From Acidimicrobiia bacterium (GTDB lineage Bacteria > Actinomycetota > Acidimicrobiia > Spongiisociales > Spongiisociaceae): a stretch of 64,000 bases of DNA. A model generated the notes under the pieces. The model made no database searches, was not told the DNA's origin, and saw only the letters and a program-made list of their open reading frames with translations. Positions 1-64,000 of the stretch are shown in pieces. How positions within the stretch are numbered: the stretch's first letter is position 1; every line of letters starts with the position of its first letter. The stretch covers positions 2,448,416 to 2,512,415 of the forward strand of contig OZ241390.1 in assembly GCA_965200835.1 (NCBI GenBank), given 5' to 3'. Position numbers and translations under genes: made by a program.

Positions 1-130
1 CATGTTAAAGGGTCCGGACGCGCCCGTTCCGGCGCAGAGGGCGCCGGAACGGGATGTGGCGGACTTGCGATAGGGGGAGGAGGGAGGCAGCGACCCTATC
101 GCTTTGTCCGGCCGCTTGCGGATTGGGCGT

Positions 131-583
131 CTAGGAGCGAGTGGCTTCGATGGCGATGGCCCTCGGGAGCACTTCGGGCCGCTTCTGCAGGACCACCTCC
201 AGGATCCCGTCACGAAGAGTTGCCTGGACGGCTTCGGGGTCGAAGTGCTCGCCGACCCGGATCGACCGGGTGAAGCTGCCGTCGACGATCTCCTGGAGCC
301 GGTAGGCCGCTTCCTCTGGCAGGTCCGCCGAGCGTTCGCCCTTCACGGTGAGGAGATTGTCGTCCAGCGTGACCTCGAGATCCTCCAAGCGGAAGCCTGC
401 CACCTCGTAGCGGACGGTGAGCGCCTCGCCGGTCTCCACGATGTCCACCCTGGGGAGCCAGACCTGGTGGCCGCTCCGTCCATCCCGGAACCCGAACCGG
501 ACTCCACCGGGTCGAGGAAGCGTGTCGAGCAGCGCATCCACATCGTCGACGAATCTGAAGGGTCTGGTACGTATCAGGTGCAT
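131..583 (-). CDS. Hsp20/alpha-crystallin family small heat-shock protein
   Basis: The ORF 131..715 translation contains a full alpha-crystallin domain (GFRLEDLEVTLDDNLLTVKGER... IRVGEHFDPEAVQATLRDGILEVVL). The likely start is the internal M of MHLIRTRPF, which is the canonical sHSP N-terminus, at 583. Confidence 0.8.
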   Translation of the reverse strand: MHLIRTRPFRFVDDVDALLDTLPRPGGVRFGFRDGRSGHQVWLPRVDIVETGEALTVRYEVAGFRLEDLEVTLDDNLLTVKGERSADLPEEAAYRLQEIVDGSFTRSIRVGEHFDPEAVQATLRDGILEVVLQKRPEVLPRAIAIEATRS

Positions 584-822
584 TTCATGCCTTTCTCGGT
601 TGGTCTGCCGTGCCGTGGTGAACTTCCCACCACGTTCGCAGGCAGTCATATAATCTAAGGCCTCTACACTCATATTTATTCCATCTTTCTTGCGCGGTGT
701 GGTTTCTATCACCAATGCGGTCGGACCTGAGGCTTCGGTTCTAATCGGCTTATGGCATCCTCCGATTTCCTAACTGCCTCGGTTGCCGGTGCAGGTAGAA
801 ACTCGCGACATGTGCTAGACAC

Positions 823-1785
823 GTGATGGTGATGAGCCATGAGATGGCAGACGACCGCGATCTGACCCTCGGGATCGATCTGGGCGGGACCAAGATGGCG
901 GTGGCTCAGGTGGATGCCGCCGGGCGGATAGCAGAGTCCGTGTCGATCCCCCGTCCGGCCACCGCGCAGGAGATGGAGACCGTTCCGGTCGATGTAGCCA
1001 GATCGATGCTGACCCCGACTGTGAGGGCGATCGGGATCGGCGCGGCCGGTCTGGTCCGGGCGGACAAAGGCGTACTGGTCTGGGGTCCCAACGTCGAGGG
1101 CCATGAGGTGGCCTTCCGCGAGATATTCGAACGGGACCTGGGCCTGCCCGCGGTGGTGGACAACGATGCGAACCTGGCAGGCCTGGCAGAAGTACGGGCG
1201 GGGGTCGCTTCCGGCTACCGCTATGTCTGCATGATCACCCTCGGTACCGGGATCGGGGGAAGCTGGATGATCGACGGCCGGCCCTACCGCGGAAGGGCAT
1301 TCGCCGGTGAGATAGGTCATATGCCGGTGGATGCGGGCGGACCGCTCTGCACCTGTGGGCAGCGGGGTTGCTGGGAGACGTTCGCCTCGGGCCGGAGGCT
1401 CGATCAGATGGCCCGGGACATCGTTGCTACCCGACCAAACGGCCGGGTAGCCGAGCTGGCCGAAGGTGAGGTTCCCCGCGGTTACCACCTGACCCGAGCA
1501 GCCATGGAGCAGGACCATGACGCGGTCGAGGCCCTCCACGAGATGGCTTGGTGGCTGGGGTTGGGCATCGCCGGGCTGGTGGCTGCTTTCGATCCGGAGG
1601 TGGTGGTGATCGGTGGGGGAGTGGCCAGCGCCGGGGAGCTGTTCGTCGGTCGGCTCAGGACCGCCATGGCCGAGTGTCTGGAGGGATCCGACCACCGGGA
1701 ACCCACTCCGGTGGTGTGTGGTGCCCTGGGGGAGAACGCCGGCGTGATCGGAGCCGGGTTGTATGCCAGGGAGTGCTTGCTGTGA
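823..1785 (+). CDS. ROK-family sugar kinase (glucokinase-like)
   Basis: Has the N-terminal LGIDLGGTK ATP-binding motif and the ROK zinc motif CTCGQRGCWETFASG. 320 aa. Divergent from the Hsp20 gene. Confidence 0.8.
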   Translation: MMVMSHEMADDRDLTLGIDLGGTKMAVAQVDAAGRIAESVSIPRPATAQEMETVPVDVARSMLTPTVRAIGIGAAGLVRADKGVLVWGPNVEGHEVAFREIFERDLGLPAVVDNDANLAGLAEVRAGVASGYRYVCMITLGTGIGGSWMIDGRPYRGRAFAGEIGHMPVDAGGPLCTCGQRGCWETFASGRRLDQMARDIVATRPNGRVAELAEGEVPRGYHLTRAAMEQDHDAVEALHEMAWWLGLGIAGLVAAFDPEVVVIGGGVASAGELFVGRLRTAMAECLEGSDHREPTPVVCGALGENAGVIGAGLYARECLL

Positions 1786-2204
1786 GGCGCGATCTGTTCA
1801 AGAGTGCCCTAACCGGAGGAGAGCGGCGGCGCTACCTTGGGAAGCTGGCGATGGTCCTGCTCAATCTGGGCGCCTTGCTGGTGGGTGTGGCGAGGGATCC
1901 CCGGGTTCCGGTGAGGGCCAAGGTATTCGCCGGTGCGGCGGCCGCCTATGCCATCTCGCCCATCGATCTGGTACCCGACTTCCTTCCGGTGATCGGCAAG
2001 ACCGACGACGTTCTGGTGGTGGCCCTCGCTCTAGATCATCTGATTCGAGAAGCCGGGATGTCGGTGCTCAGGGACCACTGGAAGGGTTCCGAACAGGCTC
2101 TGTCGGCCATCGTCGAAGTGGTTGGCGTGGTGGCAAGCCTGGTGCCTCGGCCGGTTAGGGTCGCGCTCGATCACTACCTGAGGGCGGGCCGGAACCGCGG
2201 TTAG
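1782..2204 (+). CDS. DUF1232/YkvA-like small membrane protein
   Basis: Translation YAISPIDLVPDFLPVIGKTDDVLVVALALDHL matches the DUF1232 signature. A GTG at 1782 overlaps the upstream stop (GTGA), so the start is uncertain. Confidence 0.5.
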   Translation: MRRDLFKSALTGGERRRYLGKLAMVLLNLGALLVGVARDPRVPVRAKVFAGAAAAYAISPIDLVPDFLPVIGKTDDVLVVALALDHLIREAGMSVLRDHWKGSEQALSAIVEVVGVVASLVPRPVRVALDHYLRAGRNRG

Positions 2205-2347
2205 ATCCACCCGAAAGCCCACCTTCGTTGGCCCGTTCCCACATGCGGAACGAATGTTACAGCTATCGGGGTTAGATCAAGCATGGGAGCACCCACTTCG
2301 CGTAAGCTGAGGGTCAGTTCCCGCTACGGCCTGGAGAGGGCGACAGC

Positions 2348-3964
2348 ATGAATTACCGGCTTGACACTCTGCGTGGTGACCTGTTCGGGGGCATAACGTC
2401 GGCTGTGGTGGGGCTGCCGGTTGCGCTGGCGTTTGGGGTGGTGTCCGGTCTGGGTGCGCTCGCCGGCCTGTACGGAGCTATCGCGGTGGGGTTCTTCGCG
2501 GCCGTCTTTGGAGGGACGAAATCCCAGATTTCAGGGCCTACCGGACCCCAGGCTGTGGCGATAGCCGTCATCGTCACCAGCTATGCCAACAATCTCGCCG
2601 AGGCGTTGACCGTCGTGTTCCTGTCGGGCCTCATCCAGATACTGCTGGGTGTGGTGCGACTCGGACGATTCGTTGCCTATACGCCGCATGTGGTGGTCTC
2701 GGGGTTCATGTCTGGCATCGGCTTGATCGTCATCCTGCTGCAGATCCCCCCTTTCTTCGGTTTGCCGATTGCCGAAGGAGGTCCGATCGGGGCCATCCAG
2801 TCAGTACCGACTGTGATCAGCGGGCTGGATCCGGCTGCCCTCCTGATCGCCTCGGTCACGCTGGCCGTCGGCGTGTTCTGGCCCAAGAAGCTTCGCAAGG
2901 TCCTACCGCCCACCCTGGCCGCGCTAGCAATAGGGACCTTGATGGGGGTGCTGTGGTTGAAGGGAACACCCGTCATAGGCCACATCCCCACCGGGTTGCC
3001 GCAGTTGCATCTTCCGCCGTTCTCCCTCGACCTGCTCGTACGGATGCTGCAACCGGCCGTCACTCTGGCCCTTCTCGGCTCGATAGACAGTTTACTCACG
3101 TCGCTGGTAGCCGATTCGATGACCCGAACCCGTCACAACGCCGACCGTGAGTTGGTGGGTCAGGGGATCGGTAACGTGGCTACCTCGCTGATCGGTGGGA
3201 TGTCAGGAGCGGGCGCTACTCCGGGAACCGTGGTGAACCTGCGGGCCGGCGGGACCACCCGGGTATCCGGAGTGATACGGGCAGCGGTCCTGACGGCAAT
3301 AGCGATGGGTTTGGGAGGCTATGTAGAGGCCATCCCGCATGCGGTACTGGCCGGGATTCTGCTCAAGGTGGGGTGGGACATCATCGACTGGCGGTTCCTG
3401 ACCCGTATCAGGCAGTTGCAGCGGGACCAGGTGGTGGTGGTGATCCTTACCCTGGTGATGACGGTCTTTCTCGATCTGGTGACCGCGGTCGTTCTGGGTC
3501 TGATCGTGGCGGGCATGGTGGCCGCCCGAAATTTCGAGCGCTTGGAGCTCGACAGCGTGATTTCGGTGCCGATCCTGGACAGGGCCTTCCTCGATCCTTC
3601 ATCAGCGATCGACGACTTCACCGCGCGGGTGGGCCTCGTTGCCCTCAGGGGAACCTTTACGGTCGCTTCGGCTAGCAAGCTCATAACGACCATCAGCGTC
3701 GATATCCAGGATCACGAGGTAGTGATCCTGGACTTCTCAGAGACTACTTACATCGACGCGAGTGCCGCGTTAGTGGTGGAACAGATGATCGAATCGGCAG
3801 CCGATGACGACACCGCCGTCGTCGTGCAGGGATTGAGTGGCGAGCCGGCGGACTTCATCGACTCCCTGAACATCCTCCGTACCATCCCGCCCGAGCGGAT
3901 CGTCGACACCGTGGAAGAGGCACGCGAGCAGGTTAAGCGGATCCTGGAACCTCAGGACGCCTGA
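2348..3964 (+). CDS. SulP-family inorganic anion transporter with C-terminal STAS domain
   Basis: 538 aa, many transmembrane segments (GLPVALAFGVVSGL...). The C-terminal region has a STAS-like anti-sigma-antagonist fold. Confidence 0.85.
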   Translation: MNYRLDTLRGDLFGGITSAVVGLPVALAFGVVSGLGALAGLYGAIAVGFFAAVFGGTKSQISGPTGPQAVAIAVIVTSYANNLAEALTVVFLSGLIQILLGVVRLGRFVAYTPHVVVSGFMSGIGLIVILLQIPPFFGLPIAEGGPIGAIQSVPTVISGLDPAALLIASVTLAVGVFWPKKLRKVLPPTLAALAIGTLMGVLWLKGTPVIGHIPTGLPQLHLPPFSLDLLVRMLQPAVTLALLGSIDSLLTSLVADSMTRTRHNADRELVGQGIGNVATSLIGGMSGAGATPGTVVNLRAGGTTRVSGVIRAAVLTAIAMGLGGYVEAIPHAVLAGILLKVGWDIIDWRFLTRIRQLQRDQVVVVILTLVMTVFLDLVTAVVLGLIVAGMVAARNFERLELDSVISVPILDRAFLDPSSAIDDFTARVGLVALRGTFTVASASKLITTISVDIQDHEVVILDFSETTYIDASAALVVEQMIESAADDDTAVVVQGLSGEPADFIDSLNILRTIPPERIVDTVEEAREQVKRILEPQDA

Positions 3965-4000
3965 TCCTCCCCGCCCGGTTGGCGAACCCTTGAGAGTGGG

Positions 4001-5233
4001 TTGCGGGTGACCCGCGGCCATGTCAGTCTCTTCAGGTCTTTGCGGGAACCCAACGTGCGGATCTTCCTGACCGGCTTGGGGGTGTCCGGGGCGGGGATGT
4101 GGGCCGAAGCGACCGCGGTGGTCCTGCTGGCGCGCCATTTGGGCGGCCACGCGGTCGAGGTCGGGATAGCCGTCGCCTGCCATTTCCTACCCATGATGCT
4201 GCTGGGTATGTACGCCGGGGCGGTGGCTGACCGAGCTGACCGCCAACGATTCACCATCCGTCTCTATGTCGCTTTGGGAGGTGCGGTCGCCGTGCTCGGC
4301 CTGCTGGATCTTGCCAACCTCGAGACTCTCCGGTTGCTCTGCCTGATGGCGCTCGTATCGGGCACCCTTCGGGCGTTCGGAATACCGGCTCGGCGGACCC
4401 TGGCGACCGAGCTGGTCCCAGCAGACCACCTTGCCAACATAACCTCTCTCACTACGTCGGTGATCACCGGATCCAGGATCGTCGGGCCCTTCCTGGCTGC
4501 GCTGGCAGCCAATCGGCTCGGTACGGGGTGGGTGTTCCTGGCGATCGGAGGTTGCTATCTCGTCTTCGCTCTGTCCGTAGCCCGGTTGGACGCCAGCCGC
4601 TTCCACCGCATTCGCTCGGAAGGTCACTCCTCGACGCCCATCCGTGACGTGATCACGACAATCTGGGATCACCCGACCCTTCGGATCGTGGTGGTCCTGT
4701 TCGGTCTGGTGTCGGTCTTCGCTCTGAACTTTCTCGTGGCGCTTCCGCTACTCGTGATGGATCGTTTCCTGGAGGATGAGGAGACATTCGGGCTGCTGCT
4801 GTCGGTACTGAGCGTGGGCAACCTGCTCGGTGGCCTCCTGACAGCTCGATTGAGGGTGGTCTCGGTCTCCTGGTCGTTCGGTACGGCGGCCGCCATCGCC
4901 CTGTCTCTGGCCCTGGTGGCTACCGCACCCACCACGCTGCTGGCGTTCGTGTTCGCGCTGCCTCTCGGGGCAGCTTCGGCCGCCTTCTTCAACGCTTGCA
5001 CCCTCGTCCTCCAGCAGGGAACCGGCGCCGGTATGCGGGGCCGGGTTATGGCCCTGATGACCGTGATGCTGTTCGGAGGGAGGCCGGTTGGCGGGCCGGT
5101 GACCGGATTCGTCGGGCAGGTTGCCGGGGCCGTGTGGGCGAACCTCTACGGTGCCCTGGTGGTAGCGGGTGCTCTGGTCGTGGCCATGCTGCTTCACCGA
5201 CGGGTGGCTCGGCCCCAAGAGGTCCTCGAGTAA
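4001..5233 (+). CDS. MFS transporter
   Basis: 410 aa, 12-TM-like hydrophobic profile with MFS-like loop motifs. Start codon uncertain. Confidence 0.7.
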   Translation: MRVTRGHVSLFRSLREPNVRIFLTGLGVSGAGMWAEATAVVLLARHLGGHAVEVGIAVACHFLPMMLLGMYAGAVADRADRQRFTIRLYVALGGAVAVLGLLDLANLETLRLLCLMALVSGTLRAFGIPARRTLATELVPADHLANITSLTTSVITGSRIVGPFLAALAANRLGTGWVFLAIGGCYLVFALSVARLDASRFHRIRSEGHSSTPIRDVITTIWDHPTLRIVVVLFGLVSVFALNFLVALPLLVMDRFLEDEETFGLLLSVLSVGNLLGGLLTARLRVVSVSWSFGTAAAIALSLALVATAPTTLLAFVFALPLGAASAAFFNACTLVLQQGTGAGMRGRVMALMTVMLFGGRPVGGPVTGFVGQVAGAVWANLYGALVVAGALVVAMLLHRRVARPQEVLE

Positions 5234-5262
5234 CGGTCGGGCAGGTCTGCAGGTCTGACACT

Positions 5263-6198
5263 GTGGTGAGATACGCGATTCTATTCCCGGGACAGGGGAG
5301 CCAGCGGGTCGGCATGGGCGCCGAACTGTTCGACTCCCATCCGGAGTTGCTGGTCGAAGTGGCCGATCGGGTGCTGGGCTGGTCGCTGCGCGACACCTGC
5401 CTCGAAGGACCGGAAGATCTGCTGAAAGCCACGGACCGGGCCCAGCCGGCCCTCTATTGCCTGGCCGCAGTCCTCTGGCGGGAGCTGGACGACCGGGTGG
5501 AGATACCTCCGATCGGGGCCGCCGGGCATTCGCTTGGCGAATACACCGCGCTGGCCGCCGCCGGGGCATTCTCGTTCGAGGAAGGTCTGCGGTTGGTGGC
5601 CGCCCGGGCCGAGGCTATGGCCGGGGCGGTGCGCCGCGCCTCCTCCGGCATGGCCGCCCTTCTGGGGGCCACCGGTGAGCGGGCTGAGGAAGTGGCGCAG
5701 GCGCGCCGGGCCGAGGGAGGGAAGCTATGGGTAGCCAACCTGAATGCTCCCGGCCAGGTGGTCGTGTCCGGCGCGTCCGCAGACATCGACTGGCTGGTCC
5801 AGAACGCCCGCCGGCTCCGCCTGAGGAGGGTGATAAGGCTCGAGGTGGCCGGAGCCTTCCACTCACCACTCATGGCTTCCGCGGTTCCTGCCCTGCGTGA
5901 AGCCCTCCGCGAGGCCACCTTTAGGAATCACACCTTCCCGATCTGGGCGAACGCGACCGGCGCTCCCTTGGAACCGAACGAAGAGCGCCGGCTGCTGGCT
6001 CGCCAGCTGGTGTCACCGGTTCGGTTCGATGCATCCTTGCGTTCCATGCACGAAGCCGGAGTGGAAGCCTTCGTTCACGTGGGACCGGGAGATGTCACGG
6101 CCGGCCTCGCCCGGCGGGCAGTGCGGGGATGCCGGGTCATGGTGGTCAACACTCTCGAGCAGGCTCATCGGGTTGCCTCCGTGCTCAGCGGCCATTGA
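5263..6198 (+). CDS. fabD: malonyl-CoA:ACP transacylase
   Basis: FPGQGSQRVGMG and GHSLGEYTALAAAG active-site motifs. GTG start in frame at 5263. Confidence 0.9.
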   Translation: MVRYAILFPGQGSQRVGMGAELFDSHPELLVEVADRVLGWSLRDTCLEGPEDLLKATDRAQPALYCLAAVLWRELDDRVEIPPIGAAGHSLGEYTALAAAGAFSFEEGLRLVAARAEAMAGAVRRASSGMAALLGATGERAEEVAQARRAEGGKLWVANLNAPGQVVVSGASADIDWLVQNARRLRLRRVIRLEVAGAFHSPLMASAVPALREALREATFRNHTFPIWANATGAPLEPNEERRLLARQLVSPVRFDASLRSMHEAGVEAFVHVGPGDVTAGLARRAVRGCRVMVVNTLEQAHRVASVLSGH

Positions 6199-6271
6199 TA
6201 GGGAGATGCAAGAGCCTGGTACTACAATCGGCCACCCGGACGGGGAGTTTCCACATGGAGGACACGACGCG

Positions 6272-7351
6272 GTGACGCGCTACGCGGAGATTACAGGATG
6301 GGGGAAGGCGCTCCCGCCCGCTGTACTGACCAACGCCGACCTGGAGTCGATCGTCGAGACCAGCGACAGCTGGATAACCAGCCGGAGTGGTATCAAAGAA
6401 CGCAGGATCTCACACCTGGACGCCGCGGAGATGGCCGAGCTGGCGGGCAAGAGAGCCCTGGCCGCCGCAGGTGTGGATGCGCGGGCGGTCGATCTGGTCA
6501 TCAATGCCACCTGCACACCCGCCTCCATAATCCCTGCCTCCGCTTCTTACGTGCAGGACAAGATCGGTGCCGTCAACGCCGGCGCCATGGATCTCAATGC
6601 CAACTGCTCGGGGTTCGTCTACGGATATGTGACCGCCGACTCCCTAGTTAGGTCGGGAACGGTCGACACGGTGCTTCTAGTGGGGGTGGAGCGGCTCAGC
6701 CGGGTGATGGACTACACCGATCGCACCACCTGCATCCTGTTCGGGGACGGCGCGGGTGCCGTGCTCATCCAACCGTCCGACCGGGAGACCGGGGTTATGG
6801 GTTCCGTGCTGGGAGTGGATGGTTCGATGGCCGACATCCTCTGCGTTCCCAACGATGGCACTATCGAGCCTGGTTCGGCAGGTCCCGAGACCCGCCTGGT
6901 CATGGAAGGATCGGACGTGTTCCGCCGGGCGGTGACCGCCATGGCCGACGCCTCCGAATCGGTGGTCCGCCAGGCCGGATGGCAGCTGGACGAGATCGAC
7001 CTGCTGGTGCCGCACCAGGCCAACCAGCGGATCATCGACGCCACTGCCCGCCGCCTCAAGCTCGATCACTCGAGGGTGTTCGTCAACATCCATGCCTATG
7101 GCAACACCAGCGCGGCCACCATCCCCATCGCACTGACGGAGGCGATCGAAGCCGATCGGGTTCCGTCGGGCGCCAACCTGGTGTTCGCGGCGTTCGGGGG
7201 CGGCCTGACCTGGGCGGCGGCCGCGGTGAAGTTCGGCGAGCGGGTGGCTCCCATGTCGGTTATCGAGGAGGAGCTACCGGCCTCGGACCGCTCGGTATGG
7301 GAACTGCTCCAACCCAACTTCGACTACTACGGACGGCTGGAGCTGGTATGA
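6272..7351 (+). CDS. fabH: 3-oxoacyl-ACP synthase III (KAS III)
   Basis: RYAEITGWG...NCSGFVYG...ILFGDGAGAVL...HQAN...AYGNTSAA motifs. GTG start 6272 lies 9-14 nt after a GGAGGA. There is a C-terminal extension of about 35 aa. The stop overlaps the fabG start (ATGA). Confidence 0.85.
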   Translation: MTRYAEITGWGKALPPAVLTNADLESIVETSDSWITSRSGIKERRISHLDAAEMAELAGKRALAAAGVDARAVDLVINATCTPASIIPASASYVQDKIGAVNAGAMDLNANCSGFVYGYVTADSLVRSGTVDTVLLVGVERLSRVMDYTDRTTCILFGDGAGAVLIQPSDRETGVMGSVLGVDGSMADILCVPNDGTIEPGSAGPETRLVMEGSDVFRRAVTAMADASESVVRQAGWQLDEIDLLVPHQANQRIIDATARRLKLDHSRVFVNIHAYGNTSAATIPIALTEAIEADRVPSGANLVFAAFGGGLTWAAAAVKFGERVAPMSVIEEELPASDRSVWELLQPNFDYYGRLELV

Positions 7352-8082
7352 GCAGGATTGCTCTGGTGACGGGGGGCTCCCGCGGGATAGGCCGCGCCAT
7401 CTCGCTGAAGCTCGCGGCGCGCGGGCATCCCGTGGCGGTCAACTACGTTGCCCGACCGGACGCAGCCGACGAGGTCGTGGAGGCGATTCTCGCTGATGGC
7501 GGAACTGCCGCCGCCTTCAAGGCGGATGTCAGCCGTGGCGCGGAGGTCAAGCGGCTGTTCTCCCAGGTGGAGGACAGGTTCGGCCGTCCCTCGATCCTGG
7601 TGAACAACGCGGGCACTACCGCCGACGGATTGCTGGCCCGCCTGAAGGAAGATGCCTGGGATCGGGTCATGGAAATAAACCTCAAGTCCGTCTACCTCTG
7701 CAGCAAGGCAGTGCTGCGGGGGATGCTGAGGGCCCGATGGGGGCGGATCATCTCGCTCGGTTCGGTATCCGGCATGTACGGAAACCCGGGCCAGACCAAC
7801 TACGCGGCCGCCAAGGCGGGAATCATCGCCTTCTCCAAGTCTCTCTCCAAAGAGGTCGGCCCCCGGGGCATAACGGTCAACGTGGTAGCACCGGGGTTCA
7901 TCGAGACCGACCTCACCGCCCGACTGGGGCCCCGGATGATCGAGCAAGTACGCTCCTCCTCCAGCCTCCGCCGGACCGGCCGGCCCGAGGAGGTGGCCTC
8001 GGCGGTCGGTTTCCTGGCCTCGGATGAAGCTTCATACATAACAGGACAAGTTCTGGTCGTCGACGGCGGCCTTGCCCTGTAG
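7348..8082 (+). CDS. fabG: 3-oxoacyl-ACP reductase (SDR)
   Basis: TGGSRGIGRA Rossmann motif, NAG motif and YAAAK catalytic motif. 244 aa. Confidence 0.9.
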   Translation: MSRIALVTGGSRGIGRAISLKLAARGHPVAVNYVARPDAADEVVEAILADGGTAAAFKADVSRGAEVKRLFSQVEDRFGRPSILVNNAGTTADGLLARLKEDAWDRVMEINLKSVYLCSKAVLRGMLRARWGRIISLGSVSGMYGNPGQTNYAAAKAGIIAFSKSLSKEVGPRGITVNVVAPGFIETDLTARLGPRMIEQVRSSSSLRRTGRPEEVASAVGFLASDEASYITGQVLVVDGGLAL

Positions 8083-8123
8083 GACAGACCGTCGAAGACA
8101 ATCACAGCAAGGGAGACGTCAAC

Positions 8124-8363
8124 ATGGATCGATCGCAAGTCCAGTCGAAGATGCGGGATCTGCTCGTGGAGGAACTCGGTCTGGACGCCTCCAAGATCGC
8201 AGACGGATCCACTTTCGAGGAAGATCTCGAAGTGGACTCGCTCGGGGTCGTGGAGCTGATAATGGCGCTCGAGGATGAGTTCGACGTTGCCATTCCCGAC
8301 GAGGAGGCCGAGAGCATCACCACGGTCGGCGAAGCGGTCGATCTGGTAATAGCCAAGCTCTAG
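8124..8363 (+). CDS. acpP: acyl carrier protein
   Basis: 79 aa with the LEVDSLGVVELIMALE motif carrying the phosphopantetheine-attachment Ser. Confidence 0.9.
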   Translation: MDRSQVQSKMRDLLVEELGLDASKIADGSTFEEDLEVDSLGVVELIMALEDEFDVAIPDEEAESITTVGEAVDLVIAKL

Positions 8364-8389
8364 CCGCACCGCTCCCCGAGGAGAGTCGC

Positions 8390-9646
8390 ATGCTTCAAGA
8401 GGCTCGGAGGGTGGTGGTGACCGGCCTGGGCGCTATCACACCCCTCGGTCATACGGTTGCCGAGACCTGGCAGGCCGCGATGGCCGGCCGTTCGGGTATC
8501 GGACCCATCACCCAGTTCGACCCCTCCGCCATCCAGACCCACTTTGCGGGGGAGGTCCGGGACTGGGATCCGGAGTCGGTGATCATCAAGCGGGAGGCCC
8601 GGCGCCTCGACCGGTCCGCTCAGCTGTTCATCGGCGCCTCCCAGGAAGCGATGGACGATGCAGGTCTCGACTTCGTGGCGGATGACACCGACGCCGATCG
8701 AGCTGGGGTGATCGTCGGGTCGGGCTTGGGTGGAATGCTCTCGTTCGACAAGCAGCTGAAGGTGATGATTAGGCGGGGAGCAAGCCGGATAAGCCCGCTG
8801 GCGGTGACCATGATCATCCCGAATGAGGCCGCCGGGGTGGCGTCCATCCGTTTCAACATGCGGGGGCCGGTTACGTGTGCGGTGACCGCCTGTGCAGCAT
8901 CGGCCAACGCCATCGGGGACGCGGCCGAGATAATCCGTCGCGGGGCGGCGGAGGTGATGCTGGCGGGTGGTACCGAGGCGACCATCTGCCAGTTCGGTAT
9001 CGGGTCGTTCAACAAGAGCCGCGCTCTCAGCACTCGCAATGAGGATCCGCCGGGCGCTTCCCGGCCGTTCGATCTGGACCGGGATGGGTTCGTGATGTCC
9101 GAGGGGGCTGCTTGCCTGGTGCTCGAGTCCTACGAGCGGGCCATCGGGCGCGGTGCTCGCATATACGGTGAGGTGGTCGGATACGGGATGACCTCGGATG
9201 CATATCACGTGACCCTTCCTAAGCCTGGGGGCCGAGGCCCGGCCAAGGCGATGCAGGCTGCCCTGGAACACGCCGGTCTGAGGCCCGAACAGCTGGATTA
9301 CATAAACGCCCATGGCACGTCTACCAAGGCCAATGACGTTACCGAGACGCGGGCCATCAAGTTGGCATTGGGGGAGAAGGCGGCCCGGGCGGTGCCTGTT
9401 TCGTCCACCAAGTCGATGAGCGGGCACCTGATGGGTGGGGCCGGGGCGATCGAGTCCATCTTCTGCCTCATGGCTATGAATTCCGGGGTGATCCCTCCCA
9501 CCATCAACTACCAGACCCCGGATCCTGAGTGCGATCTCGACTACGTACCCAACGAGGCGCGGGAGGCGCAGGTCAGCTACGCCATGACCAACTCATTCGG
9601 GTTCGGAGGCCACAACGTAGCCCTGATCTTCGGCCCCGGAAGCTAG
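8390..9646 (+). CDS. fabF: 3-oxoacyl-ACP synthase II (KAS II)
   Basis: 418 aa. Cys-His-His thiolase-fold motifs (TACAASANAIGDA, NAHGTST, NSFGFGGHNVALIF). Confidence 0.9.
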   Translation: MLQEARRVVVTGLGAITPLGHTVAETWQAAMAGRSGIGPITQFDPSAIQTHFAGEVRDWDPESVIIKREARRLDRSAQLFIGASQEAMDDAGLDFVADDTDADRAGVIVGSGLGGMLSFDKQLKVMIRRGASRISPLAVTMIIPNEAAGVASIRFNMRGPVTCAVTACAASANAIGDAAEIIRRGAAEVMLAGGTEATICQFGIGSFNKSRALSTRNEDPPGASRPFDLDRDGFVMSEGAACLVLESYERAIGRGARIYGEVVGYGMTSDAYHVTLPKPGGRGPAKAMQAALEHAGLRPEQLDYINAHGTSTKANDVTETRAIKLALGEKAARAVPVSSTKSMSGHLMGGAGAIESIFCLMAMNSGVIPPTINYQTPDPECDLDYVPNEAREAQVSYAMTNSFGFGGHNVALIFGPGS

Positions 9647-9835
9647 GGAAGCCAGGGGCAGTCCGTACGGAGCAGATTGGAAGGCCTGTGGCCGGTCCAA
9701 CTCCCGCATCGGAAGGTATGACTAGATGATGGTGTCCGACGTCATCCTTTCTTCATCGTGCCTCGCAGCGGTTCAACGGAACGTAGTGGACTAATACGAC
9801 CCGGTATTGATCTGGTTCAGCATGACCGCCGAGTG

Positions 9836-10099
9836 ATGGGAGTGTCGGGAGTGGAACGCAAACCTCAAATAATCGGGCCCGATGGCAAGCCTGTGGGCGT
9901 TACGGAGGTAGGATTTCGCGCTACGGGAGAATATTGGAACGAAAACCTGCTGGACGACGGTACAGTTGCTCGCTTGAAGCTGGTTGCAACACATTTCTAC
10001 CGACTTGAAGGAGAGAAGGATCCGAAGGGCCAGCCTGCCTACCTGATTGAGTCAAGCAACGTTGTGGCCATCTCGGCCAGTGTAGAGGGCGGTGCGTGA
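9836..10099 (+). CDS. hypothetical protein (first gene of TA-like islet)
   Basis: ORF 9758..10099. It lies in the low-GC patch and its stop overlaps the next ORF start (coupled). No recognisable domain and the start is uncertain. Confidence 0.3.
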   Translation: MGVSGVERKPQIIGPDGKPVGVTEVGFRATGEYWNENLLDDGTVARLKLVATHFYRLEGEKDPKGQPAYLIESSNVVAISASVEGGA

Positions 10100-10578
10100 T
10101 GGTGATGATGTTGTCTGAGCGCAAGTCTGAGATCACCCGGATGCCATTAAGGCGGCCGATGCTCAAGTCCGATGTGGAGAAGGAGATACTCCAAAGCCGA
10201 AGCGATGATCGGCAAGAATATTGGCCAACCGACACGGACTATGACCGACTGTTGTCGACTAACCCGGCCGGGGAAGAGGATACAGTTCCCGTTGTAGAGA
10301 CGGAGTCCGACGGTCATTCTGATTCTGCAATCGACCGGCTAGTTGTCTTATGGGCTGAAATCGTAGTCTCCCATGCGGTTGTTCGCGACATCGATGATCC
10401 ATCCGGATACACGGCTACAGTCGCAGGAGTAGAGGGTGCCTGGGCCTTCGGTGTATCTGAGGAAGAAGCACTTTACGAATTAAGGTCCGTACTGATCGGC
10501 TGGGCTTGCCTCAGGCTCGAGGACGGAGACGACGACATTCCCAGTATGGAGGGCCTTCATCTCGTCGCCAACCAATGA
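10096..10578 (+). CDS. HicB-like (UPF0150) antitoxin-family protein
   Basis: The C-terminal 60 aa (TATVAGVEGAWAFGVSEEEALYELRSVLIGWACLRLEDGDDDIPSMEG) matches the HicB/UPF0150 fold. The stop overlaps the start of the next small ORF (ATGA). Confidence 0.5.
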   Translation: MMVMMLSERKSEITRMPLRRPMLKSDVEKEILQSRSDDRQEYWPTDTDYDRLLSTNPAGEEDTVPVVETESDGHSDSAIDRLVVLWAEIVVSHAVVRDIDDPSGYTATVAGVEGAWAFGVSEEEALYELRSVLIGWACLRLEDGDDDIPSMEGLHLVANQ

Positions 10579-10763
10579 GCTCCAAGTTAGCGCCGACCAC
10601 CAGGCGAGTCCTGATTCGACAACCCTTGGACCTCGGCTGGGAGGGCCCGAGAACAGCTAAGGGTCACGATTACATGGTCAAGGGTCAACAAAAGGTACGC
10701 ATTCCCAATCCCCACCACCGAAAGGACCTTGGCGTGTGTTTACTTGTTCTGATCCTGAAATAG
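10575..10763 (+). CDS. HicA-like mRNA-interferase toxin (putative)
   Basis: A 62-aa ORF inside ORF 10506..10763. GWEGPRTAKGHDYMV...KVRIPNPHHRKDLG resembles the HicA core (GWxxxRxxGSH...HPxKDL). Confidence 0.45.
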   Translation: MSSKLAPTTRRVLIRQPLDLGWEGPRTAKGHDYMVKGQQKVRIPNPHHRKDLGVCLLVLILK

Positions 10764-10845
10764 GCAGACGAATCACGCCAGGAGTGGCTTGATACCCTAA
10801 AGTGATCTTGATAATTCATGAGATTTGGGTATCTACTTTGAGTAG

Positions 10846-11232
10846 TCAAACAGTGCCTAGTAAGGGTGTTATCGCGTAGGTTTTGCGCTCCGCAGAAGTT
10901 TCTCGAACGTAGCGGGTGCGATCGTGGGTGGTTGGTGCCCTGACCCACTCAAGCAGGTCTCTGTGGCCGGTCACGAGGTAATCGGCTGCCTGGTCCCGGG
11001 CAAGGGCCACAAGGTAGTCGTCGTCAACGTCACGGGTCTCCTGCTTGACCACCGCCGGGTTCGGGACAACTTCGGCTAGTCCCCGGATCGTTTTGATGTA
11101 GCGCTGGGCAACGTTGAGGTTGATCCACTTGCGCATCCTCGGACGACGGGTGAGGACGTCGGCGACCTCCGCGATTAGTTCCGGGCACATGACGATGTCG
11201 AAGTCCCTTGATCTGGTTAGCCAGCGCTGCAC
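10846..11232 (-). pseudogene. PIN-domain toxin fragment (TIGR00305-like, N-terminally truncated)
   Basis: The C-terminal two thirds of a PIN-family TA toxin (RDVDDDYLVALARDQAADYLVTGHRDLL) are present. The first about 30 aa with the DTNV motif are missing and an in-frame stop lies upstream. Confidence 0.4.
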
Positions 11233-11352
11233 GATTCGATACGACGGCCCGGACTGAGTCGCTGCGGATACCCAAACGTTGGATCAAGCATTACCCGCAC
11301 AGACGGCTGACGGAGCGGGCACGCCGACGACGCCGCACGGCCACGAACCTCT

Positions 11353-11712
11353 TTGCGTGACGAGATCCATCGTCTCGTCGACGGAGAGTTCAGAGTTGCG
11401 GCGACGTTCGCCACGAGATCCAACCGCGTACGAGACGCGTGGGCTGACTTTGACCCCGGTGCTGCACTCGACCGGCTTGCCTTATGGGCTGACATCGCCC
11501 TTTCCCATGCCTTCGTTCGTGGCACGGACGATCCTGCCGGACACATTGCGAGAGTCGCCGGTATAGAAGGTGCTTGGGCCTTCGGTGAAACCGAGCAGGA
11601 AGCACTCGACGAACTGAGGTCGGTGCTGATCGGTTGGGCACTCCGCAAGCTCGAAGGCGGAGACGACGATATTCCCAGCATGCGGGGCGTTCATCTCGTA
11701 GTCAAGCGATAA
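11353..11712 (+). CDS. HicB-like paralog (orphan)
   Basis: DDPAGHIARVAGIEGAWAFGETEQEALDELRSVLIGWALRKLEGGDDDIPSMRG is about 65% identical to the C-terminus of the 10096..10578 ORF. No partner toxin ORF lies downstream. Confidence 0.45.
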   Translation: MRDEIHRLVDGEFRVAATFATRSNRVRDAWADFDPGAALDRLALWADIALSHAFVRGTDDPAGHIARVAGIEGAWAFGETEQEALDELRSVLIGWALRKLEGGDDDIPSMRGVHLVVKR

Positions 11713-11770
11713 GTCGGACGCTATCGCTCGACCACGAGGGATGGGATCAGCCCGGCCTTCCAGGCTTTGC

Positions 11771-12019
11771 CTACTGATCGGGCCGGTGAGTGCCATCCCG
11801 GCGGAGCGAGACGGCGGTGACGACCAGACCGAACAGGGCGATCACGACTGCTATACCCAGGAGTAGGGCGACTACCACCGGTATACCTCCGAGCAAGGCA
11901 CCGAGTCCGAGGACCACCATACCGAGCAGGACAGCGGAGGCTCCGCCTACCACCAGGCTGACCAACCCGAAGTCGGCCAGAGAACTCCCGGACCTCCGTT
12001 CTTGTCGGTCGCCCGTCAA
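11771..12019 (-). CDS. small hydrophobic membrane protein (hypothetical)
   Basis: 82-aa ORF with two strongly hydrophobic helices. Could be the second half of a frameshifted membrane gene together with 12016..12306. Confidence 0.25.
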   Translation of the reverse strand: MTGDRQERRSGSSLADFGLVSLVVGGASAVLLGMVVLGLGALLGGIPVVVALLLGIAVVIALFGLVVTAVSLRRDGTHRPDQ

Positions 12020-12306
12020 GGCTCGGTGGGTCGGTGGTCGTCAGGCCGGGCGGATGGTGTTTCGGCATCGAGCTTTCGAGCCTGCTGGTTGTCCCGCCAC
12101 TCCCGGAGGGAACGGTCGGCCAGGACCACCACCACCCCGACACCTGCGGCAGCAACCAGACCGGAAGCCAGCGCGATGACCGGACCCATGATCGGACTAC
12201 ACGAGGTGTCTGCACATCCCACCGCCGTGACCGTCCAGCCGATGAAGCCTCCCACCAGCCCGGCGCCCACCACCGGTAAGAAGAAGCTGTAGCGGAGTCG
12301 GGCCAT
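12016..12306 (-). CDS. small membrane protein (hypothetical)
   Basis: 96-aa ORF with two TM helices, adjacent to and in a different frame from 11771..12019. Confidence 0.25.
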   Translation of the reverse strand: MARLRYSFFLPVVGAGLVGGFIGWTVTAVGCADTSCSPIMGPVIALASGLVAAAGVGVVVVLADRSLREWRDNQQARKLDAETPSARPDDHRPTEP

Positions 12307-12307
12307 C

Positions 12308-13069
12308 TCAACCGTTCCTTTCCAGGGGACGCCCTCGACGATCGTACCCGGCCGCCTCCATCAGGCCCGGAGGGGTCAGTTCAGGAAGGATCGAGACCGA
12401 GCTGACTCGGTGGGGGTCCAGCGGCATGACGGCCAGGCGAGCATCAGCGGTCCAGGCCAGGAACGTCAGCGTGGAGACGGTCACCAGCAGCCCGGCGGCC
12501 GCGACAGGTTGCAGACCCAGGACGGAGACGATACCCAGCGGCAGCAGACCCAGACGCACCAACCACAACGCCCCTGGGAGGGCTCGGGCATATGCCCAAC
12601 CGCCCAACCATCCGAAGGCGACCAGTACCCATCCGGATGGGCTCACCCCCGGATCCCCGAGACCGCCCACGACTGCCGGTAGCCAGATCAGGCCGAGGGC
12701 GAGCATGGTCGCTCGGGTGGGGACCCGATCGGGTTTCACCTGGAGAAACCAACTGTCCAGGGATCGGGTCCAGGCCAGCGTCACGCCGGCTCCATGGGTT
12801 ACCAGCGCCATGATCCACCACATGTCCACCGGAAGGGCGATGGCAACCACCGCCCAGGCCCCGGCTATCACCGCTACGGAGTTCCGCACCCATCTGCCAG
12901 GGGACAGCAGCAGGGCGACCACGTTTACGGCGGTGGCCAGCAGCAGGCCGGCGGCCAGCAAGGTAGCGCTGTGGCTGTCCCACCGCGAAGTCTGGAATGC
13001 CAGGCGCCCGGTCCACAACAGGCTGCCGAGCAGGATGCCGACCGCCGCGGCCGTGACTCTGTAAGGCAC
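12308..13069 (-). CDS. integral membrane protein (hypothetical)
   Basis: ORF 12308..13207 with at least 7 hydrophobic helices. A GTG at 13069 avoids overlap with the divergent NUDIX gene. Confidence 0.4.
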   Translation of the reverse strand: MPYRVTAAAVGILLGSLLWTGRLAFQTSRWDSHSATLLAAGLLLATAVNVVALLLSPGRWVRNSVAVIAGAWAVVAIALPVDMWWIMALVTHGAGVTLAWTRSLDSWFLQVKPDRVPTRATMLALGLIWLPAVVGGLGDPGVSPSGWVLVAFGWLGGWAYARALPGALWLVRLGLLPLGIVSVLGLQPVAAAGLLVTVSTLTFLAWTADARLAVMPLDPHRVSSVSILPELTPPGLMEAAGYDRRGRPLERNG

Positions 13070-13123
13070 GCCTCTATTGTGGCGCGCCGGGACGGGTGAT
13101 GGGAACCTCGGTACGATGGTCGG

Positions 13124-13648
13124 ATGGCAGTGCCGGGCATCGATCAACCGTGGCCGGGCGAGGCCGTGTTCTGTTCCGACTGCGGGACGCGCCTGGAGCG
13201 CCTCCACAGATACGGCCGGGATCGGGGCGTATGTCCCGGTTGCGGCCGGATCGATTTCCGGTCACCCTCCCTGGCGGTGGCAGTCGTCCTGCGCGACTCC
13301 CGGGGTCGGGTCCTGCTGGTCAAGCGTGGTCCGGGATCCTCTCGCCCAGGCTTGTGGTCCATTCCGGCGGGTTACATGGATTACGGGGAGGAAGTACGAG
13401 CGGCTGGTGCCCGTGAGGTGCTCGAGGAGACCGGCCTGGTCGTGGAGCTGGGTGCGCCGGTGTTCGTGGCTACCAACTTCCACGATCCCCTCAAGGTGAG
13501 CGTCTGTATCTGGTTCGACGGGAGGGTGGTGGCCGGTGACCCGGTGGCCGGATCGGACGCGGTGGAGGTGGGTTGGTTCCGCCTCGATGAGCTTCCAGAG
13601 CTTGCCTTCGATACCGATACGGAGCTCTTCTCGAAGATGGAAGGCTGA
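13124..13648 (+). CDS. NUDIX hydrolase with N-terminal zinc ribbon
   Basis: CSDCG...CPGCG zinc ribbon followed by the Nudix box GYMDYGEEVRAAGAREVLEETG. Confidence 0.8.
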   Translation: MAVPGIDQPWPGEAVFCSDCGTRLERLHRYGRDRGVCPGCGRIDFRSPSLAVAVVLRDSRGRVLLVKRGPGSSRPGLWSIPAGYMDYGEEVRAAGAREVLEETGLVVELGAPVFVATNFHDPLKVSVCIWFDGRVVAGDPVAGSDAVEVGWFRLDELPELAFDTDTELFSKMEG

Positions 13649-13714
13649 GCAGGCAATTCCCACCCCGGGCCACCGATCGGCTGGTCCGTTCGCAGGCCAC
13701 CCGCCAGGGTCCGG

Positions 13715-14380
13715 TTAGTGGTCGGCTCCCAGGTCCGGTACCCGCCGGGCCAGCTGGCGCCAGGGCGTTCCGGGCGCAAGGCTGACGATCTCGCAGTGAC
13801 GCGGTTTGGCTTCGTGCAGCAGATCGAGAGGCTGGCCGGTGAGCAGTAGCCGGGCTGCCTGGATCGGATCCTGGTGGGCAACTATCACTACCTCCTCATC
13901 CTGGTGGTTTCTCGCCAGGTCGGAGATGGCGCCGCCCACCCGGGTGGCCAGGTCCTCGACCGATTCGGGTGAGAAGTCCATCTCGAGGGGAGTGGTCAGA
14001 TAGGTGTTGAGCTCGCCGGGCCGGAGGGTGTCGAGCTGCGACCAGGGGAGTCCTCTCCATCGGCTCAGCAGGGCCCACTCGGTCAGCTCCGGTATCGGTT
14101 GGCAGGCCAGCCCATGGGGGGTGGCGATCGTCGTAGCCGTTTCCCTCGCCCGGTCGAGGGGGGAGGTGTACACCGCCCGGATGGGTCGGGATGCCAGGTG
14201 GTCCCGCACCCAGGCCGCCTGCCGGCGGCCTCGCTCGCTCAGGCTGAATCCGGGAAGGTCCGCGTAGACGACCTGGTGGGGGTTCTCCACCTCGCCATGG
14301 CGAACCAGATGCGCTACGGAACCCATCGCGTCCAGGCTAGCTCCGGTAGTGGGAACTCTCACCTCATGAGGACTCACCAT
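13715..14380 (-). CDS. histidine phosphatase family protein (phosphoglycerate-mutase-like)
   Basis: LVRHGE catalytic motif near the N-terminus. An alternative start is M at 14326. Confidence 0.75.
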   Translation of the reverse strand: MVSPHEVRVPTTGASLDAMGSVAHLVRHGEVENPHQVVYADLPGFSLSERGRRQAAWVRDHLASRPIRAVYTSPLDRARETATTIATPHGLACQPIPELTEWALLSRWRGLPWSQLDTLRPGELNTYLTTPLEMDFSPESVEDLATRVGGAISDLARNHQDEEVVIVAHQDPIQAARLLLTGQPLDLLHEAKPRHCEIVSLAPGTPWRQLARRVPDLGADH

Positions 14381-14488
14381 CGAAGTCTGTCATGGCCCGA
14401 GCGGGGATGTCACAGGAGTCCGGTAAGGTACGAACATATGTACGCCCGCTCGCTCTACGATTCCCATCCACGCCGATAGGGCTATCCG

Positions 14489-15730
14489 ATGACCGAGCGC
14501 AGGATTGCGGAACCCATCCTTCATGTCGATATGGATGCCTTCTTCGTGGAGGTGGAACGCCGGGACGGCCTCGCGCCTCGTGGACGCCCGGTGGTAGTGG
14601 GCGCCGATGCCCGGCGGGGGGTGGTGGCATCGGCATCCTACGAGGCGAGGTCCTTCGAAGTCCGCTCGGCCATGCCGATGGTCCGGGCCCGACGCCTCTG
14701 TCCCGGTTTGGTAGTAGTGCCGCCCCGCCACCGGCGGTACGGCGAGGTGTCCGACCAGGTGTTCTCGATTTTCCGGGATTTCACACCGCTGGTGGAAGGG
14801 CTGTCGCTCGATGAGGCGTTCCTGGATGTACGCGGCCGGCGCCGTCACTATGCCGACAGCCGGACGGTGGCGGAGGAGATCAGGGCCCGCATCAGGGACG
14901 AACTGCGGCTCCCGGCTTCGGTAGGTGCCGCCACCTGTCTGTACCTGGCCAAGATGGCTTCGGGGAAGGCCAAGCCCGACGGCGTGTTCATAGTTGTTGA
15001 GAGAACCGAGCGGGCCTTCCTGGATGACCTGGATGTACGGGAGCTGTGGGGGGTCGGAAGGGCTACCAGCACCAGGCTGGGCTCGATGGGGATCACGACT
15101 ATCGGCGACCTGGCCCGAATACCCGCCTCCCTCCTCGAGCGACACCTGGGACCGGGGCTCGGCCAGCACCTGCACCGTCTGGCCAACGGTATCGACGAGC
15201 GGAAAGTGAAGCCCAGCCACGACGCCCGATCGATCTCGGCCGAGCAGACCAACGGCACGGACATTTCGGGTACCGAAGTGTTACAGGCCCGGCTGCTGCA
15301 GCTGGCGGATCGAGTCTCATGGCGGCTCCGCCGGGCGGGCCTCCGTGGGCGAACTGTCTCCCTCAAGCTCCGGTATTCCGACTTCGATACCGTGACCCGC
15401 TCCGAGACCCTGGGCACCGCCACCGATCTGTTGCGCGACGTATACCAGTCCAGTTGCCGGTTGCTCGACCGGGTCGGAGTTGGCGACCGGCCAGTCCGGC
15501 TGCTCGGCATCTCCGTCACCGGTTTGCAGCCGGATAGCGCTCCGCAGCAGCTGCTGGTCGACCGGGACGAGCGTTGGGAGGACCTTGCCGAGGCGGTGGA
15601 CCAGGTGCGGCTGCGTTTCGGCCGCAGGACCGTGGTACCCGCCCGAATCGGGAGTGATGGATCATCCACCGCCTTGGAGGCGCCGGGTCAGCCGACCCGG
15701 GTTAGGGGTCACCGGGGGCGGGTTCCCTAG
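14489..15730 (+). CDS. dinB: DNA polymerase IV (Y-family)
   Basis: ILHVDMDAFFVEVE and SLDEAFLDV motifs. 413 aa. Confidence 0.9.
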   Translation: MTERRIAEPILHVDMDAFFVEVERRDGLAPRGRPVVVGADARRGVVASASYEARSFEVRSAMPMVRARRLCPGLVVVPPRHRRYGEVSDQVFSIFRDFTPLVEGLSLDEAFLDVRGRRRHYADSRTVAEEIRARIRDELRLPASVGAATCLYLAKMASGKAKPDGVFIVVERTERAFLDDLDVRELWGVGRATSTRLGSMGITTIGDLARIPASLLERHLGPGLGQHLHRLANGIDERKVKPSHDARSISAEQTNGTDISGTEVLQARLLQLADRVSWRLRRAGLRGRTVSLKLRYSDFDTVTRSETLGTATDLLRDVYQSSCRLLDRVGVGDRPVRLLGISVTGLQPDSAPQQLLVDRDERWEDLAEAVDQVRLRFGRRTVVPARIGSDGSSTALEAPGQPTRVRGHRGRVP

Positions 15731-15834
15731 CGCCGCCGTGCCCGGCGCGGCCAGGACGATGGGAGTCCATCCACTTTCTTGCCTGCGGTGGCGCGTATAC
15801 TGGTGGGGCACTGCGGACTACGGGAGCGGCTTCT

Positions 15835-16170
15835 ATGCCACTGGATGAGCGGGAGCAACAGATACTCGAGGAGATCGAGCGACAGTTCCGAGTCGAAGAC
15901 CCCGAGTTCGATCGTCGCGCCTCCTCCATTGCTCGACAACACCACCGGAAACTCCGATTACCCATCTCGGGCGCGGCTGCCGGTCTCGTGCTGCTCAGTA
16001 CCTTCTGGCTCGACGGGATAGGCACGTGGCTAGCCCTTGCGGGATTCGGCCTGATGGTCCTGTCCATCAGCGCACTGGTTCAGATCCGGAATGGCTTCAC
16101 CAAGCACGGCGGCCAGCCGCGCGATTTCCTCTCGAGCGCGAGAAACGCCCGCTGGCCGTTCCGTAGCTGA
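15835..16170 (+). CDS. DUF3040-family membrane protein
   Basis: MPLDEREQQILEEIERQF N-terminus followed by two TM helices. Confidence 0.65.
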   Translation: MPLDEREQQILEEIERQFRVEDPEFDRRASSIARQHHRKLRLPISGAAAGLVLLSTFWLDGIGTWLALAGFGLMVLSISALVQIRNGFTKHGGQPRDFLSSARNARWPFRS

Positions 16171-16322
16171 GCCTCGCCTTCGGCTAGAGTTAGGCTCTGA
16201 GGCGGAGGAGTTCGATTGCATGGCACGTTCTTTCGCGTCGCCTGCTGCAACCGTCACGCGGTTGCACGAGGAGTTGATAGTCGGTTGGGGGTAGCGGGGG
16301 CGCTCCCCAGGATCCGAGGGAG

Positions 16323-16820
16323 TTGATCTTGACAGAGGGCTTCACCGCTACACAGGCATCGAGACTGACAGGATGTACGCCTTCACAGCTTCGATATTGG
16401 GACACGGTCCGGCTGGTGCAGCCGTCCATCCAGAGGACGGGTGGTCGTCCCGGGGTCCCGCGCCTGTATGCGTTTCAAGATCTCGTACAGCTCCGAGCCA
16501 TCCGGAGCCTCAAGGACAACGGCATGTCCCTTCAACGGATCAGGCGAGCTTGGGGTTACCTGCGGCGCAAGGGTGTAGACCCGCGTCAGGCGAAGCTGGC
16601 CACCGACGGAGGTTCGATCTTCGAAGTCTTGCCGGAGGATGACCAGATTGTCGATGTGCTCCTCGAAGGGCAGTTGGCGTTCTTCGTGAAGCTGGACGAG
16701 ATCGGCCAAGACGTCGAGGAGGATGACTGCCTCTTCGAGTTCGACCGCGATCGATTCCTCGCCGTGGTGCGTGACACTCGAGACGACACCCTGAGCAGGA
16801 TGGCCAGCGCTGCCGGCTAG
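16323..16820 (+). CDS. MerR-family transcriptional regulator
   Basis: N-terminal HTH (FTATQASRLTGCTPSQLRYWDTVRLVQP) followed by an acidic C-terminal domain. Lies 30 nt upstream of the ATPase gene. Confidence 0.65.
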   Translation: MILTEGFTATQASRLTGCTPSQLRYWDTVRLVQPSIQRTGGRPGVPRLYAFQDLVQLRAIRSLKDNGMSLQRIRRAWGYLRRKGVDPRQAKLATDGGSIFEVLPEDDQIVDVLLEGQLAFFVKLDEIGQDVEEDDCLFEFDRDRFLAVVRDTRDDTLSRMASAAG

Positions 16821-16850
16821 CGCTCCTCCGCCAACCTACAGCTCCCTCCG

Positions 16851-18187
16851 ATGCTCGAACGCGTCTACATCGAGAACTACAAGTGCCTGGCCGACTTCGA
16901 GCTGACGTTCGAAGACAGCGCAACGCTACTCCTAGGTCCGGACGGGGCTGGCAAGACGGCAGTGCTCGATGCGGTCTATGGGCTTTGCAAGTTGCTCGCC
17001 GCAGAAGTCAAGATCAGCGACCCGATAGCATTTCCGGCGTCAACTCTCACTCGTTGGCAAACCTGCCGCCATCAGGAGTTCGGGCTTCAGGTACGGGTGG
17101 GTGTCGACAGGTTCGTCTATGTGCTCCGGATCGAGCACGATGCTGGTACCGCGACTTCCTACGTCGCACGGGAGGAGCTGGTCGGTGGGGACACGGTGTT
17201 GTTCCGGTGCGCGAAGGGACAGGTGCAGCTCTTCGGTGATGACGGCTCGGAGGGACCAACCTATAGGACAGACGGGAGCGACTCTGCTCTGGCAAGGGTC
17301 GTGCCACACCCGTCCAACACGCGGATTACGTCCTTCCTCGATGTAGTTCGTAACACGGTGGTCTGTACCATCAATCCGTACGGTCTCCGCTCCGAGTCGA
17401 GTCGGGAGGACCGGCTTCTGGACCGCTACGCTTCGAACTTCGTCGATTGGTATCGCAATGCTGTCCAGGAGACCCCGGCACTGGCCCGCGATCATCTAGA
17501 AGCTTTGCGGTCGGCGATCGAGGGTTTCGACGACCTCCACCTCATGCAGTCCGGCCTTGTCACCCGGACGATGGTGCTCAGATTCACCGGCGGGCAGGAC
17601 GTCGAGTCATACAGACTCAGCTTCGGTGAGCTCTCTGAAGGGCAGCGGACACTGATTGTGCTCTACGGGTTGTTGCAGCTCGGTATCGCGCGAGGGATGT
17701 CTGTTTGATGTTGGACGAGCCGGACAACTATGTGCCGCTTCGCGAGATACAGCCGTGGTTGATGACCTTGGTAGACGTATGCGAGGAGACATCCTCCAAA
17801 GCCATCATCTGCTCGCATCACCCGGAGGTGATCGACTACCTAGGACCGACGCAGGGGAGGATCCTCCAACGCAACGCAGCTGGCGCAATGACCGCTCTAA
17901 AGGTCAACCTCCCTTCGGTGGGCCCGGCGCTCAAACTATCCGAACTCCTGGCCCGCGGATGGGTTGTTGAAGTAGGGTGTCCCCGGTTGTCCTGCTTCGT
18001 GAGCACAAGATTGTCAGGTGTGCGTCTACGGCCATTTCCCGCCCGGCTTCAGCATCGGGACGGCTGCGTCAAATGTCACCGATGCGACTTCTCAGGCCAG
18101 CTTCCCATCGTTTTCAAGCCCATCTGTCCGGAAGGTACGTGTGAGGTGCTGGCTACTAGGTACGCCGGAGGGCTCGGCGCCACCTGA
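16851..18187 (+). pseudogene. AAA_15/AAA_21-type ABC-like ATPase, disrupted by a -1 frameshift near 17700
   Basis: ORF 16851..17708 carries Walker A (LLGPDGAGKTAVL) and an ABC-signature-like LSEGQRTL. ORF 17705..18187 continues in the -1 frame with Walker B/D-loop (LMLDEPDNY) and H-loop (ICSHHPE). Confidence 0.6.
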
Positions 18188-18409
18188 GGAACTCCACCAG
18201 CTCGGTGGGGGAAAGTGGGTGGTCGGCCCGGCCGTAGGCGGTGATCAGGCGCCACTGCAGGTAGCTGGGTTCGGGTCGGGGGAGAAAGGGCATCCGGGTG
18301 GGCCATCCGGGCCCAGCGCTCGCGATGGCCATGAGCACTGCCTCGACCACCAGCCAGGGATGGCGAGCCAGCGCTCGTAGGAAGCCCAGCGTCAACCCGT
18401 CCATCGACC

Positions 18410-18982
18410 TCAGTCGGGTTGGTTACCTGGCTTCCACTTGATCGAGCATCCCATGGAGGGGTTTTGGGCAACAGTGACCGGCCGGTCGGCCAGCACCGCG
18501 TCCAGCGCGGCGCGCAGGTCCTTGCCCGTTACCGGCACTCCCGAGTTCGGCCGGGAACTGTCGAACCTTCCCCGATACACGAGCTCCCGCTCCGGCCCGA
18601 ACAGGAAGAAGTCCGGTGTGCAGGCTGCTGTGTAAGCCTGGGCGACCTCCTGGGTCTCGTCGAAGAGAACCGGGAAGTTGTAACCGCGCCGGCGGGCTAC
18701 TTCTCCCAGCCGCTCGGGTGCGTCATCAGGATAGGTGGTGGCGTCATTGGCGCTTATCCCGACAATGGCTACGTCCGCCCCCGCGTAGTCGGCGCTGAAC
18801 TCGGCCAGACCCTGCTGGATATGCACCACGTATGGGCAGTGGTTGCACAGGAAGATGACTACCAGGCCTTTGCGGTCGGACAGATCGGCCAAACTCACCC
18901 GACCGCCGCTAACGGTATCCATCAGGTCGAAATCAGGGGCTGGAGTCCCCAGCGACATCATTCTGGACTTTTCGAGGGCCAT
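18410..18982 (-). CDS. thioredoxin-fold / redoxin-family protein
   Basis: Redoxin-like domain with CNHCPY. An alternative start is MMSLGTPAPDF at 18961. Confidence 0.7.
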   Translation of the reverse strand: MALEKSRMMSLGTPAPDFDLMDTVSGGRVSLADLSDRKGLVVIFLCNHCPYVVHIQQGLAEFSADYAGADVAIVGISANDATTYPDDAPERLGEVARRRGYNFPVLFDETQEVAQAYTAACTPDFFLFGPERELVYRGRFDSSRPNSGVPVTGKDLRAALDAVLADRPVTVAQNPSMGCSIKWKPGNQPD

Positions 18983-19132
18983 TTCCTAGCTCCAGGTAGG
19001 GGACAGGTCAGAGAAACCAGGATAGCCCATGCGTCATCTAGGTATCCGCCAGCCGGATCGGATCGCAGCCAGACCTCCAGGCAGTCGACCGATCCAGGGT
19101 GATCCTCCGGTCGGACGTCACTCCCCGCTCGC

Positions 19133-19696
19133 TCAGCCGGGCTCGGCCTGTAGGTATGGCACCCAGCGCGGGTCGCGTCCTTTACCGAGGGCGGTATACA
19201 GCCAGCCCTGGTAAGTGGGGGTCACCGGCGGTCTGGCCAGCTTCAAGCCCACCTGGTGGGGTAGCAGGCTGCCCTTGCGCACGTTGCATCGCCGGCAGCA
19301 GGCCACCACGTTCTCCCAGGTGTTGGTGCCGCCGCGGGCCTTGGGTACCACGTGGTCGAGGCTGTCCGCCGGTGCGCGGCAGTACTGGCATCGGTGACTG
19401 TCGCGGGCGAACACCGCGGTACGAGTGAGGGGAACCCGCCGGTGGTAGGGGACCTTGACGTAGTTGCGCAGGCGAACGACCGAGGGGATCTCGAAGGTGT
19501 GCTCCGCGCTACGCCAGACCTGGTCGGCGACTGCCAGGGTGTCCGCCTTGGCTCGAAGTACCAGTACCACCGCTCGGCGCGCGCTCACGATCGACAGAGG
19601 CTCGTACGTAGCGTTGAGCACCAGAGTTCGATTGGCCACGTTGCTCCGTTCCCGACGCTGTGGCAACGATACCAAGCCGTGGGGGTTCATCCCCAT
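19133..19696 (-). CDS. HNH endonuclease
   Basis: HRCQYCRAPADSLDHVVPKARGGTNTWENVVACCRRCNVRKG HNH motif. Confidence 0.8.
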   Translation of the reverse strand: MGMNPHGLVSLPQRRERSNVANRTLVLNATYEPLSIVSARRAVVLVLRAKADTLAVADQVWRSAEHTFEIPSVVRLRNYVKVPYHRRVPLTRTAVFARDSHRCQYCRAPADSLDHVVPKARGGTNTWENVVACCRRCNVRKGSLLPHQVGLKLARPPVTPTYQGWLYTALGKGRDPRWVPYLQAEPG

Positions 19697-19821
19697 CCTC
19701 CCTAGCGGGGTGCGGGCGGATCCTGATCTCGAAGCTCGACCCGTCCGGCCGCTGGTGACTTCGCCTTCAGGCCGTCGAAAAGACGTGGAAGCCGTCGAAC
19801 GCGTGCTATGGTCCAGTCCCT

Positions 19822-19877
19822 GTGGGGGCCAGTGGAGGAAAAAGGTAGACAGTGGGAAATAAGACCAGTAAAGTGGG
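19822..19877 (+). promoter_or_regulatory. putative MraZ operator / dcw promoter region
   Basis: Four direct GTGG(G/A) repeats at 19822, 19832, 19852 and 19873, spaced 10/20/21 bp (helical phasing), 45-100 bp upstream of the mraZ start. MraZ is known to bind phased GTGGG repeats in its own promoter. Confidence 0.4.
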
Positions 19878-19919
19878 TAGTCAGTTGAGATCCGGCGACC
19901 AGCGGCAGGCGAGATTTCC

Positions 19920-20336
19920 GTGTTTCTCGGTCAGTACAAGCGCACGATGGATGCCAAGGGCCGATTAGTGGTTCCCGCTCGGTATCGCCACGAGTTGTCG
20001 AGTGGCTGTGTCATCACCAAGGGTCAGGAACGATGCCTCGCCGTTTTCACCCCGAGCAGTTGGGAGCAGAGGGTCGCCAGGTACGAAGAGCTACGTCGGT
20101 CGTCCGAGGATGACCCCGAAGCAGCACGCGATGTCAGGAGTATGAGGAGAAGCGCCTATGCCGCGGCGGCTGAGCAGGCAATGGATGCAGCCGGTCGGAT
20201 CCAGCTTCCTGCCCATCTACGCAAATTCGCAGGGCTGGGCCGGAAGGTGACAGTGATCGGTGTCCACGACCGCGCCGAGATCTGGAATTCAGAAGCGTGG
20301 GAGGAGTATGAGCAAGCGGCTGACGACCATTACTAG
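19920..20336 (+). CDS. mraZ: transcriptional regulator MraZ
   Basis: 138 aa, starting with GTG (encoded V, FLGQYKRTMDAKGRLVVPARYR). Two MraZ half-domains. First gene of the dcw cluster. Confidence 0.9.
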   Translation: MFLGQYKRTMDAKGRLVVPARYRHELSSGCVITKGQERCLAVFTPSSWEQRVARYEELRRSSEDDPEAARDVRSMRRSAYAAAAEQAMDAAGRIQLPAHLRKFAGLGRKVTVIGVHDRAEIWNSEAWEEYEQAADDHY

Positions 20337-20342
20337 ACATTT

Positions 20343-20394
20343 GAGGAGGTGTCTTCGGACATCAACAAGAGGAGGTGTCTTCGGACATCAACAA
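20343..20394 (+). repeat. perfect tandem duplication, 2 x 26 bp (GAGGAGGTGTCTTCGGACATCAACAA)
   Basis: Read directly in the sequence. Lies in the mraZ-rsmH intergenic region and each copy contains a GGAGG Shine-Dalgarno-like core. Confidence 0.9.
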
Positions 20395-20519
20395 ATAGAG
20401 CACCCCAGAACATACCTCGACTGGATCGATGACCTGCTCATCGCCAGCCCCCCGGACACCAAGTGGCTGCCCCTACTCCGCCCGCACTCTACTTGGTTAC
20501 AAGCACCGGGGGGCTGGCA

Positions 20520-21458
20520 ATGAGTACGGCATCACATACCCAGCATCCGTCCGGGCACGAATCATACCACTGCCCGGTCATGCTGGATGAGGTAGTGGGC
20601 TTTTTGGGTGCCCTCGAGGAGGGCATTGTGGTCGACGCCACCTTCGGTGGAGGCGGTCACGCCAGGGCCTTGTTGGAGCGCTTGGGTCCGGACGTGCAGG
20701 TGCTCGGAATCGACCGCGATCCCGAAGCAATCGCGGGAGCGGCTGGTCATGACCGCCTTCGGCTGGTGCTGGGCAACTTCGGTGAGCTGGACGTGATACT
20801 CCAGCAACATCGGGTCGGTCGGATCGCCGGGATCCTATTCGATCTCGGTATGTCCAGTTATCAGGTGGATACTGCCGGGAGGGGATTCTCCTTCCGGCAC
20901 AACGGGCCGCTCGACATGCGCATGGGTCCCGATGCCAGCCGGTCGGCCTCCGAGCTGGTCAACGGCACACCTGTCGGAGAACTTGCTCGCCTGATCCGGA
21001 CTCTGGGTGAGGAACGGTTTGCCCACCGGGTTGCCCGGGCCATCGCGACAGCTCGTCCGATCGCCGATACGGCTCACCTGGCGGCAGTAGTGAAGGCGGC
21101 CATACCTGCTTCGAGCCGCCGGAAGGGTGGTCACCCCGCCCGTCGGACCTTCCAGGCCGTCAGGATGGCAGTCAACGATGAGCTAGAGACGCTGGCGGCC
21201 GGTCTGGAGCATGGTCTGGGAGCTCTCCGTCCCGGGGGTCGATGCGTAACTATCGCTTACCATTCGCTCGAGGACCGGATCATCAAGCACCGATTCCGGA
21301 AGGGGGCCGGTCACGAGCCCGGCCCTGTCCTGCCCGTCCCTCCCACGGTCGAGCTGATCGTCCTGACTCGGAAGCCCCTGCGCCCCCGCCCGACAGAGGT
21401 GGTGGCCAACCCGAGAGCCAGGAGTGCCCGGCTCCGGGCGGTCGAGAAGGCAGCATGA
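20520..21458 (+). CDS. rsmH: 16S rRNA (cytosine1402-N4)-methyltransferase
   Basis: HCPVMLDEVV...DATFGGGGHA motifs. ATG at 20520 lies within ORF 20463..21458. Confidence 0.9.
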   Translation: MSTASHTQHPSGHESYHCPVMLDEVVGFLGALEEGIVVDATFGGGGHARALLERLGPDVQVLGIDRDPEAIAGAAGHDRLRLVLGNFGELDVILQQHRVGRIAGILFDLGMSSYQVDTAGRGFSFRHNGPLDMRMGPDASRSASELVNGTPVGELARLIRTLGEERFAHRVARAIATARPIADTAHLAAVVKAAIPASSRRKGGHPARRTFQAVRMAVNDELETLAAGLEHGLGALRPGGRCVTIAYHSLEDRIIKHRFRKGAGHEPGPVLPVPPTVELIVLTRKPLRPRPTEVVANPRARSARLRAVEKAA

Positions 21459-21871
21459 CCGCCCGGCCGCAGCCTGTCACCCAAGACGCACCGGCTCCGC
21501 TCCGGCTGGTCACCGGTGGCGATCGCCTCCGTCTCCGTCGCGCCGTTCTCTGGGTCCTCTACACCATCCTTTCGGTTTCTGTCTTCCTGCTGTTCATCTA
21601 CCTGCGTACGGAGGTGGACAACACCGTCTACCGGAACCGGCAGCTGCAAAGCCAAATAGAGCGCGAGCAGGTGTTGGTGCATGAGCTGAATCTGCTCAAG
21701 CTGCAGCTCGAGTCACCCGAGCAAGTCCTCCCGATAGCCGAGAACGTCTTGGGCATGGTGCATCCTGAGGAACTTATACCGATCGCCATCACTGGCCAGC
21801 AAGATCAGCCGGTATCCCAAAGCGTGAGTGCCGGGTCGCCGCCTCGCCTGGCGGGAGTGGTCGGGCCATGA
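21455..21871 (+). CDS. ftsL: cell division protein FtsL-like (septum formation initiator)
   Basis: Single TM helix followed by a coiled-coil. ATGA overlap with the rsmH stop. Position is between rsmH and ftsI. Confidence 0.6.
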   Translation: MTARPQPVTQDAPAPLRLVTGGDRLRLRRAVLWVLYTILSVSVFLLFIYLRTEVDNTVYRNRQLQSQIEREQVLVHELNLLKLQLESPEQVLPIAENVLGMVHPEELIPIAITGQQDQPVSQSVSAGSPPRLAGVVGP

Positions 21872-21928
21872 GCGGATGCAAGGCTACGTCCGGTCGGTGG
21901 TGGGCCGCTTCGCTCGAGGGAGGACCGG

Positions 21929-23728
21929 ATGGCGGATAGGAAAGGGACGCGGCTATCCGATGACCGTCACACCGGTATCCGGCTGCTGACGATCGCTCTG
22001 CTGATCGTGGGAGCCTGGTTCACGATCGGGTACCAGCTGTACAGGATCCAGGTGGTTCGTGCGGACGAGTTGAAGGAGCAGGCCGAGCGGCAACGATTCC
22101 GGTATCAGGAGACGGCCGCTTCCAGGGGCACGATGTACGACCGTCAGGGCCGAACCCTGGCGGTCAGTGTTGAGTCCCGAACCATCTACGCCAACCCGCG
22201 TCAGATCGAGGATCCCACCGCCACCGCCCTGATGCTGAGTGACGTTCTCAGGATGGACTTCGATCGGTTGCTTGAAAAGCTGTCGGACACCGATACCAGT
22301 TTCGTGTTTGTGGCCCGGCAGGTCGACAACAACAAGGCGGAGGAAGTAGCGAAGGAAGTGAGGGCACGGGAATTGTCCGGCATCCACTTCCTAACCGAAC
22401 CGAAGCGGATCTACCCATCCGGGTCGTGGGCAGCCCACACCGTCGGGTTCGTCGACATCGATTCGATCGGTATCGAAGGTCTCGAAGCGGAGTACGACGA
22501 GATACTGACCGGCACCCCCGGCTCCGTCCGATCCGAGCGCGCCGCGGGAGGCCAGGTCATCCCGCACAGTGATCCTGAAGTGGAGCCGGCCATTCCGGGT
22601 GCCGACCTCACGATCTCGATCGATCGGGAGATCCAGTATCTGGCGTATCAGGAGTGCCTCAACACCCTGCAGCTCGCCCAGGCAGACCGATGCACGCTGG
22701 TAGCCCTGGATCCCGACACTTTCGAGATCCAGGCGATGGTGGTGGTGCCATCGTTCGATCCCGCCGAGCGTTCCGAGCAGGATGTGGCCAGCGGGGCTCT
22801 GGTCAACACTGCCGTGCGATCCTTGTACGAGCCTGGCTCCACCCAGAAGGCCGTGACGGTGGCTATCGCGCTGGAGGAGGGGGTGGTCGACTGGGACACC
22901 GAGTACCTGGTGTATGACCAGTTCGAGCTGGTGGAGGGTGCCTGCGAGGACAATCCGACCGTGAAGGCCGAGGATGGTACCGAGGTGACCGTTTTCGGCT
23001 GCTACACCGATTTCACTCCGCACCCGCCCCAGCTCATGAACGTGTTGGGATGCATACGTGACTCGTCCAACGTCTGCATGGTCATGATCAGCCAGGATCT
23101 GGGTCGTGACCCGCTGCACAGATACCTGCATGCCTTCGGTTATGCGAAGCAGACCGGGATCGACTTCCCCGGCGAGGTCAAGAGCACCGTCAACCTCCCG
23201 CGCTCGTGTTCGTCCTGTCCGGCGTCGGCTGCCATCGGCTATTCCCTGTCCGTCTCTCCCCTCCAGATGGCCTCCGTCTACGGGATCATCGCCAACGGCG
23301 GCGTGAGGATGGAGCCCCGGTTGGTGAGCAGCATCATCGACGAGAGTGGGGTGATCAGCTCGACAGCAGGGGAGCAGAAGCGGGTGATCTCGGAGGAGAC
23401 AGCCCGGCTGGTGCGGCTGATGCTCAAATCGGTGGTCGACTCCGGTACCGGGACTGCGGCTGCGGTGGCCGGCTACACGGTCGGCGGCAAGACCGGTACC
23501 ACCCGCAAGTTCGATGCCGTCCAGGGTGTCTACACCGATGACTACACCGCCAGCTTCGTGGGGATGGCTCCGATAGACAACCCCGAGCTGGTCATCGCGG
23601 TGGTGGTGGACAGTCCCAAGACCGGCGGTACCGTATCGGCGCGTACCGGTGGAGCGGTGGCGGCTCCGCTGTTCGCCAAGGTCATGAAAGGATCGCTCCA
23701 TCAGATGGGGGTCAGGCCGGATGCCTAG
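21929..23728 (+). CDS. ftsI: penicillin-binding protein / peptidoglycan D,D-transpeptidase FtsI
   Basis: 599 aa. Transpeptidase STQK, SxN (SSN) and KTG(T) motifs. Confidence 0.9.
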   Translation: MADRKGTRLSDDRHTGIRLLTIALLIVGAWFTIGYQLYRIQVVRADELKEQAERQRFRYQETAASRGTMYDRQGRTLAVSVESRTIYANPRQIEDPTATALMLSDVLRMDFDRLLEKLSDTDTSFVFVARQVDNNKAEEVAKEVRARELSGIHFLTEPKRIYPSGSWAAHTVGFVDIDSIGIEGLEAEYDEILTGTPGSVRSERAAGGQVIPHSDPEVEPAIPGADLTISIDREIQYLAYQECLNTLQLAQADRCTLVALDPDTFEIQAMVVVPSFDPAERSEQDVASGALVNTAVRSLYEPGSTQKAVTVAIALEEGVVDWDTEYLVYDQFELVEGACEDNPTVKAEDGTEVTVFGCYTDFTPHPPQLMNVLGCIRDSSNVCMVMISQDLGRDPLHRYLHAFGYAKQTGIDFPGEVKSTVNLPRSCSSCPASAAIGYSLSVSPLQMASVYGIIANGGVRMEPRLVSSIIDESGVISSTAGEQKRVISEETARLVRLMLKSVVDSGTGTAAAVAGYTVGGKTGTTRKFDAVQGVYTDDYTASFVGMAPIDNPELVIAVVVDSPKTGGTVSARTGGAVAAPLFAKVMKGSLHQMGVRPDA

Positions 23729-25226
23729 GATGCCGGTCGACCTGGCGGCAGTCACCCACCGGGTAGGCGGAACCCTCCTGGGCAACCCTTCCACCGCGGT
23801 CACCGATGTCGTCCATGACAGCCGTCGAGCTGGTCCGGGTGCGCTGTTCGCGGCGCTCCGAGGGAGCCAGGCGGATGGGCACCGGTTTGTTGAGGCAGCG
23901 GCCCGTCGAGGCGCCGCGGCCTCCCTGGTCGAGGAGTTCGTTCCGTCGTCGCTGCCCCAGGTGAGGGTGGCTGATACCCGCCGGGCGGTGGGCCCGACTG
24001 CATCGCTGGTTCATGGTGATCCCACCAGGGGGATGGAGGTGGTGGGGGTCACCGGTACCAATGGCAAGACCACCGTGACCATGATGATCGAGTCGATCGC
24101 GGCTGCGGAGGGCAGGCCCTTCGGCCGCGTTGGCACACTAGGTGCGCGATTCCTGGGTAGCCACGAGCCGCTGCCTCTGACCACTCCGGAGGCTTCCGAT
24201 CTGCAGCGTCTCATGAGAGGGATGGCAGGCCGGGGCGTATCGATGGTGGCCATGGAAGTGTCCTCCCACGCCCTGGCCCTCGACCGGATCGGGGGTGTCA
24301 CCTTCGCAGTGGTGGCCTTCACCAACCTGTCCCAGGATCACCTCGACTTTCATGGTGATATGGACGCCTATTTCAGGGCCAAGCGGAAACTCTTCGACGG
24401 CCGGGCGCTCGTCCATGTCATCGATGTGACCACAGACGCCGGGAGACGGCTGGCCAGGACCGCTCCGGGCCGGGTGGTCACCGTCGGATCGGGCGACGAG
24501 CACGATGTAGCAGTCTCTGCAACCGAGATCGCCATGTTCCGATCGCGGTTCACCTGCCGCCTCGGGGGCGAGGAGGTGAGCCTGACGGTGAGACCGGGCG
24601 GGCTGTACAACATCCGCAATGCCGCGTTAGCGGCGGCCTGTGCCCGGGAAATGGGCATCGGAGTGGAGCACATCGCCCAGGGCTTGGCTGCCCTGCGCCG
24701 GGTTCCGGGCCGTATGGACCGGGTCGACGCGGGCCAGCCCTTCGAGGTGGTGGTCGACTACGCCCACACACCGGAGGCGGTCGAGTCGGTCGTGAACACT
24801 TCGCTCGACCTCTCCCGCGGATCGACCATCGCGGTGGTAGGCGCGGCCGGTGGGAGGGACCGTACCAAGCGACCACTTCTCGGAGCAGCAGTCGCCCGGG
24901 CGCACCTGGCGGTCATTACCTCGGACAATCCCCGTTGCGAGGACCCTGATGAGCTGGTCGACGCGGTAGTGGCAGGAACCTCCCGAGGCAGGGCAGAAGT
25001 GGTGGCCGAGGTCGACCGGCGCAAAGCGATCGGTCTGGCGCTGGAGCGCGCCCGTCCGGGGGACACGGTGCTGATCCTTGGCAAGGGCCATGAGAGGACC
25101 ATGGACCTGGGCAACCGGATCGTTCCCTTCGATGACCGGGCGGTAGCCGAGTCCTACCTGCATGGGCGATGGAGAGGTAACCGCAGCCCGGCAGCGCCAG
25201 CCCTGAATGGGGGTCGGTCCTCGTGA
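23721..25226 (+). CDS. murE: UDP-MurNAc-L-Ala-D-Glu:meso-DAP ligase
   Basis: GVTGTNGKTT P-loop. MurE-specific DHLDFHG and DNPR motifs. Confidence 0.9.
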   Translation: MPRMPVDLAAVTHRVGGTLLGNPSTAVTDVVHDSRRAGPGALFAALRGSQADGHRFVEAAARRGAAASLVEEFVPSSLPQVRVADTRRAVGPTASLVHGDPTRGMEVVGVTGTNGKTTVTMMIESIAAAEGRPFGRVGTLGARFLGSHEPLPLTTPEASDLQRLMRGMAGRGVSMVAMEVSSHALALDRIGGVTFAVVAFTNLSQDHLDFHGDMDAYFRAKRKLFDGRALVHVIDVTTDAGRRLARTAPGRVVTVGSGDEHDVAVSATEIAMFRSRFTCRLGGEEVSLTVRPGGLYNIRNAALAAACAREMGIGVEHIAQGLAALRRVPGRMDRVDAGQPFEVVVDYAHTPEAVESVVNTSLDLSRGSTIAVVGAAGGRDRTKRPLLGAAVARAHLAVITSDNPRCEDPDELVDAVVAGTSRGRAEVVAEVDRRKAIGLALERARPGDTVLILGKGHERTMDLGNRIVPFDDRAVAESYLHGRWRGNRSPAAPALNGGRSS

Positions 25227-26293
25227 TCTCCATGCTGATTGCCGCGACCGTGGCTTTTGCGGTCTCCATCTTCGGTACTGCCTACGCCATCCGGCTGTTC
25301 CGCGCCTGGAACGTCGGCCAGTTCATCCAGGAGGAACTGGAAGGCCACATGCACAAACGCGGCACTCCCACCATGGGAGGGATCGTCATCATCCTGGCGG
25401 TGGTGGCTGGCTACGTGGCGTCGCACGTGCGGATCGAGCTGTCCGCCGGTGGTCTGCTGTGGGCGAGCGAGTTCCAGGCCGCCGGTCTACTGGCCATCGG
25501 AGCAATCTTGGGGATGGGGCTGGTCGGTTTCATAGACGACTACCAGAAGCTCTCCCGGTTCCGGAACGAGGGTCTAGGCATCGCAGCCAAATTCGTCGGC
25601 CAGCTGGCGGTGGCCGGTTTCTTCGCGTGGGGAGCGGTGGCTTCGGGAACCTCCACCGCCATCTCGTTCACCAGGCCGACTTCGCTGGATCTCGGGGCCG
25701 GCCTGTTCGCGGTGTGGGTGCTGCTGCTGCTCACCGGTTTCGCCAATGCGGTCAACTTCACCGATGGCCTGGATGGGCTGGCCTCGGGATCGGGGGCGCT
25801 GGTGGCCGCCGCTTACATGATCATCTCCTTCTGGCTGTTCCGGAATCCCGAGTTCTACGGAGTGGAAGGGGGTCTCGAGCTGGCCGCAGTCGCCTCCGCC
25901 ATGCTTGGTGCTTGCCTCGGCTTCCTGTGGTGGAACGCCGCGCCGGCCCGGATCATCATGGGTGACGTCGGATCCCAGGCCCTGGGCGGTGGTATGGCGG
26001 CCGTGGCTCTGCTCACCAACACCCACCTCCTGCTGGTCGTCCTAGGAGGGTTGTACGTGCTCGAGACCGTCTCGGTGATCATCCAGGTGGCGGGTTTCAG
26101 GTGGTTCGGAGGGCGACGGGTGTTCCGCATGGCGCCCATCCACCATCACTTTGAGCTGAAGAGCTGGCCTGAAACCACCATCATCATCCGATTCTGGATA
26201 CTCGCCGCCATCGGGGTGGCGCTGGGTTTGGGCCTCTTCTACGGTGACTTCCTCACCGGAGGCGGGGTCGGTCCGCCTGGAGCGGTCGGATGA
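25223..26293 (+). CDS. mraY: phospho-N-acetylmuramoyl-pentapeptide transferase
   Basis: 356 aa, 10 TM helices, PTMGG and DDxxKL motifs. Overlaps the murE stop by 4 nt. Confidence 0.95.
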   Translation: MISMLIAATVAFAVSIFGTAYAIRLFRAWNVGQFIQEELEGHMHKRGTPTMGGIVIILAVVAGYVASHVRIELSAGGLLWASEFQAAGLLAIGAILGMGLVGFIDDYQKLSRFRNEGLGIAAKFVGQLAVAGFFAWGAVASGTSTAISFTRPTSLDLGAGLFAVWVLLLLTGFANAVNFTDGLDGLASGSGALVAAAYMIISFWLFRNPEFYGVEGGLELAAVASAMLGACLGFLWWNAAPARIIMGDVGSQALGGGMAAVALLTNTHLLLVVLGGLYVLETVSVIIQVAGFRWFGGRRVFRMAPIHHHFELKSWPETTIIIRFWILAAIGVALGLGLFYGDFLTGGGVGPPGAVG

Positions 26294-27630
26294 AGGCCCT
26301 AGTCCTCGGTGCGGGGGTCTCGGGCAGGGCGGCCTCCCGCTTGCTCGGCCGGCTCGGCACCGACCATGTGGTTTACGACCGGGACCCCGAGAGACTTCGA
26401 CCGCTGGCGGCGAAGGGGATACCTACCCTGGCCGGTCCGTGGGTGGACTCCTATCTGTCGGGGATCGACCGGGTGGTGACCAGTCCCGGACTCAGCCCGA
26501 CTTCCCCGCCGCTGGCCGATGCCAGAAGAGCCGCCCTGCCCGTCTGGAGCGAGATCGAGCTGGCGATCCGCCACCTGGACTGCCCGGTGGTGGCCGTAAC
26601 AGGCACCAACGGCAAGACCACCGTGGTGGAACAGACGGCCTGGATGCTCCGTCGCTCCGGCCTGAGAGCGGTGGCGGCCGGCAATATCGGTCGGGCTCTC
26701 AGCGATGTGTGTCTCGACGACTGGGACGTCGTGGTGCTGGAGGTATCCAGCTTCCAGCTGGTCTACACCTACTCCCTTTCACCCCGCGTGGCGGTGCTGG
26801 TGAACGTGGTGGCCGATCATCTGGACTGGCACGGATCGGCCGCCGCTTACCGAGAGGCCAAGGCCAGGATATTTCACCTCTGTGGGGCCGATGACGTGGT
26901 GGTCTACGACGCCAACGATCCGGGTGCTGCGGCGATGGTCGAGCGGGCCCCCGGCCGTAAGGTGCCGGTGACCGGTTCGGGCAGGGTTCCGCAGGACGGC
27001 TTCGGTATAGGCGAAACCGGCCTCCACCTGCCGGAGTCCAACATACCCCTCTCAGGGATGCCGGTGGCCGACTCGACCTACCGGGTCGACCTCGGGCTGG
27101 CAGCAGCGGCGGCCCGCGAGCTGGGAGCCGATGAAGAGGTTCTAGCGGAGGCGGTGGCCCGCTTCCGCTACCGGCCCCATCGCCGCCAGGTGGTTGGGGA
27201 GTGGGCTGGGGTCACCTGGGTCAACGACTCCAAGGCCACCAACCCCCATGCGGCCACGGCTGCCATCCGCAACTATCCATCGGTGGTGTTGATCGCCGGG
27301 GGGCGCAACAAGGGCCTGGACCTGGAACCGATGGTCAGGCTTCCCAACATCAAGTTCCTGGTGGCCCTGGGCGAGGCCGGTCCCGAGCTGTTGAGCCGGG
27401 CCGCGGGATTTCCGACCTCCCGGGCCGCCTCCATGGAGCAGGCCGTGTCGATTGCCGCCGAATGGGCCGGAAGAGGCGATACCGTCTTGCTCTCTCCGGG
27501 CTGTGCCAGCTTCGACATGTTCCGCTCCTACGAGGAACGGGGCACGATCTTCGGCCGGCTGGTCCGCGACCACATCGAGCGGGCAGGTCGCCTAACCCGC
27601 TCCAGCAACGGGAGGCCTTGCACGGCATGA
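26290..27630 (+). CDS. murD: UDP-MurNAc-L-Ala:D-Glu ligase
   Basis: Rossmann N-terminus followed by VTGTNGKTT. Confidence 0.9.
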   Translation: MKALVLGAGVSGRAASRLLGRLGTDHVVYDRDPERLRPLAAKGIPTLAGPWVDSYLSGIDRVVTSPGLSPTSPPLADARRAALPVWSEIELAIRHLDCPVVAVTGTNGKTTVVEQTAWMLRRSGLRAVAAGNIGRALSDVCLDDWDVVVLEVSSFQLVYTYSLSPRVAVLVNVVADHLDWHGSAAAYREAKARIFHLCGADDVVVYDANDPGAAAMVERAPGRKVPVTGSGRVPQDGFGIGETGLHLPESNIPLSGMPVADSTYRVDLGLAAAAARELGADEEVLAEAVARFRYRPHRRQVVGEWAGVTWVNDSKATNPHAATAAIRNYPSVVLIAGGRNKGLDLEPMVRLPNIKFLVALGEAGPELLSRAAGFPTSRAASMEQAVSIAAEWAGRGDTVLLSPGCASFDMFRSYEERGTIFGRLVRDHIERAGRLTRSSNGRPCTA

Positions 27631-28811
27631 GCTCACGAGCCAAATCCGTCACCGACCTGCGGAAGCGAGCTGCGCAGCGGGACGAGATCGAGCTGACCAG
27701 GTCACGGGTGATCATCGTCGTCCTGGTTCTGGTTGGCTTGTTGCTGGTCGTGGGTCTGGGGGCTGTCATGTCTGCGTCCTCGGTGGACGGTATCCTGCAA
27801 GGGTCGGATAGGTTCTCCACCTTCGGCCACCAGCTCCGGTGGGTGGTGGTCGGGGTGATTCTTATGGGCATCACCATCCGCATTCCTTACCAGTGGTACA
27901 TGCAGTTCTCGGTCTGGATCTTGGGAGTTGCCGCCGCGGCGCTGCTCCTGGTCCCGATCTTCGGGACCACCCGTGGTGGAGCGCGGCGGTGGCTGGAAGT
28001 CGGTTCGGTCACCATCCAGCCCTCCGAAGTGGCGAAGCTGGCGGTGGTGATCTTCCTGGCCACCGCGTACAGCAAACGAAGCGAGCGGCTGGGCGAGGTC
28101 AAGCAGTTCGGCGGCCCTCTACTCGTGATCGGATTCATCTGTGCCCTGGTGGTGCTGCAACCGGATTTGGGAACTGCCTTGATCATCGCCGGCGCGGCGG
28201 GCGGGGTGGTGCTTGCCTCCGGTGTGCCCATGAGGTACATCCTCGGGGCGGGGGCACTGGGTGTCGCGCTAGCCGCCCTCGCCACCTACGCAGAGGAATA
28301 CCGGCTGGAACGTTTCAAGTGTTTCTTCGACGAGCTGGCGGACCCTCAAGGCGCTTGCTTCCAGGTTGCCCAGAGCCGCATGGCGCTCGGAAGCGGAAGT
28401 ATGACAGGAGTCGGTCTGGGTGCCTCCCGAGCCCGATGGGCTTTCCTTCCGAACGCTGATACGGACTTCATCTTCACGATCATCGCCGAAGAGAGCGGGT
28501 TCGTGGGGGCCATCCTCCTGCTGGCCGTACTAGCTGGTCTATCCCTGGCCGGAATCTGGATCGCCTACCGCACCGACGACCTGTTCGCTCGGCTGCTGGC
28601 GACCGGGATAACCACCTGGTTGGCGGCCCAGTCCATCGTCAACGTGGGGGGTGTGGTGGGAGCCATCCCGGTGACCGGCCTGGCCCTACCCTTCATGTCG
28701 GTCGGCGGTACCGCCATGGTGGCCGCACTGGTGGGCGCCGGCGTACTGATAAACATCGCCCGGACGGCGCCCATGTCTGCCCCGTCGAAGAGACCGGCGG
28801 GCCGCCGATGA
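27627..28811 (+). CDS. ftsW: peptidoglycan glycosyltransferase FtsW (SEDS)
   Basis: 394-aa SEDS-family membrane protein. ATG overlaps the murD stop, within ORF 27201..28811. Confidence 0.9.
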   Translation: MSSRAKSVTDLRKRAAQRDEIELTRSRVIIVVLVLVGLLLVVGLGAVMSASSVDGILQGSDRFSTFGHQLRWVVVGVILMGITIRIPYQWYMQFSVWILGVAAAALLLVPIFGTTRGGARRWLEVGSVTIQPSEVAKLAVVIFLATAYSKRSERLGEVKQFGGPLLVIGFICALVVLQPDLGTALIIAGAAGGVVLASGVPMRYILGAGALGVALAALATYAEEYRLERFKCFFDELADPQGACFQVAQSRMALGSGSMTGVGLGASRARWAFLPNADTDFIFTIIAEESGFVGAILLLAVLAGLSLAGIWIAYRTDDLFARLLATGITTWLAAQSIVNVGGVVGAIPVTGLALPFMSVGGTAMVAALVGAGVLINIARTAPMSAPSKRPAGRR

Positions 28812-29893
28812 CCTTCGCGATCGCGGCGGCTGGTACCGGCGGGCATGTCTATCCCGGCCTGGCAGTGGCCGAGCAGCTAGTGGCCTCCGGGGTCGGTCGA
28901 GACGACATCCTCTTCGTGGGTGGGGACCGGATGGAGGCCCGGGTTATCCCGGCCGAAGGCTTCCCGTTCCTCCAGCTAGAGCTGCAAGGACTTGTACGTA
29001 GCCTGTCGATGCGCAACCTCCGGCTGCCTGGAGTCGTCTGGACGGCTACCCGGCAGGCTGGGCGGGAACTGGCGGATCGCAAGGTGGCGGCGGTTCTGTG
29101 CATGGGTGGCTATGTCACCGTCCCAGTAGGGATGGCGGCTCGTCGGAAGGGGGTACCACTCTACTTGCACGAGCAGAACTTCCAGGCGGGGCTGGCCAAC
29201 CGGCTGGTTGGCCGGTTGGCGAACCGATCCTTCGTGTCCTTCCCGGGTACCCGCGGCCTCGACGGAACGGTGATCGGCTACCCGCTGCGAGCGGCACTGT
29301 CCGGCCTCGATACCGCTGCTTGCCGGCCGGCGGCGCTGCACAGATACGGGCTGGCGGGTGATCAGCCGACCATCGGGGTGGTGGGTGGAAGCCTAGGTTC
29401 GCCAGCCATCAATCAGGCGGTGACCCGGGCAGCTGCTCGCTGGAAGGGCGACCCGGTGCAGATCATCCATCTGACCGGTGCCGGTCACCAGGACCGGGTT
29501 CCGGTGGATTCGGATGCTCCCTCGGTCACCAGGGTGGTCAAGGGGTTCGAGGACCGCATGGACCTGTTCTATTCCGCCTCGGACCTGGTAGTCGGGCGGG
29601 CAGGAGGCGGTCTCATGGAAGCGGCCACCACCGGTACGCCTACCGTGCTGGTTCCCGGATCGTTCGGGGGCAACCATCAGATCGACAATGCCAGAGCGAT
29701 GGTGGAGGCGGGCGGTGCGCTGATAGTGAGTGAGCCGGACCTCGACACCCTCGACCGGGTTCTCATGGACCTGATCGCCGATCCGGCCCTCCGGGCACGC
29801 ATGGGTGAAGCGGCTGCCAGGGCAGCCCGGCCCGGCGCGGCGGAGGAGATCGCCCGCACGATGATGGGGAGAACCCATGCCCACCATCGATGA
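28808..29893 (+). CDS. murG: UDP-GlcNAc:lipid I GlcNAc transferase
   Basis: GGTGGHVYP N-terminal motif and a GT28 C-terminal domain. Confidence 0.9.
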   Translation: MTFAIAAAGTGGHVYPGLAVAEQLVASGVGRDDILFVGGDRMEARVIPAEGFPFLQLELQGLVRSLSMRNLRLPGVVWTATRQAGRELADRKVAAVLCMGGYVTVPVGMAARRKGVPLYLHEQNFQAGLANRLVGRLANRSFVSFPGTRGLDGTVIGYPLRAALSGLDTAACRPAALHRYGLAGDQPTIGVVGGSLGSPAINQAVTRAAARWKGDPVQIIHLTGAGHQDRVPVDSDAPSVTRVVKGFEDRMDLFYSASDLVVGRAGGGLMEAATTGTPTVLVPGSFGGNHQIDNARAMVEAGGALIVSEPDLDTLDRVLMDLIADPALRARMGEAAARAARPGAAEEIARTMMGRTHAHHR

Positions 29894-31241
29894 GCCGCGC
29901 CGCATCCACCTGGTCGGTGCCGGGGGAGCAGGAATAGGCCCCTTGGCCAAGCTATTGGCGGCCATGGGCCATCGGGTGACTGGTTCGGATCTCGTGGCTG
30001 GCCCTTCTCTGGATGACTTGGAACGGCGTGGGGTCGAGACCTGGCAGGGAAGCCGGCCGAAGCGGATGGCTGCTTGTGATCTGGTGGTCGCCTCCTCGGC
30101 TGTTCCGGGCGATGATCCCGAGCTGGTGGGAGCAAGGAGGGCAGGGGTTCCGGTGTGGGATCGGCCCCAGTTGCTGGCGGAGATCACCAGCCGGATCCCG
30201 ACCATGGGCGCAACCGGCACTCACGGCAAGACCACCTCCACGGCCCTGGCTGTTGCAGCCACCCGATCCATAGGGCTGGATCCCTCTTTCATCGTGGGAG
30301 GTGACCTGATGGGGACGGGCGACAACGCTCATCTGGGCACCGATGATCTGCTGGTGCTCGAAGCGGATGAGGCCTTCGAGACCTTTGCTTTCCTCACCTT
30401 CTGTGCCCTGATGGTTACCAACGTGGATTCCGATCACCTCGATCATTACGGAAGCCGGGAGCATCTTGAGCAGGTCTTCCGCTCGGTGGTGGAGAGGGTG
30501 GACGGTCCGGTGGTGATCGGAGTGGACGACCCGGGCGGGCGCCGGCTGGCCCGGCGGACGGGCAGGCCCGGGTATGGCACCTCCCCGGACGCCGAGTGGC
30601 GGATCACCGACCTGGTTCCGGGGCCTTTCGAGGTGTCTTTCCGCCTGGCCGGGAGGTTCCCTCCGGCTACCGTGACGGTAGGGCGGCCCGGAGTGCACAC
30701 CGCCCGCAACGCCTGTGGCGTACTGGCCCTGCTCGTCGAGCTCGGCCATGACCCCCGAGCGGCTCTGGATGGACTGTCCGGTTTCGGGGGTGTGAAGAGG
30801 CGGCTCGAGCTGCGCGCCATAGAGTCCGGTGTCACTGTCATCGACAGCTATGCCCATCATCCCACCGAGGTAGCGGCAGACCTCGAAGCGGTGGCACCGC
30901 TGGAGAGGGAGTCCCTGTGGGCCGTTTTCCAGCCCCATCTGTACTCCCGAACGGAAGCTCTGGCGACCGAGTTCGGGGCCGCCCTGGCAAGCGCCGACCG
31001 GGTAGTGGTGACCGACGTGTACGGGTCCCGGGAGACGCCGGTCGACGGTGTGACCGGCTGCCTGGTGGCCGATGCTGCCCGATCGGGCCGGGTGGCAGTG
31101 GACTACGTTCCTCGGCTGGCCGACGTGGCGGACTTCGTAGCTGAGCGGGTCCGGCCGGGTGATTTGGTGCTTACTCTCGGTGCCGGCGATGTCACCACGG
31201 TGGCCGACGAGCTCGTGCAGCGTCTGGGAGTGACGCCATGA
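29877..31241 (+). CDS. murC: UDP-MurNAc:L-Ala ligase
   Basis: IHLVGAGGAG and GTHGKTTST motifs. Confidence 0.9.
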   Translation: MPTIDEPRRIHLVGAGGAGIGPLAKLLAAMGHRVTGSDLVAGPSLDDLERRGVETWQGSRPKRMAACDLVVASSAVPGDDPELVGARRAGVPVWDRPQLLAEITSRIPTMGATGTHGKTTSTALAVAATRSIGLDPSFIVGGDLMGTGDNAHLGTDDLLVLEADEAFETFAFLTFCALMVTNVDSDHLDHYGSREHLEQVFRSVVERVDGPVVIGVDDPGGRRLARRTGRPGYGTSPDAEWRITDLVPGPFEVSFRLAGRFPPATVTVGRPGVHTARNACGVLALLVELGHDPRAALDGLSGFGGVKRRLELRAIESGVTVIDSYAHHPTEVAADLEAVAPLERESLWAVFQPHLYSRTEALATEFGAALASADRVVVTDVYGSRETPVDGVTGCLVADAARSGRVAVDYVPRLADVADFVAERVRPGDLVLTLGAGDVTTVADELVQRLGVTP

Positions 31242-32191
31242 CCGCCTGGAGTCACTTGAGATCGGACGGCCGGATCGTGGCCGGGGTGGACATTGCTCCG
31301 ATGACCACCTACAAGCTGGGAGGGCGTGCCCGTTGGTTCTCCCAACCCGGCTCGCTCGACACGCTGAGAGAGGTGGTCGAGGCAGCCGCTGAGCGCGGCT
31401 TGGAGACCGTGGTGTTAGGCCGGGGGAGCAACTTGGTGGTGTCCGATCTGGGCTACGAGGGCCTGGTCATCCGGCTGGCGGGCAACTTCCGGACGATCAG
31501 CATCGACCGGCGGCATGGTCTGGTCACCGCCGGAGCGGCCGTTCCCCTTCCGGTGCTGGCCCGCAAGGCAGGAAAGGCCGGACTGGGCGCCGTGGAGTTC
31601 TACGTGGGTATTCCGGGGTCGGTCGGTGGGGCAGTAACCATGAATGCCGGGTTCTACGGCACCGAGACATCGGAGGTGCTGGTCTCCGCCTCGATCCTGG
31701 AGACACGGTCCCGCTCTGTCCGTCTCCGGGTGGCTTCGGATCTCGCATTCTCCTACCGGACCAGCAATGTGGAGCCTGACGACGTGGTACTCGAAGCTAC
31801 CTACTCGGTGAGGGCCCGATCCCCCGAGCAGGTTTCCAACCTGATGCGCGAAGCGATCCGGTGGCGCCGAGACAACCAGCCGGGCGGAACCACCAACGCC
31901 GGAAGCATCTTTCGCAATCCGCCCGGGGATGCGGCGGGAAGGATCATCGACTCCCTGGGACTCAAGGGGATGCGCCGGGGGGGCGCCCGGGTTTCATACC
32001 GGCATGCAAACTTCTTCGTGACCGAATCCGGCGCCCGAGCTCAGGATGTGCACGATCTGGTCGGAGCGGTCCGGCGCCGGGTCCACGAGCACACCGGAAT
32101 ACAGCTGCAAACGGAAGTGCGCTTTGTGGGTCAGTTCTCGGGGATCCACGATCTGGTGGGGGACCGAGCGGGCAGCGGGGCGCGATCATGA
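31238..32191 (+). CDS. murB: UDP-N-acetylenolpyruvoylglucosamine reductase
   Basis: FAD-binding domain (LGRGSNLVVSD), 317 aa. Confidence 0.9.
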   Translation: MTAWSHLRSDGRIVAGVDIAPMTTYKLGGRARWFSQPGSLDTLREVVEAAAERGLETVVLGRGSNLVVSDLGYEGLVIRLAGNFRTISIDRRHGLVTAGAAVPLPVLARKAGKAGLGAVEFYVGIPGSVGGAVTMNAGFYGTETSEVLVSASILETRSRSVRLRVASDLAFSYRTSNVEPDDVVLEATYSVRARSPEQVSNLMREAIRWRRDNQPGGTTNAGSIFRNPPGDAAGRIIDSLGLKGMRRGGARVSYRHANFFVTESGARAQDVHDLVGAVRRRVHEHTGIQLQTEVRFVGQFSGIHDLVGDRAGSGARS

Positions 32192-33018
32192 GTATCGATC
32201 CACGTACGGCCCTCCGCCGCCGCGAGGTGGCCGAGCAGCAAATCAGGACGAGCATCCGCTGGTGTCTGGCAATCCTGGCGGTACTGCTGCTCGCCGGCGT
32301 GATCATCTGGTTCCTGGGTTTCTCCCCACAACTGAGCCTGCAAACCATAGAGGTGGAAGGGGTGGAGCGCGGTGCCATCGAGGAGATCCTGACTGCCGAG
32401 AACATTGTGGAAGGAAGGCCTCTCCTGGCCATCCAGACTGGAGCGGTGAAGGAGCGCCTGGAGGAGGATCCTTGGATATCGGTCGCCACCGTCGACCGGG
32501 TGTTTCCGCACAGCCTGGAGGTGAGGGTCCGGGAGAGGCGGGCGCTGGCGTGGATATGGCTGGATGGCCGTTGGGGCCTCCTGTCCGATGACGGGGTGGT
32601 GGTCGAGTACGCCGAGAGTCCGGTGCCGATCCGTTCCTCGATCCGGATTTCGGTCGACGATCCCGGTGTCGGGCTCTCGGTCGATGATGACCATGTGTTC
32701 GGAGCCCTGCGGTTCGTGGACGCCCTACCTGATGAGCTCGCCCGGCGAACCGTTGCCAGCGTGATCCAGAATGAACTCTGGATGCTGGTGGGTTACCGGA
32801 TGGTGCGGCTGGGACGGCCGGTCCACATCGAGCAAAAGGCTGCCTCCTTCCTGGCCATCCTGGATAATGTTCCCGAGGGCGTGATCGATATAACCGCGCC
32901 GAACCGGCCCGCCATCCGGCCACCGGATGGCACGGGAGGTGGCCCATTCCCCACCCTGGACACCCCATTGGCACCCAATACCAACGACAGCTATCCTTTC
33001 GCTAATCTTGAAGTTTAA
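32188..33018 (+). CDS. ftsQ: cell division protein FtsQ (POTRA)
   Basis: ATG overlaps the murB stop, within ORF 31861..33018. Single TM helix followed by POTRA and beta domains. Confidence 0.75.
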   Translation: MSIDPRTALRRREVAEQQIRTSIRWCLAILAVLLLAGVIIWFLGFSPQLSLQTIEVEGVERGAIEEILTAENIVEGRPLLAIQTGAVKERLEEDPWISVATVDRVFPHSLEVRVRERRALAWIWLDGRWGLLSDDGVVVEYAESPVPIRSSIRISVDDPGVGLSVDDDHVFGALRFVDALPDELARRTVASVIQNELWMLVGYRMVRLGRPVHIEQKAASFLAILDNVPEGVIDITAPNRPAIRPPDGTGGGPFPTLDTPLAPNTNDSYPFANLEV

Positions 33019-33140
33019 GTAAAAGTTGAAGTTCATGTTTAGGGTTCGGTCTCTTTGTGCCGTAACCTTCGGTTGGCTCGAGTCCGGTTCATACCCTGAT
33101 CGCGCAAGGCAGCCTCTAGTATGCGGATGGCCAGGATCGG

Positions 33141-34274
33141 GTGAGTGTTCAAGGAATTGAAGGGAAGGACCAGCACACGATGACGGTAACCAGCGTCGCG
33201 AGCTTGCACAGCTATGTAGCGGTAATCAAGGTGGTTGGAGTTGGCGGAGGCGGGATGAACGCCGTCAACCGGATGGTGGAAGCGGGTATTCGCGGGGTGG
33301 AGTTCATTGCCGTCAACACCGATGCCCAGGCACTCCTGATGTCGGATGCGGACATCAAGCTCGATATCGGCCGGGAGGTGACCAGAGGTCTGGGAGCGGG
33401 CGCCAACCCGGAAGTAGGCAAGGCGGCTGCCGAGGCGCACCGCGATGAGCTGGAGGATGTCCTGACCGGCTCGGATCTGGTTTTCGTAACGGCCGGGGAG
33501 GGGGGCGGTACCGGAACGGGCGGAGCCCCGATCGTGGCCGAAACCGCCCGAAACTTAGGTGCATTGACCGTCGGGGTAGTGACCCGCCCGTTCGGTTTCG
33601 AGGGTCATCGACGTTCGGCCCAGGCGGAACAGGGAATCGCCGACCTGCGGGAGGCGGTCGATGCCCTGATCGTGATTCCCAACGACAACTTGCTCTCGGT
33701 AGCCGATCGCTCGATGACCATGGTGGATGCCTTCTCCCTAGCGGATGAGGTTCTGAAGGATGGCGTGACCGGCATCACCGAGATCATCACCAATCCCGGC
33801 CTGATCAACGTCGACTTCGCGGATGTCAAGTCGGTGCTCGGAGGAGCCGGGACGGCGGTCATGGGTATCGGCAAGGCCTCCGGTGACAACCGCGCCGTCC
33901 AGGCAGCCGAGCGTGCCATGGCCAGCCCGCTGCTCGAGACCTCCATGGACGGTGCCAGCGGGGTGCTCCTCTCCATCACCGGGCCGCCGGATCTGACCCT
34001 CTACGAAGTCAACGAAGCGGCGTCCAAGGTGCAATCACACTGTGAGACCGATGCCCAGATCATCTTCGGAGCAACCCCGGACCAGTCGGCCGGTGAGGAC
34101 TTCCGCGTGACCGTGATCGCCGCCGGCGTGGATCGCCGGCCCCCGCGCCAGGGTCCTGTTCGAGCACGGGAGAGCGCACCACGGGCGGCGGCCCGCCGCA
34201 GCACCGGATCGGGACGCATCCTGCCCATCCCCGAAGACGACCCGTTCGATATCCCCGGATTCGTAGAGGGGTGA
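33141..34274 (+). CDS. ftsZ: cell division GTPase FtsZ
   Basis: GVGGGGMNAV, GGGTGTGGAP (T7 loop) and NLDFADV motifs. Confidence 0.95.
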   Translation: MSVQGIEGKDQHTMTVTSVASLHSYVAVIKVVGVGGGGMNAVNRMVEAGIRGVEFIAVNTDAQALLMSDADIKLDIGREVTRGLGAGANPEVGKAAAEAHRDELEDVLTGSDLVFVTAGEGGGTGTGGAPIVAETARNLGALTVGVVTRPFGFEGHRRSAQAEQGIADLREAVDALIVIPNDNLLSVADRSMTMVDAFSLADEVLKDGVTGITEIITNPGLINVDFADVKSVLGGAGTAVMGIGKASGDNRAVQAAERAMASPLLETSMDGASGVLLSITGPPDLTLYEVNEAASKVQSHCETDAQIIFGATPDQSAGEDFRVTVIAAGVDRRPPRQGPVRARESAPRAAARRSTGSGRILPIPEDDPFDIPGFVEG

Positions 34275-34293
34275 ACCCCCTGTCGCCGGACCA

Positions 34294-34923
34294 GTGACCA
34301 TCCGGCCACCAGGGTTCCGCGGTGCGGCTTTCACGACGGCGGCCGAGGGGGACATGGTCGGCGGCGACCGGGCAGCCGTTTCTCAGCAGCTCGGGATACG
34401 GTCGGAGTGGGCGACCGCCCGCCAGGTGCATGGAGCGACCGTGTTCGATGTGTCGCGGCCTGGGCCAAGCGGGTCGGGGGATGGTCTGGTGACCGGTACC
34501 CAGGATTTGCCCCTGGCGGTGTTCACCGCGGACTGCGGCGGAGTCGTCCTGGAGGCGAGAAGGGGAGTGGCAGTGGCCCACGCCGGCTGGCGAGGGGTGG
34601 TGGCCGGAGTGGTGGCGGAGGCCGTCCGGCGTCTCGAGACGCTGCTCGACCACCGGGATCGCGCACTCCGAGCCGCGCTCGGCCCGCTCATCGGCCCCTG
34701 CTGCTTCGAGGTGGGCGGCGAGGTGGCCGCTCGGTTCCCCGGCTACACGAACAGGACGGGCACCAGCAAGCCCACCGTGGATCTGGGCTCGGCCATCCGA
34801 GCGCAGGTGCCGGGCGCAGATTGGTGGTCAGCGGGCGGATGCACCAAGTGCGAGGCAGGGTGGTTCTCCCATCGAGCCACCGGCACCCTTTCCCGCCTGG
34901 CCACCATAGGATGGGTGCCATGA
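34294..34923 (+). CDS. pgeF: peptidoglycan editing factor PgeF (YfiH/DUF152, laccase-domain)
   Basis: TADCGGVVL and AHAGWRG motifs. Confidence 0.85.
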   Translation: MTIRPPGFRGAAFTTAAEGDMVGGDRAAVSQQLGIRSEWATARQVHGATVFDVSRPGPSGSGDGLVTGTQDLPLAVFTADCGGVVLEARRGVAVAHAGWRGVVAGVVAEAVRRLETLLDHRDRALRAALGPLIGPCCFEVGGEVAARFPGYTNRTGTSKPTVDLGSAIRAQVPGADWWSAGGCTKCEAGWFSHRATGTLSRLATIGWVP

Positions 34924-35594
34924 GCGTCGAAGTTCGCCTCCGGGAGGTTCGCGAGCGTATGTCGGCCGCCGCGGCCCGAGCCGGCCGGAGCGAGGATAGG
35001 ATCGAGCTGGTGGCGGTAGGCAAGGGCCGGCCGCTCTCCGTCATGCGGGAAGCCTTCGACGCCGGGCAGCGTATCTTCGGTGAGAACCGGGCTCAGGAGC
35101 TGAGGGCGAAAGTGGGAGGACTGCCGGATGGTGTCGAGTGGCACTTCATCGGCCCTCTCCAGACCAACAAGGTCCGCATGGTCCGCCCTCATGTGGCCTT
35201 GCTGCACTCGTTCGACCGGGAGAGGCTGGTCCGGCCCTGGTTGAAGGGACAAGCGGAGGCCCCTGCCGCCCTGTTGCAGGTGAACATCGGCCTCGAGCCC
35301 CAGAAACATGGGGTACCCCCCGATCTGGCTCCGGCAGCCTTCGAACGATGGGAGGAAGCCGGTATTCCGCTGCAGGGAATCATGGCGATACCACCCTACG
35401 GGCAGGATGCCGAGGCCTCCCGGCCCTACTTCGTCCGGATGAGAAAGTTGTGGGATCAGCTTCGCGTCAGCTCTGGACGGCGGCTGGAGCTGAGCATGGG
35501 TATGACCGACGATTTCGAGGTCGCCATCGAGGAAGGATCCACCACTATTCGGGTGGGACGGGCTATCTTTGGCCACCGATCGGGAGTGGAGTGA
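34920..35594 (+). CDS. yggS: PLP-homeostasis protein YggS (alanine-racemase-fold)
   Basis: VAVGKGRP (lysine-PLP) and HFIGPLQTNK motifs. ATG overlaps the pgeF stop, within ORF 34407..35594. Confidence 0.85.
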   Translation: MSVEVRLREVRERMSAAAARAGRSEDRIELVAVGKGRPLSVMREAFDAGQRIFGENRAQELRAKVGGLPDGVEWHFIGPLQTNKVRMVRPHVALLHSFDRERLVRPWLKGQAEAPAALLQVNIGLEPQKHGVPPDLAPAAFERWEEAGIPLQGIMAIPPYGQDAEASRPYFVRMRKLWDQLRVSSGRRLELSMGMTDDFEVAIEEGSTTIRVGRAIFGHRSGVE

Positions 35595-35596
35595 TC

Positions 35597-36154
35597 ATGG
35601 GCAGCGTAATGAGGACTCTGAAGGCGCTCGGCTTGGTGGAGGACGGCAACCCCTCCCAACGCCAGCAGGAGGGGCCGGCGATGGGCAGCGTGCAGCCCCG
35701 CCCGGATCGGCGTCCCCAGGTTCGGCCGGTCAGTGCGGGTGCACCCGCTGAACCACCACCCCCCGGGCAGCGGTTCGCTGAGGCAGCTCCTTCCTACCGG
35801 TCGTCCGGCGGGTCGGGTTACGGACCGGATCTGAGCGTGGTGGTCAGGCCGGGCGAGCAGGCCGCTTCTGTGGTCAGTTACACGGAGACCATCGAGGCAC
35901 GCGGATTCGACGACGCCAAGCGGATAGCCGACCTGTTGCGTGAGAGGATGCCTGTGATCGTCAACCTGCGGGACCTCGAGCCCACTATGGTGCGGCGGCT
36001 GGTCGACTTCTCGAGCGGCCTGGTCTACGCGCTGGACGGATCGATCCGCAAGGTCGCCGAAGGAGTGCTGCTAGTGAGTCCGCCGCGGGTGAAGATAGTG
36101 GAACGCGAGCTGCGGCGGCTGTCCGACCTAGGGCTGTACGACCTGGACAGCTAA
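35597..36154 (+). CDS. sepF: cell division protein SepF
   Basis: C-terminal SepF core (MPVIVNLRDLEPTMVRRLVDFSSGLVYALDGSIRKV), within ORF 35138..36154. Confidence 0.85.
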   Translation: MGSVMRTLKALGLVEDGNPSQRQQEGPAMGSVQPRPDRRPQVRPVSAGAPAEPPPPGQRFAEAAPSYRSSGGSGYGPDLSVVVRPGEQAASVVSYTETIEARGFDDAKRIADLLRERMPVIVNLRDLEPTMVRRLVDFSSGLVYALDGSIRKVAEGVLLVSPPRVKIVERELRRLSDLGLYDLDS

Positions 36155-36158
36155 CTAC

Positions 36159-36413
36159 GTGTTTCTACTACTAGCCTGGCTTCTAGATCTCTACGCGATC
36201 GCCATCATCGCCCGGGTGATTCTCAGCTGGGTCGGGGTACCCAGCCAGCATCCCATCGGTCGCATGGCGGCCGCTCTCGGCAGGATTGTCGACCCGGCCA
36301 TCCGAGCCATCGGACGCCGGATACCACCTCTACGGCTCGGTAGTGCCTATCTAGATCTATCGCCGATCGTTCTGCTGGTAGGAGTGCGGCTGCTGAGAGA
36401 GATCATCTTTTAG
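36159..36413 (+). CDS. YggT-family membrane protein
   Basis: 84 aa, two TM helices (ARVILSWV motif). Confidence 0.8.
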   Translation: MFLLLAWLLDLYAIAIIARVILSWVGVPSQHPIGRMAAALGRIVDPAIRAIGRRIPPLRLGSAYLDLSPIVLLVGVRLLREIIF

Positions 36414-36417
36414 GACC

Positions 36418-36855
36418 ATGCGAATAGGTTCGGCAGACGTCGAGGCAGTCAAGTTCTCGGTGACCATTCGCGGTTATGCCGAAGACGAGGTGGATGCCTT
36501 CCTGGATCTGGTTGTCGACACCATCACCGAACTCGAGCGGCGGGATGCCACTTCGAGGAAGGAGATCAACCGGCTCCAGAAGGCGCTGGACGATTGCCGT
36601 ACCGGCCGCCTGGCTGATCTGACCTCCTCCTCCCGGGACATGTCCCGTACGGCCGAGGACCGGGTACAGGCCATGCTGGACAACGCCGCCCAGACTTCCG
36701 AGCAGATAGTCGAGGAGGCCTTGGAGGCGTGCGAATACGTCCTCGACCGGCTCCGGACCGCGGTAGGGGCTGACTCCGTAGATGACCAAGCTGATCGTGA
36801 TCCAGAGGTGCCGGCAACGGCCGCCGGTGACGAACCCGGCCCGTCGACCGCCTGA
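36418..36855 (+). CDS. divIVA: DivIVA-domain protein
   Basis: N-terminal FSVTIRGYAEDEVDAFLDLV DivIVA motif followed by a coiled-coil. Confidence 0.8.
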   Translation: MRIGSADVEAVKFSVTIRGYAEDEVDAFLDLVVDTITELERRDATSRKEINRLQKALDDCRTGRLADLTSSSRDMSRTAEDRVQAMLDNAAQTSEQIVEEALEACEYVLDRLRTAVGADSVDDQADRDPEVPATAAGDEPGPSTA

Positions 36856-36867
36856 GGGACCAGCTGC

Positions 36868-39800
36868 CTAGCGGTCACCCTCTCGGGAGTCCACCGCCAA
36901 CACCACATGTAGGAGGCTTCCGCCGATGGACAGCTCGGTCCCGGCAATCTCGGCGTCGTAAGCCAGCTCGGTAGCCAGCACCTCCCCGGAGATCAGCTCT
37001 TCGAACCGTTCGATGGCCGAGCGGAGCCGGCCGTCCCCGGTGTGGTACCGGACTCGGATGCGGTCCGATACGGCCAGGCCCAGATCCCGCCGGACCCGCT
37101 GGATCCGGGAGACGATCTCCCGGGCCAGACCCTCGGCCTGCAGCTCCTCGGTCAGCCGGGTATCGAGGGCCACCGACAGGGGTCCGTCGGAGGCCACTAC
37201 CGTTCCGGGCCGGGGATGCCGGGTGACCACCACGTCATCGACGGTCAGCCGATGCCCGCCGATGTCGAAACTCCCGGCCTCGACCAGCGCGCAGACTTCG
37301 GAACCTGAGAGCCGGGCGAGGGCAGCGGCCACTTCCTTCACGGAAGCACCCAGCCGGGGACCGAGCCTCCGGAAGTTGGCCTTCGCTCGCAGATGGACGA
37401 GTGACTGCTCATCCTGGGACAGGTCCACCGTTTTGACGTTCAGCTCCCCGGCGATGATGGACAGGTGCCGGTCCACGGCCCGGGCCACCCGCGGGTCGCG
37501 GCTCACCACGGTGAGTCGGGAAAGGGGCTGGCGAACGCCGATGCCCTGTCCGGCTCGCAGGGAGCGACCCAACGTGACGATGGTGCGGGCCACCGCCATC
37601 GATTTTTCCAGCTCCTCGTCGATCATCTCCTCGGCCACCGCCGGGTAGTCGGCGTGGTGAACGCTGGTCGCGTCGGGTACGAGCCCGGAATGGATCTCCT
37701 CGGTGATGAACGGCAGAACCGGTGCCAGCAGGCGGCTGAAGGTCACTAGCACCTCGTAGAGGGTGGCAAAGGCGGCTCGCTTGTCCGCCTCGTGACCTTC
37801 CCGCCTCCTCCAGAAACGGCGCCGCGATCTCCGCACGTACCAGTTGGTGAGGTCGTTCACGAACCCGAGGGCGGGGCTGACCACCGCGTACAAGTAGTAC
37901 CCCTCCATCAGGCGATTGGTGCGCCGGATGAGGGACTGGAGCACGCTCAGGATCCATCTATCTATTTCGGGCCGTTCCGCCACCGAAGGGGCGGCGTGCA
38001 GATCCTCGAAACTGATCCCGTCTGCCTCCGCATAAGTTGTGAAGAACGAGTAGGCGTTCCAGAAGGGCAGGATCACGGTACGGACCACTTCCCGTACCCC
38101 ATCCTCCGAGAACCGGAGCGGCTCGGCACGCAGCACCGGCGAGTCGATCAGATAGGCCCGCACCGCGTCTCCGCCGTAGCGGTCCAGCATGGCGGATGGC
38201 TCCGGATAGTTCTTGAGCCGCTTGGACATCTTGCGCCCGTCCTCGGCCAGGATCATCCCGTTCACCACGCAGTTGCGGAAGGCCACGTCGTCGAACAAGG
38301 CGGCGGCCAGCACGTGCAGCGTGTAGAACCAGCCTCGGGTCTGATCCAGTCCCTCCGCGATGAAGTGGGCCGGGAACCGGGCCGGGAATCGATCCTCGTT
38401 CTCGAACGGGTAGTGAAGCTGGGCATAGGGCATCGATCCCGACTCGAACCAGCAGTCGAGCACTTCCGGCACCCTAGCCATCACTCCCGCCGGGGCCTGA
38501 TCATCGTCGCTGCCGGCGCATGAAGGGCAGGGATAGGTGATCCCGTCCACCACGTGCTTATGGAGATCGTCGACCCACACGCCCGAGCGTTCTTCCAGCT
38601 CCTTGCGGCTCCCCAGGCACTTCTGATGACCGCACCGGCGGCACTCCCACACGGGGATGCAGCTACCCCAATAACGATTGCGGGATACGGCCCAGTCCCG
38701 GGCGTCCTGCAGCCAGTTGCCGAAGCGGTTGGTGCCGACTGCCTCGGGCACCCAATGGATCGAACGGTTGAGCTCCACCATGCGGTCCCGGAGGGACTCG
38801 ACTGCCACGAACCAGGTGGGGATGGCCTTGTAGATGAGCGGTTGGTCGGTCCGGTAGCAGAACGGGTAGGCGTGGAGAATGCGCTCGTCCTTCAGCAGGG
38901 CATCCGACTGCCGCAGGAGCCCCAAGATGGTGTCCTCGGCCTCGTGGACATGCAGGCCGGCCAGCTCCGGAATGGCCTCGGTGAACCGGGCTTCCAGGTT
39001 GACCGGATCCACCAGCAGGTCGATGCCGGCCGCTCCCAGGGCATACAGGTCCTCCTCGCCATAGGCCGGAGCCATGTGGACCAGGCCGGTGCCTTCCTCG
39101 GTGTTCACGTCCGTGCTGGGGATGACCTGGAAGCCTCCCTGTCGGCGCTGATCCTCGAAGTAGCCCAGCGGCGGCCGGTAACGGACGCCGAGCAGGTCAC
39201 TTCCCACGGCCACCGCCACCGGCTCCCGAGCTTCGGGGAACACCGCCTCGGCCCGCGTCCCCGCCACCCAGTAGCGGTCCCCCCGCTCCTCCATCAGGAC
39301 GTACTCCACGTCCTCTGCCACCGCTACTGCCAGGTTTCCGGGCAGGGTCCAGGGGGTGGTGGTCCAGATGGTCAGGTAGTCGCCGGGCCGGACCGGCCCG
39401 GAACCGTCCGGCACTTCCAGTACCTCCAGCCGGACCGTGATCGCCGGATCGTCGACCTCCCGGTAGCCACCGAGGCTGACCTCGAAGTTGGAGAGGGTGG
39501 TGCCCGCCGCCCAGGAGTAGGGGAGTACCTTGAAGGCCCGGTAGACCAGCCCCCGGTCCCAGAGTGCCCGGAATACCCACCAGACGCTCTCCATGAAGTC
39601 GGCGTCCATGGTCTTGTAGTCGTTCCGGAAGTCCACCCAGCGCCCGATCTTGCGGGTGATCTCCTCCCAGTCCTCGGTGGTTACCTCGACCATCCTCCGG
39701 CAGGCGTCGTTGAAGGCCACCACCCCGAACTCCTCGATCTGGCGGGGACCCGAGATTCCGAGCTGTTGCTCCACCTCCATCTCGACCGGCAAGCCGTGGG

Positions 39801-40092
39801 TGTCCCATCCGAACCGCCGTTCCACCCGGTGCCCGCGCATCGTCCAGTAGCGCGGCACGATGTCCTTGATGACGCCGGCCAGGATGTGGCCGTAGTGGGG
39901 ACTCCCGGAGGCGAAGGGAGGCCCGTCGTAGAAGGTGTACTCCCGTTCCGGCGAGCGCAGCTCGATCGACTTGTGGAAGGCGTCGGTCCGGTCCCATCGG
40001 CGCAGGATCCGGGCGTCGAGCGCCGGGAGATCGAGCTTGGGCGAGACGCGGCGAAAGTCGGTCGGCTGGGGATCGGGATCGGTGCCGGACAT
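36868..40092 (-). CDS. ileS: isoleucine-tRNA ligase
   Basis: 1074 aa. HYGH and KMSKR class-I motifs, CP1 editing domain and a C-terminal zinc-finger region. Confidence 0.95.
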   Translation of the reverse strand: MSGTDPDPQPTDFRRVSPKLDLPALDARILRRWDRTDAFHKSIELRSPEREYTFYDGPPFASGSPHYGHILAGVIKDIVPRYWTMRGHRVERRFGWDTHGLPVEMEVEQQLGISGPRQIEEFGVVAFNDACRRMVEVTTEDWEEITRKIGRWVDFRNDYKTMDADFMESVWWVFRALWDRGLVYRAFKVLPYSWAAGTTLSNFEVSLGGYREVDDPAITVRLEVLEVPDGSGPVRPGDYLTIWTTTPWTLPGNLAVAVAEDVEYVLMEERGDRYWVAGTRAEAVFPEAREPVAVAVGSDLLGVRYRPPLGYFEDQRRQGGFQVIPSTDVNTEEGTGLVHMAPAYGEEDLYALGAAGIDLLVDPVNLEARFTEAIPELAGLHVHEAEDTILGLLRQSDALLKDERILHAYPFCYRTDQPLIYKAIPTWFVAVESLRDRMVELNRSIHWVPEAVGTNRFGNWLQDARDWAVSRNRYWGSCIPVWECRRCGHQKCLGSRKELEERSGVWVDDLHKHVVDGITYPCPSCAGSDDDQAPAGVMARVPEVLDCWFESGSMPYAQLHYPFENEDRFPARFPAHFIAEGLDQTRGWFYTLHVLAAALFDDVAFRNCVVNGMILAEDGRKMSKRLKNYPEPSAMLDRYGGDAVRAYLIDSPVLRAEPLRFSEDGVREVVRTVILPFWNAYSFFTTYAEADGISFEDLHAAPSVAERPEIDRWILSVLQSLIRRTNRLMEGYYLYAVVSPALGFVNDLTNWYVRRSRRRFWRRREGHEADKRAAFATLYEVLVTFSRLLAPVLPFITEEIHSGLVPDATSVHHADYPAVAEEMIDEELEKSMAVARTIVTLGRSLRAGQGIGVRQPLSRLTVVSRDPRVARAVDRHLSIIAGELNVKTVDLSQDEQSLVHLRAKANFRRLGPRLGASVKEVAAALARLSGSEVCALVEAGSFDIGGHRLTVDDVVVTRHPRPGTVVASDGPLSVALDTRLTEELQAEGLAREIVSRIQRVRRDLGLAVSDRIRVRYHTGDGRLRSAIERFEELISGEVLATELAYDAEIAGTELSIGGSLLHVVLAVDSREGDR

Positions 40093-40260
40093 CTGCTCCT
40101 CGGGGCTGGGCGACCTTGCTTGTGGGGGAGTTGGCCGTGGGCGGCAGCACGGTATGGTAATAGAGGTGAAGGTGGCCGGATCATTCCAGCCGGACGGCGG
40201 TCCAGTGGGCGGAGCGGCCCATGGCCCGGGTCGGCAATCGGGACCCTCTGCCTCCGGCTA

Positions 40261-40584
40261 CCAGTGCGGAACATGGCTGACCGTTTCAACCGGATGATCG
40301 GTGACCACCCCCACGGGGTGATCCTTTCCTTGTGGGTCACGGCCGGAGCATCCCGCAGTGAGATAACCGGTCCGCACGGTACCTATCTGCGGGTTCGGAT
40401 CAGTGCCCCTCCGGTGGGGGGACAGGCCAACCGGGCCACCTGCCGCCTCCTGTCGGATGCCTTCGGGTGCCGGGTGGATCTGTTGTCCGGCGCCCGGTAC
40501 CGGATCAAGCGAGTGCTGTTGAGGGGCGCCGACCGCTCTACGGTGGCCGAAATCATCGCCTCCTCGAGCCGGAGGGCCGGCTGA
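40261..40584 (+). CDS. DUF167 (YggU/UPF0235) family protein
   Basis: ISAPPVGGQANRATCRLLSDAFGCRVDLLSGARYRIKRVLLRG matches the DUF167 core. This is the in-frame tail of the antisense ORF 38554..40584. The ATG at 40261 lies just past the ileS start. Confidence 0.65.
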   Translation, partial: PVRNMADRFNRMIGDHPHGVILSLWVTAGASRSEITGPHGTYLRVRISAPPVGGQANRATCRLLSDAFGCRVDLLSGARYRIKRVLLRGADRSTVAEIIASSSRRAG

Positions 40585-40662
40585 CGGGATCGTTCTCCTC
40601 CGGTCGGATTGCCGACGTGCTACCTTCACGTTTCCTGGGAGCGATGCCGGAGGTGGATGTTC

Positions 40663-41040
40663 ATGGGGACTCGTAAGCTGGCCGAGTCGACCCTCAACTG
40701 GTTCAAGCGACAACTCGAGGAGAAGGAGCGTGAGCTTGCCTCGGTGATCGCCAAGCACGAGGCCGAGCGGAACGAGGTTCGGATGGCAGAGACGGCGGCC
40801 GAGCGCAGCCCGGATCCGGACTCGGCGGACGGAGGATCCATGGCCTTCGAGTTCGAGAAGGAGCTGTCCGTGGACCGCAACACGCGCGACATCCTCGCCC
40901 AGGTGCGCCGAGCCATCCAGATGTTCGAGGACGGTACCTACGGGGATTGCCAGGTATGTGACCGGCCGATCCCGGTGGCCCGCTTGCGAGCTATTCCACA
41001 CACCAGCTTCTGCGTCAACTGCGCATCCCGTCGGCGCTGA
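40663..41040 (+). CDS. DksA/TraR-family C4 zinc-finger protein
   Basis: Coiled-coil followed by a CQVCDRPIPVARLRAIPHTSFCVNC zinc finger. Confidence 0.7.
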   Translation: MGTRKLAESTLNWFKRQLEEKERELASVIAKHEAERNEVRMAETAAERSPDPDSADGGSMAFEFEKELSVDRNTRDILAQVRRAIQMFEDGTYGDCQVCDRPIPVARLRAIPHTSFCVNCASRRR

Positions 41041-41075
41041 CTTCCAAGCGGCTCCGGGCCGCGCTCATAGCCGCC

Positions 41076-41480
41076 GTGGTGCTGGTGGCCGACCAGGTCA
41101 CCAAAGCCTGGGCGCGGGCAGCGCTGGCGGACGGCGATGTGGTGCTGGTGTCCGGTTTTCTCGGGTTCCACCTGGCCGAGAACCCCGGGTCCGCCTTCTC
41201 GCTGTTCCAGAACCTGGGTTCATGGCTGGGACTGGCGGCCATCGCCGCCTCCGTTTTCATACTGGTACTGGTGGAGCGGAGCGGCACGCGAGGTGAGCTG
41301 GCCGGCTTCTCCCTGATCCTCGGTGGGGCGCTGGGAAACCTGGCCGATCGAATCACCAAGGGGCGGTGGATGTCCGGCTCGGTAACCGACTTCATCGACT
41401 TCAGCTTCTGGCCAAACTTCAACGTTGCCGATTCATGTATAACGATCGGGGCAGTGCTTCTCCTATGGTCAGCGAGATGA
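41076..41480 (+). CDS. lspA: lipoprotein signal peptidase II
   Basis: NPGSAFS and FNVADS motifs. The true start is probably upstream at a non-ATG codon, because the in-frame upstream sequence LTSKRLRAALIAAVVL looks like the first TM helix. Confidence 0.8.
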   Translation: MVLVADQVTKAWARAALADGDVVLVSGFLGFHLAENPGSAFSLFQNLGSWLGLAAIAASVFILVLVERSGTRGELAGFSLILGGALGNLADRITKGRWMSGSVTDFIDFSFWPNFNVADSCITIGAVLLLWSAR

Positions 41481-42424
41481 AGCGGGTAACCGTTCCCGGT
41501 CATCTGGACGGAGCACGCGTAGATGTCGTCCTGGCTCGGTTAGCGGGGGTGAGCCGGTCCCGGGCGAGGCGCTTGATCGACTCCGGCGAGGCCGGCCGGG
41601 GAAGCGCGGAAGCGGAAACCAGCCTGCGACCCAAGCACCGGATGAGCGAGGGGGAGGTGGTCTGGTTCCGACCGGAGATCCCCGCGCCAGTGCGGGCCTG
41701 CCAGATGCAGTTGGACATTCTCTATGAGGACCGGTACCTAGCGGTGGTGAACAAGCCGGCAGGGATGGTGGTCCATCCGGCGCCGGGTAACCAGGAAGGC
41801 ACCCTGGTGTCGGCGCTCCTCGGTCGCTGGCCGCGGGTGGAGGGGGTGGGGGAGTACCCCCGCTGGGGAATCGTCCACCGGCTCGACAAGGACACCTCCG
41901 GGGCCATAGTGGTAGCGCTGGAGGCAGAGACCCACCGGTTACTCACCGCAGCCCTGGCCGCTCGCCAGGTAGGCCGGCGCTACCTGGCCCTGGTGCATGG
42001 TGCTTTCCCGGTCACGACCGGCACCATCGATGCTCCGATCGACCGCCGCCGAGCCCGCCGGTATGTGGCCGCCGGGGGTAAGCCGGCCGTCACCCATTAC
42101 CGCCGGCTGGCGTCCTGGTCCCGACCCTCGCTCAGCCTGCTGGAAGTGACCCTCGACACCGGCCGGACCCATCAGATCCGGGTCCATATGGAGTCGATCG
42201 GACGCCACCTGGTAGGCGACCGGATGTATGGCAAGCCCGGCCCGCCGGCCATCGATCCCGGTAGGGGATGGCTGCATGCCCGCCGGCTGGCTCTCGCTCA
42301 TCCTATCGAGGAAGGGGAGGAGGTGGTGGCATCCGCGCCGCTACCGGGGGAGCTTGCCTCGAGCCGGGCTGCCCTGGGTCCGCCGGAGACTGGTGCCATC
42401 CCCGGCGAGTCGGGTGGGAGTTGA
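41465..42424 (+). CDS. rluD: RluA-family 23S rRNA pseudouridine synthase (RluD-like)
   Basis: S4 domain, then the catalytic HRLDKDTSG motif and the THQIRVH motif. Confidence 0.85.
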   Translation: MVSEMKRVTVPGHLDGARVDVVLARLAGVSRSRARRLIDSGEAGRGSAEAETSLRPKHRMSEGEVVWFRPEIPAPVRACQMQLDILYEDRYLAVVNKPAGMVVHPAPGNQEGTLVSALLGRWPRVEGVGEYPRWGIVHRLDKDTSGAIVVALEAETHRLLTAALAARQVGRRYLALVHGAFPVTTGTIDAPIDRRRARRYVAAGGKPAVTHYRRLASWSRPSLSLLEVTLDTGRTHQIRVHMESIGRHLVGDRMYGKPGPPAIDPGRGWLHARRLALAHPIEEGEEVVASAPLPGELASSRAALGPPETGAIPGESGGS

Positions 42425-42531
42425 CTTGGCAGGGCCGATCCAACGGGTGGTCGACGTCGCTAAGGTTCGCGGCATCCGGGTGCCCCTGACCGGAAGCAAG
42501 CATCGGTCCAGGTTCAGGTTCTGAGGCACCT

Positions 42532-45500
42532 ATGGCGGACGGCAGTTTCGTTCATCTCCACGTCCACAGCGAGTTTTCGATGCTCGACGGGGCCGCCCGT
42601 ATCACCGACGCCGTCCAGGCGGCAGTTGCCGACGGCCAACCGGCCCTCGGTCTCACCGACCATGGGGTCCTGTTCGGCGCGGTCGATTTCTACAAGAAGG
42701 CAGGAGAGGCCGGTATCCGACCCATCCTGGGGGTCGAGGGCTATCTGACGCCCGGCTCCCGCTACGAACGCCCCGCCCCCGCCGAGAACATCCGCTACCA
42801 CATCACGCTGCTGGCCGAGAATCAGACCGGCTATCAGAACCTGGTGAAGCTGGTCAGCCGGGCCTATCTGGAGGGCTACTACTACAAGCCCCGGATGGAC
42901 GACGAGTTGCTGTCGGAGTACTCGGAAGGTTTGATAGCCACGTCCGGCTGCCTGGGCGGCCATGTCCCACAGCTGCTGGCGCCCGACGCCTCCCTCGAGG
43001 AGGGCAACATCGCAGGTAGCCGGGATAAGGAGGCGGCTATCGAGGCCGCGGCCATGTATCAGGACATCTTCGGCAAGGAGAACTTCTTCATCGAGCTCCA
43101 CGATCATGGCATCGAGGCGCAGCAGAGAATCCTGCCCGACCTGGTCGATATCTCCCGCCAGATCGGTGCTCCCCTACTAGCCACCAATGATGCCCACTAC
43201 ACCCGGAAGGACGAGGCTGAGGCCCATGATGTGCTGCTCTGCATCCAGACCGGCAAGGAACTCAAAGACCCCGGCCGGCTGAAGTTCGAGGGTGAGGAGT
43301 TCTACCTGAAGACCGCTCGCGAGATGCGGGACCTCTTTCCCCAGGACACCTACCCGGGAGCGTGCGACAACACCCTATGGATCGCCGAGCGGGCTCGGGT
43401 CCGGTTCGACTTCGATCGGCTGCTCCTGCCGCATTTCCCAGTCCCCGCCGGTCACACCTCCCTTTCCTACCTGCGCGAGCTAGTAATCCAGGGAGCGAGG
43501 GAACGCTATGGAGGGGACCTGGGTGGCCCGGTCGGCGAGCGGATCGAGCACGAGCTTCGGATCATCGAGCAGATGGGGTTCCCCGACTACTTCCTGATCG
43601 TGTGGGACCTGATCCGCTACGCCAAGGACCGCCGCATCCGCACCGGGCCGGGTCGGGGTTCGGCGGCCGGTTCGATCGTTTCCTACTCGCTGGGGATTAC
43701 CGACCTGGACCCGCTCGAGTACGGCCTCATATTCGAGCGGTTCCTCAATCCGGGACGCCGGGAGATGCCTGACATCGACATGGACTTCGACGAGCGATAC
43801 CGGGCCGAGGTCATTCGCTATGCCGCCGAGAAGTACGGGTCCGATCATGTGGCCCAGATCGTCACCTTCTCCACCATCAAGGGCAAGCAGGCCCTGCGCG
43901 ACGCGGCTCGAGTCCTGGGACTCCCTTATGCGGTCGGCGACCGGCTGGCCAAGTTGATGCCTCCTGCGGTGCTGGGACGGGAGGCCTCCCTGGAGATCTG
44001 CTTCCAGCCCCCCTCCGAAGATGCCGAGCAGCTGACCAAGGACTGGCACGCCAATGCGGCCGGGTTGAGGGAGGCCTCTCGCGAGGACGAGGTCCAACCG
44101 GTGGTCAATACCGCCCGCCGGCTGGAGGGGTTGAGGCGCCAGGACTCCATCCATGCCGCAGCGGTGGTGATCTCACCCATGCCCGTGATCGACCTGGTAC
44201 CCGTCCATCGGAAGGGGGAGGAGGCGGAGGTCGTCACCCAGTTCGATATGCATGCCATCGAGGAGCTGGGTCTGCTCAAGATGGACATCCTCGGCCTGCG
44301 CACACTGTCCACCATCGACCGGGCGCTCGATCTGATCGAGGCCGGAACGGGGAAGCGGCTGGACATCGACCAGGTGGACCTGGAGGATCCCGCTACCTAT
44401 GAGGTACTGAGCCGGGGCGACACGATCGGGATGTTCCAGCTCGAGGGAACGGCCATGCGGTCGCTGATCCGCAGTCTCAAGCCGGACCGTTTCGAGGACA
44501 TGATCGCGCTGGTTGCCCTCTACCGCCCGGGTCCGATGTCCAACGACTGGCACAACGCCTATGCCGATCGCAAGAACCGTCGCAAGCCGGTCGACTACCC
44601 GCATCCGGCAACCGAGGGGGTGCTGCGGGAGACCTACGGCCTGATGATCTACCAGGAACAGGTCATGCAGATCGCCCGGGAGATCGCCGGTTACACCATG
44701 GCCGATGCGGACGCTCTGCGGAAGGCGATGGGCAAGAAAGTCCCTGCCATCATGCGCAAGGAGCGCGCCAAGTTCGTTTCCGGGGTGGAGGCCAATGGCA
44801 ACCCTGCCCACTTCGGGGAGGAGCTGTTCGCCTCCATCGAAGGTTTCGCCGGGTATGGGTTCAACAAGTCCCACAGTGCGGCTTACGGACTGCTCGCCTA
44901 CCAGACCGCCTACCTCAAGGTTCACCATCCGGCCGCCTACATGGCTGCCCTGCTGACCTCGGTGCGGCGTGACAAGGACAAGACGGCCCTCTACCTGAAT
45001 GAATGCCGCACGATGGGGATCGAGGTGCTGCCCCCCTCGGTCAACGCCTCGGAGGGCGACTTCACCGTCAGGAAGGGGAAGATCCTGTTCGGGCTGTCAG
45101 CGGTGCGCAACCTGGGCTCGGGGATGGTCGCGCGGATCGTTCGGGGGCGAAGCGAAGGTGGGAGTTATACCAGCTTCCAGGACTTCGCCGATCGGGTGGA
45201 GACTCAGGTGCTCAACAAGCGGATCATTGGTTCCCTGGTCAAGGCGGGGGCGTTCGACGAGCTGGGTCATTCCCGCATGGGCCTGTCCCTGGCTTCCGAC
45301 GAGATCCTGCACAATACGGTGGTGCGGCGCCGCCAGGAGGACCGGGGCCAATTCAGCCTTTTCGGTGACGCGACCGGAGGACCCGAGCTCGATCCGGTGA
45401 CCATTCCTGATCAGGAGTGGGATCAGAAGACCCTGCTCTCCTTCGAGAAGGAGATGCTGGGTCTGTACGTTTCCGACCATCCGCTGCTGGGAATCTCCTC

Positions 45501-46041
45501 GATCGTGCGCCACCTGACCACCGCGGCGATCAGGGAACTCCGCGAGATGGACGATCGGTCGCGGGTAAAGGTGTGCGGCATCGTCAGCGGCACCTCCCGG
45601 AGATTCACCAAGGGAGGGAAGGAGATGGCCTTCTTCACGCTGGAGGACATGGAAGCCTCGGTCGAGGTGATGGCTTTTCCCAAGACCATGGAGCACGCCA
45701 GCTCCCTGATCCAGGACGATGCGATCCGGCTGGTGGAGGGCCAGCTGAGCAACTCGGGCGACGACCTCAAGATACGCTCCCACACCATCACCGAGCCCGA
45801 CCTGACCGGCGAGCGGGAGCTGAGACTACGGGTGCCTACCCAGGCGCTGTCGGATGGCCGGACGGTGCATCAGCTCAAGGACATCCTCACCAACCATCCG
45901 GGTTCCTGCCCCGTATACCTCCGGATGATCTACAACGGGACGAGCAAGCTGCTCCTGCTCGATGACAACTTACGAGTGGATCTCACTCTTTCGCTGTACG
46001 CCGACATAAGGAACCTACTAGGAGCCGCCGCGGTAGCTTGA
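42532..46041 (+). CDS. dnaE: DNA polymerase III alpha subunit
   Basis: 1169 aa. PHP domain (HLHVHSEFSMLDG), polymerase core and an OB fold. Confidence 0.95.
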   Translation: MADGSFVHLHVHSEFSMLDGAARITDAVQAAVADGQPALGLTDHGVLFGAVDFYKKAGEAGIRPILGVEGYLTPGSRYERPAPAENIRYHITLLAENQTGYQNLVKLVSRAYLEGYYYKPRMDDELLSEYSEGLIATSGCLGGHVPQLLAPDASLEEGNIAGSRDKEAAIEAAAMYQDIFGKENFFIELHDHGIEAQQRILPDLVDISRQIGAPLLATNDAHYTRKDEAEAHDVLLCIQTGKELKDPGRLKFEGEEFYLKTAREMRDLFPQDTYPGACDNTLWIAERARVRFDFDRLLLPHFPVPAGHTSLSYLRELVIQGARERYGGDLGGPVGERIEHELRIIEQMGFPDYFLIVWDLIRYAKDRRIRTGPGRGSAAGSIVSYSLGITDLDPLEYGLIFERFLNPGRREMPDIDMDFDERYRAEVIRYAAEKYGSDHVAQIVTFSTIKGKQALRDAARVLGLPYAVGDRLAKLMPPAVLGREASLEICFQPPSEDAEQLTKDWHANAAGLREASREDEVQPVVNTARRLEGLRRQDSIHAAAVVISPMPVIDLVPVHRKGEEAEVVTQFDMHAIEELGLLKMDILGLRTLSTIDRALDLIEAGTGKRLDIDQVDLEDPATYEVLSRGDTIGMFQLEGTAMRSLIRSLKPDRFEDMIALVALYRPGPMSNDWHNAYADRKNRRKPVDYPHPATEGVLRETYGLMIYQEQVMQIAREIAGYTMADADALRKAMGKKVPAIMRKERAKFVSGVEANGNPAHFGEELFASIEGFAGYGFNKSHSAAYGLLAYQTAYLKVHHPAAYMAALLTSVRRDKDKTALYLNECRTMGIEVLPPSVNASEGDFTVRKGKILFGLSAVRNLGSGMVARIVRGRSEGGSYTSFQDFADRVETQVLNKRIIGSLVKAGAFDELGHSRMGLSLASDEILHNTVVRRRQEDRGQFSLFGDATGGPELDPVTIPDQEWDQKTLLSFEKEMLGLYVSDHPLLGISSIVRHLTTAAIRELREMDDRSRVKVCGIVSGTSRRFTKGGKEMAFFTLEDMEASVEVMAFPKTMEHASSLIQDDAIRLVEGQLSNSGDDLKIRSHTITEPDLTGERELRLRVPTQALSDGRTVHQLKDILTNHPGSCPVYLRMIYNGTSKLLLLDDNLRVDLTLSLYADIRNLLGAAAVA

Positions 46042-46055
46042 TCCCGGGTCGGGCG

Positions 46056-47198
46056 TTACCCCGGCCACAGCGCGGCGGCCACCTCCTGCCAGGCTGGCGC
46101 CCGGGGATCCACCAGGTCCTGATGTACCGCTCCCCGCACCTGCCTGAGCTCGGCCGGGGTGCCGGAGGACCGTGCCGCCTCCACGAACCGGCTACTCTGT
46201 TCCAGCGACACCTGGCCGTCCCGATCCCCATGTACCGCCACGATCGGTACCCCGCCCGGGAGGTTGCGGATCGGATCCACCGAGTCGGGCAAGGACCGGG
46301 GATCGTGGCCAAGGAACCGGGATAGCAGCTCGTCGAAGTCCTTCCCCAACCTTCGCAGGTCGAGCATTCCGGCCAGCGACACGAAACGGATTGGTGGCCG
46401 GGCCGCGCTGGTGGCAGCAGAAAATCCCAGTTGGCTGCCGGCCGAATGGCCGAGCACAGTAACCCGGTCGAGATCCAGTGTGAACCGGCCGGCGATCTCT
46501 TCCAGGTGGTCGAGTGCGGCCAGCGCATCCGCCATCGTCTCCCGCCATCCGCCGACCGGCGGGATGCGCCGGTACTCGATGTTCCAGGTGGCCTCGCCCC
46601 GCCCGGCCAGGTCGACCGCGATCCCGTCCAGCTGGTCGCGGGTGTAGGGCGCCGCCCAGCCACCCCCATGGATCAGCACCGTCACCGGGTGAGGTCCCGG
46701 CCCGTCCGGCAGGCGCAGGTCGCCGACTTGGTCGGGGTGCTTCCCGTAGGCCAGCGTGATGGCCGGGAGGGCGGCCCAGTAGTGGAGATGGTCGATGGCA
46801 GCTAGGTAGCCGGCAACCCCCCGGCCGAAGATCTGATAGATGCAAGCCGGTTCCGTCACCGAAATCCTGCGCCACGGTTCGCGTTCCCTCACGTTGGAGA
46901 TATGTATCTCCACGGTTGGGATCTCGGCCGCTTCGATGGCGTCATGGAGGGCGTAGCTGGTATGGGTGTAGGCACCGGGGTTGAACACCAGCCCGTCGGC
47001 GGTGTCCCGGGCGGCGTGGATAGCGTCGATCAGAGCACCCTCGTGGTTGGACTGGTAGCACTCGAGCCCATGTCCGAGCTCGACGGCCCGAACCCGGCAC
47101 ATGTCCTCGACCTCCCCGAGCGTGGTCGCTCCATATACGTCGGGCACCCTCAGTCCCAGCAGGTTGAGGTTGGGTCCGTTGAGCAGCAGGATCCGCAT
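46056..47198 (-). CDS. aroQ: fusion protein: type II 3-dehydroquinate dehydratase (AroQ) N-domain + alpha/beta-hydrolase (esterase-like) C-domain
   Basis: The first 145 aa (MRILLLNGPNLNLLGLR...HISNVREREPWRRISV) are a complete AroQ. The C-terminal 230 aa carry an HGGGW oxyanion motif, a GHSAG nucleophile elbow and Asp/His residues. Confidence 0.8.
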   Translation of the reverse strand: MRILLLNGPNLNLLGLRVPDVYGATTLGEVEDMCRVRAVELGHGLECYQSNHEGALIDAIHAARDTADGLVFNPGAYTHTSYALHDAIEAAEIPTVEIHISNVREREPWRRISVTEPACIYQIFGRGVAGYLAAIDHLHYWAALPAITLAYGKHPDQVGDLRLPDGPGPHPVTVLIHGGGWAAPYTRDQLDGIAVDLAGRGEATWNIEYRRIPPVGGWRETMADALAALDHLEEIAGRFTLDLDRVTVLGHSAGSQLGFSAATSAARPPIRFVSLAGMLDLRRLGKDFDELLSRFLGHDPRSLPDSVDPIRNLPGGVPIVAVHGDRDGQVSLEQSSRFVEAARSSGTPAELRQVRGAVHQDLVDPRAPAWQEVAAALWPG

Positions 47199-47433
47199 GG
47201 TCGGTGCCTTCGGTTCGGCAGGTCGGCACGTTCGGCCGCTCCGGCATTATGCCCCATGACGGGACACCGGCACGCCTAGCCCCCATTCCAATAGTTCGAG
47301 GCGGAAATACAATAGGTGCGGTCGGCGATCGGAGGGTTCCATCTATCACGGTGGAGGGGGTGGCTGGTGGTCCTACCTCCGGTACGACAGGACCCAGCCT
47401 GGCCCAGAGCTGGATCGGGCGCTGCTCCGCAGG

Positions 47434-49235
47434 GTGTTCGCCTACGGGCGCCCCTACCGGTGGCTCCTGGTGGGGGTGCTGATCACCATCCTGATCATCT
47501 CGGTCCTGTCGGTGATCCCGCCCATCCTGATCAGGGACCTGGTGGATCGGGCCATGCCGGACGCCGACCTGGGCCGCCTGACCCTGCTCGGGGTCGGGAT
47601 GGTGGCGGTGCCGCTGGTGAACGTCTGTGTGGGCGCCCTACAACGCTGGATGTCTGCCAAGGCGGGCGAGGGCATCATCTACGACCTCCGCCGCAGTCTC
47701 TACATCCATCTCCAAGCCATGTCGCTGCGGTTCTTCACCGCCACCAAGACCGGCGAGCTGGTGTCACGCCTCGACAATGACGTGGTGGGCGCTCAGACGG
47801 CCATCACCGGCACCTTCGTGACCATCCTGTCCAATCTGGTCTCGATAGTGGCCATCCTGTTCGTGATGCTCCAGGCCGAGTGGCGGCTGACGCTGCTGGC
47901 GGTGGCCGCCTTCCCGCTGTTCGTTTACCCGGCTCGACGGGTGGCCCAGATCCTGCGCCGGATCACCCGCCGCCAGATGCAGCACAACGCCGCCATGGCC
48001 GCCATCCTCAACGAGACTTTCAACGTCAGCGGAGCCCTGCTGGTCAAGCTGTTCGGCCGCCGGCGCCAGGAGACGGAGCGGTTCTCCGAGGAGGCCCGGG
48101 CGGTGCGGGATCTGGGGGTTCGCCAAGCGGTCATCGGGCGGTGGTTCTTTGCCGCGCTCGGGGCGGTCAGCGCCATCGGGACCGCCACGGTGTTCTGGGT
48201 GGGTGGCTATCTGGTGATCCAGGGTTCCCTGAGCCTGGGCACGGTGGTCATGTTCTCCTCCCTGCTGTTCCAGCTGTATGGGCCCCTGGCCGCCATGTCG
48301 AACGCCCGGGTGGAGTTCGCTACTTCCCTGGTCTCCTTCGAGCGGGTGTTCGAGGTACTGGACCTACCCCACGACATCACGGAGGAGCCCGATCCGCTCG
48401 ACCTGCGGCCGGTCCGGGGCCGGGTCCACTTCGATAGGGTCTCCTTCCGCTACCAGGGGGATGAGCTGTCGGGCCTGGCCCCGCCCAGCGTTCCTGGGGG
48501 ATCGAGGACAGTGATGCTCCGGCGATGCAAGCCACCCGCACCTGGGCGATCGACGACCTGTCCTTCCGGATCGAACCGGGAGAGCTGGTAGCGCTGGTCG
48601 GACCATCGGGGGCCGGAAAGACCACCGTCTCCTACCTGGTTCCCCGGCTGTACGACACCGAACGGGGGCGGGTGATGATTGACGGCACCGATGTACGGCG
48701 GGCGACCCTCGCCTCGCTGGAGGAGGTGGTGGGGGTGGTGACCCAGGAGACCTTCCTGTTCCACGACACCATTGCGGCCAACCTCCGGTATGCCAAGCCC
48801 GATGCCTCCCAGGAAGAGCTCGAGGAGGCGGCTCGAGCAGCCAACATTCACGACTTCATAATGACCCTGGCCACCGGTTATGACACGGTGGTGGGGGAGC
48901 GGGGCTACCGGCTGTCGGGGGGCGAGAAGCAGCGCATCGCCCTGGCCAGGGTGATCCTCAAGGATCCGCAGATCCTGATCCTCGATGAGGCCACCGCCCA
49001 TCTCGACTCCGAGTCGGAGGCGCTCATCCACGAAGCGCTGCAGCGGGTGATGGCAGGTAGAACCTCGCTGGTGATCGCCCACCGCCTGTCCACCATCGAG
49101 TCCGCCGACCGGATCCTGGTGCTGGACGAGGGCCGGCTGGTGGAGGAGGGAACCCACACCGAGCTGCTCGAGGCCGATGGTCTATATGCCCGGTTGCGCC
49201 GGATCCGGCTCAGGCGGCGGAAAGTTCCCGCCTGA
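47434..49235 (+). pseudogene. MsbA-like ABC exporter (fused TMD-NBD) disrupted by a frameshift near 48470-48540
   Basis: ORF 47434..48591 holds a 6-TM domain up to VSFRYQGDE and then runs out of frame. ORF 48525..49235 holds the NBD ([34 protein letters not shown]). In the NBD frame the upstream sequence already reads ...[14 protein letters not shown]. Confidence 0.7.
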
Positions 49236-49248
49236 CCCGAGGGCAGGC

Positions 49249-49605
49249 TCAGGCGCCTATCAGCCGGGACACCGATGGCCATTGGTGGGCGAGCAACAGG
49301 AGCTGCCCGTCGTGGCACATCCACAGATGTTCGTTGGCCTTGAACCACTGGTGGGGTGGGGTGACCTTCAGAGCCGCCTGATCGGCCGGCTGGCTGGGTC
49401 GGTAAGCCAGCACCTCGCTGGCCGGGGCCCGGATGGTATCGACCGGGCCGACCAGCTGGTAGTCACCGAACAGGGCGCCGATGGCGTTCCATGGATCCGA
49501 TCCCCCGGTCACATCACGAAACCGGACCTCACCACAAGCCGAGCAGCCCCCCACCCTCAGGTCACCGTGGGCTCTGATCTCCGTGATGTGGTCGCCGCAC
49601 CGCAT
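49249..49605 (-). CDS. hypothetical protein
   Basis: 118-aa ORF with no recognisable domain. Weak call. Confidence 0.25.
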   Translation of the reverse strand: MRCGDHITEIRAHGDLRVGGCSACGEVRFRDVTGGSDPWNAIGALFGDYQLVGPVDTIRAPASEVLAYRPSQPADQAALKVTPPHQWFKANEHLWMCHDGQLLLLAHQWPSVSRLIGA

Positions 49606-49768
49606 GACAACATGGTGCCACGGGCCTGTGACATTTCGCGGTAATGCGCCGATCAGTGGCAGGCCCCACTCATCTGTCGTGAGTGGAGTGAGCTACTCAC
49701 CGAGTCAGGGATCTGTCACCGCCTGACGGTAGGATGAGGGTGGACTACGGATCGACGATGGGCGGAGC

Positions 49769-52700
49769 TTGACCGAAAACACGCTTCCCACACGAGCGCC
49801 CTCGGTGGGCGAGCTGGTAAAGGTCAGGTCACGCCAGTGGCTCGTGGAGGAAGTGGGCCAGTCCGACAACCCTGATCACTCTCCCCGCGTGCCGCTCGCC
49901 TGCGTCGACGATGACAATCAGGGCCAGCGCCTCTCTGTGTTCTGGAAATACGAACCGGATCGGCTGATCCTCGAGGACGCCGGTTGGAACCACCTGGCGA
50001 CCAAGGGCTTCGACCCACCCCGGCGCTTCGCGGCCTTCCTCAACACCCTGCGGTGGAACTGCACCACGGCCACCGACCCCACCCTGCTCCAGGCGCCCTT
50101 CCGAGCGGGCATCACCATCGATGCCTACCAGATGGAACCCCTCCGCAAGGCCTTGCGCCTCCCGCGGGTGAACCTGCTGATCGCTGACGACACCGGCCTG
50201 GGCAAGACCATCGAGGCGGGCTTGATCACCCACGAGCTGCTCCTCCGCCGCAAGGTCAAGGTCATCGTGGTGGCCGCGCCCCCGTCGATGCTGGAGCAGT
50301 GGAAGGGAGAGATGGAGGATCGCTTCGGGCTGGTGTTCGAGGTGCTCGACCGGAGCTACGTCTCGAGGATGCGGCGTGAGCGAGGTTTCGGGGTCAACCC
50401 GTGGCGGACCCACAGCCGGTTCCTGGTGTCGCACCGCCTGCTGATCGACCCCTCCTACACCGACCCGATGCGGGAGTGGTTGGGTGACCTCCGCACCGGC
50501 AGCCTGCTGATCCTCGACGAGGCGCACCATGCCGCCCCCACTTCGGGCGGGCGCTACGGCATCGAGACCAAGTTCACCCGGGCAGTTCGCGATCTCGCCC
50601 ACCGCTTCGAGCATCGCCTGTTCCTGTCGGCCACGCCCCACAACGGGCACTCCAACAGCTTCTCCACCCTGCTGGAGATCCTCGACCCGTACCGGTTCAC
50701 CAGGGGAGTCAAGGTGACCGCACCCAAACAGGACCTCGCTCCGGTGATGGTGCGCCGGCTGAAGGAGGACATCCGGGCGCTGCAAGGTGGGTTCCCCAAG
50801 CGCAACGTCCAGCGGATCGAGATCGACGGCTTGCCCCACGACGCTCCGGAGTTGGCCCTGTCCCGGTTGCTGGATGAGTACGGCCGGGTACGCGATGAGC
50901 GCTACTCGCTGGAGTCGAAACGAGTCCGTTATGCGGCGAGGCTGATGGTGGTCGGCCTGCAGCAGCGCCTGCTGTCATCGATAGAGGCCTTCCATCGCAG
51001 CCTCCTGGTCCATCGCCGGACCGTGTTACGCCACTGGACCAAGGCCCACGAAGAGGTGTCTGAAGACACTCCACAAGGGCGCGGGATCACGACGAGTGAG
51101 CGCCATGACTTCGTGGCAGCTGCCGATGCGGACGATGACCGAGCCGAGTTGACTCCGGAGGAGGCGGGAGCGGACGAGCAGGCCCAGATCGAGGAGATCA
51201 ACGCGGCCTCCCTTCCCTCGCGGGACCCGGCGAGGGCAGCTTGGGAACGGGAACAGCGCCTCCTCGACCGGATGCAAGCGATAGCGAAGAAGGCCAGGCA
51301 TCATCCCGATGCCAAGACCCGCTGGCTGATCGACTGGATCCGCCGCCACCAGTGCCCGGATCTGCCCGAGCTCGGCCGACCCATCATCGGCCCTCCGCCG
51401 ACCTGGACCGACCGCCGGGTGCTGATATTCACCGAGAACCGGGAAGGCACGAAGAAGTACCTGAAGTCGATCCTCGAGCAGGCCATCTTCGGTTCCGACC
51501 GGGCGGACGACCGGATAGCGATCATCGACGGGCTGACCAGCCCGGCCCGCCGCCGGGATGTCCGGCGCCGCTTCAACGCCGATCCCGCCCGCGAGCCCCT
51601 GCGGATCCTGATCGCCACCGACGCCGCCCGGGAAGGCCTCAACCTGCAAGCCCAATGCTCGGACATGTTCCACTTCGACCTGCCCTGGAACCCCGGCCGC
51701 ATCGAGTAACGCAACGGTCGGATCGACCGAAAGCTCCAACCCGCCGATCAGGTGAACTGCCACTATTTCGTGCTGCCCCAGCGGGTTGAGGACCGGGTGC
51801 TCGATGTCCTGGTCCGCAAGACTGAAACCATCAAGCAGGAGCTTGGTAGTTTGCCGAAGGCCATCGAGGACACAGTGGAGCAGCGCCTCACGCGGTACGG
51901 GATCCGTCACCACGATGCGGAGAACCTGCGGCGCAAGGTAGAGGCCGAGTCGGTGGACCAAGCTCACGCAAGCGTGTCCGACGAGGAACTCGAAGCCGCC
52001 CGGGACCGCCGCCATGACCTCCAGGATCAGATAGAACGCTGCCGCCGGCTCCTCCAGAAGTCCCGGAGCTGGGTGAGATTTTCCCCCGAGCCCTTCCACC
52101 AGGCCATCGACTGCTCCCTGGAGCTGCTGGGTGCCCCACCCCTGGTGGAGAGCACCCAGGTCCAGGGGGGGGGGGCGTCGTCGAGTTTGGAAGTTCCCTG
52201 AGCTAGATCAGAGGGCAACCACCGATCCGAGCTGGGTTTCCACGCTCGACTCCCTGCGGGTTCCCCGCAAGATCGACCAGAAGATACCCGACTGGCGGCG
52301 CGACGCGCCCATCCGACCCCTGGTGTTCGAGGACACCGGACTGCTCGATGACCAGACCGTCCACTTCCACCTAGAGCAGCGAGTCGCTCAGAGGCTGCTG
52401 GCCCGCTTCCGATCCCAGGGCTTCATCCATCATGACCTTTCGAGGGCCTGCCTCCTGCAGTCGCGGGACGCAATATGCAGGGTGGTGCTCCTGGGACGGC
52501 TGTCGCTATACGGCCGGGGTGCTGAGCGCGTCCACGAGGAGCTCGTTCCGGTAACCGCCCGCTGGACCGATCCCGACCGGCGCTCTGGCCCCTTACGTGC
52601 CTACGCGACGGACACTGAGCGGTTCACTATGCGGCTGCTCGACGAGTCGTTGAGCTCCCAGGCTCGCTCGCCCAATCCGCAGGTCAAGCGGCGGCTGCTG

Positions 52701-53081
52701 GGCAGTGTCGCCCAGGACATCGAGGAACTACGTCCACATCTAGAGCCCCGCGCCGCCACGTTTGAGGAGCGCGCCAGAGAGCAACTGGCAGAACGCGGTA
52801 AGCGAGAGGAGCGGATGCTGCATGACACGCTCGAGCGGCACCGCACCCAGGTGGTTGCCCAACTCTCCCGTTATAAGCGCGACCTCAAGCAGCTGTCCCT
52901 GGGGTTCAACGTTGCGGAGAGGGGGCAGCTCAAAGCCGACATCCGCCACTGGGGCCGGCGCCTGGAGAAGTTCGATCAGGACTTGATGGACGAGCCCGCC
53001 CGGGTTCGCGAGCTCTACCGAGTGCGGGTCACCCGGGTGGAGCCGGTGGGCCTCGTCTACCTATGGCCGGAGGGAAACTGA
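49769..53081 (+). pseudogene. SNF2-family helicase (DISARM DrmD-like) with an in-frame TAA at 51707 and a G11-tract frameshift at 52165
   Basis: Walker A LIADDTGLGKT, DEAHH box, LSATPHNG and motif VI DLPWNPGRIE-*-RNGRIDR, with the stop in place of the conserved Gln. ORF 51752..52201 continues in the same frame. After the G11 run, the frame of ORF 52131..53081 continues for a further 300 aa. Confidence 0.7.
52165..52175 (+). repeat. G11 homopolymer tract inside the SNF2 helicase gene
   Basis: Eleven consecutive G residues read directly. Reading frames switch across it. Confidence 0.9.
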
Positions 53082-56000
53082 TGCCCAAGCCCAACCGCTA
53101 CATCACCGACCATCTCGAATGGATCGGCTTCGTTCGGCCCACCGGTCTGGTGGTGTCAGCTCCCGCCTTGGTAAAGGCGGGCGTCATCCTCAACCGTCGG
53201 GATCGGGCCGGCCAGCAACTACTCAAGGAGTGCCTACCGAACGGCTCGGGTACGACGGGATCACAACCCGACCCGGCCCCCGTACTTCCGGACTTCCCGG
53301 CCTTCGCCCGTACGGTGCTCGGCTGGAGTTTCTCTCCCAAGGGCTATGCCGGTACGGAGGAATCACCGATTCCCTCCGAGCTCGAGCTCTCCCTACCCGA
53401 TTCCGGAGGCGGGTTCCGGCCTGACTTCGCAGTTCTAGCCGACCCTGCCCGGTCCCGGCCGCCCGCCACCAACGGAAACAAGCGTGAAGGGACCGACCGG
53501 GCATCGCCCTGGCAGCTGCTGGTCAGCACCTACGAGCCCTGCGAAGACTTCGACAAGACAGCCTCGAACGGCTCGGGAGTGGAGATGTCGCCCCACAGCC
53601 GGATGGAGCGCCTGCTACGTGACACCCGGGTGCCCGCCGGGCTCCTTTTCGACGGAACGACCATTCGCCTGGTGTCCGCTCCCAAGGGCGAGAGCTCGGG
53701 ATGGATGGACTTCCAGGTGGGCGACATGATCCAGACCGCTGGGCGCCCGATCTGCACTGCGATGCGCGAGCTGCTCAGCCAGACCCGGCTCCTAGTCGTA
53801 GGGCGCGACCAGCGCCTGGCCGCGCTGCTGGAGGACAGCCGGAAGTTCCAGAACGAGGTGAGCGAGCGCCTGGCCGAGCAGGTACTGCACGCTCTGTACG
53901 AGCTACTGCGAGGTTTCCAAGCCGCCGATGACACCGCAAAAGGCCAGCTACTTGGACGCTGGCTGGCTGACCAACCCGATGAGATCTACAGGGGGTTGCT
54001 CACCGTGGTGCTGCGCCTGGTCTATCTGCTGTACGCCGAGGAACGCGACCTGCTGCCCCAGGACGAGACCTTCCTAGGGCCTACTCGGTGTCAGGCCTAT
54101 ATGAGCGTCTGCGGGCTGACGCCTCCCTCCATCCCGACACTATGGACCAGCGCTACGGAGCCTATGCCCAGCTCCTAGCCCTATGGCGCATGGTTCATGA
54201 CGGGGCCAAAGCGACCGACATGGTGATGTCGCCCAAGTATGGCGACCTCTTTTGCCCGACCGCTACCCCTTCCTCGAAGGCAGTCTGGGGGCCAGGCAGA
54301 CGACTGACCGCATCGAGGCACCGCTGGTACCCGACGGCACTATCCATCGGGTGCTGGAGAAGCTGATCGTGCTGGACTCCGAGCGCATCTCCTACCGAGC
54401 TCTCGATGTGGAGCATATCGGTTCGGTGTACGAGACCATGATGGGTTTCCGCCTCGAGAGGGCCACCGGTCGCAGCATCGCCATCAAGGCTGCCAAGAAA
54501 CACGGCGCTCCGGCCACCATCAACCTCGATGAACTGCTCTGTCAGGCTTCCAGTAGCCGGACCAAGTGGGTCAAGGATCGGACCGATCGACAACTAAGCG
54601 CAAAGGTGGGCCGGGCGGTCCGGGAAGCCACCACGCTGGAGGAGCTCCATGCCGCCCTCGATCGGGTGATCGACCGCCAGGCCACACCTGATCTCGTCCC
54701 GCCCGGCGCCATGGTGCTGCAACCCAGCCAGGAGCGCCGCCGCTCGGGTTCCCACTACACGCCCCGCAGCCTGACGGAGCCGATCGTCCGCAAGGCGCTG
54801 GACCCAATCCTGGACCGCCTCGCTGAAGAACAAGAGGGCCCACTTCGACCGGAACAAATCCTCGACCTGAAGGTGTGCGACCCGGCCATGGGCTCGGCGG
54901 CGTTCCTGGTAGAAGCGTGCCGCCAGCTGGCCGACGCCCTGATCGAAGCTTGGCGGGCCCACGAAGAAGCACCCGACCTCCCCCCGGGCGAGGACCAGCA
55001 GATCTTCGCTCGCCGACTGGTGGCTCAACGCTGCCTCTACGGAGTCGACCGCAACCCCAAGGCAGTGGACCTAGCCAAGCTGTCGTTGTGGCTCATCACC
55101 CTGTCCAAGGACCATCCGCTCACTTTCCTCGACCACGCCCTCCGCCATGGCGACTCGCTAGTGGGTCTGTCGATCCCTCAGATAAGGGCTTTCCATTGGA
55201 AAGGCAACGCTCCCGCCTTTCAGGAGGGTTTTGAGGCCCTCCGAGGACAGCAGCTACTCGCCGATGCAGCCGAGCTACGCAGGTGGATTCGCGAGGAAGG
55301 CGACACCATATCCGAGCGGGAGATGCGCGAAGCGTGGATGGAGTCGCGTGAAGTGACCGACGACCTCCGCTTGTTGGGGGACCTGGTGCTGGCGGCGTTC
55401 TTCGATGAGTCCACGCCAACGGCGCGGGAGGCACGTCGTAAAAGGTTCGCGAATGGCGTTCAGAACGGTATCGAGGGACAGTATCGCGCCTGGATGGAGG
55501 AACTTCGCAACCAGGACCGACCCCTCGCGCCACTCCACTGGCAGATCGAGTTTCCCGAGGTCTTCGACCGTCCCAATCCCGGCTTCGATGTCATAGTCGG
55601 TAATCCACCATTCGCTGGTAACAACACTATTACCGCTTCGAACATCAACCGCTATTCCCACTGGCTCAAGGAGATGCATGTTGAGAGCCACGGCAATTCG
55701 GACTTGGTAGCTCACTTCTTTCGGCGAGCCTTCAATCTGGTCCGTATGGGTGGAACCTTTGGTCTTATCGCTACCAATAGCATCTCCCAAGGTGACACAC
55801 GCTCGACGGGACTACGATGGATATGCAAGAACGGCGGAGAAATATTTTGTGTTCGCAAGCGTGTGAAGTGGCCTGGACAAGCTGCGGTAGTAGTGAGTGT
55901 ACTCCACATCAGCAGAGGTGGATTTCACGGCTACAGGCTCCTTGACGGTCACTCCGTATCAAAGATCACAGCCTTCTTATACTATCGAGGCAAGAACGAT

Positions 56001-57107
56001 GATCCGAGGTCGTTGAAAGCTAACATAGCCAAGAGTTTCTTGGGTAGTATAATACTGGGGATGGGGTTTACTTTTAACGATAACGATAAGGAGCGTGTGG
56101 CTACACCAATTAGAGAGATGGAAAGACTCCTAAGGTCTAATCCTTCGAATCAAGTGGTTATTTGTCCATATATAGGAGGGAGGGAGCTAAATAACAACCC
56201 GACCCAAAAAAACCATCGTTCCGTAATTGACTTCGGGGAGAGAAGTTTGTCAAAGTGCAGATTCCATTGGCCCGACTTACTAGAGATAGTAACCAATAAG
56301 GTTAGACCAATACGAATCAAGAAGCGTTATCCTCGTATGGCGAATGAGTGGCGGAAACATTATGCACCCCAATTAAAACTATACGATTCTATTAGGGGTT
56401 TAAAACGGGTTATGGCAACTTGTAGGGTTAGCCAACACATGTCTTTTGCCTTTCTGTCTAACGGAATGGTCTATGCAGACTCATTAGTTATATTCTCCTA
56501 TGAGAGATTCGCCGCATTCTGCGCGCTCCAAGCAAGACCTCACGAGATCTGGTCTCGATTCTTCGGATCCTCGATGAAGGACGACTTACGCTATACAGTC
56601 ACAGACTGTTTCGAGACATTTCCACTTCCGAATAGCTGGGAGAGCCGCTCCGACTTCGAATCAGCAGGTGAGGAATACTACGAGTTCCGGGCAGACCTGA
56701 TGAAATTCAACGATGAAGGCTTGACCAAGACATACAACCGATTCCATGATCCCAGCGAGAACGATGCCCGGATTATCGAACTCCGTAGACTGCATGCCGC
56801 CATGGATCGGGTTGTACTGGACGCATACGGGTGGAGTGACATCCCGACGGACTGTGAGTTCCTGCTCGACTACCCGATCGATGAGGACAACTGGGGCAGG
56901 AAGAAGAAGCCTTACCGCTACCGCTGGCCTGACGAGGTTCGTGATGAGGTGCTGGCTCGGTTGCTGGAGCTCAATGCCGAGCGGGCTGCTGAAGAAGCAC
57001 GGTCCGGTCAAGCCAACCCACCGCGTGGCCGGGGACGGCTCCAAAAGTCGCCACCCACGACTTCTCCATCCAACCAACTCACCTTGAGCCCTTCCAATGG
57101 CACCTGA
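53081..57107 (+). pseudogene. Eco57I/type IIG-like N6-adenine DNA methyltransferase (DISARM DrmMI-like / PglX-like), two frameshifts
   Basis: ORF 53063..54178 in frame A, ORF 54088..54366 in frame B (SGLYERLRADASLHPD...) and ORF 54252..57107 in frame C. Frame C carries motif I (DPAMGSAAFLVEA) and motif IV (VIVGNPPF). An ATG at 53081 overlaps the upstream TGA (TGATG). Confidence 0.75.
55740..56800 (+). other. low-GC (about 45-50%) segment inside the methyltransferase ORF
   Basis: Base composition falls sharply against about 68% flanks while the reading frame stays open (ICKNGGEIFCVRKRVKW ... NRFHDPSEND). It lies downstream of the NPPF catalytic motif, where target-recognition domains sit. Confidence 0.7.
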
Positions 57108-57120
57108 ATGGAGGTGACCC

Positions 57121-60100
57121 ATGCCTGAGCCGGACCCATCTCCCGGATGGAACGAGGCCCCCTCACCGGAGGTGCGCGACTACCTGGTCGAAGCGTTGCG
57201 GCTCGATCTGGTCGGTCCGGGGGCTGGCCATCACCTGGCCGATGAGCAGCTGCCGGGATGGGTTAGACCGTCCAGCTGGTACCTCACCGGGTTTCTGATC
57301 CCCTCGGGCACGCCACTCGAGTTGCGCTCCGACAACGACGAGGACGACCCGCTGGACGAGACTCCGGCCACCGCCGGTCTGGCTGAGGAGTCGTCGGAGG
57401 AGCGGAGGGCAGCCCGCAAGAGCTTCTTCCCGTCGTCGATCGGGCTGAGCTTCCTCGTCCCACACAAGACGGAGGTGCTGGACATAACCGTTCGCTGGGG
57501 CGACTACCAGCGGTCGACCACCGAGGGCACCGACGGCAAGCCGCTGAAGGTGTGGCAGAGGCACCCGCAGGAGCACACCGTGGCGGTCACTCTCCCGGAC
57601 CGATCCTCCGATCATGAGGTTCCGGAGTCCGGTGGGCTGGGGCTGCACATGGTCACGAGGCCAGTGGAGGTCGAGGGTCCCGACGGCCTCACCCAGCAGG
57701 TCAATTCGGTGTCGATATTCCTGGTCAACCATCGGCCCTCGCTCGGGGGCCAGCCCGGCGACGTTACGAGCCTCGGCGACGCCGATCTCGGCTACGCCTT
57801 CCAGGCCGAGCTCGAGATCACCAGTGAGGTGCCATTCGTGCCCCGTCCTGACCCCCGTGGGGCGCATGGTCGGGAGTGGGACGACCAGGTAGCCGACCTC
57901 CACTATGCGGACACACCTGAGTACGCGGTCGGCCACGGGGTATCAGCCGAGTGGGAGGTGGTGGGCGGCAAGTGCCATGTCCTGCGCACTACCTGGATCC
58001 CGGACGCCGCAGTGGCGAAGACCGAGGCCACCTCGAAGCCGGAGGCGGAGCTGTCGATGGAGGTGCTCGGAAGTCTTCCGGATGGCGACGCGGTATCGGC
58101 GGCCTTGCGGCCGCTGGTAGAGCACTACCGAGCCTGGATCGACAGCCAGTACCGGACTCTCACCGCACACACGGGTGACCGCCGGAAGACCGCGGGGGAG
58201 CTATTGAGTCACGCCCGCGGGGCCGCCGACCGTATCGAGCGGGGGATCGACCTGCTGGTTACCGACCCGGACGCCCTCGACGCCTTTCGGGTGGCCAACC
58301 GGGCCGTGGCCACTGCCTTGCAGAGGAGGATCGGCTCCCCACCTGAGGAGTCGGGATGGCGCTGGTATCCATTCCAGCTGGCGTTCATCCTGCTCAACCT
58401 CCCCGGTCTGGGCGATCCGCAACATCCCGAGCGCCCAGTGGTCGACCTCCTCTTTTTCCCGACCGGCGGCGGCAAGACCGAGGCCTATCTGGGTCTGGCG
58501 GCCTTCACCATGGTGCTGAGACGCTTGCGGGAACCCGGCCATGAGGGCCGGCAAGGGGCAGGCGTCACCGTGATCATGCGTTACACGCTCTGGCTCTTGA
58601 CCCTGGATCAGCTGGCCCGGGCCTCCGGCCTGGTGTGCGCGCTGGAACTGGAGCGCCAGCTCGATCCCGACCGCTATGGAACCTGGCCGTTCGAGATCGG
58701 CCTGTGGGTGGGCAAGGCGGCCACCCCCAACGCGATGGGTCGGGTGCGTGACGGACGGCAGGACACGGCCCGGGCCAAGACCCGCCGATACAAGGCCAAT
58801 CCGGGATACCACCCCCTGCCCATTCCCCTCGAGACCTGCCCGTGGTGCGGTCAGCAGTTCGAGCCGGCGAGCTTCACGCTGCTGCCCGACGACGAGCTGC
58901 GCATCGTGTGCCTCAACTTCGAGTGTGACTTCCAAGGGGACAACCCGCTGCCGATCGTGGCGGTGGACGATCCCATCTACCGGCGTCTGCCTGCCTTCCT
59001 GATCGCCACGGTCGACAAGTTCGCCTCCCTGCCCTGGACGGCCCGCACCGGCCTGTTGCTCGGCGGCGCCGACCGCATCGACGCCAAGGGCTACTACGGA
59101 GCGGCCGATCCCGGAATCGGTCGCCCGCTCGACCACCCGCTACTGGCCCCTGACCTGATCATCCAGGACGAGCTGCACCTGATATCAGGGCCCTTGGGCA
59201 CCATGGCCGGCCTGTACGAGACGATCATCGAAGCCTTATCTGTCCAGGCCAGCGAGCGGGCCGGTCATCGTCCAGAGGGCCGCCGGTCGCCGCAGGTACG
59301 GCCCAAGATCGTGGCCTCCACTGCAACAGTCCGCCAGGCGCAGAGTCAGGTCCAGGCCCTGTTCGCCCGGTCGGCCACCCGGGTGTTCCCACCCCCAGGG
59401 CCGGACCGGAAGGATTCGTTCTTCGCCGAGACTGTCCCCACCACCCAGGTACCCGGCCGCTTGTATCTCGGTATCGCGGCGCCGGGACGGAGTCCCAAAG
59501 TCCTGATGCGCCGGGTCTGGCTGGCCCTGATGGGATCCGCCGAGCGGGCCTACCGAGACGCCGGCGGGCGCAAGAACCGGGACAACCCGGCCGATCCCTA
59601 CATGACCGTGCTGGGTTACTTCAACAGCCTGCGGGAGCTGGGTGGGGCGCGCCGCATCCTCGAGGAGGAGGTCCGCAACACCGTCAAGACCTACGGGCGT
59701 CGCCGCCGGATCGGCCAGTCCTTCCAGGAAGCACCGTTCCGGGATCGGACCAGCTTCGCGGAGGTGGTGGAGCTCACCTCCCGGGTTCCGACCGGCAAGG
59801 TGGCCGAGGCGAGACGGCGGCTGGGATGCGCCAAGCACGAGCAGGACAGCGTGGACAGCGCTATCGCCACCAACATGATCTCGGTGGGTCTCGACATCCC
59901 CCGGCTCGGGCTGATGGTGGTAGTCGGCCAGCCCAAGACCCACTCCGAATACATCCAGGCCACCAGCCGGGTGGGGCGGGACGATCAGCGGCCGGGACTG
60001 GTGGTGACCTTGCTCAACATGCACAAACCCCGCGACCGATCCCACTACGAGCGCTTCCGTCACTACCACGAGACCTTCTACCGCTCCGTGGAGGTGTCCA

Positions 60101-61799
60101 GCGTCACGCCCTTCTCGGCCAGGGCCCTCGACCGCGGGCTGGCCGGCGCACTGGTGGGCTACGCCCGCCATGCGGAAGGAGTGCTCACGCCGGCCGAGGG
60201 AGTCGAGGAACTCGAAGCGGTCAGGGTTACGGTCGAACGACAACTCCGGCAGGTACTGCTGCAGCGAGTGGACCGCCAGCCCTTCCAATACGAGACCGAG
60301 CACACCGAAAGGCGCCGGAGCGTGACCGCCCGGGTGGTGGAACTACTCGACTCGTGGTTGAAAGTGGTGGAGGGCTACCACCAGGTAAACAGCCCGGTGA
60401 GGTATCAGAAGTACGAGGGGAAAGCGGCCGCCAAACCACTGTTGCGGGAGATGCTCGACCAGGACTTCGAGACCGCCCACCATCGCAAGTTCCGAGCCAA
60501 CCGCTCCCTACGTGATGTCGAGCCGGAGGTGAACCTGTATATCAGGCCGCTCACCGCCTCTCTCGGCGACTCTACGAGGCCACCGAGCTCAGCGACTGGC
60601 CGCTCGGTCTGTGCCTGGGCAGGCGGCCGTGGCTGGGTCGCGGCACCGACGAGGATTGCACGCTACCGAGCCGGTTGCTCATCCGCACCGCCTCCAACGC
60701 CTACTTTCCCCAGGTGGTCAGCGTCCTGTCGCTGCCTGATCGGGGCACCGATCTGGACCGGGTGGTGGGGGAGCTCTGGGAGGACCTTCAGCTGGTGGAC
60801 CGCTTGAGCCATCTCCGCTTCCTCAAGAAGAAGGCGAAGGTAAGCGGGGGACTGGCTGGCTTTGCCGACGCTGAGGTGCTGAAGGCGATCCAACGCCGCA
60901 AGGGCGGGTCCGCGGGCGACCGCTCCGTCAAGGAGGCCGAGCTCGAGGAACTGCTGGCCGCGCCGGAAGGATTCGGCGACCGGGGACAGGTCGATCCGAA
61001 CTTCCACGCCCGGCGCCTGCCACAGAGTGCCTGGAGATCCCCGCGGTCGAAGCTGAGCGGTGGAGTAGAGGGAGTGATCCACCTCCACCGGTTGCGCGAG
61101 GTGCTGGCCCTGATCGGATTCACCCGCTTCGAGGCCGTTATCCGTGACATCCACGGCGAGTACGACACCGATGTCGAGCGGGCCGGCATCGCCCTCGATC
61201 CCAGCTGGTTTCCGGCGATCGAGAACCGTGACGAAGGCCTGTTCGCCTACCTGAGACCGGAGGAGGTCGACAGGTGGTTACGGAGACGACCCGCGCAAAC
61301 CCGGATAGACGACCTTCGCAACCGGCACGAGACCGGCCAGCAAGGCCGTAAGCATCCCTGGCCCTTCCCCGGAGGCCCCTACATCCTGTTGCACACGCTC
61401 GCACACCTGCTCATCCAGTGGCTGGCCATGCGTTGCGGCTACCCGGCCAGCTCCATCCGCGAGCGGATCTATGTGGAAGGTCAGCGCTATGGCCTGCTCC
61501 TCTACACCGGATCTCCCGACGCCGAAGGGACCCTGGGCGGCCTCGTCCAGCAAGCCCGCCACTTCGAGGACCATCTGGCCTATGCGCTTCGGGTGGGCGA
61601 GCTTTGCTCCAACGACCCGATCTGTGCCCAGCACGGAGCTGGCACCGCCCTCGAGGAGGGTCACCTGCACGGTGCCGCCTGCCATGCTTGCACGCTGATA
61701 GCCGAGACCACCTGCGAGATGCGCAACGACTACCTCGACCGGGCGCTGGTAGTCCCGACCCTCGGCTCGGACGGTGCCGCCTTCTTTCCGTCCCCCTGA
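57121..61799 (+). pseudogene. large DEAH-box helicase with C-terminal DUF1998/MZB zinc-binding domain (DISARM DrmA+DrmB-like in one frame), one frameshift near 60540-60575
   Basis: ORF 57121..60807 has a 440-aa N-terminal domain, Walker A FFPTGGGKTEAYL, IIQDELHLISG, an inserted CPWCG...CLNFEC zinc ribbon and motif VI QATSRVGRD. ORF 60675..61799 has the DUF1998 Cys cluster CSNDPICAQH...GAACHACT. GC3 tracks frame 0 until about 60575 and frame +2 from about 60543. An SD GGAGGTGA lies 6 nt upstream. Confidence 0.7.
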
Positions 61800-61849
61800 T
61801 CACGGTCAGCCAACCACCTACCGACTGTCCGGAGCCCCATTTCCTCTCT

Positions 61850-62776
61850 TCAGGGGATCATCAGCCTCAACCGGGGGCGGCCACCTAACCGGATGATTCT
61901 GACCGCTGCCTCCAGCCGGGAGTCCCCGCCGCCCTCGATCACCCCTTTGGTGGGCGGGACGTCGCCATAGTCACGCCCGATCGCCACCGACAAGTACAGA
62001 TCGTCCGCCACCGTCCGGTTGGTGGGATCCACCCCTATCCATCCGACCCCGGGGAGGAGGCACTCTGCCCAGGCGTGGGTAGCTGCTCCCGAAACTGTTC
62101 TCGTCCCGTCCGAGTCCCCGCTCAACACATACAGGTACCCCGAGACGTACCTGGTGGGGATTCCCCATGAGCGTGTGATGGCTGCCAGCACGTGGGCGTA
62201 GTCCTGGCAAACTCCGTGACCGGTCTCGAGGATGTGGTCGATCGAGGAGTTCACCGAGGTGACCCCTGGCATGTAGGTGAAGATGTCGTTCAGGGCGATC
62301 GACAGCGCCAGGACGTCGGCCAGAGGATCGCTGCCAGGTGCCACTCCCAGCTCCCTGACGAAGCTATCCAGGGCGGGCGACGGCCGAGCCAAGGCACTCG
62401 GTCGGGTCAAGTCCCACCACTCAGGGCTGTTACCCCAGGCTCGGATCTCCTCCCAGGCACCGTCAGGGAGTCGATCCGGTAGCGCAGGGGGCGACTCGAC
62501 CTCCATGACCGAGGTCGACACCACCTGCAGATGGTCGTGATCCCGATGAAGGGTGAGCACGTGCCGGTGGTTGCCGAAAAGGTCGGTACTGGTGGTGAGC
62601 TGCCCGGTGGGCGTGCTGGTCAGAGAGAACTCGAGCACCCGCTGGCGAGCGCGCTCGAGGGGCTGGAGGCACAGCGACATGGTGCATCGCCGGACCGGCG
62701 AGCTGTATGCGAACTCCGAAACATGCTCGATCCGGAAGCGGGATGGGATTCGACCGCCGGCGCGGCGACCGCTCAT
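61850..62776 (-). CDS. transglutaminase-family protein
   Basis: N-terminal bacterial TGase domain (FRIEHVSEFAYSSPV) and core (GHGVCQDYAHVLAAITRSWGIPTRYVSGY...HAWAE). The start at 62776 overlaps the upstream stop. Confidence 0.8.
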   Translation of the reverse strand: MSGRRAGGRIPSRFRIEHVSEFAYSSPVRRCTMSLCLQPLERARQRVLEFSLTSTPTGQLTTSTDLFGNHRHVLTLHRDHDHLQVVSTSVMEVESPPALPDRLPDGAWEEIRAWGNSPEWWDLTRPSALARPSPALDSFVRELGVAPGSDPLADVLALSIALNDIFTYMPGVTSVNSSIDHILETGHGVCQDYAHVLAAITRSWGIPTRYVSGYLYVLSGDSDGTRTVSGAATHAWAECLLPGVGWIGVDPTNRTVADDLYLSVAIGRDYGDVPPTKGVIEGGGDSRLEAAVRIIRLGGRPRLRLMIP

Positions 62777-63768
62777 TGGGCGAAGCTGCGGGTGGGGCCA
62801 AGGCGGGGCGGCGTGATCTCGTAGTCGAAGTAGGTGGCCACGATGAGCCCATGGAGATCTCGGCAAGCGGTTCGGATCTCGTGGAGCAATGCGTCCCGGC
62901 CCGTCCCACCGGGCCACTCGTTCTCGACCAGCTGGCGGATGTATCTGGCTTTGCGCATCGCCCATTCCGTGGATCCGGCATCCGGACCGGACCCCACCGC
63001 CCGTAGTTCCTGGCAGAGGGCCGAGACCGACAGGGTCAGCGAATCGGGCAGATGCGGGCTGGTGACCAGGAGATCGATTATCCGATCGGGCTCCATAGCG
63101 GCGCTGGAAGCTCGGTAGTAGGCCTCGAAGGCGTAGTAGTGGTTGAGCAGGCTGGTCCAGTAAGCATCAGCGGGGACCTCGAACAACCGGACCGCCGCTA
63201 GCTGGGCGATCAGCAGGGAGGAGGAGAGCTGGGCCCGCTCCAGGCAGGTACCCAGCCACAGGAAGTGCCAGGCTTCATCACGGTAGAGGGTGGAGGTGGT
63301 CACCCCCCGGAAGGTGTCGATCTCAGTGGCTATCCCGGCATAGAAGTTCTCCGGGGAGCTCAACCAGATGTCCTGGATAGCGAGGTCTTGCAGGCGCAGA
63401 TGGGAGCGGTTCAGGCTAGTCCACATCTCAGCCGAGATGTGGTGACGCATCTGGCGGGCGTTCTCCCGCCCCTGGGTGAAACATGTATGGATCGAATCCG
63501 GGTTGGAGGGCTCGAAGGTGAGGTCGTCGGCCAGGGTATAGGAGTCGGCCAGCGTGTAGAGGTCGTCGGCGTGGAGCTCGAGGGCGCCGGGCTGTGGCTG
63601 CCGCTGCAGGGCGCCGTAAATCCGGTGCCAGCCGAAGTAGATGTCCCGGGTCGGGCTGTCCACCAGGGCTTCGACCTGCTGTTTCAGCAGGCGGGAAAGG
63701 TGGCCGGCCCTCTCCAGGTATCGGCCCATCCAATAGAGACCGGCGGCGCTCCGTGCCAGCATGGCCAA
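62773..63768 (-). CDS. alpha-E domain (DUF403) protein
   Basis: N-terminus LARSAAGLYWMGRYLERA is typical of alpha-E proteins. Positioned between ATP-grasp and transglutaminase genes. Confidence 0.75.
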   Translation of the reverse strand: MAMLARSAAGLYWMGRYLERAGHLSRLLKQQVEALVDSPTRDIYFGWHRIYGALQRQPQPGALELHADDLYTLADSYTLADDLTFEPSNPDSIHTCFTQGRENARQMRHHISAEMWTSLNRSHLRLQDLAIQDIWLSSPENFYAGIATEIDTFRGVTTSTLYRDEAWHFLWLGTCLERAQLSSSLLIAQLAAVRLFEVPADAYWTSLLNHYYAFEAYYRASSAAMEPDRIIDLLVTSPHLPDSLTLSVSALCQELRAVGSGPDAGSTEWAMRKARYIRQLVENEWPGGTGRDALLHEIRTACRDLHGLIVATYFDYEITPPRLGPTRSFAQ

Positions 63769-64000
63769 TCAGTCCTCCAGAACCCAGAAATCCTTGCCGC
63801 CTCCGCCCTGGCTGGAGTTCACCACCAGGCTTCCCCGGCGGAGGGCGATTCGGCAGAAGGCGCCCGGCACGATCCTGGTCTGCTTACCCGACAGGATTAA
63901 GGGTCGCAGGTCGACGTGCCGGGCCTCGATACGACCGTCGATCAGGCAGGGTGCTCGGGATAGGGCCAGGGTGGGCTGGGAGATGTAGTCGGCCGGGTCG
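63769..64000 (-). CDS. circularly permuted ATP-grasp (DUF404/DUF407) protein, C-terminal part only (window edge)
   Basis: The reverse-strand translation ends ...[42 protein letters not shown], the conserved C-terminus of this family. The 5' end is outside the window. Confidence 0.7.

Follow-up and report, generated by a model that had tools for sequence, protein, structure and literature searches.

A probably acquired, decaying toxin-antitoxin patch behind fabF in a sponge-symbiont Spongiisociaceae lineage, with a candidate third component of HicBA modules

HicBA toxin-antitoxin (TA) modules in which the antitoxin gene precedes the toxin gene have been documented as classes 2 and 5-8, those of Class 2 being two-gene modules with a HicB of 63-103 aa that lacks a DNA-binding domain (Gerdes 2024, mBio 15:e03293-23). 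In classical hicAB modules (classes 3 and 4 of the same scheme), hicA comes first and HicB possesses a C-terminal helix-turn-helix (HTH) or ribbon-helix-helix (RHH) domain. A Class 2 example is that of Stanieria cyanosphaera PCC 7437 pSTA7437.02, with a HicB of 80 aa (AFZ38268) and a HicA of 72 aa (AFZ38267). Among other TA systems, omega-epsilon-zeta and paaR-paaA-parE place a separate regulator gene first, before an antitoxin without a DNA-binding domain, and these regulators are DNA-binding proteins of the ribbon-helix-helix or helix-turn-helix type. A HicAB-based toxin-antitoxin-chaperone (TAC) system with a SecB-like chaperone, Mmet-TAC, has been described in Methylomonas methanica (Bordes et al. 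2016, Nat Commun 7:13339).

The window analysed here, a stretch of 64,000 nucleotides from an Acidimicrobiia bacterium (GCA_965200835.1 OZ241390.1:2448416-2512415), carries genes related to such systems between fabF, which ends the fabD-fabH-fabG-acpP-fabF cluster, and tm1, a conserved gene for a small membrane protein (Table 1). The fabF-tm1 gap comprises 2,124 bp of low-GC DNA. In 300-bp windows from approximately 9650 to 11000 the GC content is 0.51-0.57 versus 0.63-0.69 in the flanks, and 9650-10850, at 0.541 versus a window mean of 0.647 (z = -3.3), is the second-lowest region of the 64 kb, in agreement with the drop at about 9.7-10.9 kb pointed out in an earlier note on this DNA. The product of fabF (Pfam families on record: ketoacyl-synt and Ketoacyl-synt_C) shares 82-88% identity with the FabF proteins of four Spongiisociaceae/Acidimicrobiia MAGs (L011-L014), in which tm1 begins approximately 80-250 bp past fabF and is followed by tm2-mem299-nudix-pgm (tblastn and FabF comparison). 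The earlier note had taken these genes for a horizontally acquired, partly degraded TA cluster placed after the fab operon and had pointed to the position after fabF in relatives; the foreign GC content, the absence of the islet from the syntenic site in 4/4 relatives and the internal stop codons of hicA and the PIN gene support this.

Table 1. Coordinates of the islet features and of the flanking genes, counted from the first nucleotide of the window.
Feature	Position	Strand	Details
fabF	8390..9646	+	closes the fabD-fabH-fabG-acpP-fabF cluster; borders the islet on the left
leader of the triad (intergenic)	9647..9850	+	GC 0.574
hyp	9851..10099	+	82 aa; first gene of the three-gene module
hicB1	10099..10578	+	159 aa; antitoxin-like
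hicA	10575..10763	+	62 aa; toxin gene cut short by a nonsense codon
PIN_3-family (TIGR00305) toxin pseudogene	10846..11322	-	longest ORF 10846-11232; possible original GTG start 11322
hicB2	11353..11712	+	119 aa, TTG start; orphan HicB paralog
right junction of the islet	11713..11770		~30 nt of DNA weakly similar to the hicA start
tm1	11771..12019	-	conserved small membrane-protein gene; right flank of the islet; stop at 11771

Positions 9647-11770 are very probably a horizontally acquired, decaying TA patch of three units in the sponge-symbiont Spongiisociaceae lineage, with hyp as an accessory third component. The patch would have landed between the convergent fabF and tm1 and now be in decay, its units being the hyp-hicB1-hicA operon, a PIN_3 toxin pseudogene and the orphan hicB2. 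An islet ancestral to the family and lost from the relatives is highly improbable: the relatives number just four, all of them separate species at the FabF identities given above, but four independent precise losses would be needed versus one gain, GC3 in the islet is 0.55-0.64 (hyp 0.55, hicB1 0.59, hicA 0.64, hicB2 0.61) versus 0.72-0.81 in the neighbouring host genes, and the same triad of genes occupies unrelated contexts in other genomes. No mobility gene, recombinase, tRNA, Rfam family or flanking repeat was found that would explain how the islet arrived, and the direct and inverted repeats within 9400-12100, among them a 10-nt inverted one that brackets the PIN gene, are short and no more than chance would produce. 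The insertion boundaries are not placeable to the base, since the DNA between fabF and tm1 in the relatives could not be aligned. Independent assemblies match the window, with five contigs spanning 9647 to 10984-11166 at 0-1 mismatches and one contig from another sample spanning 8016-12805 with a single mismatch, so the two internal stop codons (in hicA and the PIN gene) are real.

The cistrons of the triad overlap at both junctions, as TGATG (hyp/hicB1) and ATGA (hicB1/hicA), which bears out an earlier description of three coupled ORFs ending with a HicB-like protein and then a 62-aa HicA-like one; hyp and hicB1 are both intact. A consensus scan of the leader revealed a terminator-like hairpin (9728-9746) followed by a T-rich run, and no sigma-70-like promoter. 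HicB1, for which 61 homologs were identified, has a variable acidic N-terminal extension of approximately 80 aa followed by a C-terminal UPF0150 domain (HicB fold, PF21748; 32.4 bits over residues 92-145, cut-off 27.3), with a pI of 4.26 overall, and no DNA-binding domain was detected in Pfam or NCBIfam scans. By homology, the UPF0150 domain is predicted to bind and block HicA. With hicB first and no HTH or RHH domain, the locus lies outside the classical hicAB modules; the antitoxin-before-toxin order that had been regarded as reversed from the canonical one is indeed present, but belongs to an arrangement already documented for the classes named above.

The window HicA scores 19-20.4 bits against HicA_toxin (Pfam PF07927), under the gathering cut-off of 27. 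Its homology is nonetheless secure, since homologs approximately 50% identical to it score 35-37 bits, above the cut-off, and 26 of 43 third genes of the metagenomic loci described below match the model (E<1e-3). Of the profile matches that the earlier note had expected, those of HicB and PIN are thus significant in the window itself, while that of HicA draws its support from close homologs scoring above the Pfam cut-off. Homology predicts HicA to be a small, basic RNase whose fold is of the double-stranded-RNA-binding type. The hicA gene is ended by a TAG at 10761-10763, and the ancestral ORF runs on to a TGA at 10803-10805 (77 codons). The column of this TAG holds CAG in L168 and L093 at the DNA level and Gln in L167, L168, L091, L093 and L096 in the protein alignment; across the family, Gln is found at this position (Gln63) in 24 of 26 sequences, within a near-invariant QAGI motif. 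Past the stop, in-frame homology persists for 14 codons as ADESRQEWLDTLK, and the read-through product scores 26.1 bits against HicA_toxin, up from 20.4 for the 62-aa product. The hydrophobic tail GVCLLVLILK, earlier called atypical, is present but is a normal C-terminal helix cut by the nonsense codon at the conserved Gln.

A CAG-to-TAG change at Gln63 would strip the end of helix alpha-2 plus a 14-residue tail from HicA, and in the alignment the alpha-beta-beta-beta-alpha double-stranded-RNA-binding fold is incomplete, the end of helix alpha-2 being lost from Gln63 on. The nonsense allele was found in independent assemblies too, and a Pro replaces the conserved Phe17 of helix alpha-1. The closest triads (L167, L168, L091 and L096) encode an intact HicA of 72-76 aa (76 aa in L168) that passes Pfam. 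Given the nonsense codon at Gln63 and the Phe17-to-Pro change, it is fairly likely that the toxin is weakened or dead. The 62-aa product could still be active, as it keeps the catalytic-core motifs (G21, W22, G24, P25, H31, M34 and P44-N-P-H47, forming GW.GP, His31 and PNPH), it spans positions 4-54 of the 58-position Pfam model, and HicA of E. coli ends just a few residues beyond the equivalent of its stop. His31, conserved in 26 of 27 family members, would be the catalytic residue by analogy with published HicA work. A still-working addiction or defence system, in which the 62-aa HicA retains toxicity and hyp and HicB1 persist to control it, would also agree with the intactness of hyp and hicB1, the overlap of the cistrons and the recurrence of one identical allele across several independent assemblies. 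This is nevertheless doubtful: the stop falls on the Gln conserved in 24 of 26 family members, it is followed within the QAGI motif by Gly65-to-Asp and Ile66-to-Glu, the drift expected once selection is released, and Phe17 is lost from helix alpha-1. Moreover, the two neighbouring TA genes show clear signs of decay, truncation of the toxin recurs elsewhere (43 aa in L175 versus 76 aa in L176), and helix alpha-2 is the helix that contacts HicB (Gerdes 2024, mBio 15:e03293-23).

The second unit, on the opposite strand, belongs to the PIN_3/TIGR00305 family, whose title is 'putative toxin-antitoxin system toxin component, PIN family'. Its ORF scores 34.7 bits against PIN_3 (cut-off 27; profile 30-113 of 115) and 30.2 bits against TIGR00305 (cut-off 29.15), and with the stop replaced the PIN_3 score is 47.5 bits over profile positions 5-113. 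This stop, an in-frame TGA at 11284-11286, sits at the first catalytic Asp in the alignment with plasmid PIN toxins, and TGH replaces TGD; two of the four catalytic acidic residues of an intact ORF are lost in this way, while the Glu and the D..D motif are kept. The conceptual protein is 36-39% identical over 72-83% of its length to WP_041647966 of Aromatoleum aromaticum EbN1 plasmid 2 and WP_264007046 of Mycobacterium branderi pJCM12687. The motifs D.NV, E, D..D.YL and TGD.DLL are common to the plasmid toxins and the window gene, which differs from them in the stop at the first Asp, the His for Asp of TGD and a 12-residue C-terminal insertion. The plasmid homologs have an 87-90-aa gene upstream, that of WP_041647966 being an RHH antitoxin, whereas the window gene has no upstream antitoxin gene, its putative start lying approximately 30 bp from the divergent hicB2. 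The PIN gene is best read as a full-length pseudogene with its N-terminal coding DNA still present behind the TGA. The GHRDLL motif reported earlier is there, but the N-terminal truncation reported with it is not. A PIN_3 toxin would thus have lost its first Asp (to TGA), the Asp of TGD (to His) and its upstream antitoxin gene.

The third unit, hicB2, was missed by the gene caller, which placed an antisense ORF there instead. HicB2 matches UPF0150 at 34.2 bits (residues 49-104; cut-off 27.3), and its gene has neither hyp upstream nor hicA downstream, whereas hicB1 lies beside a co-oriented hicA. A candidate hicA remnant after hicB2 (GWDQPG..FAY) was rejected, as it scores -0.7 bits against the HicA-family HMM and amounts to approximately 30 nt of weak DNA similarity. 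The resemblance between the two HicB-like proteins noticed earlier was confirmed by alignment, at 67% identity over 84 residues (E = 1e-38). The two copies form a 237-nt direct repeat, 77% identical, and are co-oriented at a distance of 1.1 kb, as would be seen if they arose by recent duplication in place and the islet were one rearranged element rather than a hotspot with separate acquisitions. Such a duplication is quite unlikely, since dS between the copies is 0.75 and dN/dS 0.23 over the shared 76 codons, which indicates that they diverged long ago under selection; in addition, HicB2 is nearer to the HicB of L094 (69%) than to HicB1 (67%), and the GC contents of the copies are unlike (0.544 versus 0.600). 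On these divergence values hicB2 is judged to be an old paralog and not a recent duplicate. It would have split long ago from hicB1 and since lost its own hyp and hicA, and HicB2 may act in trans against HicA-type toxins.

An islet with three broken or orphaned TA modules is, taken by itself, ordinary. The first ORF of the triad, labelled simply 'hyp' in the earlier note, is more than a passenger, being conserved at the head of a three-gene module in many lineages. A close-homolog alignment scan of metagenome contigs, biased towards relatives with the E.WNEYL motif, yielded 71 hyp loci. In most of those with downstream sequence, hyp lies directly upstream of hicB-hicA, and 33 of 56 non-redundant second genes match UPF0150. 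Adjacent genes of the triads overlap by as much as 4 bases or are separated by up to about 28, in most cases by fewer than 21, and the host contexts vary from locus to locus. Variant toxins were seen in L110, L130, L145 and L161-L163. Unrelated neighbours (dioxygenase, nitroreductase and glyoxalase genes) were found in approximately a quarter of the hyp loci with room downstream, so hyp can exist alone. No description of the three-gene form was found in the literature, and hyp-hicB-hicA is apparently a widespread, undescribed variant of HicBA in which hyp would be a genuine third component.

The module of the window and the Class 2 modules are alike in having antitoxin then toxin, overlapping genes and a HicB without a DNA-binding domain. 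The window module also belongs to the same sequence clade as the Stanieria example (GG.H..M, IPNPH and ILRQA.IS..EW in HicA; HicB core ending in LP.ID.IDLN). It is nevertheless not a Class 2 module, as it has three genes and a HicB1 of 159 aa: an overlapping hyp is added upstream, which the hicBA of Stanieria lacks, and in the three-gene form HicB bears an N-terminal extension of 20-90 aa. HicBs of triads measure 105-165 aa, versus 80-97 aa in relatives without hyp, which lack the extension; these hyp-less relatives of the same clade are also without a DNA-binding domain. Two short HicBs, P0068 and P0072, start with the N-terminus of hyp (E = 1e-6 and 1e-5) at loci consisting of a two-gene hicB-hicA with HicA intact. 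They are of a type that would correspond to in-frame deletion fusions joining the hyp N-terminus to the HicB core. Among 241 hyp family members, none proved to be fused to HicB or HicA. As such natural deletion derivatives and cyanobacterial relatives have hicB-hicA without hyp, hyp would be dispensable for neutralisation.

Hyp has 23 close homologs, and its family comprises 1,111 cluster representatives (50% identity) at E<=1e-3, in bacteria and archaea. No match was found in Pfam, NCBIfam, PHROG or PADLOC, by HMM search against PDB sequences, or by tblastn in approximately 123,000 sequenced plasmids and phages, and hyp occurs in 2 of 2.9 million IMG/VR contigs; the family seems confined to uncultured lineages. 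Its dN is 0.16-0.26, with dS saturated. The family is acidic (median pI 5.2; 95% below 7). The AlphaFold2 monomer (pLDDT 84) is all-beta, and Foldseek searches of the monomer and of a tandem model against PDB and BFVD gave no hit at E <= 0.001 (best TM 0.41 for the monomer, 0.25 for the tandem). Tandem duplications are found in 40 of the 241 family members, and a tandem member was modelled as a confident pseudo-dimer (pLDDT 95.9, pTM 0.85), from which hyp probably works as a dimer. The N-terminal domain of Gerdes Class 8 HicB, of undefined function (residues 1-171 in WP_004069337.1), might be a fused tandem hyp.

As the operon's first gene, of dimeric architecture by its tandem duplications and next to a HicB without a DNA-binding domain, hyp could be the missing transcriptional regulator in the manner of omega or PaaR; how HicBA classes that lack such a domain are regulated has been noted as unexplained (Gerdes 2024, mBio 15:e03293-23). 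Such a role is very unlikely. In contrast to the regulators of omega-epsilon-zeta and paaR-paaA-parE, hyp is an acidic all-beta protein in which no DNA-binding fold could be detected, its model being unlike the RHH, HTH and AbrB folds in PDB. DNA upstream of the triads is not conserved among them and holds no conserved operator-like repeat, a CCTACACTTC element being common to only three of seven triads, and the same-clade relatives without hyp do without a DNA-binding domain as well. A DNA-binding repressor is accordingly not how hyp is understood here; such a function is unlikely.

The TAC systems offer a second parallel: in both, a three-gene operon encodes a HicA/HicB pair and a small acidic accessory protein, and the antitoxin has a variable extension. 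Hyp might then be a dedicated chaperone for the HicB extension, as the SecB-like TAC chaperones are for the C-terminal chaperone-addiction (ChAD) extension of their antitoxins, which would suit an acidic, beta-rich oligomer like SecB and the lack of the extension in relatives without hyp. This is unlikely, though less so than the regulator. The putative accessory gene is first in the triad, whereas the accessory gene of TAC is last; the extension is N-terminal in the triad and C-terminal in TAC. Some triad HicBs have just approximately 20 extra residues, and the acidic extension is probably not prone to aggregate but disordered. Nor is hyp a SecB homolog in sequence or fold: Pfam and NCBIfam gave no SecB match, and the SecB-like Foldseek hits (E = 2.4-3.0, probability 0.16-0.21, TM about 0.3) are noise. 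The likeliest role for hyp is that of an accessory, protein-binding subunit within the HicB/HicA complex, for instance as its stabiliser, adaptor or sensor, an interaction deduced from synteny. We tentatively propose, as somewhat less likely than not, that hyp-hicB-hicA is an unrecognised, widespread three-component HicBA system. In it, hyp would have a new fold, all-beta and dimeric, and would exert control over the antitoxin or the toxin, perhaps by sensing phage infection or by stabilising HicB.

The islet shows TA modules piling up at one intergenic site and decaying toxin-first, with orphan antitoxins left behind. A HicBA clade already listed as two-gene ("Class 2") also has three-gene members, and their additional gene represents a family with no domain model and no solved or similar structure. 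Natural controls are on offer in the hyp-hicB deletion fusions and the relatives without hyp. Hyp is a concrete candidate for the control of HicBA modules without a DNA-binding domain and, if the three-component reading is true, would supply the missing regulatory input of these modules.

The composition of the islet between fabF and tm1 (9647-11770) sets it apart in a window of a high-GC Acidimicrobiia member (64.7% GC). It follows the genes fabD-fabH-fabG-acpP-fabF, the last of which ends at position 9646. GC content is 0.51-0.57 from there to approximately 11.0 kb and 0.60-0.63 to approximately 11.75 kb, with 9650-10850 lying 3.3 standard deviations under the mean of 1.2-kb windows, and GC3 is 0.55-0.64 for the islet genes versus 0.72-0.81 for neighbouring host genes. 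The layout of coupled reading frames proposed in an earlier note was borne out by their coordinates and overlaps (TGATG for hyp/hicB1, ATGA for hicB1/hicA). Its HicB and PIN assignments also held, both HicB proteins scoring above the Pfam cut-off and the PIN ORF above those of both its profiles. The window HicA itself falls below its cut-off of 27 bits, while its homologs reach 35-37 bits. The automatic gene caller of the public assemblies placed an antisense ORF over hicB2, which is consequently absent from the protein collection.

Features of the islet and of other segments of the window
Feature	Position	Strand	Description
hyp	9851-10099	+	ORF
hicB1	10099-10578	+	ORF; Pfam UPF0150
hicA	10575-10763	+	ORF; HicA_toxin 19-20 bits
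PIN ORF	10846-11232	-	PIN_3, TIGR00305
hicB2	11353-11712	+	Pfam UPF0150
Antisense ORF	11482-11796	-	104 aa; called in place of hicB2
tm1, tm2, mem299	11771-13207	-	82, 96 and 299 aa; three conserved membrane-protein genes
951-aa ORF	54252-57107	+	NPPF N6-adenine methyltransferase motif; type IIG or BREX-type likeness

The window FabF shares 88% identity with that of a Candidatus Spongiisociaceae MAG and 82-83% with those of three further relatives. In all four Spongiisociaceae/Acidimicrobiia genomes compared (L011-L014), the convergent genes tm1-tm2-mem299, followed by nudix and pgm, begin approximately 80-250 bp past fabF, in the order and orientation that they have in the window on the right side of the islet. 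None of the 21-kb loci of these relatives contains hyp, hicB, hicA or PIN. As the islet is missing from all four and is of foreign composition, a single gain of approximately 2.1 kb by the window's lineage explains the pattern far more economically than four losses would. Nothing at the islet was recognised as a tRNA, an Rfam family, a recombinase or a convincing flanking repeat. In two of the relatives (L011:11254-11340 and L014:11254-11400) the fabF-tm1 spacer is built of tandem heptamers (GTGAGTA/GTGAGTG in one, GTGGCCA-like in the other) followed by their reverse complements, so that the repeats make up a long hairpin between the two convergent genes, at the site where the window carries the islet. 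The three membrane proteins, whose genes are syntenic beside fabF in all four relatives, gave no above-threshold Pfam or NCBIfam match. Elsewhere in the window, the C-terminal half of the 951-aa ORF has the lowest GC (0.47-0.53 at 55.1-56.3 kb), so this region may be another segment that is foreign or related to defence.

Five metagenomic contigs spanning 9647 to 10984-11166 show 0-1 mismatches to the window, and one from a separate sample, spanning 8016-12805, shows a single mismatch; the agreement of independent assemblies indicates that the sequence, including its internal stop codons, is real. Among those shown, short-read contigs (five that enter on the fabF side and seven on the tm2 side) end inside the PIN pseudogene or conserved 3' hicB2 (approximately 10984-11166 and 11631-11739). 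Only one retrieved contig (L179) crosses these zones, which suggests segments common to paralogs or variable among co-occurring strains.

One such stop codon interrupts hicA. HicA proteins encoded after hyp-hicB elsewhere are 72-76 aa in length and end ...LL..ILRQAGIS..EW..., and reading through the window TAG (10761-10763) gives ILK-stop-ADESRQEWLDTLK before the next TGA at 10803-10805, raising the Pfam score from 20.4 to 26.1 bits. Opposite the TAG, all five of the closest homologs shown have Gln (encoded by CAG in the two read as DNA), and Q occupies this position in 24 of 26 family sequences. The hydrophobic tail remarked on in the earlier note is therefore present but not atypical, being the normal helix alpha-2 cut short. 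HicA also departs from conserved positions at Phe17-to-Pro and, after the stop, at Gly65-to-Asp and Ile66-to-Glu; the latter two suggest a tail freed from selection. The catalytic core (GW.GP, His31, PNPH) is intact, and some activity may persist. On balance, we lean towards a window HicA that is inactive or weakened. Another hicBA locus, adjoining a type I restriction (HsdR) gene, encodes a 43-aa HicA fragment in one assembly (L175:2875-3006) versus a 76-aa HicA in another (L176:2776-3006), which makes it the second case of decay beginning with the toxin.

The PIN gene had been described as N-terminally truncated; instead, its N-terminal coding sequence is retained in the same frame upstream of the 128-aa ORF, behind a TGA (...GNA, TGA, SNVWVSAATQSGPSYRIV...). 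Replacing this stop extends the PIN_3 match from 30-113 to 5-113 of the profile (34.7 to 47.5 bits). Alignments to plasmid homologs annotated as PIN-family toxin-antitoxin toxins begin one residue past the stop, and a three-way alignment places it exactly at the first catalytic Asp (D-P/T-N-V), with TGH in the window for TGD in the homologs. Judged by its coding sequence, the gene is a full-length pseudogene. Directly upstream, the plasmid homologs carry a small antitoxin gene, which the window gene lacks.

The likeness of the two HicB proteins was confirmed at 67% identity across 84 residues (dN 0.175, dS 0.75, dN/dS 0.23 over 76 shared codons). HicB2 is as near to a HicB of an unrelated contig (L094; 69%) as to HicB1, and its gene is a paralog both old and orphaned. 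No hyp precedes it, and a HicA remnant sought downstream was not supported. A single deletion that took out the PIN antitoxin along with a second hyp and the 5' portion of hicB2 would account for the head-to-head junction at 11322-11353.

The hyp gene belongs to a HicBA module of three genes and is its conserved first member. In each context examined, its close homologs (n=23, all 79-104 aa) are directly followed by a UPF0150 gene, usually with an intact or uncalled hicA next, in settings that vary by locus (haem biosynthesis genes; MgtE; S-layer-homology genes; a group II intron; a type III restriction-modification system plus an AAA_14/DUF4143 gene). When 1.84 billion representative proteins were searched with a profile, 1,111 relatives were returned at E<=1e-3 (152 at E<=1e-10), all named "hypothetical protein" at source, with named hosts including Acidobacteriota, Hyphomicrobiaceae and a methanogen-related archaeon. 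The family has no match in Pfam, NCBIfam, PHROGs or PADLOC. A metagenome scan yielded 71 loci: of 56 non-redundant genes right after hyp, 33 match UPF0150, and of 43 genes in third place, 26 match HicA_toxin, with gaps from a 4-base overlap to approximately 28 bases (most <21). Neighbours are unrelated at about a quarter of hyp loci with room downstream. At L110, L130, L145 and L161-L163, hyp homologs precede other gene pairs without Pfam matches, namely a divergent HicB-like protein (W.V.D.ETGIFG) with a 98-aa partner (ESHHHM...) and a 155-165-aa protein with a 119-aa partner; hyp may thus serve several toxin-antitoxin-like pairs. Intact triads also lie beside defence-type genes (L168:1-5870 and 7039-8796; L094:5326-5859), including a type III methyltransferase plus ResIII helicase, an AAA_14/DUF4143 ATPase and a faint SocA_Panacea antitoxin-domain gene, which fits a defence or toxin-antitoxin island setting.

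Fourteen genetic contexts have been listed for HicA, of which classes 1-10 are two-gene, 11-13 single-gene and 14 a fused SMC-HicA protein; a three-gene context is not among them (Gerdes 2024, mBio 15:e03293-23). The antitoxin-before-toxin order noted earlier is present but not unusual, being normal in classes 2 and 5-8 (Gerdes 2024), and the window HicA and HicB fall within the clade classified there as Class 2. The known tripartite HicAB is the toxin-antitoxin-chaperone (TAC) system with SecB (Bordes et al. 2016, Nat Commun 7:13339), from which the triad differs in gene order, fold and position of the antitoxin extension. No matching description of a tripartite or three-gene HicBA was found in the full-text, open-access literature.

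With dN of 0.16-0.26 and saturated dS, hyp is under strong purifying selection. Its family is acidic (median pI 5.2, <7 in 95%; HicA pI 10.5), and hyp itself is modelled as an all-beta protein that includes a long hairpin (pLDDT 84). Tandem duplications make up 40 of the 241 members in hand and one was modelled confidently (pLDDT 95.9, pTM 0.85), which argues for single-domain hyp proteins acting as dimers. Neither monomer nor tandem models matched PDB or BFVD. A repressor role is disfavoured by the acidity, the lack of a known DNA-binding fold and of a conserved operator upstream, while a SecB-like role was rejected by structural comparison. Two short HicB proteins, P0068 (97 aa; L173:2501-2794) and P0072 (92 aa; L176:2501-2779), begin with 16-20 residues of the hyp N-terminus (MERKGQVARPDGKLVG...; E = 1e-6 and 1e-5, respectively) joined directly to the HicB core, and are in-frame deletion derivatives of triads. 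Because these occur in two-gene loci with intact HicA (75-76 aa), and a Stanieria plasmid hicBA of the same clade wholly lacks hyp, neutralisation would not require hyp. The role we consider most likely, judging by synteny, the overlap of the cistrons, charge and oligomeric form, is that of an accessory subunit that binds protein, modulating or sensing in complex with HicB and/or the basic HicA.

The earlier reading of the islet is upheld overall: as a genomic feature it is ordinary, a small, foreign, decaying toxin-antitoxin cluster. The new element is a widespread three-gene HicBA variant whose first component is uncharacterised.

Follow-up and report, generated by a model that had tools for sequence, protein, structure and literature searches.

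The window, i.e. the whole 64-kb stretch of DNA analysed here, contains a broken AAA ATPase gene, an ABC exporter gene in two ORFs and a four-gene block at 49.8–61.8 kb, besides many housekeeping genes (Table 1). Judged from its predicted products and their order, this block is a class 1 DISARM arranged drmD-drmMI-drmA-drmB. The PADLOC matches across it have E-values from 1e-52 down to 1e-284, the block is syntenic with 79 related loci, and the label 'defence' is well founded for it. Class 1 DISARM, reportedly defined by Ofir et al. in 2018, comprises drmD-drmMI-drmA-drmB-drmC. Here, drmA, drmB, drmD and drmMI were identified and drmC was not. Furthermore, the components are not all present as intact ORFs, since drmD carries a nonsense codon and a frameshift, drmMI two frameshifts, and the N-terminus of drmB is deleted. 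With such reading frames the system is presumably non-functional.

An earlier note on this DNA had listed seven lesions, namely one each in the ATPase, the ABC exporter and the helicase-DUF1998 gene and two each in the SNF2 helicase and the methyltransferase. All seven are in the sequence. The supposed frameshift of the helicase-DUF1998 gene, however, turned out to be a deletion of ~0.59 kb extending over two genes.

Table 1. Features of the window. Positions are those of the window.
Feature	Position	Strand	Basis or remark
fabF	8390-9646		housekeeping, intact
dinB	14489-15730		housekeeping, intact
AAA_15/AAA_21-type ATPase, N-terminal fragment, 285 aa	16851..17708	+	Pfam AAA_15/AAA_23; stop codon created by frameshift
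ATPase C-terminal fragment, other frame	17693..18187	+	tblastn of L114 ATPase residues 284-376 to 17684-17962
ATPase frameshift site, probably G4 to G3	17694..17696	+	fits best with loss of 1 nt from the G run
rluD	41366-42424		identity assigned to the ORF at these coordinates
ABC exporter (transmembrane and nucleotide-binding domain), two ORFs	47434..49235	+	Pfam ABC_membrane and ABC_tran on separate ORFs
C4 run, 1-nt deletion specific to the window	48479..48482	+	C5 in three independent short-read contigs
drmD (SNF2-like helicase) pseudogene, three ORF pieces	49769..53081	+	PADLOC PDLC02621; Pfam SNF2-rel_dom (PF00176)
In-frame TAA for Gln in helicase motif VI, QRxGRxxR (NPGRIE*RNGRIDR)	51707..51709	+	same in L098, L099
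G11 homopolymer in drmD, out of frame	52165..52175	+	sole run of at least 8 bases in the 64-kb window
drmMI (MmeI-like N6-adenine methyltransferase) pseudogene, three frames	53063..57107	+	PADLOC PDLC02643; tblastn frame map
drmMI frameshift 1, one base lost in G run, CTAGGG^CCTAC	54077..54079	+	homologues FLG-AYSVSG; also in L098, L099
drmMI frameshift 2, one base lost in C run, TTTTGCCC^GAC	54255..54257	+	homologues GDLFHPDRYPFLEG; also in L098, L099
drmA helicase ORF	57121..60807	+	PADLOC DrmA PDLC02575; Pfam Helicase_C (PF00271); single-frame tblastn 57142-60573
drmB (DUF1998/MZB, PF09369) remnant without start codon of its own	60516..61799	+	Pfam MZB; tblastn of L004 DrmB residues 211-629
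Deletion junction, ~0.59 kb lost	60558..60575	.	colinear in L100, L101, L102
Expected drmC site	61800..61849	.	50 nt between drmB and convergent transglutaminase gene

Lesions in the ATPase, exporter and DISARM genes

The reading frame of the ATPase changes from mod3=0 to mod3=2 between the LSEGQ and LMLDEPD motifs. Its intact homologue L114 matches with residues 1–283 in one frame and with residues 284–376 in the other. When one G is restored the translation reads ...LQLGIARGDVCLMLDEPDNY, and its length agrees with that of the homologues, 1361 of which (~377 aa) are unbroken across the frameshift point. Homology of the C-terminal fragment stops at ~17968 (...ARGW) and the ORF goes on for 72 codons, an overrun that may be due to loss of the stop codon. 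The assignment of this ATPase at 16.9–18.0 kb as a defence gene is only suggestive. An HNH gene (19133-19696) with weak matches to PtuB and PDC-M01B (E=2e-6 and 5e-10) is encoded on the other strand at a distance of 1.2 kb, separated from the ATPase by two genes, and the homologue L114 is also solitary, without a nuclease neighbour.

For the ABC exporter, the change of frame (mod3=1 to mod3=0) is caused by a run of C4 in place of C5. The exporter is intact, with 600 aa, in 3/3 other contigs (including L090 and L092). There are two explanations for its frameshift: the sequenced strain may have acquired it very recently as a private mutation, or the assembly may contain a homopolymer error.

The three pieces of drmD together cover positions 9–614, 631–757 and 760–1036 of the PADLOC DrmD profile (E=1.6e-217). 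The reconstructed protein shares 78% identity, across 100% of its length, with intact ~1100-aa homologues that are named DrmD, and full-length homologues number in the thousands. DrmD and DrmMI are each a single ORF in the relatives L005 and L008. At the position of the G tract the homologues have a variable loop rich in G, D or N and not poly-Gly. Compared at the contig level in three assemblies, the tract has the form G11 in the window and G9 in L099; in L098 it is G10, in frame, and gives a 442-aa ORF. The G11 allele was absent from all other assemblies compared. Hence, two features of a contingency gene are present, i.e. a homopolymer of at least 8 bases within the coding frame and a length variation that switches the frame (in these three assemblies), and a complete product at the ON length is missing. 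No tract length gives full-length DrmD, because the TAA stands ~460 nt upstream in every assembly. The drmD ORFs of the related long-read MAGs L003 and L004 are broken at poly-C tracts. The tract of L004 was considered as a counterpart of the poly-G of the window and discarded, since it lies at a different codon and derives from a conserved APPL motif.

The drmMI pseudogene covers positions 7–303 and 369–1328 of its PADLOC profile (E=1.9e-284) and has Pfam matches to Eco57I, MmeI_Mtase, MmeI_TRD and N6_Mtase. Downstream, drmA (E=1.3e-270, positions 7–829 of 837) is intact to its native C-terminus at ~60573 and is followed by 78 out-of-frame drmB codons; it reads into drmB because its stop codon is deleted. 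The deletion of ~0.59 kb took this stop codon, the start codon of drmB and ~195 drmB codons. Microhomology is suggested by the sequence at the junction, which is similar to both flanks. What is left of drmB are the C-terminal ~410 of ~605 codons, corresponding to positions 322–602 of 606 in the PADLOC DrmB profile. In L003, L011, L017 and L018 drmC encodes a PLD nuclease of 261 aa directly 3' of drmB (PADLOC E=1e-74 to 1e-82), and tblastn gave no drmC match anywhere in the 64-kb window. For a characterised class 1 DISARM, that of Serratia sp. SCBI, it was described that protection is only partly lost when several components are lost, and that drmC is dispensable (bioRxiv 10.1101/2021.12.28.474362). 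A missing drmC is therefore no proof by itself.

Intact housekeeping genes and independent assemblies

The census of lesions covers the 64-kb window out of a genome of 2.84 Mb. The earlier note had described 40–45 kb of housekeeping ORFs without lesions. Their intactness is borne out by full-length profile matches, the amount is not: 39.3 kb were verified in the window and 26.4 kb in the span 16851-61799 to which the claim referred. Likewise, dinB and fabF are intact as described but lie outside this span. End-to-end NCBIfam or Pfam matches were obtained for dinB, mraZ, rsmH, ftsI, murE, mraY, murD, ftsW, murG, murC, murB, ftsQ, ftsZ, pgeF, yggS, divIVA, ileS, rluD, dnaE and fabD/H/G/F. The argument that random indels should also have hit these genes holds against chance. 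Assuming uniform placement, the probability that 7/7 lesions land in 15 kb of accessory coding sequence is P = 1.2e-4. Conversely, the rate of the accessory genes predicts 18 lesions for the intact coding sequence, and 0 were observed (P(0) = 1e-8). The indel lesions are deletions, the small ones of 1 nt and mostly in G or C runs of 3–5 bases. Some accessory genes are unbroken, namely the toxin-antitoxin-like ORFs and the HNH gene. A search for hallmarks of mobility revealed no tRNA gene in the 64-kb window and no meaningful direct or inverted repeats flanking the island.

The earlier note had proposed a comparison with close relatives. Exact-protein look-up yielded Logan short-read contigs that belong to the same species, derive from at least 10 SRA runs and are 99.9–100% identical to the window. 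The frameshift of the ATPase, the TAA in drmD, both frameshifts of drmMI and the drmB deletion are common to every same-species assembly covering them. The identical 285-aa ATPase product was found on 11 short-read contigs, and the truncated 371-aa drmMI product is identical as well. Contigs align to the window without gaps across the ATPase frameshift and are colinear over the drmA/drmB junction. These five shared lesions recur in independent short-read contigs and are therefore not assembly noise. Beyond these, the short-read contigs carry private lesions, with T missing at 54328, A missing at 59855 and G9 or G10 in place of G11. Indels between assemblies were found at 4 sites in the 11.7 kb covered of the ABC/DISARM block versus 0 in ~30 kb elsewhere (P ~0.006); essential neighbour genes differ between strains by substitutions only.

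Exact-product look-ups returned no record for the drmA read-through ORF, both ABC fragments, the long transglutaminase ORF, a guessed drmB start and the G11-specific drmD fragment; these are weak negatives. A scan of the JGI metagenomes, in which the species is apparently missing, found neither the poly-G locus of drmD (6–16 bases allowed) nor the drmA/drmB deletion junction. A presence/absence polymorphism of the island, considered from contig breaks in many runs (~47.23 kb, 61.6-61.75 kb, ~19.0 and 19.83 kb), was dropped as unproven. These breaks are equally explained by low coverage or library structure because several contig ends carry Illumina adapter. Additional differences in L113 (17760) and L104 (61689) are artefacts at adapter junctions.

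Probable relaxed selection and alternative explanations

It is very probable that the 12-kb DISARM block, with drmC lost, is dead and still decaying, and that the ATPase is a second, independent pseudogene. The earlier note had proposed genuine pseudogenisation, meaning a decaying defence island, rather than noise. This reading gains support from the replicated lesions and from the new strain-specific ones, with the ABC exporter lesion as the unreplicated exception. A first knockout would end DISARM function and thereby release all DISARM genes from purifying selection. Replication slippage and a deletion bias may then have added further hits, some becoming fixed by drift and others still segregating. 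Since harm is expected from a restriction module that stays active when its methylase is gone, the loss of drmMI was probably preceded or accompanied by a hit on the effector side (drmB, drmC) or on drmD. The window retains the ancestral frame at 54328 and 59855, where other strains are broken, which fits the prediction of continuing decay under relaxed selection. An argument against decay is drmA, still an intact ORF of 3.4 kb, which is somewhat surprising in an old pseudogene cluster.

Sequencing or assembly noise would mean that homopolymer errors of long reads happened to land in these genes. Such errors are suggested by 4/5 1-nt lesions of the window that lie within short G or C runs, by the C base of the exporter that is absent in the window and present in 3/3 short-read contigs, by the restriction of G11 to a single assembly and by the poly-C breaks in drmD of the long-read MAGs L003 and L004. 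Nevertheless, the shared lesions match base for base in Illumina-derived contigs of several runs, the window has no other indel against ~30 kb of short-read sequence, and at 54328 and 59855 it is the short-read contigs that hold the lesion. Moreover, a nonsense substitution and a deletion of 0.59 kb are impossible by homopolymer error. Noise is thus highly improbable and, as a general cause of the lesions, refuted. Programmed recoding, by which frameshifting or stop read-through would still yield full proteins, has nothing in its favour except that the frameshifts are in short runs. It would require five separate events, slippery heptamers are absent, and a deletion of 195 codons and a missing drmC are beyond recoding; we attach practically no weight to it.

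The G tract of drmD could also act as a contingency switch, with reversible changes of DISARM between on and off, as for pglX in the Pgl system. G11 is the only homopolymer of such length in the 64 kb, three near-identical assemblies differ in its length (9, 10, 11), G10 restores the frame, and an 8-G tract in pglX of a high-GC actinomycete is a precedent, according to a passage in PMC4365076. On the other hand, the TAA is upstream of the tract in every assembly, the damage to drmMI and drmB is irreversible, homologues lack poly-G at this loop, and differences in poly-G length can also come from sequencing or assembly. In addition, G or C homopolymers of at least 8 bases are not significantly enriched in the DISARM genes of 79 related loci (11/19 tracts, with these genes making up 49% of the sequence; P=0.30). 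Reversible switching at present is hence quite improbable. That the tract evolved as a contingency switch while DISARM was alive and was later locked OFF by mutations is unlikely, too. If true, it would mean SSR-mediated phase variation of DISARM in environmental high-GC Acidimicrobiia, a counterpart of the Streptomyces pglX tract, and the poly-C breaks in drmD of L003 and L004 would be live switches, not sequencing errors.

Loss of DISARM may finally have been favoured by selection, owing to autoimmunity, cost or the need for foreign DNA. This would agree with the several independent knockouts, which affect three or four genes belonging to a single system. It would also agree with the toxicity that the general logic of restriction-modification leads one to expect from methylase loss with an active effector; Pgl shows toxin/antitoxin behaviour of this kind (PMC4365076). 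One knockout would suffice for a selected loss, however, and many hits together with segregating lesions are the prediction of neutral decay. Parallel loss in independent lineages is not in evidence, and the substitutions are too few for dN/dS. Although the present data fit relaxed selection and selection for loss alike, we consider selected inactivation possible but doubtful.

A pseudogenised defence island as such is a known phenomenon, and the present one is an ordinary, if well-documented, example of gene decay. Defence systems turn over quickly. To our knowledge, intermediate stages of their loss in uncultured bacteria are seldom documented at base resolution. The island contains two layers of lesions, an older one that is fixed in all samples and a newer one that varies from strain to strain, and this layering provides a relative order of events. 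Automated defence catalogues should be treated with caution, as PADLOC-type profiles would call DISARM here though at least three genes are dead. For MAGs without reads, looking for truncated products in independent public assemblies is a cheap test to distinguish pseudogenes from assembly errors.

Comparison with known systems

The N-terminal ABC-type ATPase domain of the window ATPase, with Walker A, the LSxGQ signature and a DEP Walker B, resembles ATPases of the Septu, Gabija, PARIS and HEC-01 type. PADLOC matches to HEC-01A, PtuA, mad3 and AriA are weak and partial (E 1e-11 to 1e-16). In contrast to these systems, the gene is frameshifted and has no partner nuclease in the same operon.

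The families and order of the DISARM block correspond to class 1 DISARM, with an SNF2 helicase, an MmeI-like adenine methylase, a helicase and a DUF1998/MZB protein, and the locus is without drmMII. It deviates by the absence of drmC, by the lost stop codon of drmA and by the pseudogene state of drmD, drmMI and drmB.

The closest parallel to the drmD tract is the 8-G tract of pglX in the BREX-related Pgl system of Streptomyces coelicolor, for which high-frequency switching between Pgl+ and Pgl- is mentioned in a passage of PMC4365076 that refers to Sumby & Smith 2003. Both are G homopolymers in a defence gene of a high-GC actinobacterium, differ in length between near-identical genomes and switch the frame. 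The tract of the window is, however, located in an SNF2 helicase rather than a methylase, and a fixed upstream nonsense codon means that the protein is restored at no tract length. Furthermore, the variation of the window tract is one between assemblies.

The general model of deletion-biased pseudogene decay in bacteria is said to go back to Mira, Ochman and Moran in 2001. The window does not differ from it in substance: the indel lesions are all deletions and pile up in one functional unit after its inactivation. Thus, the window resembles a textbook case of this decay, with strain-level polymorphism in addition.

Class 1 DISARM island

The ORFs between 49769 and 61799 match the PADLOC models DrmD, DrmMI, DrmA and DrmB (E = 1e-52 to 1e-284) and contain the Pfam domains SNF2-rel_dom, Eco57I, MmeI_Mtase, MmeI_TRD, Helicase_C and MZB/DUF1998. 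A scan of species-representative genomes yielded 79 related loci, many from sponge-associated MAGs, with DrmMI 55-68% identical and the common gene order drmD-drmMI-(variable gap)-drmA-drmB; in several of them, a 261-aa DrmC (PLD) is encoded directly 3' of drmB. By gene content and order the region is a class 1 DISARM system, and the class 1 architecture of the literature is the arrangement seen in this island and its relatives (bioRxiv 10.1101/2021.12.28.474362). Over its N-terminal part DrmD shares 87% identity with the Ca. Spongiisociaceae locus L003, whereas DnaE is only 68% identical to P0286, the DnaE on the same contig as L003; it follows that DISARM has been transferred horizontally between such lineages. 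In drmMI, G+C drops to 0.42-0.51, compared with 0.66 around it, precisely where the target-recognition domain (MmeI_TRD) is encoded. This segment is also the least similar to homologues (median identity 47-55%) and resembles a specificity domain swapped in from a donor of lower G+C.

Lesions and features of the window (positions in the window)
Feature	Position	Detail
Toxin-antitoxin-type islet	9700-12300	G+C 0.58
AAA ATPase frameshift	17694-17696	GGG
AAA ATPase extension	17968-18187	72 codons
HNH endonuclease gene	19133-19696 (-)	
murE-mraY	23721-26293	no murF between
rluD	41366-42424	
dnaE	42532-46041	profile coverage 3-1143/1146
ileS		profile coverage 4-859/861
murC		profile coverage 1-448/449
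murD		profile coverage 2-440/441
ftsW		profile coverage 3-356/357
aroQ-hydrolase ORF	46056-47198 (-)	380 aa
ABC exporter frame change	48479-48482	C4
drmD, N-terminal part	49769-51709	
drmD stop	51707-51709	TAA
drmD frame change	52165-52175	G11
drmMI frameshift 1	54077-54079	CTAGGG^CCTAC; homologues FLG-AYSVSG
drmMI frameshift 2	54255-54257	TGCCC^GAC; homologues GDLFHPDRYPFLEG
drmMI variable T	54328	PLVPDGT in window, PLVSDGT in homologues
drmMI low-GC segment	55600-56800	MmeI_TRD
drmA variable A	59855	
drmA/drmB deletion junction	60558-60575	

Lesions and their recurrence

Lesions in DISARM genes were mapped by tblastn with intact homologues from four related loci (L003, L004, L005 and L008). 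drmD matches in a single frame over 49781-52168, yet an in-frame TAA occupies the Gln position of helicase motif VI (NPGRIE*RNGRIDR), and the frame changes within a G tract. Two frame changes were found in drmMI, each due to one nucleotide missing from a short run. The helicase-DUF1998 gene, to which the earlier note assigned one frameshift, actually carries a deletion of about 0.59 kb, as shown by the drmA and drmB homologues. The drmA match is clean and stays in one frame until the native C-terminus is reached (...PLTASLGDS, about 60573). In homologues, the drmA stop and the drmB start overlap as ATGA; the about 195 codons that follow (MSPKAHGQIRQSQVITTYGPG...CECRKSR) are missing from the window, where the sequence resumes at ...LYEATE. 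In all relatives checked, 530-590 nt separate the end of drmA from the retained part of drmB. Since the deletion takes out the drmA stop, the drmB start and one third of drmB, the drmA ORF extends 78 codons into out-of-frame drmB. Similarity of the junction to both flanks suggests a microhomology-mediated deletion. No trace of drmC was found by tblastn anywhere in the window. Three DISARM genes can no longer specify a complete protein, one core gene is missing, and 1-nt deletions account for all the small lesions.

Nearly all AAA ATPase homologues, among the best 120 of 1361, have about 365-415 aa; they cover 83% of the reconstructed query and are therefore contiguous across the break. In tblastn, a 66%-identical homologue splits between two frames (residues 1-283, then 284-376), and restoring one G in the GGG run gives LQLGIARGDVCLMLDEPDNY, with the same spacing as in the homologues. 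The homologues (about 1360) end two residues past ...ARGW and the window reads on; the stop codon may have been lost here, as a second lesion of this pseudogene.

Exact-sequence look-up of window proteins led to Logan short-read contigs that come from many SRA runs and belong to the same species. They carry scattered SNPs relative to the window and are therefore independent. L080 (SRR33960554) and L081 (SRR33960552) match 9920-30336 without a gap (7-8 substitutions), which makes the ATPase frameshift common to both; its 285-aa truncated product, followed by a 159-aa ORF, occurs on 11 contigs (six different runs shown). L098 (SRR33960553) and L099 (SRR33960552), covering 51677-58718, have the drmD TAA, both drmMI frameshifts and an identical 371-aa drmMI product. 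L100 (SRR33960552), L101 (SRR33960553) and L102 (SRR33960550) are colinear across the deletion junction. Because of this recurrence, six of the seven lesions are real, and the genuine pseudogenisation of a defence island claimed in the earlier note is supported for all but the ABC exporter.

The exporter changes frame in the N-terminal strand region of its nucleotide-binding domain, at a run that is C4 in the window and C5 in L090 (SRR33991083), L092 (SRR33960552) and L093 (SRR33960551; contig seen in five samples). L090 and L092 encode an intact 600-aa protein, and exact-product look-ups did not find the window's allele elsewhere. The lesion arose either recently, as a mutation private to the sequenced strain, or through a homopolymer error in the assembly; in both cases it is no argument for long-term decay. 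Near the exporter, type II 3-dehydroquinate dehydratase (AroQ, residues 1-140) and an alpha/beta-hydrolase (Abhydrolase_3/BD-FAE) share one ORF, which is identical in 10 independent contigs and therefore a real fusion, no error.

Short-read contigs from many of the SRR33991xxx runs end at about 18960-19000 and resume at 19828-19835, around the HNH gene. This gene may be repeated or variably present; low coverage is the alternative, some contig ends carrying Illumina adapter. Adapter sequence (AGATCGGAAGAGC...) terminates several Logan contigs (among L103-L113 and others, e.g. L104 at the 3' end, L089, L111 and L113 at the 5' end), a caution against reading contig ends of these runs as structural variation.

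Intact genes and lesion placement

A division and cell-wall cluster of actinobacterial type (mraZ-rsmH-ftsI-murE-mraY-murD-ftsW-murG-murC-murB-ftsQ-ftsZ-pgeF-yggS-divIVA) lies in the window (65% G+C); after it come ileS, a dksA-like gene, lspA, rluD (the earlier note is corrected here) and dnaE. The named DnaE relatives (62-70% identity) are Acidimicrobiia or Actinomycetota MAGs, and the source is probably an uncultured Acidimicrobiia-like bacterium. The cluster is canonical apart from the murE-mraY order, which the short-read contigs share. All long housekeeping ORFs tested match NCBIfam/Pfam profiles essentially end to end. By profile search the ROK, SulP, MFS, FabD, FabH, FabG, FabF and DinB genes upstream of 16851-61799 are also full length. 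Thus the claim that lesions fall in accessory and defence genes while housekeeping ORFs are intact was borne out by verified full-length CDS, with corrections: dinB and fabF lie outside the span 16851-61799, and intact CDS amounts to 39.3 kb over the whole window, of which 26.4 kb fall in that span, rather than about 45 kb. The toxin-antitoxin-type small ORFs (UPF0150/HicB-like, PIN_3) appear intact, so not every accessory gene is decaying here.

Under uniform placement, P = 1.2e-4 for all seven lesions falling in 15.0 kb of AAA/ABC/DISARM CDS versus 39.3 kb of intact CDS, and P = 2.0e-4 for the six replicated lesions only. Lesions at the accessory-gene rate would number an expected 18 across the intact CDS, and the probability of zero is 1e-8. 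These classes were set after seeing the data, but the margin is large; the recurrence of the lesions in independent assemblies carries more weight.

Decay and comparison with known systems

The drmD G tract varies in length: 11 G in the window, 9 in L099, and 10 in L098, which puts the latter in frame and gives a 442-aa ORF. L098 and L099 lack the T at 54328, a third drmMI frameshift, where the window retains the homologues' frame; L100 lacks the A at 59855, which shifts the drmA frame. The indel differences between contigs and window all lie within the ABC/DISARM block, and no indel was found in about 30 kb of other window sequence covered by the same contigs (P = 0.006 that four indel sites all land in the 11.7 kb of ABC and DISARM). 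Such a mix of old lesions, common to all assemblies, and young, private lesions marks neutral decay that is still under way.

Presumably, one initial knockout abolished DISARM function, selection on the remaining genes would then have lapsed, and slippage and deletion bias may have added lesions. Since restriction in the absence of the methylase generally does harm, loss of the effector side or of drmD probably preceded or coincided with that of drmMI. The decay may reflect relaxed selection or selection for loss.

Three tract lengths in three near-identical genomes recall the G tract of pglX, which phase-varies Pgl in Streptomyces (PMC4365076). Phase variation by the drmD tract does not explain the present state: the TAA precedes the tract in all assemblies, poly-G is absent from the matching loop of DrmD homologues, and the DISARM genes of the related loci show no enrichment in long G/C tracts. 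A former phase switch, now locked off, is improbable. Two related long-read MAGs have a drmD ORF interrupted precisely at a poly-C: C11 in L003 (6816-6826; Ca. Spongiisociaceae OZ243930.1) and C10 in L004 (7890-7899; Acidimicrobiia OZ246890.1). Either the two assemblies contain homopolymer errors here, or DISARM genes have additional sites prone to slippage.

The island is a fresh example of a well-known process, unusually cleanly documented. In the class 1 DISARM of Serratia, single-module deletions lose protection only partly and drmC is dispensable; with drmD, drmMI and drmB all broken, the window corresponds to the combined-deletion state that abolishes protection in that study (bioRxiv 10.1101/2021.12.28.474362).

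Follow-up and report, generated by a model that had tools for sequence, protein, structure and literature searches.

A type II dehydroquinase joined to a predicted serine esterase in Acidimicrobiia, with relatives that carry a decayed dehydroquinase half

Type II 3-dehydroquinate dehydratases (AroQ) are canonically stand-alone homododecamers, assembled as tetramers of trimers, and are pursued as antibiotic targets. In the window, the 64 kb stretch of acidimicrobiial DNA analysed here, the reading frame of such an enzyme continues without a stop into an alpha/beta-hydrolase. Is this a genuine two-domain protein, and if so, what are the two halves doing together? The original prediction offered two answers, a coupling of dehydroquinase chemistry to the hydrolysis of quinate or shikimate esters, or simply a lost stop codon. 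No description of a conserved natural fusion between AroQ and an unrelated hydrolase was found in the searchable literature.

The fused gene and its two active sites

The gene and its domains are laid out as follows, with residue numbers counted along the fused protein.

46056..47198, minus strand: fused gene, a single ORF with an ATG start, 380 codons, a TAA stop at 46056-46058 and no internal stop
46764..47198, minus strand: type II 3-dehydroquinate dehydratase (AroQ) domain, residues 1-145 (Pfam PF01220)
residues 7-15, minus strand: NGPNLNLLG motif, by sequence reading
47133..47150, minus strand: lid-loop segment R17-Y22 with the catalytic Tyr and lid Arg, invariant in intact fusions and deleted in a decayed-AroQ branch
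46893..46904, minus strand: HISN motif, residues 99-102, with catalytic His99, invariant in 94/94 fused homologues
46761..46826, minus strand: junction, comprising the G125-R126-G127 motif and the last AroQ helix (residues 127-143 in the AF2 secondary structure)
46059..46763, minus strand: compact, apparently cap-less alpha/beta-hydrolase (serine esterase) domain, residues ~146-380 (Pfam BD-FAE, Abhydrolase_3, Peptidase_S9)
46656..46670, minus strand: HGGGW oxyanion-hole motif, residues 177-181, by sequence reading
46437..46451, minus strand: GHSAG nucleophile elbow, residues 250-254, with Ser252 as nucleophile, by sequence reading
46218..46220, minus strand: catalytic Asp327, invariant in 94/94 fused homologues and present in 173/174 intact-AroQ relatives
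46122..46124, minus strand: catalytic His359, present in 92/94 fused homologues and 172/174 intact-AroQ relatives

The uninterrupted frame of 380 aa bears out the predicted run of AroQ into a hydrolase, and the motifs that had been named (NGPNLNLLG, HISN, HGGGW, GHSAG and the Asp/His pair) were confirmed in position base by base. A sequencing or assembly error that erased a stop codon or a frameshift between two neighbouring genes is refuted as the origin of this frame. Such an error could be suspected from the assembly itself, as the ABC exporter, DrmD and DrmMI genes near the fusion are each split in the window. The same 380-aa protein, however, occurs residue for residue on 10 other contigs from independent short-read assemblies (L001-L003 among them), and the junction is ungapped and conserved in hundreds of homologues, down to 48% identity. 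All of the best 120 database relatives span both domains at 48-72% identity, and the two-domain architecture is common to more than 170 cluster representatives in the same identity range, mostly from Acidimicrobiia. Nor is the hydrolase an adjacent separate gene in the homologues. The fusion is of old date and occurs widely across two actinomycetotal classes. Among the fusion pairs available for comparison, identity is either above 97% or below 72%, ranges in which synonymous sites would be uninformative or saturated.

Two sets of candidate exceptions were set aside. The hydrolase-only entries P0129 and P0134 are start-codon miscalls, the underlying DNA encoding an intact 379-aa fusion in one frame. 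Apparent AroQ fusions from Firmicutes (L046, L056) are plain aroQ genes of 146 and 144 aa that follow aroK, and their extra coverage past residue 145 is read-through noise.

Type II dehydroquinases work with a lid-loop Tyr and Arg, the His of an H-x-S-N motif with its Glu partner, a set of substrate-binding Asn, His, Ser and Arg residues, and an Asp that acts in trans from the neighbouring subunit. The roles of individual residues follow those established for the Mycobacterium tuberculosis and Streptomyces coelicolor enzymes. The window protein has all 11 catalytic and binding residues (N10, R17, Y22, N73, H79, D86, E97, H99, S101, R106 and R110), each of which is unchanged in 94/94 fused homologues. 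Together with the Pfam match to DHquinase_II (PF01220; residues 2-138, E 9.6e-53, 178.1 bits against a cutoff of 23.3), they uphold the original prediction of a complete AroQ of 145 aa. Three NCBIfam models of type II dehydroquinase subfamilies also pass (NF003807, 175 against 130; NF003806, 172.7 against 171; NF003805, 169.1 against 146), and the aroQ equivalog TIGR01088 scores 165.7, slightly under its cutoff of 169.85. In the AF2 model the N-terminal half is predicted to adopt the flavodoxin-like AroQ fold, and it superposes on the Corynebacterium glutamicum enzyme 8idu with 52% identity, a target-normalised TM-score of 0.95 and an rmsd of 1.1 Å over 139 columns. Since the trans-acting Asp86 is invariant in 94/94 fused homologues, the trimer interface appears to be retained, which suggests at least a trimer. 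The N-terminal half is thus predicted to be a bona fide, competent type II 3-dehydroquinate dehydratase, one that most likely supplies the cell's shikimate step from 3-dehydroquinate to 3-dehydroshikimate.

The C-terminal half carries an equally complete set of hallmarks. Its best Pfam match is BD-FAE (PF20434; residues 167-340, E 3.7e-15, 56.5 bits against 26.8), and Abhydrolase_3 (PF07859; 37.2 against 25) and Peptidase_S9 (36.3 against 22.6) pass more weakly. The closest solved relative by sequence is PDB 9x6a, a 'carboxylesterase' (E 6e-19) for which no accompanying paper was found in the literature; the fold matches are Thermogutta terrifontis Est2, heroin esterase, TrLipB and BD-FAE carbohydrate esterases. 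A specific characterised family was sought among the NCBIfam equivalogs (LipP1, chloramphenicol hydrolase, Aes, LipQ and others), and all fall far under their cutoffs, the best reaching 44 bits against 350; the weak best NCBIfam matches are to hormone-sensitive-lipase-type esterases.

The oxyanion-hole HGG is kept in 94/94 of the fused homologues, in 174/174 relatives with an intact AroQ and in 112/113 with a decayed one, while the nucleophile Ser is found in 81/94, 159/174 and 113/113 of these sets, respectively, and in 86/86 stand-alone relatives. The esterase half would accordingly be an HGG-type serine carboxylesterase or amidase (BD-FAE or family IV-like), predicted to be competent through the triad Ser252-Asp327-His359, with a small acyl ester or amide as its probable substrate. 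Kynurenine formamidase was considered as a specific identity and rejected, as no such enzyme occurs among the PDB sequence matches or the top 50 fold matches of the window model. The Drosophila enzyme does appear at rank 17 among the fold matches of the Capillimicrobium model; tryptophan dioxygenase and kynureninase lie near just one locus of the decayed branch (L094) and are absent from the window.

The domain junction and the decayed relatives

A model of the full protein, as the original prediction had called for, shows one rigid two-domain body (AF2; pLDDT 93.9, pTM 0.92). The last AroQ helix enters the first esterase strand (residues 147-150) without a linker, a continuous helix-strand junction that also speaks against two genes joined by error. 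The model is confident about the inter-domain geometry. The hydrolase part measures only ~235 aa. Alignments to stand-alone PDB esterases start at query residue 131-138, which puts the last AroQ helix where those enzymes have their N-terminal segment. Cap helices at the N-terminus, which shape the acyl/alcohol pocket, are typical of the hormone-sensitive-lipase family. At the joint, Arg126 is invariant in intact fusions and present in 34/36 decayed proteins, compared with 1/69 canonical AroQ, where K, L, H, F or Q occupy the position.

Neighbour-joining trees of cluster representatives, with HMM-defined domain boundaries for AroQ, place the fused proteins in essentially one clade for either domain and point to a near-single origin: 100/105 two-domain proteins group together in the esterase tree, in a clade that also holds 11 'stand-alone' esterases. 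For AroQ, one clade takes in 45/46 fused domains, its strict monophyly being broken by 1-4 taxa in most bootstraps. Three stand-alone esterase relatives (L026, L062, L082) have neither aroQ nor YhhN within 10 kb; the Nocardia protein among them (L062) has hydrophobic residues at its start, possibly a signal peptide. Locus L012 holds a plain 142-aa aroQ in the slot occupied elsewhere by the fusion.

In a search with the esterase half, the AroQ-profile score of the two-domain members is bimodal: 174 score above 150 bits, 113 below 80 bits and none in between. The 113 low-scoring proteins, which include cultured Thermoleophilia, keep the esterase triad in 113/113, while their N-domains have a deleted lid loop and replaced catalytic residues. 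By hhalign these N-domains match AroQ with a probability of 99.8% (E 3.7e-28), and still with 98.8% (E 4.4e-17) once the shared last helix is removed; their Pfam scores form a decay gradient, and the N-domain of one member, P0345, directly matches canonical aroQ by tblastn (E 6.5e-6). Among the best 50 Foldseek matches of the Capillimicrobium model in the PDB only esterases occur, so it is hhalign, Pfam and tblastn that carry the claim of an N-domain homologous to AroQ. A model of the decayed type is as confidently rigid as that of the window protein (pLDDT 95, pTM 0.93). The decayed proteins of Thermoleophilia and metagenomes, for example Capillimicrobium parvum P0352 and Conexibacter stalactiti P0353, share with the window protein the layout, the junction helix, Arg126 and the esterase clade; unlike it, they have lost the AroQ lid loop and catalytic residues. 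They also lie in catabolic clusters of hydantoinase, amidase or Mo-hydroxylase type instead of beside dnaE. These decayed-AroQ/esterase proteins are uncharacterised and are first recognised as a group here.

Loss of the esterase nucleophile follows a reciprocal pattern. The esterase Ser and His are both kept in 113/113 decayed-AroQ proteins, and nucleophile losses are confined to the intact-AroQ proteins (15/174), although 13 of these 15 belong to one GHGSG subclade and the pattern thus rests on few independent events. Because the decayed branch keeps its esterase intact on a destroyed AroQ site, the esterase needs no dehydroquinase chemistry. A dead AroQ site in a kept fold suggests, in turn, that supporting the esterase as a structural platform is a further role of the AroQ part.

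Genomic neighbourhood and rival readings

The window gene sits in a core-genome region with fab genes, the dcw cluster, ileS, lspA, rluD and dnaE. Its immediate surroundings are listed below.

42532..46041, plus strand: dnaE, the syntenic anchor, convergent with the fusion gene, the two stops lying 14 bp apart
47199..47433, no strand assigned: divergent intergenic region of 235 bp separating the fusion from the ABC exporter gene, and presumed site of the promoter
47434..49235, plus strand: ABC exporter (TMD and NBD, by Pfam), a syntenic neighbour split by a frameshift near 48471-48483

The exporter frameshift is confined to the window (tblastn break at residue 347-350), and an intact 600-aa protein is encoded in L001 and L003. 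dnaE also neighbours the fusion in L001-L005 and L084-L089, and more distantly in L010, L011 and L085-L087. The conserved gene order, mostly in Acidimicrobiia, is ABC exporter, LplA-B, fusion, YhhN and dnaE. The 235-bp intergenic region gave no match to an Rfam family and no sigma-70-like or terminator-like match, so that no riboswitch, promoter or terminator was found flanking the gene; GAAGG lies ~10 nt upstream of the fusion ATG. A Prion_pknot match inside the coding sequence is sub-threshold and was dismissed as chance. Synteny and conservation, and the plain aroQ that L012 carries at this position, point to a housekeeping role for the fused gene.

This setting bears directly on the proposed coupling to quinate- or shikimate-ester hydrolysis. 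In that scheme the esterase would split esters like chlorogenate or caffeoyl-shikimate, and the quinate or shikimate set free would lead to a downstream intermediate on which the fused AroQ acts catabolically. BD-FAE, the best Pfam match, is indeed a family named for feruloyl and acetyl-xylan esterases, type II dehydroquinases serve quinate catabolism in some organisms, and the closest AroQ structures, 8idr and 8idu, come from C. glutamicum, one such organism. However, within 4-10 kb of the gene in the window and the nine loci with Pfam gene calls there is no quinate/shikimate dehydrogenase, no dehydroshikimate dehydratase and no further shikimate gene, and protocatechuate pathway genes and aromatic transporters are likewise absent near the gene in these loci. 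The conserved dnaE-side region is one of housekeeping genes, and the carriers are of varied source (a marine metagenome, isolate BMS3Abin02 and several other MAG series). Furthermore, a quinate ester would still require a dehydrogenase step between the two fused activities, and the sister branch places a perfect esterase on a dead AroQ within hydantoinase/amidase-type clusters. The coupling is left without support by these observations and is very improbable. A catalytically irrelevant esterase domain, which would only regulate or stabilise the dehydroquinase, for instance through a changed oligomer or as a ligand sensor, is improbable as well. About 9% of the intact-AroQ representatives do keep the domain without a canonical nucleophile (GHGSG, GHTTG or GHDAG), and identity is higher in the AroQ half (55-79%) than in the esterase half (33-61%). 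Yet the triad and oxyanion hole are whole in the window protein as in most intact relatives, the near-invariance of the catalytic Asp and His across the latter is hard to explain without catalysis, and in L012 an AroQ of this lineage occurs with no esterase domain attached.

A further reading assigns the esterase to lipids. The M. tuberculosis YhhN gene (Rv1401) may adjoin the HSL-type esterase genes lipH and lipI, a neighbourhood that is given no weight in this reading. In the fused lineages, YhhN overlaps the fusion stop codon in L085 and L087, follows within ~80 bp in L011 and lies 3.4 kb off in L086, and the weak NCBIfam resemblance to hormone-sensitive-lipase-type esterases fits a lipid substrate. 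The YhhN enzyme characterised from M. tuberculosis accepts sn-2-deacylated lysoplasmalogen alone and lacks esterase activity (PMC9052158), so the fused esterase might remove the sn-2 acyl chain before the YhhN lysoplasmalogenase cleaves the vinyl ether, with AroQ as an unrelated passenger and scaffold. In the window's own clade, however, YhhN is not beside the gene, nor is it anywhere in the 64 kb, and dnaE is the immediate neighbour. In its small size and apparent lack of a cap the domain resembles short-chain esterases more than lipases, and the adjacency could be mere inherited synteny. This reading is unlikely; it is a substrate-specific refinement of the preferred reading set out below, in which a lipid ester is a possible substrate for the more distant fused lineages, with the esterase acting ahead of the neighbouring YhhN.

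Meaning of the fusion and likeness to known systems

The preferred reading, to which we assign a probability of roughly 0.6, is a bifunctional protein in which a housekeeping dehydroquinase is joined to an esterase whose chemistry is separate, and the AroQ fold serves in addition as a rigid platform. Essentially one fusion event in Actinomycetota would have turned the last AroQ helix into the N-terminal helix of the esterase, locking the domains together at a joint marked by Arg126, which is invariant and specific to the fusions. Each half probably works independently of the other's chemistry, and the esterase may also have in the AroQ fold a structural platform, probably one that oligomerises. 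Three lines of descent would have followed: most Acidimicrobiia, with the window protein, kept both sites; Thermoleophilia and others, in catabolic operons, kept only the esterase on a dead AroQ scaffold; and, rarely, apparently only the dehydroquinase was kept. Against any such functional account, a fixed fusion can persist without a functional advantage. With its three states the family is a compact case in which to follow how labour is divided, and pseudoenzymes form, after a fusion.

A bolder extension, conceivable though doubtful, is that the AroQ fold was co-opted as an assembly and substrate-pocket module. Trimers or dodecamers would display 3-12 esterase sites, each partly built by the junction helix and Arg126. 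The old dehydroquinate pocket would still be an enzyme in the window protein and, in the decayed branch, maybe a ligand-binding or allosteric site that tunes the esterase. If true, this would trace a core metabolic enzyme on its way to a pseudoenzyme scaffold with all intermediate stages extant.

The fusion also has consequences for annotation. Intact fusions are named only 'type II 3-dehydroquinate dehydratase', which renders the esterase invisible, and in some a miscalled start site leaves only a truncated 'alpha/beta hydrolase'. UniRef lists at least one decayed protein, that of Capillimicrobium parvum, as a '3-dehydroquinate dehydratase' although it has none of the catalytic residues. As a result of such misleading names, pathway reconstructions for Acidimicrobiia and Thermoleophilia can err in either direction.

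Each half has well-known counterparts. Canonical AroQ enzymes (C. glutamicum 8idr and 8idu, M. tuberculosis 3n59, S. coelicolor 1gu0) share 43-52% identity with the fused half, at target-normalised TM-scores of 0.92-0.95 and an rmsd of ~1.1 Å. They measure 140-170 aa and end after the last helix, whereas in the fused protein this helix continues into the 235-aa esterase; the fused gene also lies outside an aroK/aroB-type operon, unlike the aroQ genes of L046 and L056. The HGG-type esterases (9x6a, T. terrifontis Est2 5ao9, heroin esterase 1lzk and Pseudomonas chlororaphis Lipase 1 9n8r) share with the window esterase the HGG, the G-x-S-x-G and the Asp/His pair on the same core fold (Foldseek E ~1e-14), with 18-25% identity to the fold matches. 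9x6a further shares the layout YG-HPDQV-DL-LP ... HGG-W-APY ... EYRR ... GHSAG. The N-terminal helix/cap region of these stand-alone enzymes is what the last AroQ helix replaces.

As a covalent union of a shikimate-pathway enzyme with a second catalytic domain, the protein resembles fungal AROM and plant DHQ-SDH. Both of these use a type I dehydroquinase, which is unrelated to type II, and both, like the exported chorismate mutase-cyclohexadienyl dehydratase, join consecutive steps of the same pathway. The latter is another natural fusion of a shikimate enzyme (PMC10520331). The window fusion differs from all of these in its partner, a hydrolase without a known place in the shikimate pathway.

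The fusion gene and its genomic setting

The original prediction that a type II 3-dehydroquinate dehydratase (AroQ, residues 1-145) and an alpha/beta-hydrolase (residues 146-380) are encoded in one ORF is borne out by the ORF, the codons of its motifs, Pfam and NCBIfam. The following features were located, the motifs and residues being confirmed codon by codon in the DNA:

46056-47198, minus strand: fusion gene, a single ORF of 380 codons with an ATG start and a TAA end
Residues 7-15: NGPNLNLLG motif
46893-46904 (residues 99-102): H-I-S-N motif
46656-46670 (residues 177-181): HGGGW motif
46437-46451 (residues 250-254): GHSAG motif
46218-46220: Asp327
46122-46124: His359

Pfam places DHquinase_II at residues 2-138 (E 9.6e-53, 178 bits) and matches residues 167-372 to BD-FAE, Abhydrolase_3, Peptidase_S9 and Abhydrolase_6. 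The protein passes the cutoffs of the NCBIfam type II dehydroquinase subfamily models, and no curated NCBIfam esterase family comes near its cutoff.

Whether the fusion is a sequencing or assembly artefact mattered because broken genes stand close by in this assembly, three of them within 15 kb (an ABC exporter, DrmD and DrmMI). An artefact is extremely improbable, as ten further contigs, all from independent short-read assemblies, encode the identical 380-aa protein beside the same neighbours, and the junction is conserved among homologues without a low-complexity linker. Among 5.8 billion proteins searched, 1048 matched; each of the best 120 covers both domains (48-72% identity) and, apart from one 288-aa partial sequence, measures 373-426 aa. 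Where these have a name, it is 'type II 3-dehydroquinate dehydratase', and the source is given as MAGs of Acidimicrobiia or Actinomycetota. The identical protein elsewhere and these full-length fusions refute the alternative, raised at the outset, of a lost stop codon. The hydrolase-only entries (208- and 222-aa 'alpha/beta hydrolase'), which might have represented the hydrolase as a separate gene, proved to be start-site miscalls over an ungapped 379-aa fusion in one frame. The intact fusion lies in the DNA of two comparison loci, L088 (3488-4624, GCA_026713805.1) and L089 (3530-4666, GCA_026710435.1), of which NCBI annotates the last 208 and 222 codons, respectively, so that the aroQ function is absent from both genome annotations.

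The window is core genome, carrying fabH/fabG/fabF, dinB, an mraW-to-ftsZ division cluster, ileS, lspA, rluD and dnaE in that order, followed by the fusion gene (convergent with dnaE), the ABC exporter and a DISARM island; no further shikimate gene was found in its 64 kb. The exporter (TMD plus NBD; 47434-49235, plus strand) consists of two overlapping ORFs with a frameshift near 48471-48483. Two other assemblies of this organism, made independently (L001, L003), encode it as an intact 600-aa protein without the frameshift, and the split reflects either an indel of the assembly or a pseudogene particular to the strain. A class-1 DISARM anti-phage system (DrmD, DrmMI, DrmA, DrmB; PADLOC E-values down to 1e-284) occupies 49769-61799 on the plus strand; two of its genes are broken, DrmD into ORFs 49769-51709 and 52131-53081, and DrmMI into ORFs 53063-54178 and 54252-57107.

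Active sites and junction

Eleven AroQ residues (N10, R17, Y22, N73, H79, D86, E97, H99, S101, R106, R110), which we take to have the substrate-binding and catalytic roles established for the M. tuberculosis and S. coelicolor enzymes, are invariant in 94 fused homologues. In the same set the predicted esterase site is conserved as HGG (94/94), Asp327 (94/94), His359 (92/94) and Ser252 (81/94). The window protein has every one of these residues, and its AroQ half evolves more slowly (55-79% identity in tblastn comparisons, versus 33-61% for the esterase half).

In one intact-AroQ subclade (protein clusters P0087, P0093, P0095, P0100, P0111-P0113, P0116 and P0118-P0120; for example locus L086, 10001-11161) GHGSGG replaces GHSAG, placing Gly at the nucleophile position and Ser one residue away from it. 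HGG, Asp and His remain, and this esterase may be inactive or re-registered. Single nucleophile substitutions occur in P0019 (Thr) and P0089 (Asp).

The AlphaFold2 model, built from a 94-sequence alignment, reached a pLDDT of 93.9 and a pTM of 0.92, a value that, for domains of 145 and 235 aa, means that their relative arrangement is confidently fixed in the model. The last AroQ helix (127-143) passes straight into the first esterase strand (147-150). Alignments of PDB esterases begin at query residues 131-138, and the AroQ C-terminal helix therefore fills the place of the esterases' own N-terminal segment. At position 126, in the middle of the G-x-G preceding this helix, all sampled intact fused proteins and 34 of 36 decayed relatives carry Arg, versus 1 of 69 canonical AroQs.

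Relatives with a decayed AroQ domain

With only the esterase half as query, an exhaustive HMMER search returned 209 representatives at E<=1e-30. The best 150 comprise about 100 stand-alone esterases, 14 proteins with a detectable AroQ and 36 with a 120-140-aa N-terminal domain undetected by the window's AroQ. When aligned, these domains follow the AroQ layout with the 12-residue lid loop (R17, Y22) deleted and N73, H79, D86, E97, H99, S101, R106 and R110 replaced. Comparison of 34 of them with intact AroQ domains by hhalign gave a probability of 99.8% (E 3.7e-28), and still 98.8% (E 4.4e-17) without the shared last helix; Pfam scores descend through 36, 33, 32 and 13 bits to none, and tblastn links one domain directly to a canonical aroQ (E 6.5e-6). 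Judged by these sequence matches, the decayed domains are AroQ homologues.

An intact-domain HMM separates the two-domain proteins cleanly: 174 score above 150 bits, 113 score below 80 bits, and the range in between is empty. The esterase nucleophile and His are present in 113/113 of the decayed proteins, as they are in stand-alone esterases (Ser 86/86, His 85/86). Among the intact-AroQ proteins, 159 of 174 keep the canonical Ser, the exceptions being 13 GHGSG, one Thr and one Asp; these 15 losses stem from few lineages and represent a small number of independent events. Loss of both sites was seen in no sampled protein.

When the decayed set was used as a profile, 2216 proteins were found at E<=1e-20, among them proteins from two cultured Thermoleophilia, Capillimicrobium parvum and Conexibacter stalactiti; JGI names many 'acetyl esterase/lipase', at times with '/3-dehydroquinate dehydratase' appended. 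The Capillimicrobium protein (CP087164.1, L090 10001-11131), modelled as confidently as the window's (pLDDT 95, pTM 0.93), has neither the lid loop nor any of the AroQ catalytic residues. It is '3-dehydroquinate dehydratase' in UniRef, a name that would mislead pathway reconstruction, and 'alpha/beta hydrolase' at NCBI.

Genes of the decayed branch are not near dnaE and lie in clusters that look catabolic:

Capillimicrobium: HyuA-HyuB-HyuB, decayed-AroQ/esterase gene, ferredoxin, SDR, under TetR control
Conexibacter: Mo-hydroxylase, SDR, HyuA/B, PNPOx, decayed gene, second HyuA/B pair, GntR, Amidohydro_2
L091: DAO, metallo-beta-lactamase-fold gene, proline-racemase-family gene, decayed gene, amino-acid ABC transporter, amidase
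L093: tandem second BD-FAE paralogue, SnoaL, Mo-oxidoreductase, isochorismatase-family gene
L094: DLH hydrolase, Rieske protein, with tryptophan dioxygenase and kynureninase 5 kb away

In those organisms the esterase scaffold has evidently been put to use in small-molecule catabolism, possibly of amides or lactams, a context that says little directly on the substrate of the window protein. Decayed genes repeatedly adjoin HyuA/HyuB pairs with SDRs and GntR/TetR regulators (L090, L092, L093), possibly as a Thermoleophilia module, so far uncharacterised, for the catabolism of lactams or N-heterocycles. The tandem BD-FAE-type paralogues of L093 (8001-10378) measure 387 and 395 aa, the first being the decayed-AroQ/esterase protein. 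At L026 (9920-12438) a stand-alone esterase relative (262 aa) is followed immediately by a putative FAD-dependent aromatic-ring monooxygenase with a C-terminal cupin-like region, as read from ORF translation only.

Origin and interpretation of the fusion

A neighbour-joining tree of esterase domains gathers 100 of the 105 two-domain proteins into a single clade (111 tips) that leaves out nearly all stand-alone esterases. In the AroQ-domain tree, 45 of 46 fused domains group together against 69 canonical AroQs, most bootstraps showing 1-4 misplacements. Taken together, the reciprocal decay, both trees and Arg126 point to essentially one fusion event, after which the junction became structurally essential and either activity was later lost by lineage.

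Gene order across Acidimicrobiia is conserved as ABC exporter - (LplA-B-like) - fusion - (YhhN) - dnaE. At one locus (L012, an Actinomycetota MAG; 4124-5304) a stand-alone 142-aa aroQ directly follows the LplA-B-like gene; its product nests among fused AroQs, has G-E-G in place of G-R-G and ends exactly at the would-be esterase start. This slot is therefore occupied by the ordinary aroQ of the lineage, from which the esterase module can be absent, and L012 reflects either secondary esterase loss or a surviving pre-fusion state.

We favour, with a probability of about 0.6, a bifunctional protein with two independent chemistries. The AroQ half would be a working dehydroquinase, probably the housekeeping one, and the esterase half a working serine hydrolase, probably of small-acyl specificity, each running independently of the other. 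As a further part of this reading, the AroQ fold would support the esterase as a platform that is rigid and probably oligomerising. This platform role is suggested because the dead AroQ fold and junction are kept wherever the esterase is kept, the joint bears a fusion-specific Arg and the modelled geometry is rigid.

The coupled quinate- or shikimate-ester chemistry of the original prediction is highly improbable: no quinate or shikimate catabolic genes were found at any locus with Pfam gene calls, and the esterase, kept on a dead AroQ in the sister branch, would plainly work there without AroQ chemistry. A lipid esterase acting upstream of YhhN, a lysoplasmalogenase-type family of membrane proteins, is unlikely overall yet plausible for distant fused lineages. 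There, the YhhN gene overlaps the fusion stop codon (L085, 11155-11793; L087, 9140-9784) or closely follows it (L011, ~11182-11700), and is also found in L086 (14553-15179), which suggests an operon with translational coupling; YhhN needs an sn-2-deacylated substrate (PMC9052158), which suits such an esterase. However, YhhN is absent from the window's clade and from the 64 kb of the window itself, leaving this role without obvious application here. A purely structural esterase domain is improbable as well.

The AroQ-esterase fusion has no bearing on a long-standing open question. As an example from a well-studied family of drug targets, it shows in a clean and testable way how division of labour and pseudoenzymes can arise after a fusion; its one-sided names are a practical annotation hazard. 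No description of the architecture was found among 7.7 million PMC papers or in bioRxiv. By Foldseek against the PDB, the N-terminal half matches 8idu, the dehydroquinase of C. glutamicum, with 52% identity, an rmsd of 1.1 A and a target-normalised TM-score of 0.95, and the C-terminal half superposes on small esterases, namely Thermogutta terrifontis Est2, heroin esterase, TrLipB, BD-FAE carbohydrate esterases and P. chlororaphis Lipase 1. Its nearest solved sequence relative, the 'carboxylesterase' 9x6a (E 6e-19), for which no publication was found, has the whole motif layout in common. Both domains are of known kinds, and their combination is already present in databases, hidden by names that describe one side of it.

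Follow-up and report, generated by a model that had tools for sequence, protein, structure and literature searches.

Does the locus at positions 49769–61799 of the window (the whole 64-kb stretch of DNA analysed here) encode an undescribed variant of a defence system, in which a giant helicase is fused to a DUF1998 domain, or does it hold a familiar system that has decayed? By homology, the locus is a class 1 DISARM, an already-described anti-phage system. The reading we favor, with a probability of about 0.88, is that it is a fully canonical operon that was recently inactivated, with the genes drmD-drmMI-drmA-drmB and, in its original state, probably drmC after them. The apparent helicase–DUF1998 fusion is the scar of an ~0.6-kb deletion and not a new architecture.

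The interval contains four co-oriented genes in the order drmD, drmMI, drmA, drmB, and open reading frame fragments span all of it (Table 1). PADLOC DISARM profiles match all four genes very strongly (DrmD, E = 1.6e-217; DrmMI, 1.9e-284; DrmA, 1.3e-270; DrmB, 5e-52), which bears out the class 1 assignment made in the initial annotation. The co-orientation and close coupling of the genes had likewise been seen correctly, although three genes had been counted rather than four; in particular, the drmD TGA (53079–53081) overlaps the drmMI ATG (53081–53083), with GGAGG 8 nt upstream, and the drmMI stop (57105–57107) is followed by a 13-nt gap that includes GGAGGT and then by the drmA ATG. The layout had been called non-canonical, but it is the published class 1 order, drmD-drmMI-drmA-drmB(-drmC) (10.1101/2021.12.28.474362), and the commonest one among relatives, with all five genes so ordered in 26 loci. 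A convergent transglutaminase/Alpha-E/ATP-grasp operon begins 50 nt past the drmB stop.

Table 1 Features of the locus and its flanks, in window coordinates (last line: L012 locus, in its own coordinates).
Feature	Position	Strand	Remarks
ABC exporter (TMD-NBD), flank, not DISARM	47260–49235	+	frameshifted at C4 run, ~48478–48481
drmD pseudogene, SNF2-type ATPase	49769–53081	+	~1103 codons frame-corrected; TTG start
Lesion 1, in-frame TAA for the invariant Gln of LPWNPGRIEQRNGRIDR, SF2 (SNF2) motif VI	51707–51709	+	one assembly
Lesion 2, G11 homopolymer, +1 frameshift, variable Gly-rich DrmD linker	52165–52175	+	one assembly
drmMI pseudogene, MmeI/Eco57I-like N6-adenine methyltransferase	53081–57107	+	~1343 codons frame-corrected
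Lesion 3, -1 frameshift, GGG vs orthologue-implied GGGG, between DETFLG and AYSVSGLYERL	54077–54079	+	one assembly
Lesion 4, -1 frameshift at TTTT-TG (KYGDLF-x-PDRYPFLEG)	54250–54254	+	one assembly
drmMI target-recognition-domain (TRD) segment, foreign composition	55600–56800	+	GC 0.42–0.50, GC3 0.36–0.5
drmA, YprA-family DExH helicase	57121–60573	+	complete to 0–3 codons short of original stop
Lesion 5, ~0.6-kb deletion junction	60561–60573	+	13 nt readable as drmA tail (…SLGDS) or drmB (SRRLY…)
drmB remnant, CON-DUF1998/MZB part	60561–61799	+	412 codons; ~190–210 N-terminal codons missing
Out-of-frame drmA run-on through drmB sequence	60574–60807	+	78 junk codons up to TGA
Spacer at usual drmC (PLD) place in relatives	61800–61849	.	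50 nt
L012 locus	drmD 2432–5791, drmMI 5752–9945, drmA 9863–13510, drmB 13447–15345, drmC 15245–16138		

Intact orthologous loci are found in Acidimicrobiia and other MAGs (L012, OZ241331.1; L005, OZ220727.1; L001, Ca. Spongiisocius, OZ241858.1; L002, APA_bin_98), and the window proteins are colinear with, and 60–74% identical to, those of complete five-gene loci. Gene order and tight spacing are shared with these orthologues, L012 among them, whereas the orthologues have a full-length DrmB and usually a DrmC; in many relatives additional cargo separates drmMI from drmA. Homologue searches returned no relative above 75% identity, that is, no intact sister copy.

When aligned with intact orthologues, the lesions map to drmD, drmMI and the drmA/drmB border, all five within 10 nt of where they had originally been placed; the claim that the genes are disrupted held up. 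The drmD product retains Walker A (DDTGLGKT) and DEAH motifs, matches Pfam SNF2-rel_dom and Helicase_C, is colinear with residues 14–1119 of L012 DrmD, and hits the DrmD profile (PDLC02621) in three fragments (profile positions 9–614, 631–757 and 760–1036 of 1040; E = 1.6e-217, 1.8e-15 and 6.7e-46). The TAA of lesion 1 occupies a column that is Gln in 7 of 7 aligned orthologues, and at lesion 2 comparison with orthologues by blastp and MAFFT indicates that the frame switches from position mod 3 = 2 to mod 3 = 0; a tract of G10 or G13 would restore it. The drmMI product retains its NPPF motif and matches the DrmMI profile (PDLC02643) at positions 7–303, 313–370 and 369–1328 of 1347 (E = 7.4e-64, 3.8e-12 and 1.9e-284), as well as Pfam Eco57I, MmeI_Mtase, MmeI_TRD and N6_Mtase, with MmeI_N below the Pfam cutoff; DrmMI homologues are 1340–1420 aa long. 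Lesion 3 is a change of the homopolymer undercall type. Outside its TRD segment drmMI has a GC3 of ~0.8, and Pfam MmeI_TRD spans residues 610–794 of the drmMI fragment; median identity to relatives is 55% in the segment versus 68.5% in the methyltransferase core, and the TRD appears to be exchangeable.

The deletion scar is real, because the Logan assemblies L081, L089 and L090 (three runs) show the same junction; they reproduce the window from 59004 or 60057 to 64000 with no gaps there. The junction between the end of drmB and the transglutaminase operon, and with it the absence of drmC, is reproduced in eight Logan runs, so that both findings have independent support from several samples, and 6.2 kb of the window is 100% identical to up to ten independent assemblies. 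For 50528–59003 no independent sequence was found; lesions 1–4 come from a single assembly, and some of them could be consensus errors or private to the strain. Indeed, the same assembly has C4 in the adjacent ABC exporter, with Pfam ABC_membrane and ABC_tran in different frames, where C5 in three Logan assemblies keeps a 600-aa ORF open, and because this homopolymer frameshift is missing from those assemblies we regard the three single-base frameshifts (lesions 2–4) as provisional. We consider it unlikely, however, that only the drmA/drmB deletion and the loss of drmC are real, that the drmD and drmMI frameshifts and perhaps the stop codon are errors or private changes, and that DrmD with DrmMI, or an orphan DrmMI, is still expressed in the population. 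In favor of such a partial artefact, lesions 2–4 all add or remove one base in a run of G or T, excess drift is not seen in the coding sequence (two to three singleton changes at columns that do not vary otherwise, a number in the range found for intact relatives), and Serratia drmD, drmMI and drmMII without drmABC still protected against some phages (10.1101/2021.12.28.474362); but the TAA is a substitution and not a homopolymer indel, and the 21.5 kb covered by independent assemblies contains one indel with the window as outlier, such that three errors within 2.1 kb of drmD/drmMI would be unusual. Frameshifts are enriched in the locus at a Poisson P of ~0.008, with the rate taken from that single event. 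In addition, L081 has a further 1-nt deletion at window position 59855 that shifts the frame of drmA, as would be expected if selection on the locus is relaxed.

The G11 tract could also be viewed as a contingency switch that turns the system reversibly off by phase variation, leaving it silent and not dead. No other homopolymer in the window exceeds 7 nt, and the tract lies in a variable Gly-rich linker that tolerates changes in length (relatives have GGNGGGQG there); in Streptomyces, the related Pgl/BREX methyltransferase gene is known to phase-vary through G tracts. We think this very unlikely, since repair of the frame would undo neither the upstream TAA nor the two frameshifts of drmMI nor the deletion in drmB, which is irreversible, and since a protein alignment with seven relatives shows no comparable Gly run at this position in any of them.

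The initial annotation was wrong to have the helicase continue, in one reading frame, into the DUF1998 domain. DrmA retains its Walker A (GGGKTEAY) and DELH motifs and ends in RPLTASLGDS, where relatives have RPLTASLSDS followed by a stop codon. In relatives, 573–674 nt separate that stop from the drmB SRRLYE codons; here, the deletion took the drmA stop, the drmB start and ~190–210 N-terminal drmB codons, which are present in all relatives, with the result that the reading frames of the two genes differ (drmA, position mod 3 = 1; drmB, position mod 3 = 0). The drmB remnant has no start codon ahead of a TTG at 60675, its residues 15–410 align with residues 223–617 of the 619-residue DrmB chain of PDB 7s9v_B (E = 1.2e-60), and it matches Pfam MZB (E = 5.2e-9). 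A deletion, and neither a fusion nor a frameshift within a fused gene, is indicated because the frames differ, because DrmB of all near relatives is encoded by a separate gene with its own start (~589–608 aa), the very finding that the initial annotation had named as refuting it, and because the 573–674 nt are absent from the window; because three independent assemblies confirm the frames, no hidden indel lies behind the difference between them. The 120 best of 7162 DrmB hits range from 344 to 608 aa, and none of them is a fused DrmA–DrmB homologue.

The N-terminal domain of 440 aa that had been taken for a novelty is the normal DrmA "chassis": 80 relatives align to DrmA residues ~13–1142 in a single HSP, and Serratia DrmA (PDB 7s9v_A; E = 9.1e-160) aligns from query residue 81 (query residues 81–1037 to chain residues 210–1212). 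It is highly improbable that the locus is a native class 1 variant that has a giant helicase–DUF1998 protein with an additional N-terminal domain, lacks drmC and acquired point lesions later, even though the DrmA ORF runs into drmB sequence without meeting a stop, drmC is absent and most other YprA-family systems fuse DUF1998 to the helicase (PMC9142583; 10.1101/2025.09.15.676423). Frame analysis and orthologue alignments refute such a fusion. Among the YprA branches, DISARM is the one that consistently encodes helicase and OB-CON-DUF1998 in separate genes (10.1101/2025.09.15.676423), and the DrmA C-terminus wraps around the DrmB N-terminus (PMC9142583); both facts likewise speak for a deletion.

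With DrmC from L012 and L005 as tblastn queries, no PLD/drmC gene or remnant was detected anywhere in the window, whereas the same searches placed drmC directly after drmB in 60 of 80 relatives. The earlier observation that drmC is absent thus stands, but its use to define a variant does not, since ~15 otherwise complete relatives, whose sequence runs on for more than 7 kb past drmB, have no drmC either but housekeeping genes immediately downstream of drmB, and since DrmC is dispensable for defence (10.1101/2021.12.28.474362). The gene was probably lost from a once five-gene locus, although those ~15 relatives count against this.

There is next to no chance that the locus is instead a Type IIG or Type ISP restriction-modification system, or a BREX-like system with helper helicases, an identity refuted by profile ranking and by synteny with complete DISARM loci: the methyltransferase does match the Eco57I and MmeI families of Pfam and the PADLOC REase_MTase_IIG profiles (419 bits), but it scores 945 bits with DrmMI and 35 with PglX, profiles identify the neighbouring genes as those of DrmD, DrmA and DrmB (for DrmA and DrmB the solved structures agree), and the only BREX-specific matches in the PADLOC lists are that weak PglX hit and BrxHI/HII helicases (150–153 bits versus 723 for DrmD). 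The methyltransferase and TRD domains of Type IIG enzymes (MmeI/Eco57I family) are homologous to those of DrmMI, whereas here DrmMI is the best profile by a wide margin, and the gene lies inside a DISARM operon. YprA/MrfA/DruE-type helicases with a C-terminal OB-CON-DUF1998 belong to the same superfamily as the window DrmA core and DUF1998/MZB; unlike their genuine in-frame fusions, which include the OB fold, the window has an out-of-frame junction from which the OB-containing N-terminal part was deleted. A close parallel in design is the Serratia sp. SCBI class 1 DISARM (drmD-drmMI-drmA-drmB-drmC plus drmMII; DrmAB structures 7S9V/7S9W), which has the same families in the same order; its DrmMI, too, is an adenine methyltransferase of the MmeI/Eco57I-like type that carries a TRD. 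In contrast to that system, the window locus lacks drmC and drmMII, its drmB lacks a start and the N-terminal ~210 residues, drmD and drmMI are interrupted, and the locus is presumably non-functional.

By analogy with the Serratia class 1 system, we infer that the ancestral DrmMI would have marked host DNA by methylating N6 of adenine within a non-palindromic motif set by the TRD. The DrmA helicase and DrmB (OB-CON-DUF1998) would have formed a 1:1 complex, autoinhibited by the DrmA trigger loop and activated by DNA with a 5' overhang, with DrmD (SNF2) and DrmC (PLD) as accessory proteins. The ~0.6-kb deletion, which possibly occurred between short direct repeats, removed the N-terminal third of DrmB, the part wrapped by the DrmA C-terminus (PMC9142583); DrmA now ends in 78 junk residues, and normal DrmB can no longer be made. 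With a motif VI nonsense codon and the G11 +1 shift in drmD, two -1 shifts in drmMI and drmC gone, the recently inactivated operon would, judging from these lesions, defend its host no longer. That Serratia class 1 DISARM tolerates the loss of single genes, even of drmABC, against some phages (10.1101/2021.12.28.474362) counts against such a loss of function. The decay would be both recent and ongoing: conservation of the surviving codons matches that in intact relatives, and one sample (L081) has the additional drmA frameshift.

Profile searches with the proteins encoded by the locus returned strong PADLOC matches to DrmD, DrmMI, DrmA and DrmB, bearing out its assignment to DISARM by the initial annotation. 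The drmD fragments are colinear on profile PDLC02621 (positions 9-614, 631-757 and 760-1036 of 1040; best E 1.6e-217), and the drmMI fragments are colinear on PDLC02643 (positions 7-303, 313-370 and 369-1328 of 1347; best E 1.9e-284); the DrmA and DrmB profiles were matched with E 1.3e-270 and E 5e-52, the latter by a drmB remnant. Pfam domains comprised SNF2-rel_dom (6.7e-10) and Helicase_C (1.5e-10) in drmD, Eco57I (6.8e-22), N6_Mtase (1.5e-9), MmeI_Mtase and MmeI_TRD in drmMI, Helicase_C (E 2.5e-6) in drmA, and MZB (DUF1998; E 5.2e-9) in the drmB remnant. In comparisons with the solved Serratia DrmAB structure, DrmA aligned over residues 81-1037 with 210-1212 of 7s9v_A (E 9.1e-160), and the drmB remnant aligned over residues 15-410 with 223-617 of the 619 residues of 7s9v_B (E 1.2e-60). 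Together, these PADLOC, Pfam and structural matches identify four DISARM genes, rather than the three originally described. Catalytic motifs are otherwise kept, namely DDTGLGKT and DEAH in DrmD, NPPF in DrmMI, and GGGKTEAY and DELH in DrmA.

Open reading frames of the DISARM locus and apparent lesions in drmD and drmMI
Feature	Position	Strand	Basis or description
drmD ORF fragments	49769-51709, 51752-52201, 52131-53081	+	ORF calls
drmMI ORF fragments	53063/53081-54178, 54088-54366, 54252-57107	+	ORF calls
drmA ORF	57121-60807	+	ORF calls
drmB ORF	60675-61799, frame open from 60516	+	ORF calls
Lesion 1	51707-51709	+	TAA for invariant Q of 'LPWNPGRIEQRNGRIDR' (drmD)
Lesion 2	52165-52175	+	G11 run, +1 shift, variable Gly-rich linker (drmD)
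Lesion 3	54077	+	'GGG CC TAC' for expected 'GGG GCC TAC' (DETFLG/AYSVSG), -1 (drmMI)
Lesion 4	54250-54254	+	'TTT TG CCC', one base short (GDLF-x-PDRYPFLEG), -1 (drmMI)

The genes are co-directional in the class 1 order, D-MI-A-B-(C). An SNF2-like helicase gene (pfam00176), broken by the TAA codon and a +1 frameshift, lies ahead of the core; an N6-adenine methyltransferase gene, broken by two -1 frameshifts, lies between drmD and drmA; and drmA encodes a YprA-like helicase (pfam00271). Beside drmA is a region homologous to the separate DUF1998 gene (pfam09369) whose start and ~190-210 N-terminal codons are gone, and drmB here is, judged by homology, a remnant rather than an intact separate gene. 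The tight coupling noted earlier was confirmed at both junctions: the TGA of drmD and the ATG that follows it overlap (cTGATGc, 53079-53083), with GGAGG upstream, and drmMI and drmA are separated by a 13-nt gap that carries a Shine-Dalgarno sequence (TGA-atGGAGGTgaccc-ATG, 57105-57123). In published class 1 systems, drmD and drmMI lie ahead of the core triplet drmA-drmB-drmC (10.1101/2021.12.28.474362), an order that the window matches exactly, and the layout is not the non-canonical one that had been proposed.

This order is also the commonest among relatives. A scan of one genome per species yielded 80 related loci (<=74% identity), onto each of which we mapped the fragments of the window locus; the best matches came from MAGs of Acidimicrobiia and others, several bearing the names of sponge symbionts. 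All five genes are present as D-MI-A-B-C in 26 loci, and 28 more run out at the edge of the flank. In L012 (the locus on OZ241331.1) the spacing is as tight as in the window, and a 297-codon ORF that encodes DrmC follows (PADLOC 1.1e-72; Pfam PLDc_2 and PLDc). The supposedly novel 440-aa N-terminal domain is an ordinary part of DrmA, for alignments with relatives begin at about residue 13, in a single HSP, and the alignment with Serratia DrmA begins at residue 81. Between drmMI and drmA, many relatives have an additional 3-5 kb of cargo (L006:7125-9056; L005:8055-9968; L004:6096-7406; L011:6174-7802), including AAA_15/AAA_21 ATPases (with DUF4276 or DUF3696), an AAA_16/BrxC-BrxD-like ATPase and an M78 peptidase-domain protein, which look like other defence modules nested within DISARM loci. 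In the closest relative, Ca. Spongiisocius (L001:10001-11695), drmA is split by an insertion of ~1.4 kb and its first ~95 codons are duplicated; a stray C-terminal fragment of DrmMI lies at 8545-8793 of the same locus.

The helicase had been described as running, in one reading frame, into the DUF1998 domain. The two lie in different frames, however (position mod 3 = 1 for drmA and 0 for the DUF1998 region), unlike in the fused proteins of YprA type, in which a single in-frame polypeptide carries both the helicase core and OB-CON-DUF1998; in the window, moreover, the OB-containing N-terminal part is deleted, and the junction is found in three assemblies. DISARM is the YprA branch in which helicase and OB-CON-DUF1998 are consistently in separate genes (10.1101/2025.09.15.676423), and among 7162 DrmB homologues the best 120 all stand alone, none of helicase size and nearly all of 589-608 aa; in relatives, that is, the DUF1998 part is a separate gene with its own start. 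There, DrmA ends in '…RDVEPEVNL.I.PLTASLSDS*', the start of drmB coincides with that stop or lies close to it ('MSPKAHGQIRQSQVITTYGPGA…'), and '…RCEC.KSRRLYEAT' sits 573-674 nt 3' of the drmA stop. In the window, the DrmA tail '…RPLTASLGDS' ends at 60573 and overlaps the drmB codons 'SRRLYEATE…' by 13 nt (60561-60573). Because the tail overlaps codons that relatives hold so far downstream, we infer that ~0.6 kb is missing, comprising the last 0-3 codons of drmA, its stop, the start of drmB and ~190-210 N-terminal codons of DrmB. The ambiguous 13-nt overlap would fit a deletion between short direct repeats, as inferred from the derived junction rather than from the ancestral sequence. Owing to the deletion, the drmA ORF reads on through 78 out-of-frame codons, to 60807, and TTG 60675 is the first start available to the drmB remnant. 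The C-terminus of DrmA wraps around the portion of DrmB that was deleted here (PMC9142583). A native short DrmB beginning at TTG 60675 or GTG 60765, at first suggested by the 445-aa PADLOC DrmB profile, was rejected, as it would lack ~200 residues relative to all full-length homologues and to 7s9v_B.

The locus was also compared with two other systems. A stand-alone Type IIG restriction-modification enzyme (MmeI-like) combines an N-terminal nuclease, a methyltransferase and a target recognition domain (TRD) in one polypeptide that acts alone, and the drmMI product scored above cutoff for MmeI_Mtase and MmeI_TRD; MmeI_N, however, reached only 25.4 bits (cutoff 27), the DrmMI profile outscored the Type IIG profiles (945 against 419 bits), and the operon context is that of DISARM. 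BREX, in which PglX accompanies BrxA/B/C/L or PglZ, is a combination that the locus does not show, with PADLOC scores of ~35 bits for PglX and 150-153 for the BrxHI/HII helicase profiles against 723 for DrmD, and no further BREX profiles in the PADLOC lists. The TRD of drmMI coincides with a sharp compositional trough at 55600-56800 (GC 0.42-0.50 in a window of ~65% GC; GC3 0.36-0.5 against ~0.8 elsewhere in the gene), and TRDs of lower GC3 also occur in five relatives (L001, L011, L044, L052 and L053), which suggests that TRD cassettes are exchanged between hosts of differing GC content.

The reported lack of drmC was upheld: tblastn with DrmC of L012 and of L005 (the locus on OZ220727.1) gave no match in the window, which thus lacks the PLD gene (pfam13091) that follows drmB in class 1, and only 50 nt separate the drmB stop from the convergent transglutaminase/Alpha-E/ATP-grasp operon, the transglutaminase operon of the initial annotation. 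The same queries placed DrmC directly after drmB in 60 of the 80 relatives; the closest relatives all have drmC. Some 15 of the 80 likewise lack it despite >7 kb of sequence past drmB, and in these, unrelated housekeeping genes come next after drmB (for example LysR, SOD, ABC ATPase, NADH dehydrogenase and ferrochelatase). Since these relatives lack drmC and neither DISARM class needs DrmC for defence (10.1101/2021.12.28.474362), its absence is a recurrent state, not the mark of a new variant.

The initial annotation held that every gene is disrupted, by at least five lesions. All five could be located against orthologues, lesions 1-4 by alignment to intact ones, and they differ in credibility: the drmA/drmB deletion (lesion 5), like the absence of drmC, is certain, the TAA codon is probably real, and the three frameshifts (lesions 2-4) are provisional. 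Look-ups by exact product led to Logan assemblies from other sequencing runs, with 99.9-100% identity to the window. Three of these (L081, L089 and L090) span 59004/60057-64000 with no gap at the deletion junction, and the junction between the drmB end and the transglutaminase operon is spanned by eight runs, so both the deletion and the lack of drmC are real and widespread. A further assembly, L096, is identical to the window over 48906-50527, and those populations therefore also have the 5' end of drmD. For 50528-59003, exact-product look-ups and protein search yielded no independent sequence: look-ups with the DrmD fragment (L or M start), the 316-aa DrmD C-fragment, the 365-aa DrmMI N-fragment, the 951-aa DrmMI fragment (P0121) and the extended DrmA ORF gave no match, those Logan assemblies held no near-identical DrmMI, and the best match to the frame-corrected DrmMI N-terminus, after the fragment of the source genome itself, was 75% identical. 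Contigs from several runs break at or inside the locus (left ends 49541, 49800 and 50527; right starts 59004 and 60057).

Part of the doubt about the frameshifts comes from the ABC exporter gene upstream (TMD-NBD; 47260-49235), which occupies two frames in the window, with a C4 run at ~48478-48481, and is intact in three Logan assemblies (L082, L084 and L085; C5, 600-aa ORF). The C4 run reflects either an error of assembly or a pseudogene private to this strain, and the discordance calls for caution over the window's frameshifts. It is the only discordant indel in 21.5 kb of cross-checked window, which is indel-free against ten assemblies over 4962-11166. At 1 indel per 21.5 kb, three frameshifts within the 8.5 kb of 50528-59003 have P ~0.008, and the excess over assembly error is only suggestive because that rate derives from a single event. 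Apart from the G11 tract, a potential hypermutable site, no homopolymer in the window exceeds 7 nt. Recoding of the TAA codon was rejected: other window genes read normally, and one C to T change from CAA suffices. In L081 (position 852; SRR33960552), an additional 1-nt deletion outside any homopolymer (window 59855) splits DrmA into two called genes, which fits ongoing decay. Each protein of the locus carries only 2-3 private changes at otherwise invariant columns, within the range of intact relatives, and the inactivation is therefore recent.

The upstream flank comprises dnaE, a DHQase-hydrolase gene, the ABC exporter gene and a 118-codon ORF without a Pfam match (49249-49605, - strand). 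Searches found no tRNA, no Rfam family, no integrase or transposase domain in the flanking ORFs scanned, only short chance-level direct or inverted repeats in the flanks, none convincing, and no promoter or terminator signal above shuffle expectation at the operon ends. Elsewhere in the window (16821-18187), a 295-codon ORF has the P-loop part of an AAA_15/AAA_23/SMC_N ATPase, which is N-terminal, and no more of it; a 182-codon ORF in a different frame overlaps this ORF and follows it. The pair may represent a further ATPase or defence gene that is broken. The GC content falls to 0.58 at 10000-12000, where there is a UPF0150 (HicB-like) ORF (10051-10578); Logan contigs consistently end at ~10400-11170.

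As read from its sequence, then, the locus is a canonical class 1 DISARM locus, recently inactivated, and the claim of an undescribed variant falls, for neither the fusion nor the N-terminal domain nor the lack of drmC stands as a novelty. By analogy with the Serratia system, the ancestral DrmMI would have methylated a non-palindromic motif, and a DrmAB complex autoinhibited by its trigger loop would have been activated by DNA with a 5' overhang, with DrmD and DrmC as accessories. Now no normal DrmB is possible, DrmA bears a junk tail, and DrmD and DrmMI would be truncated if their lesions are real. We put the probability that the window locus would provide no DISARM defence at about 0.9. Much more doubtful is the proposition that the locus gives a population-level snapshot of a defence system being eroded step by step, in a bacterium with a small genome (2.8-Mb contig) and with MAGs of sponge symbionts as its nearest DISARM relatives. 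On that unlikely combination, the drmA/drmB deletion and the loss of drmC would be fixed across many samples, frameshifts would still be segregating (that at 59855 in one sample, possibly the drmD and drmMI indels), and a DrmMI with a recently swapped TRD of foreign composition might persist in some of the population as an orphan methyltransferase.

Because the architecture is canonical and the system very probably dead, the locus has little bearing on DISARM biology. It does illustrate that a deletion that takes a stop codon and the 5' end of the next gene can mimic a domain fusion, and that homopolymer frameshifts in a single assembly, here probably a long-read metagenome, need read-level support before they are counted as pseudogenising. 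The minor gain is a documented case of defence-system decay whose key deletion is backed by multiple samples, together with further evidence for the recurrence, among these relatives, of class 1 loci without drmC and of TRD cassettes with low GC.
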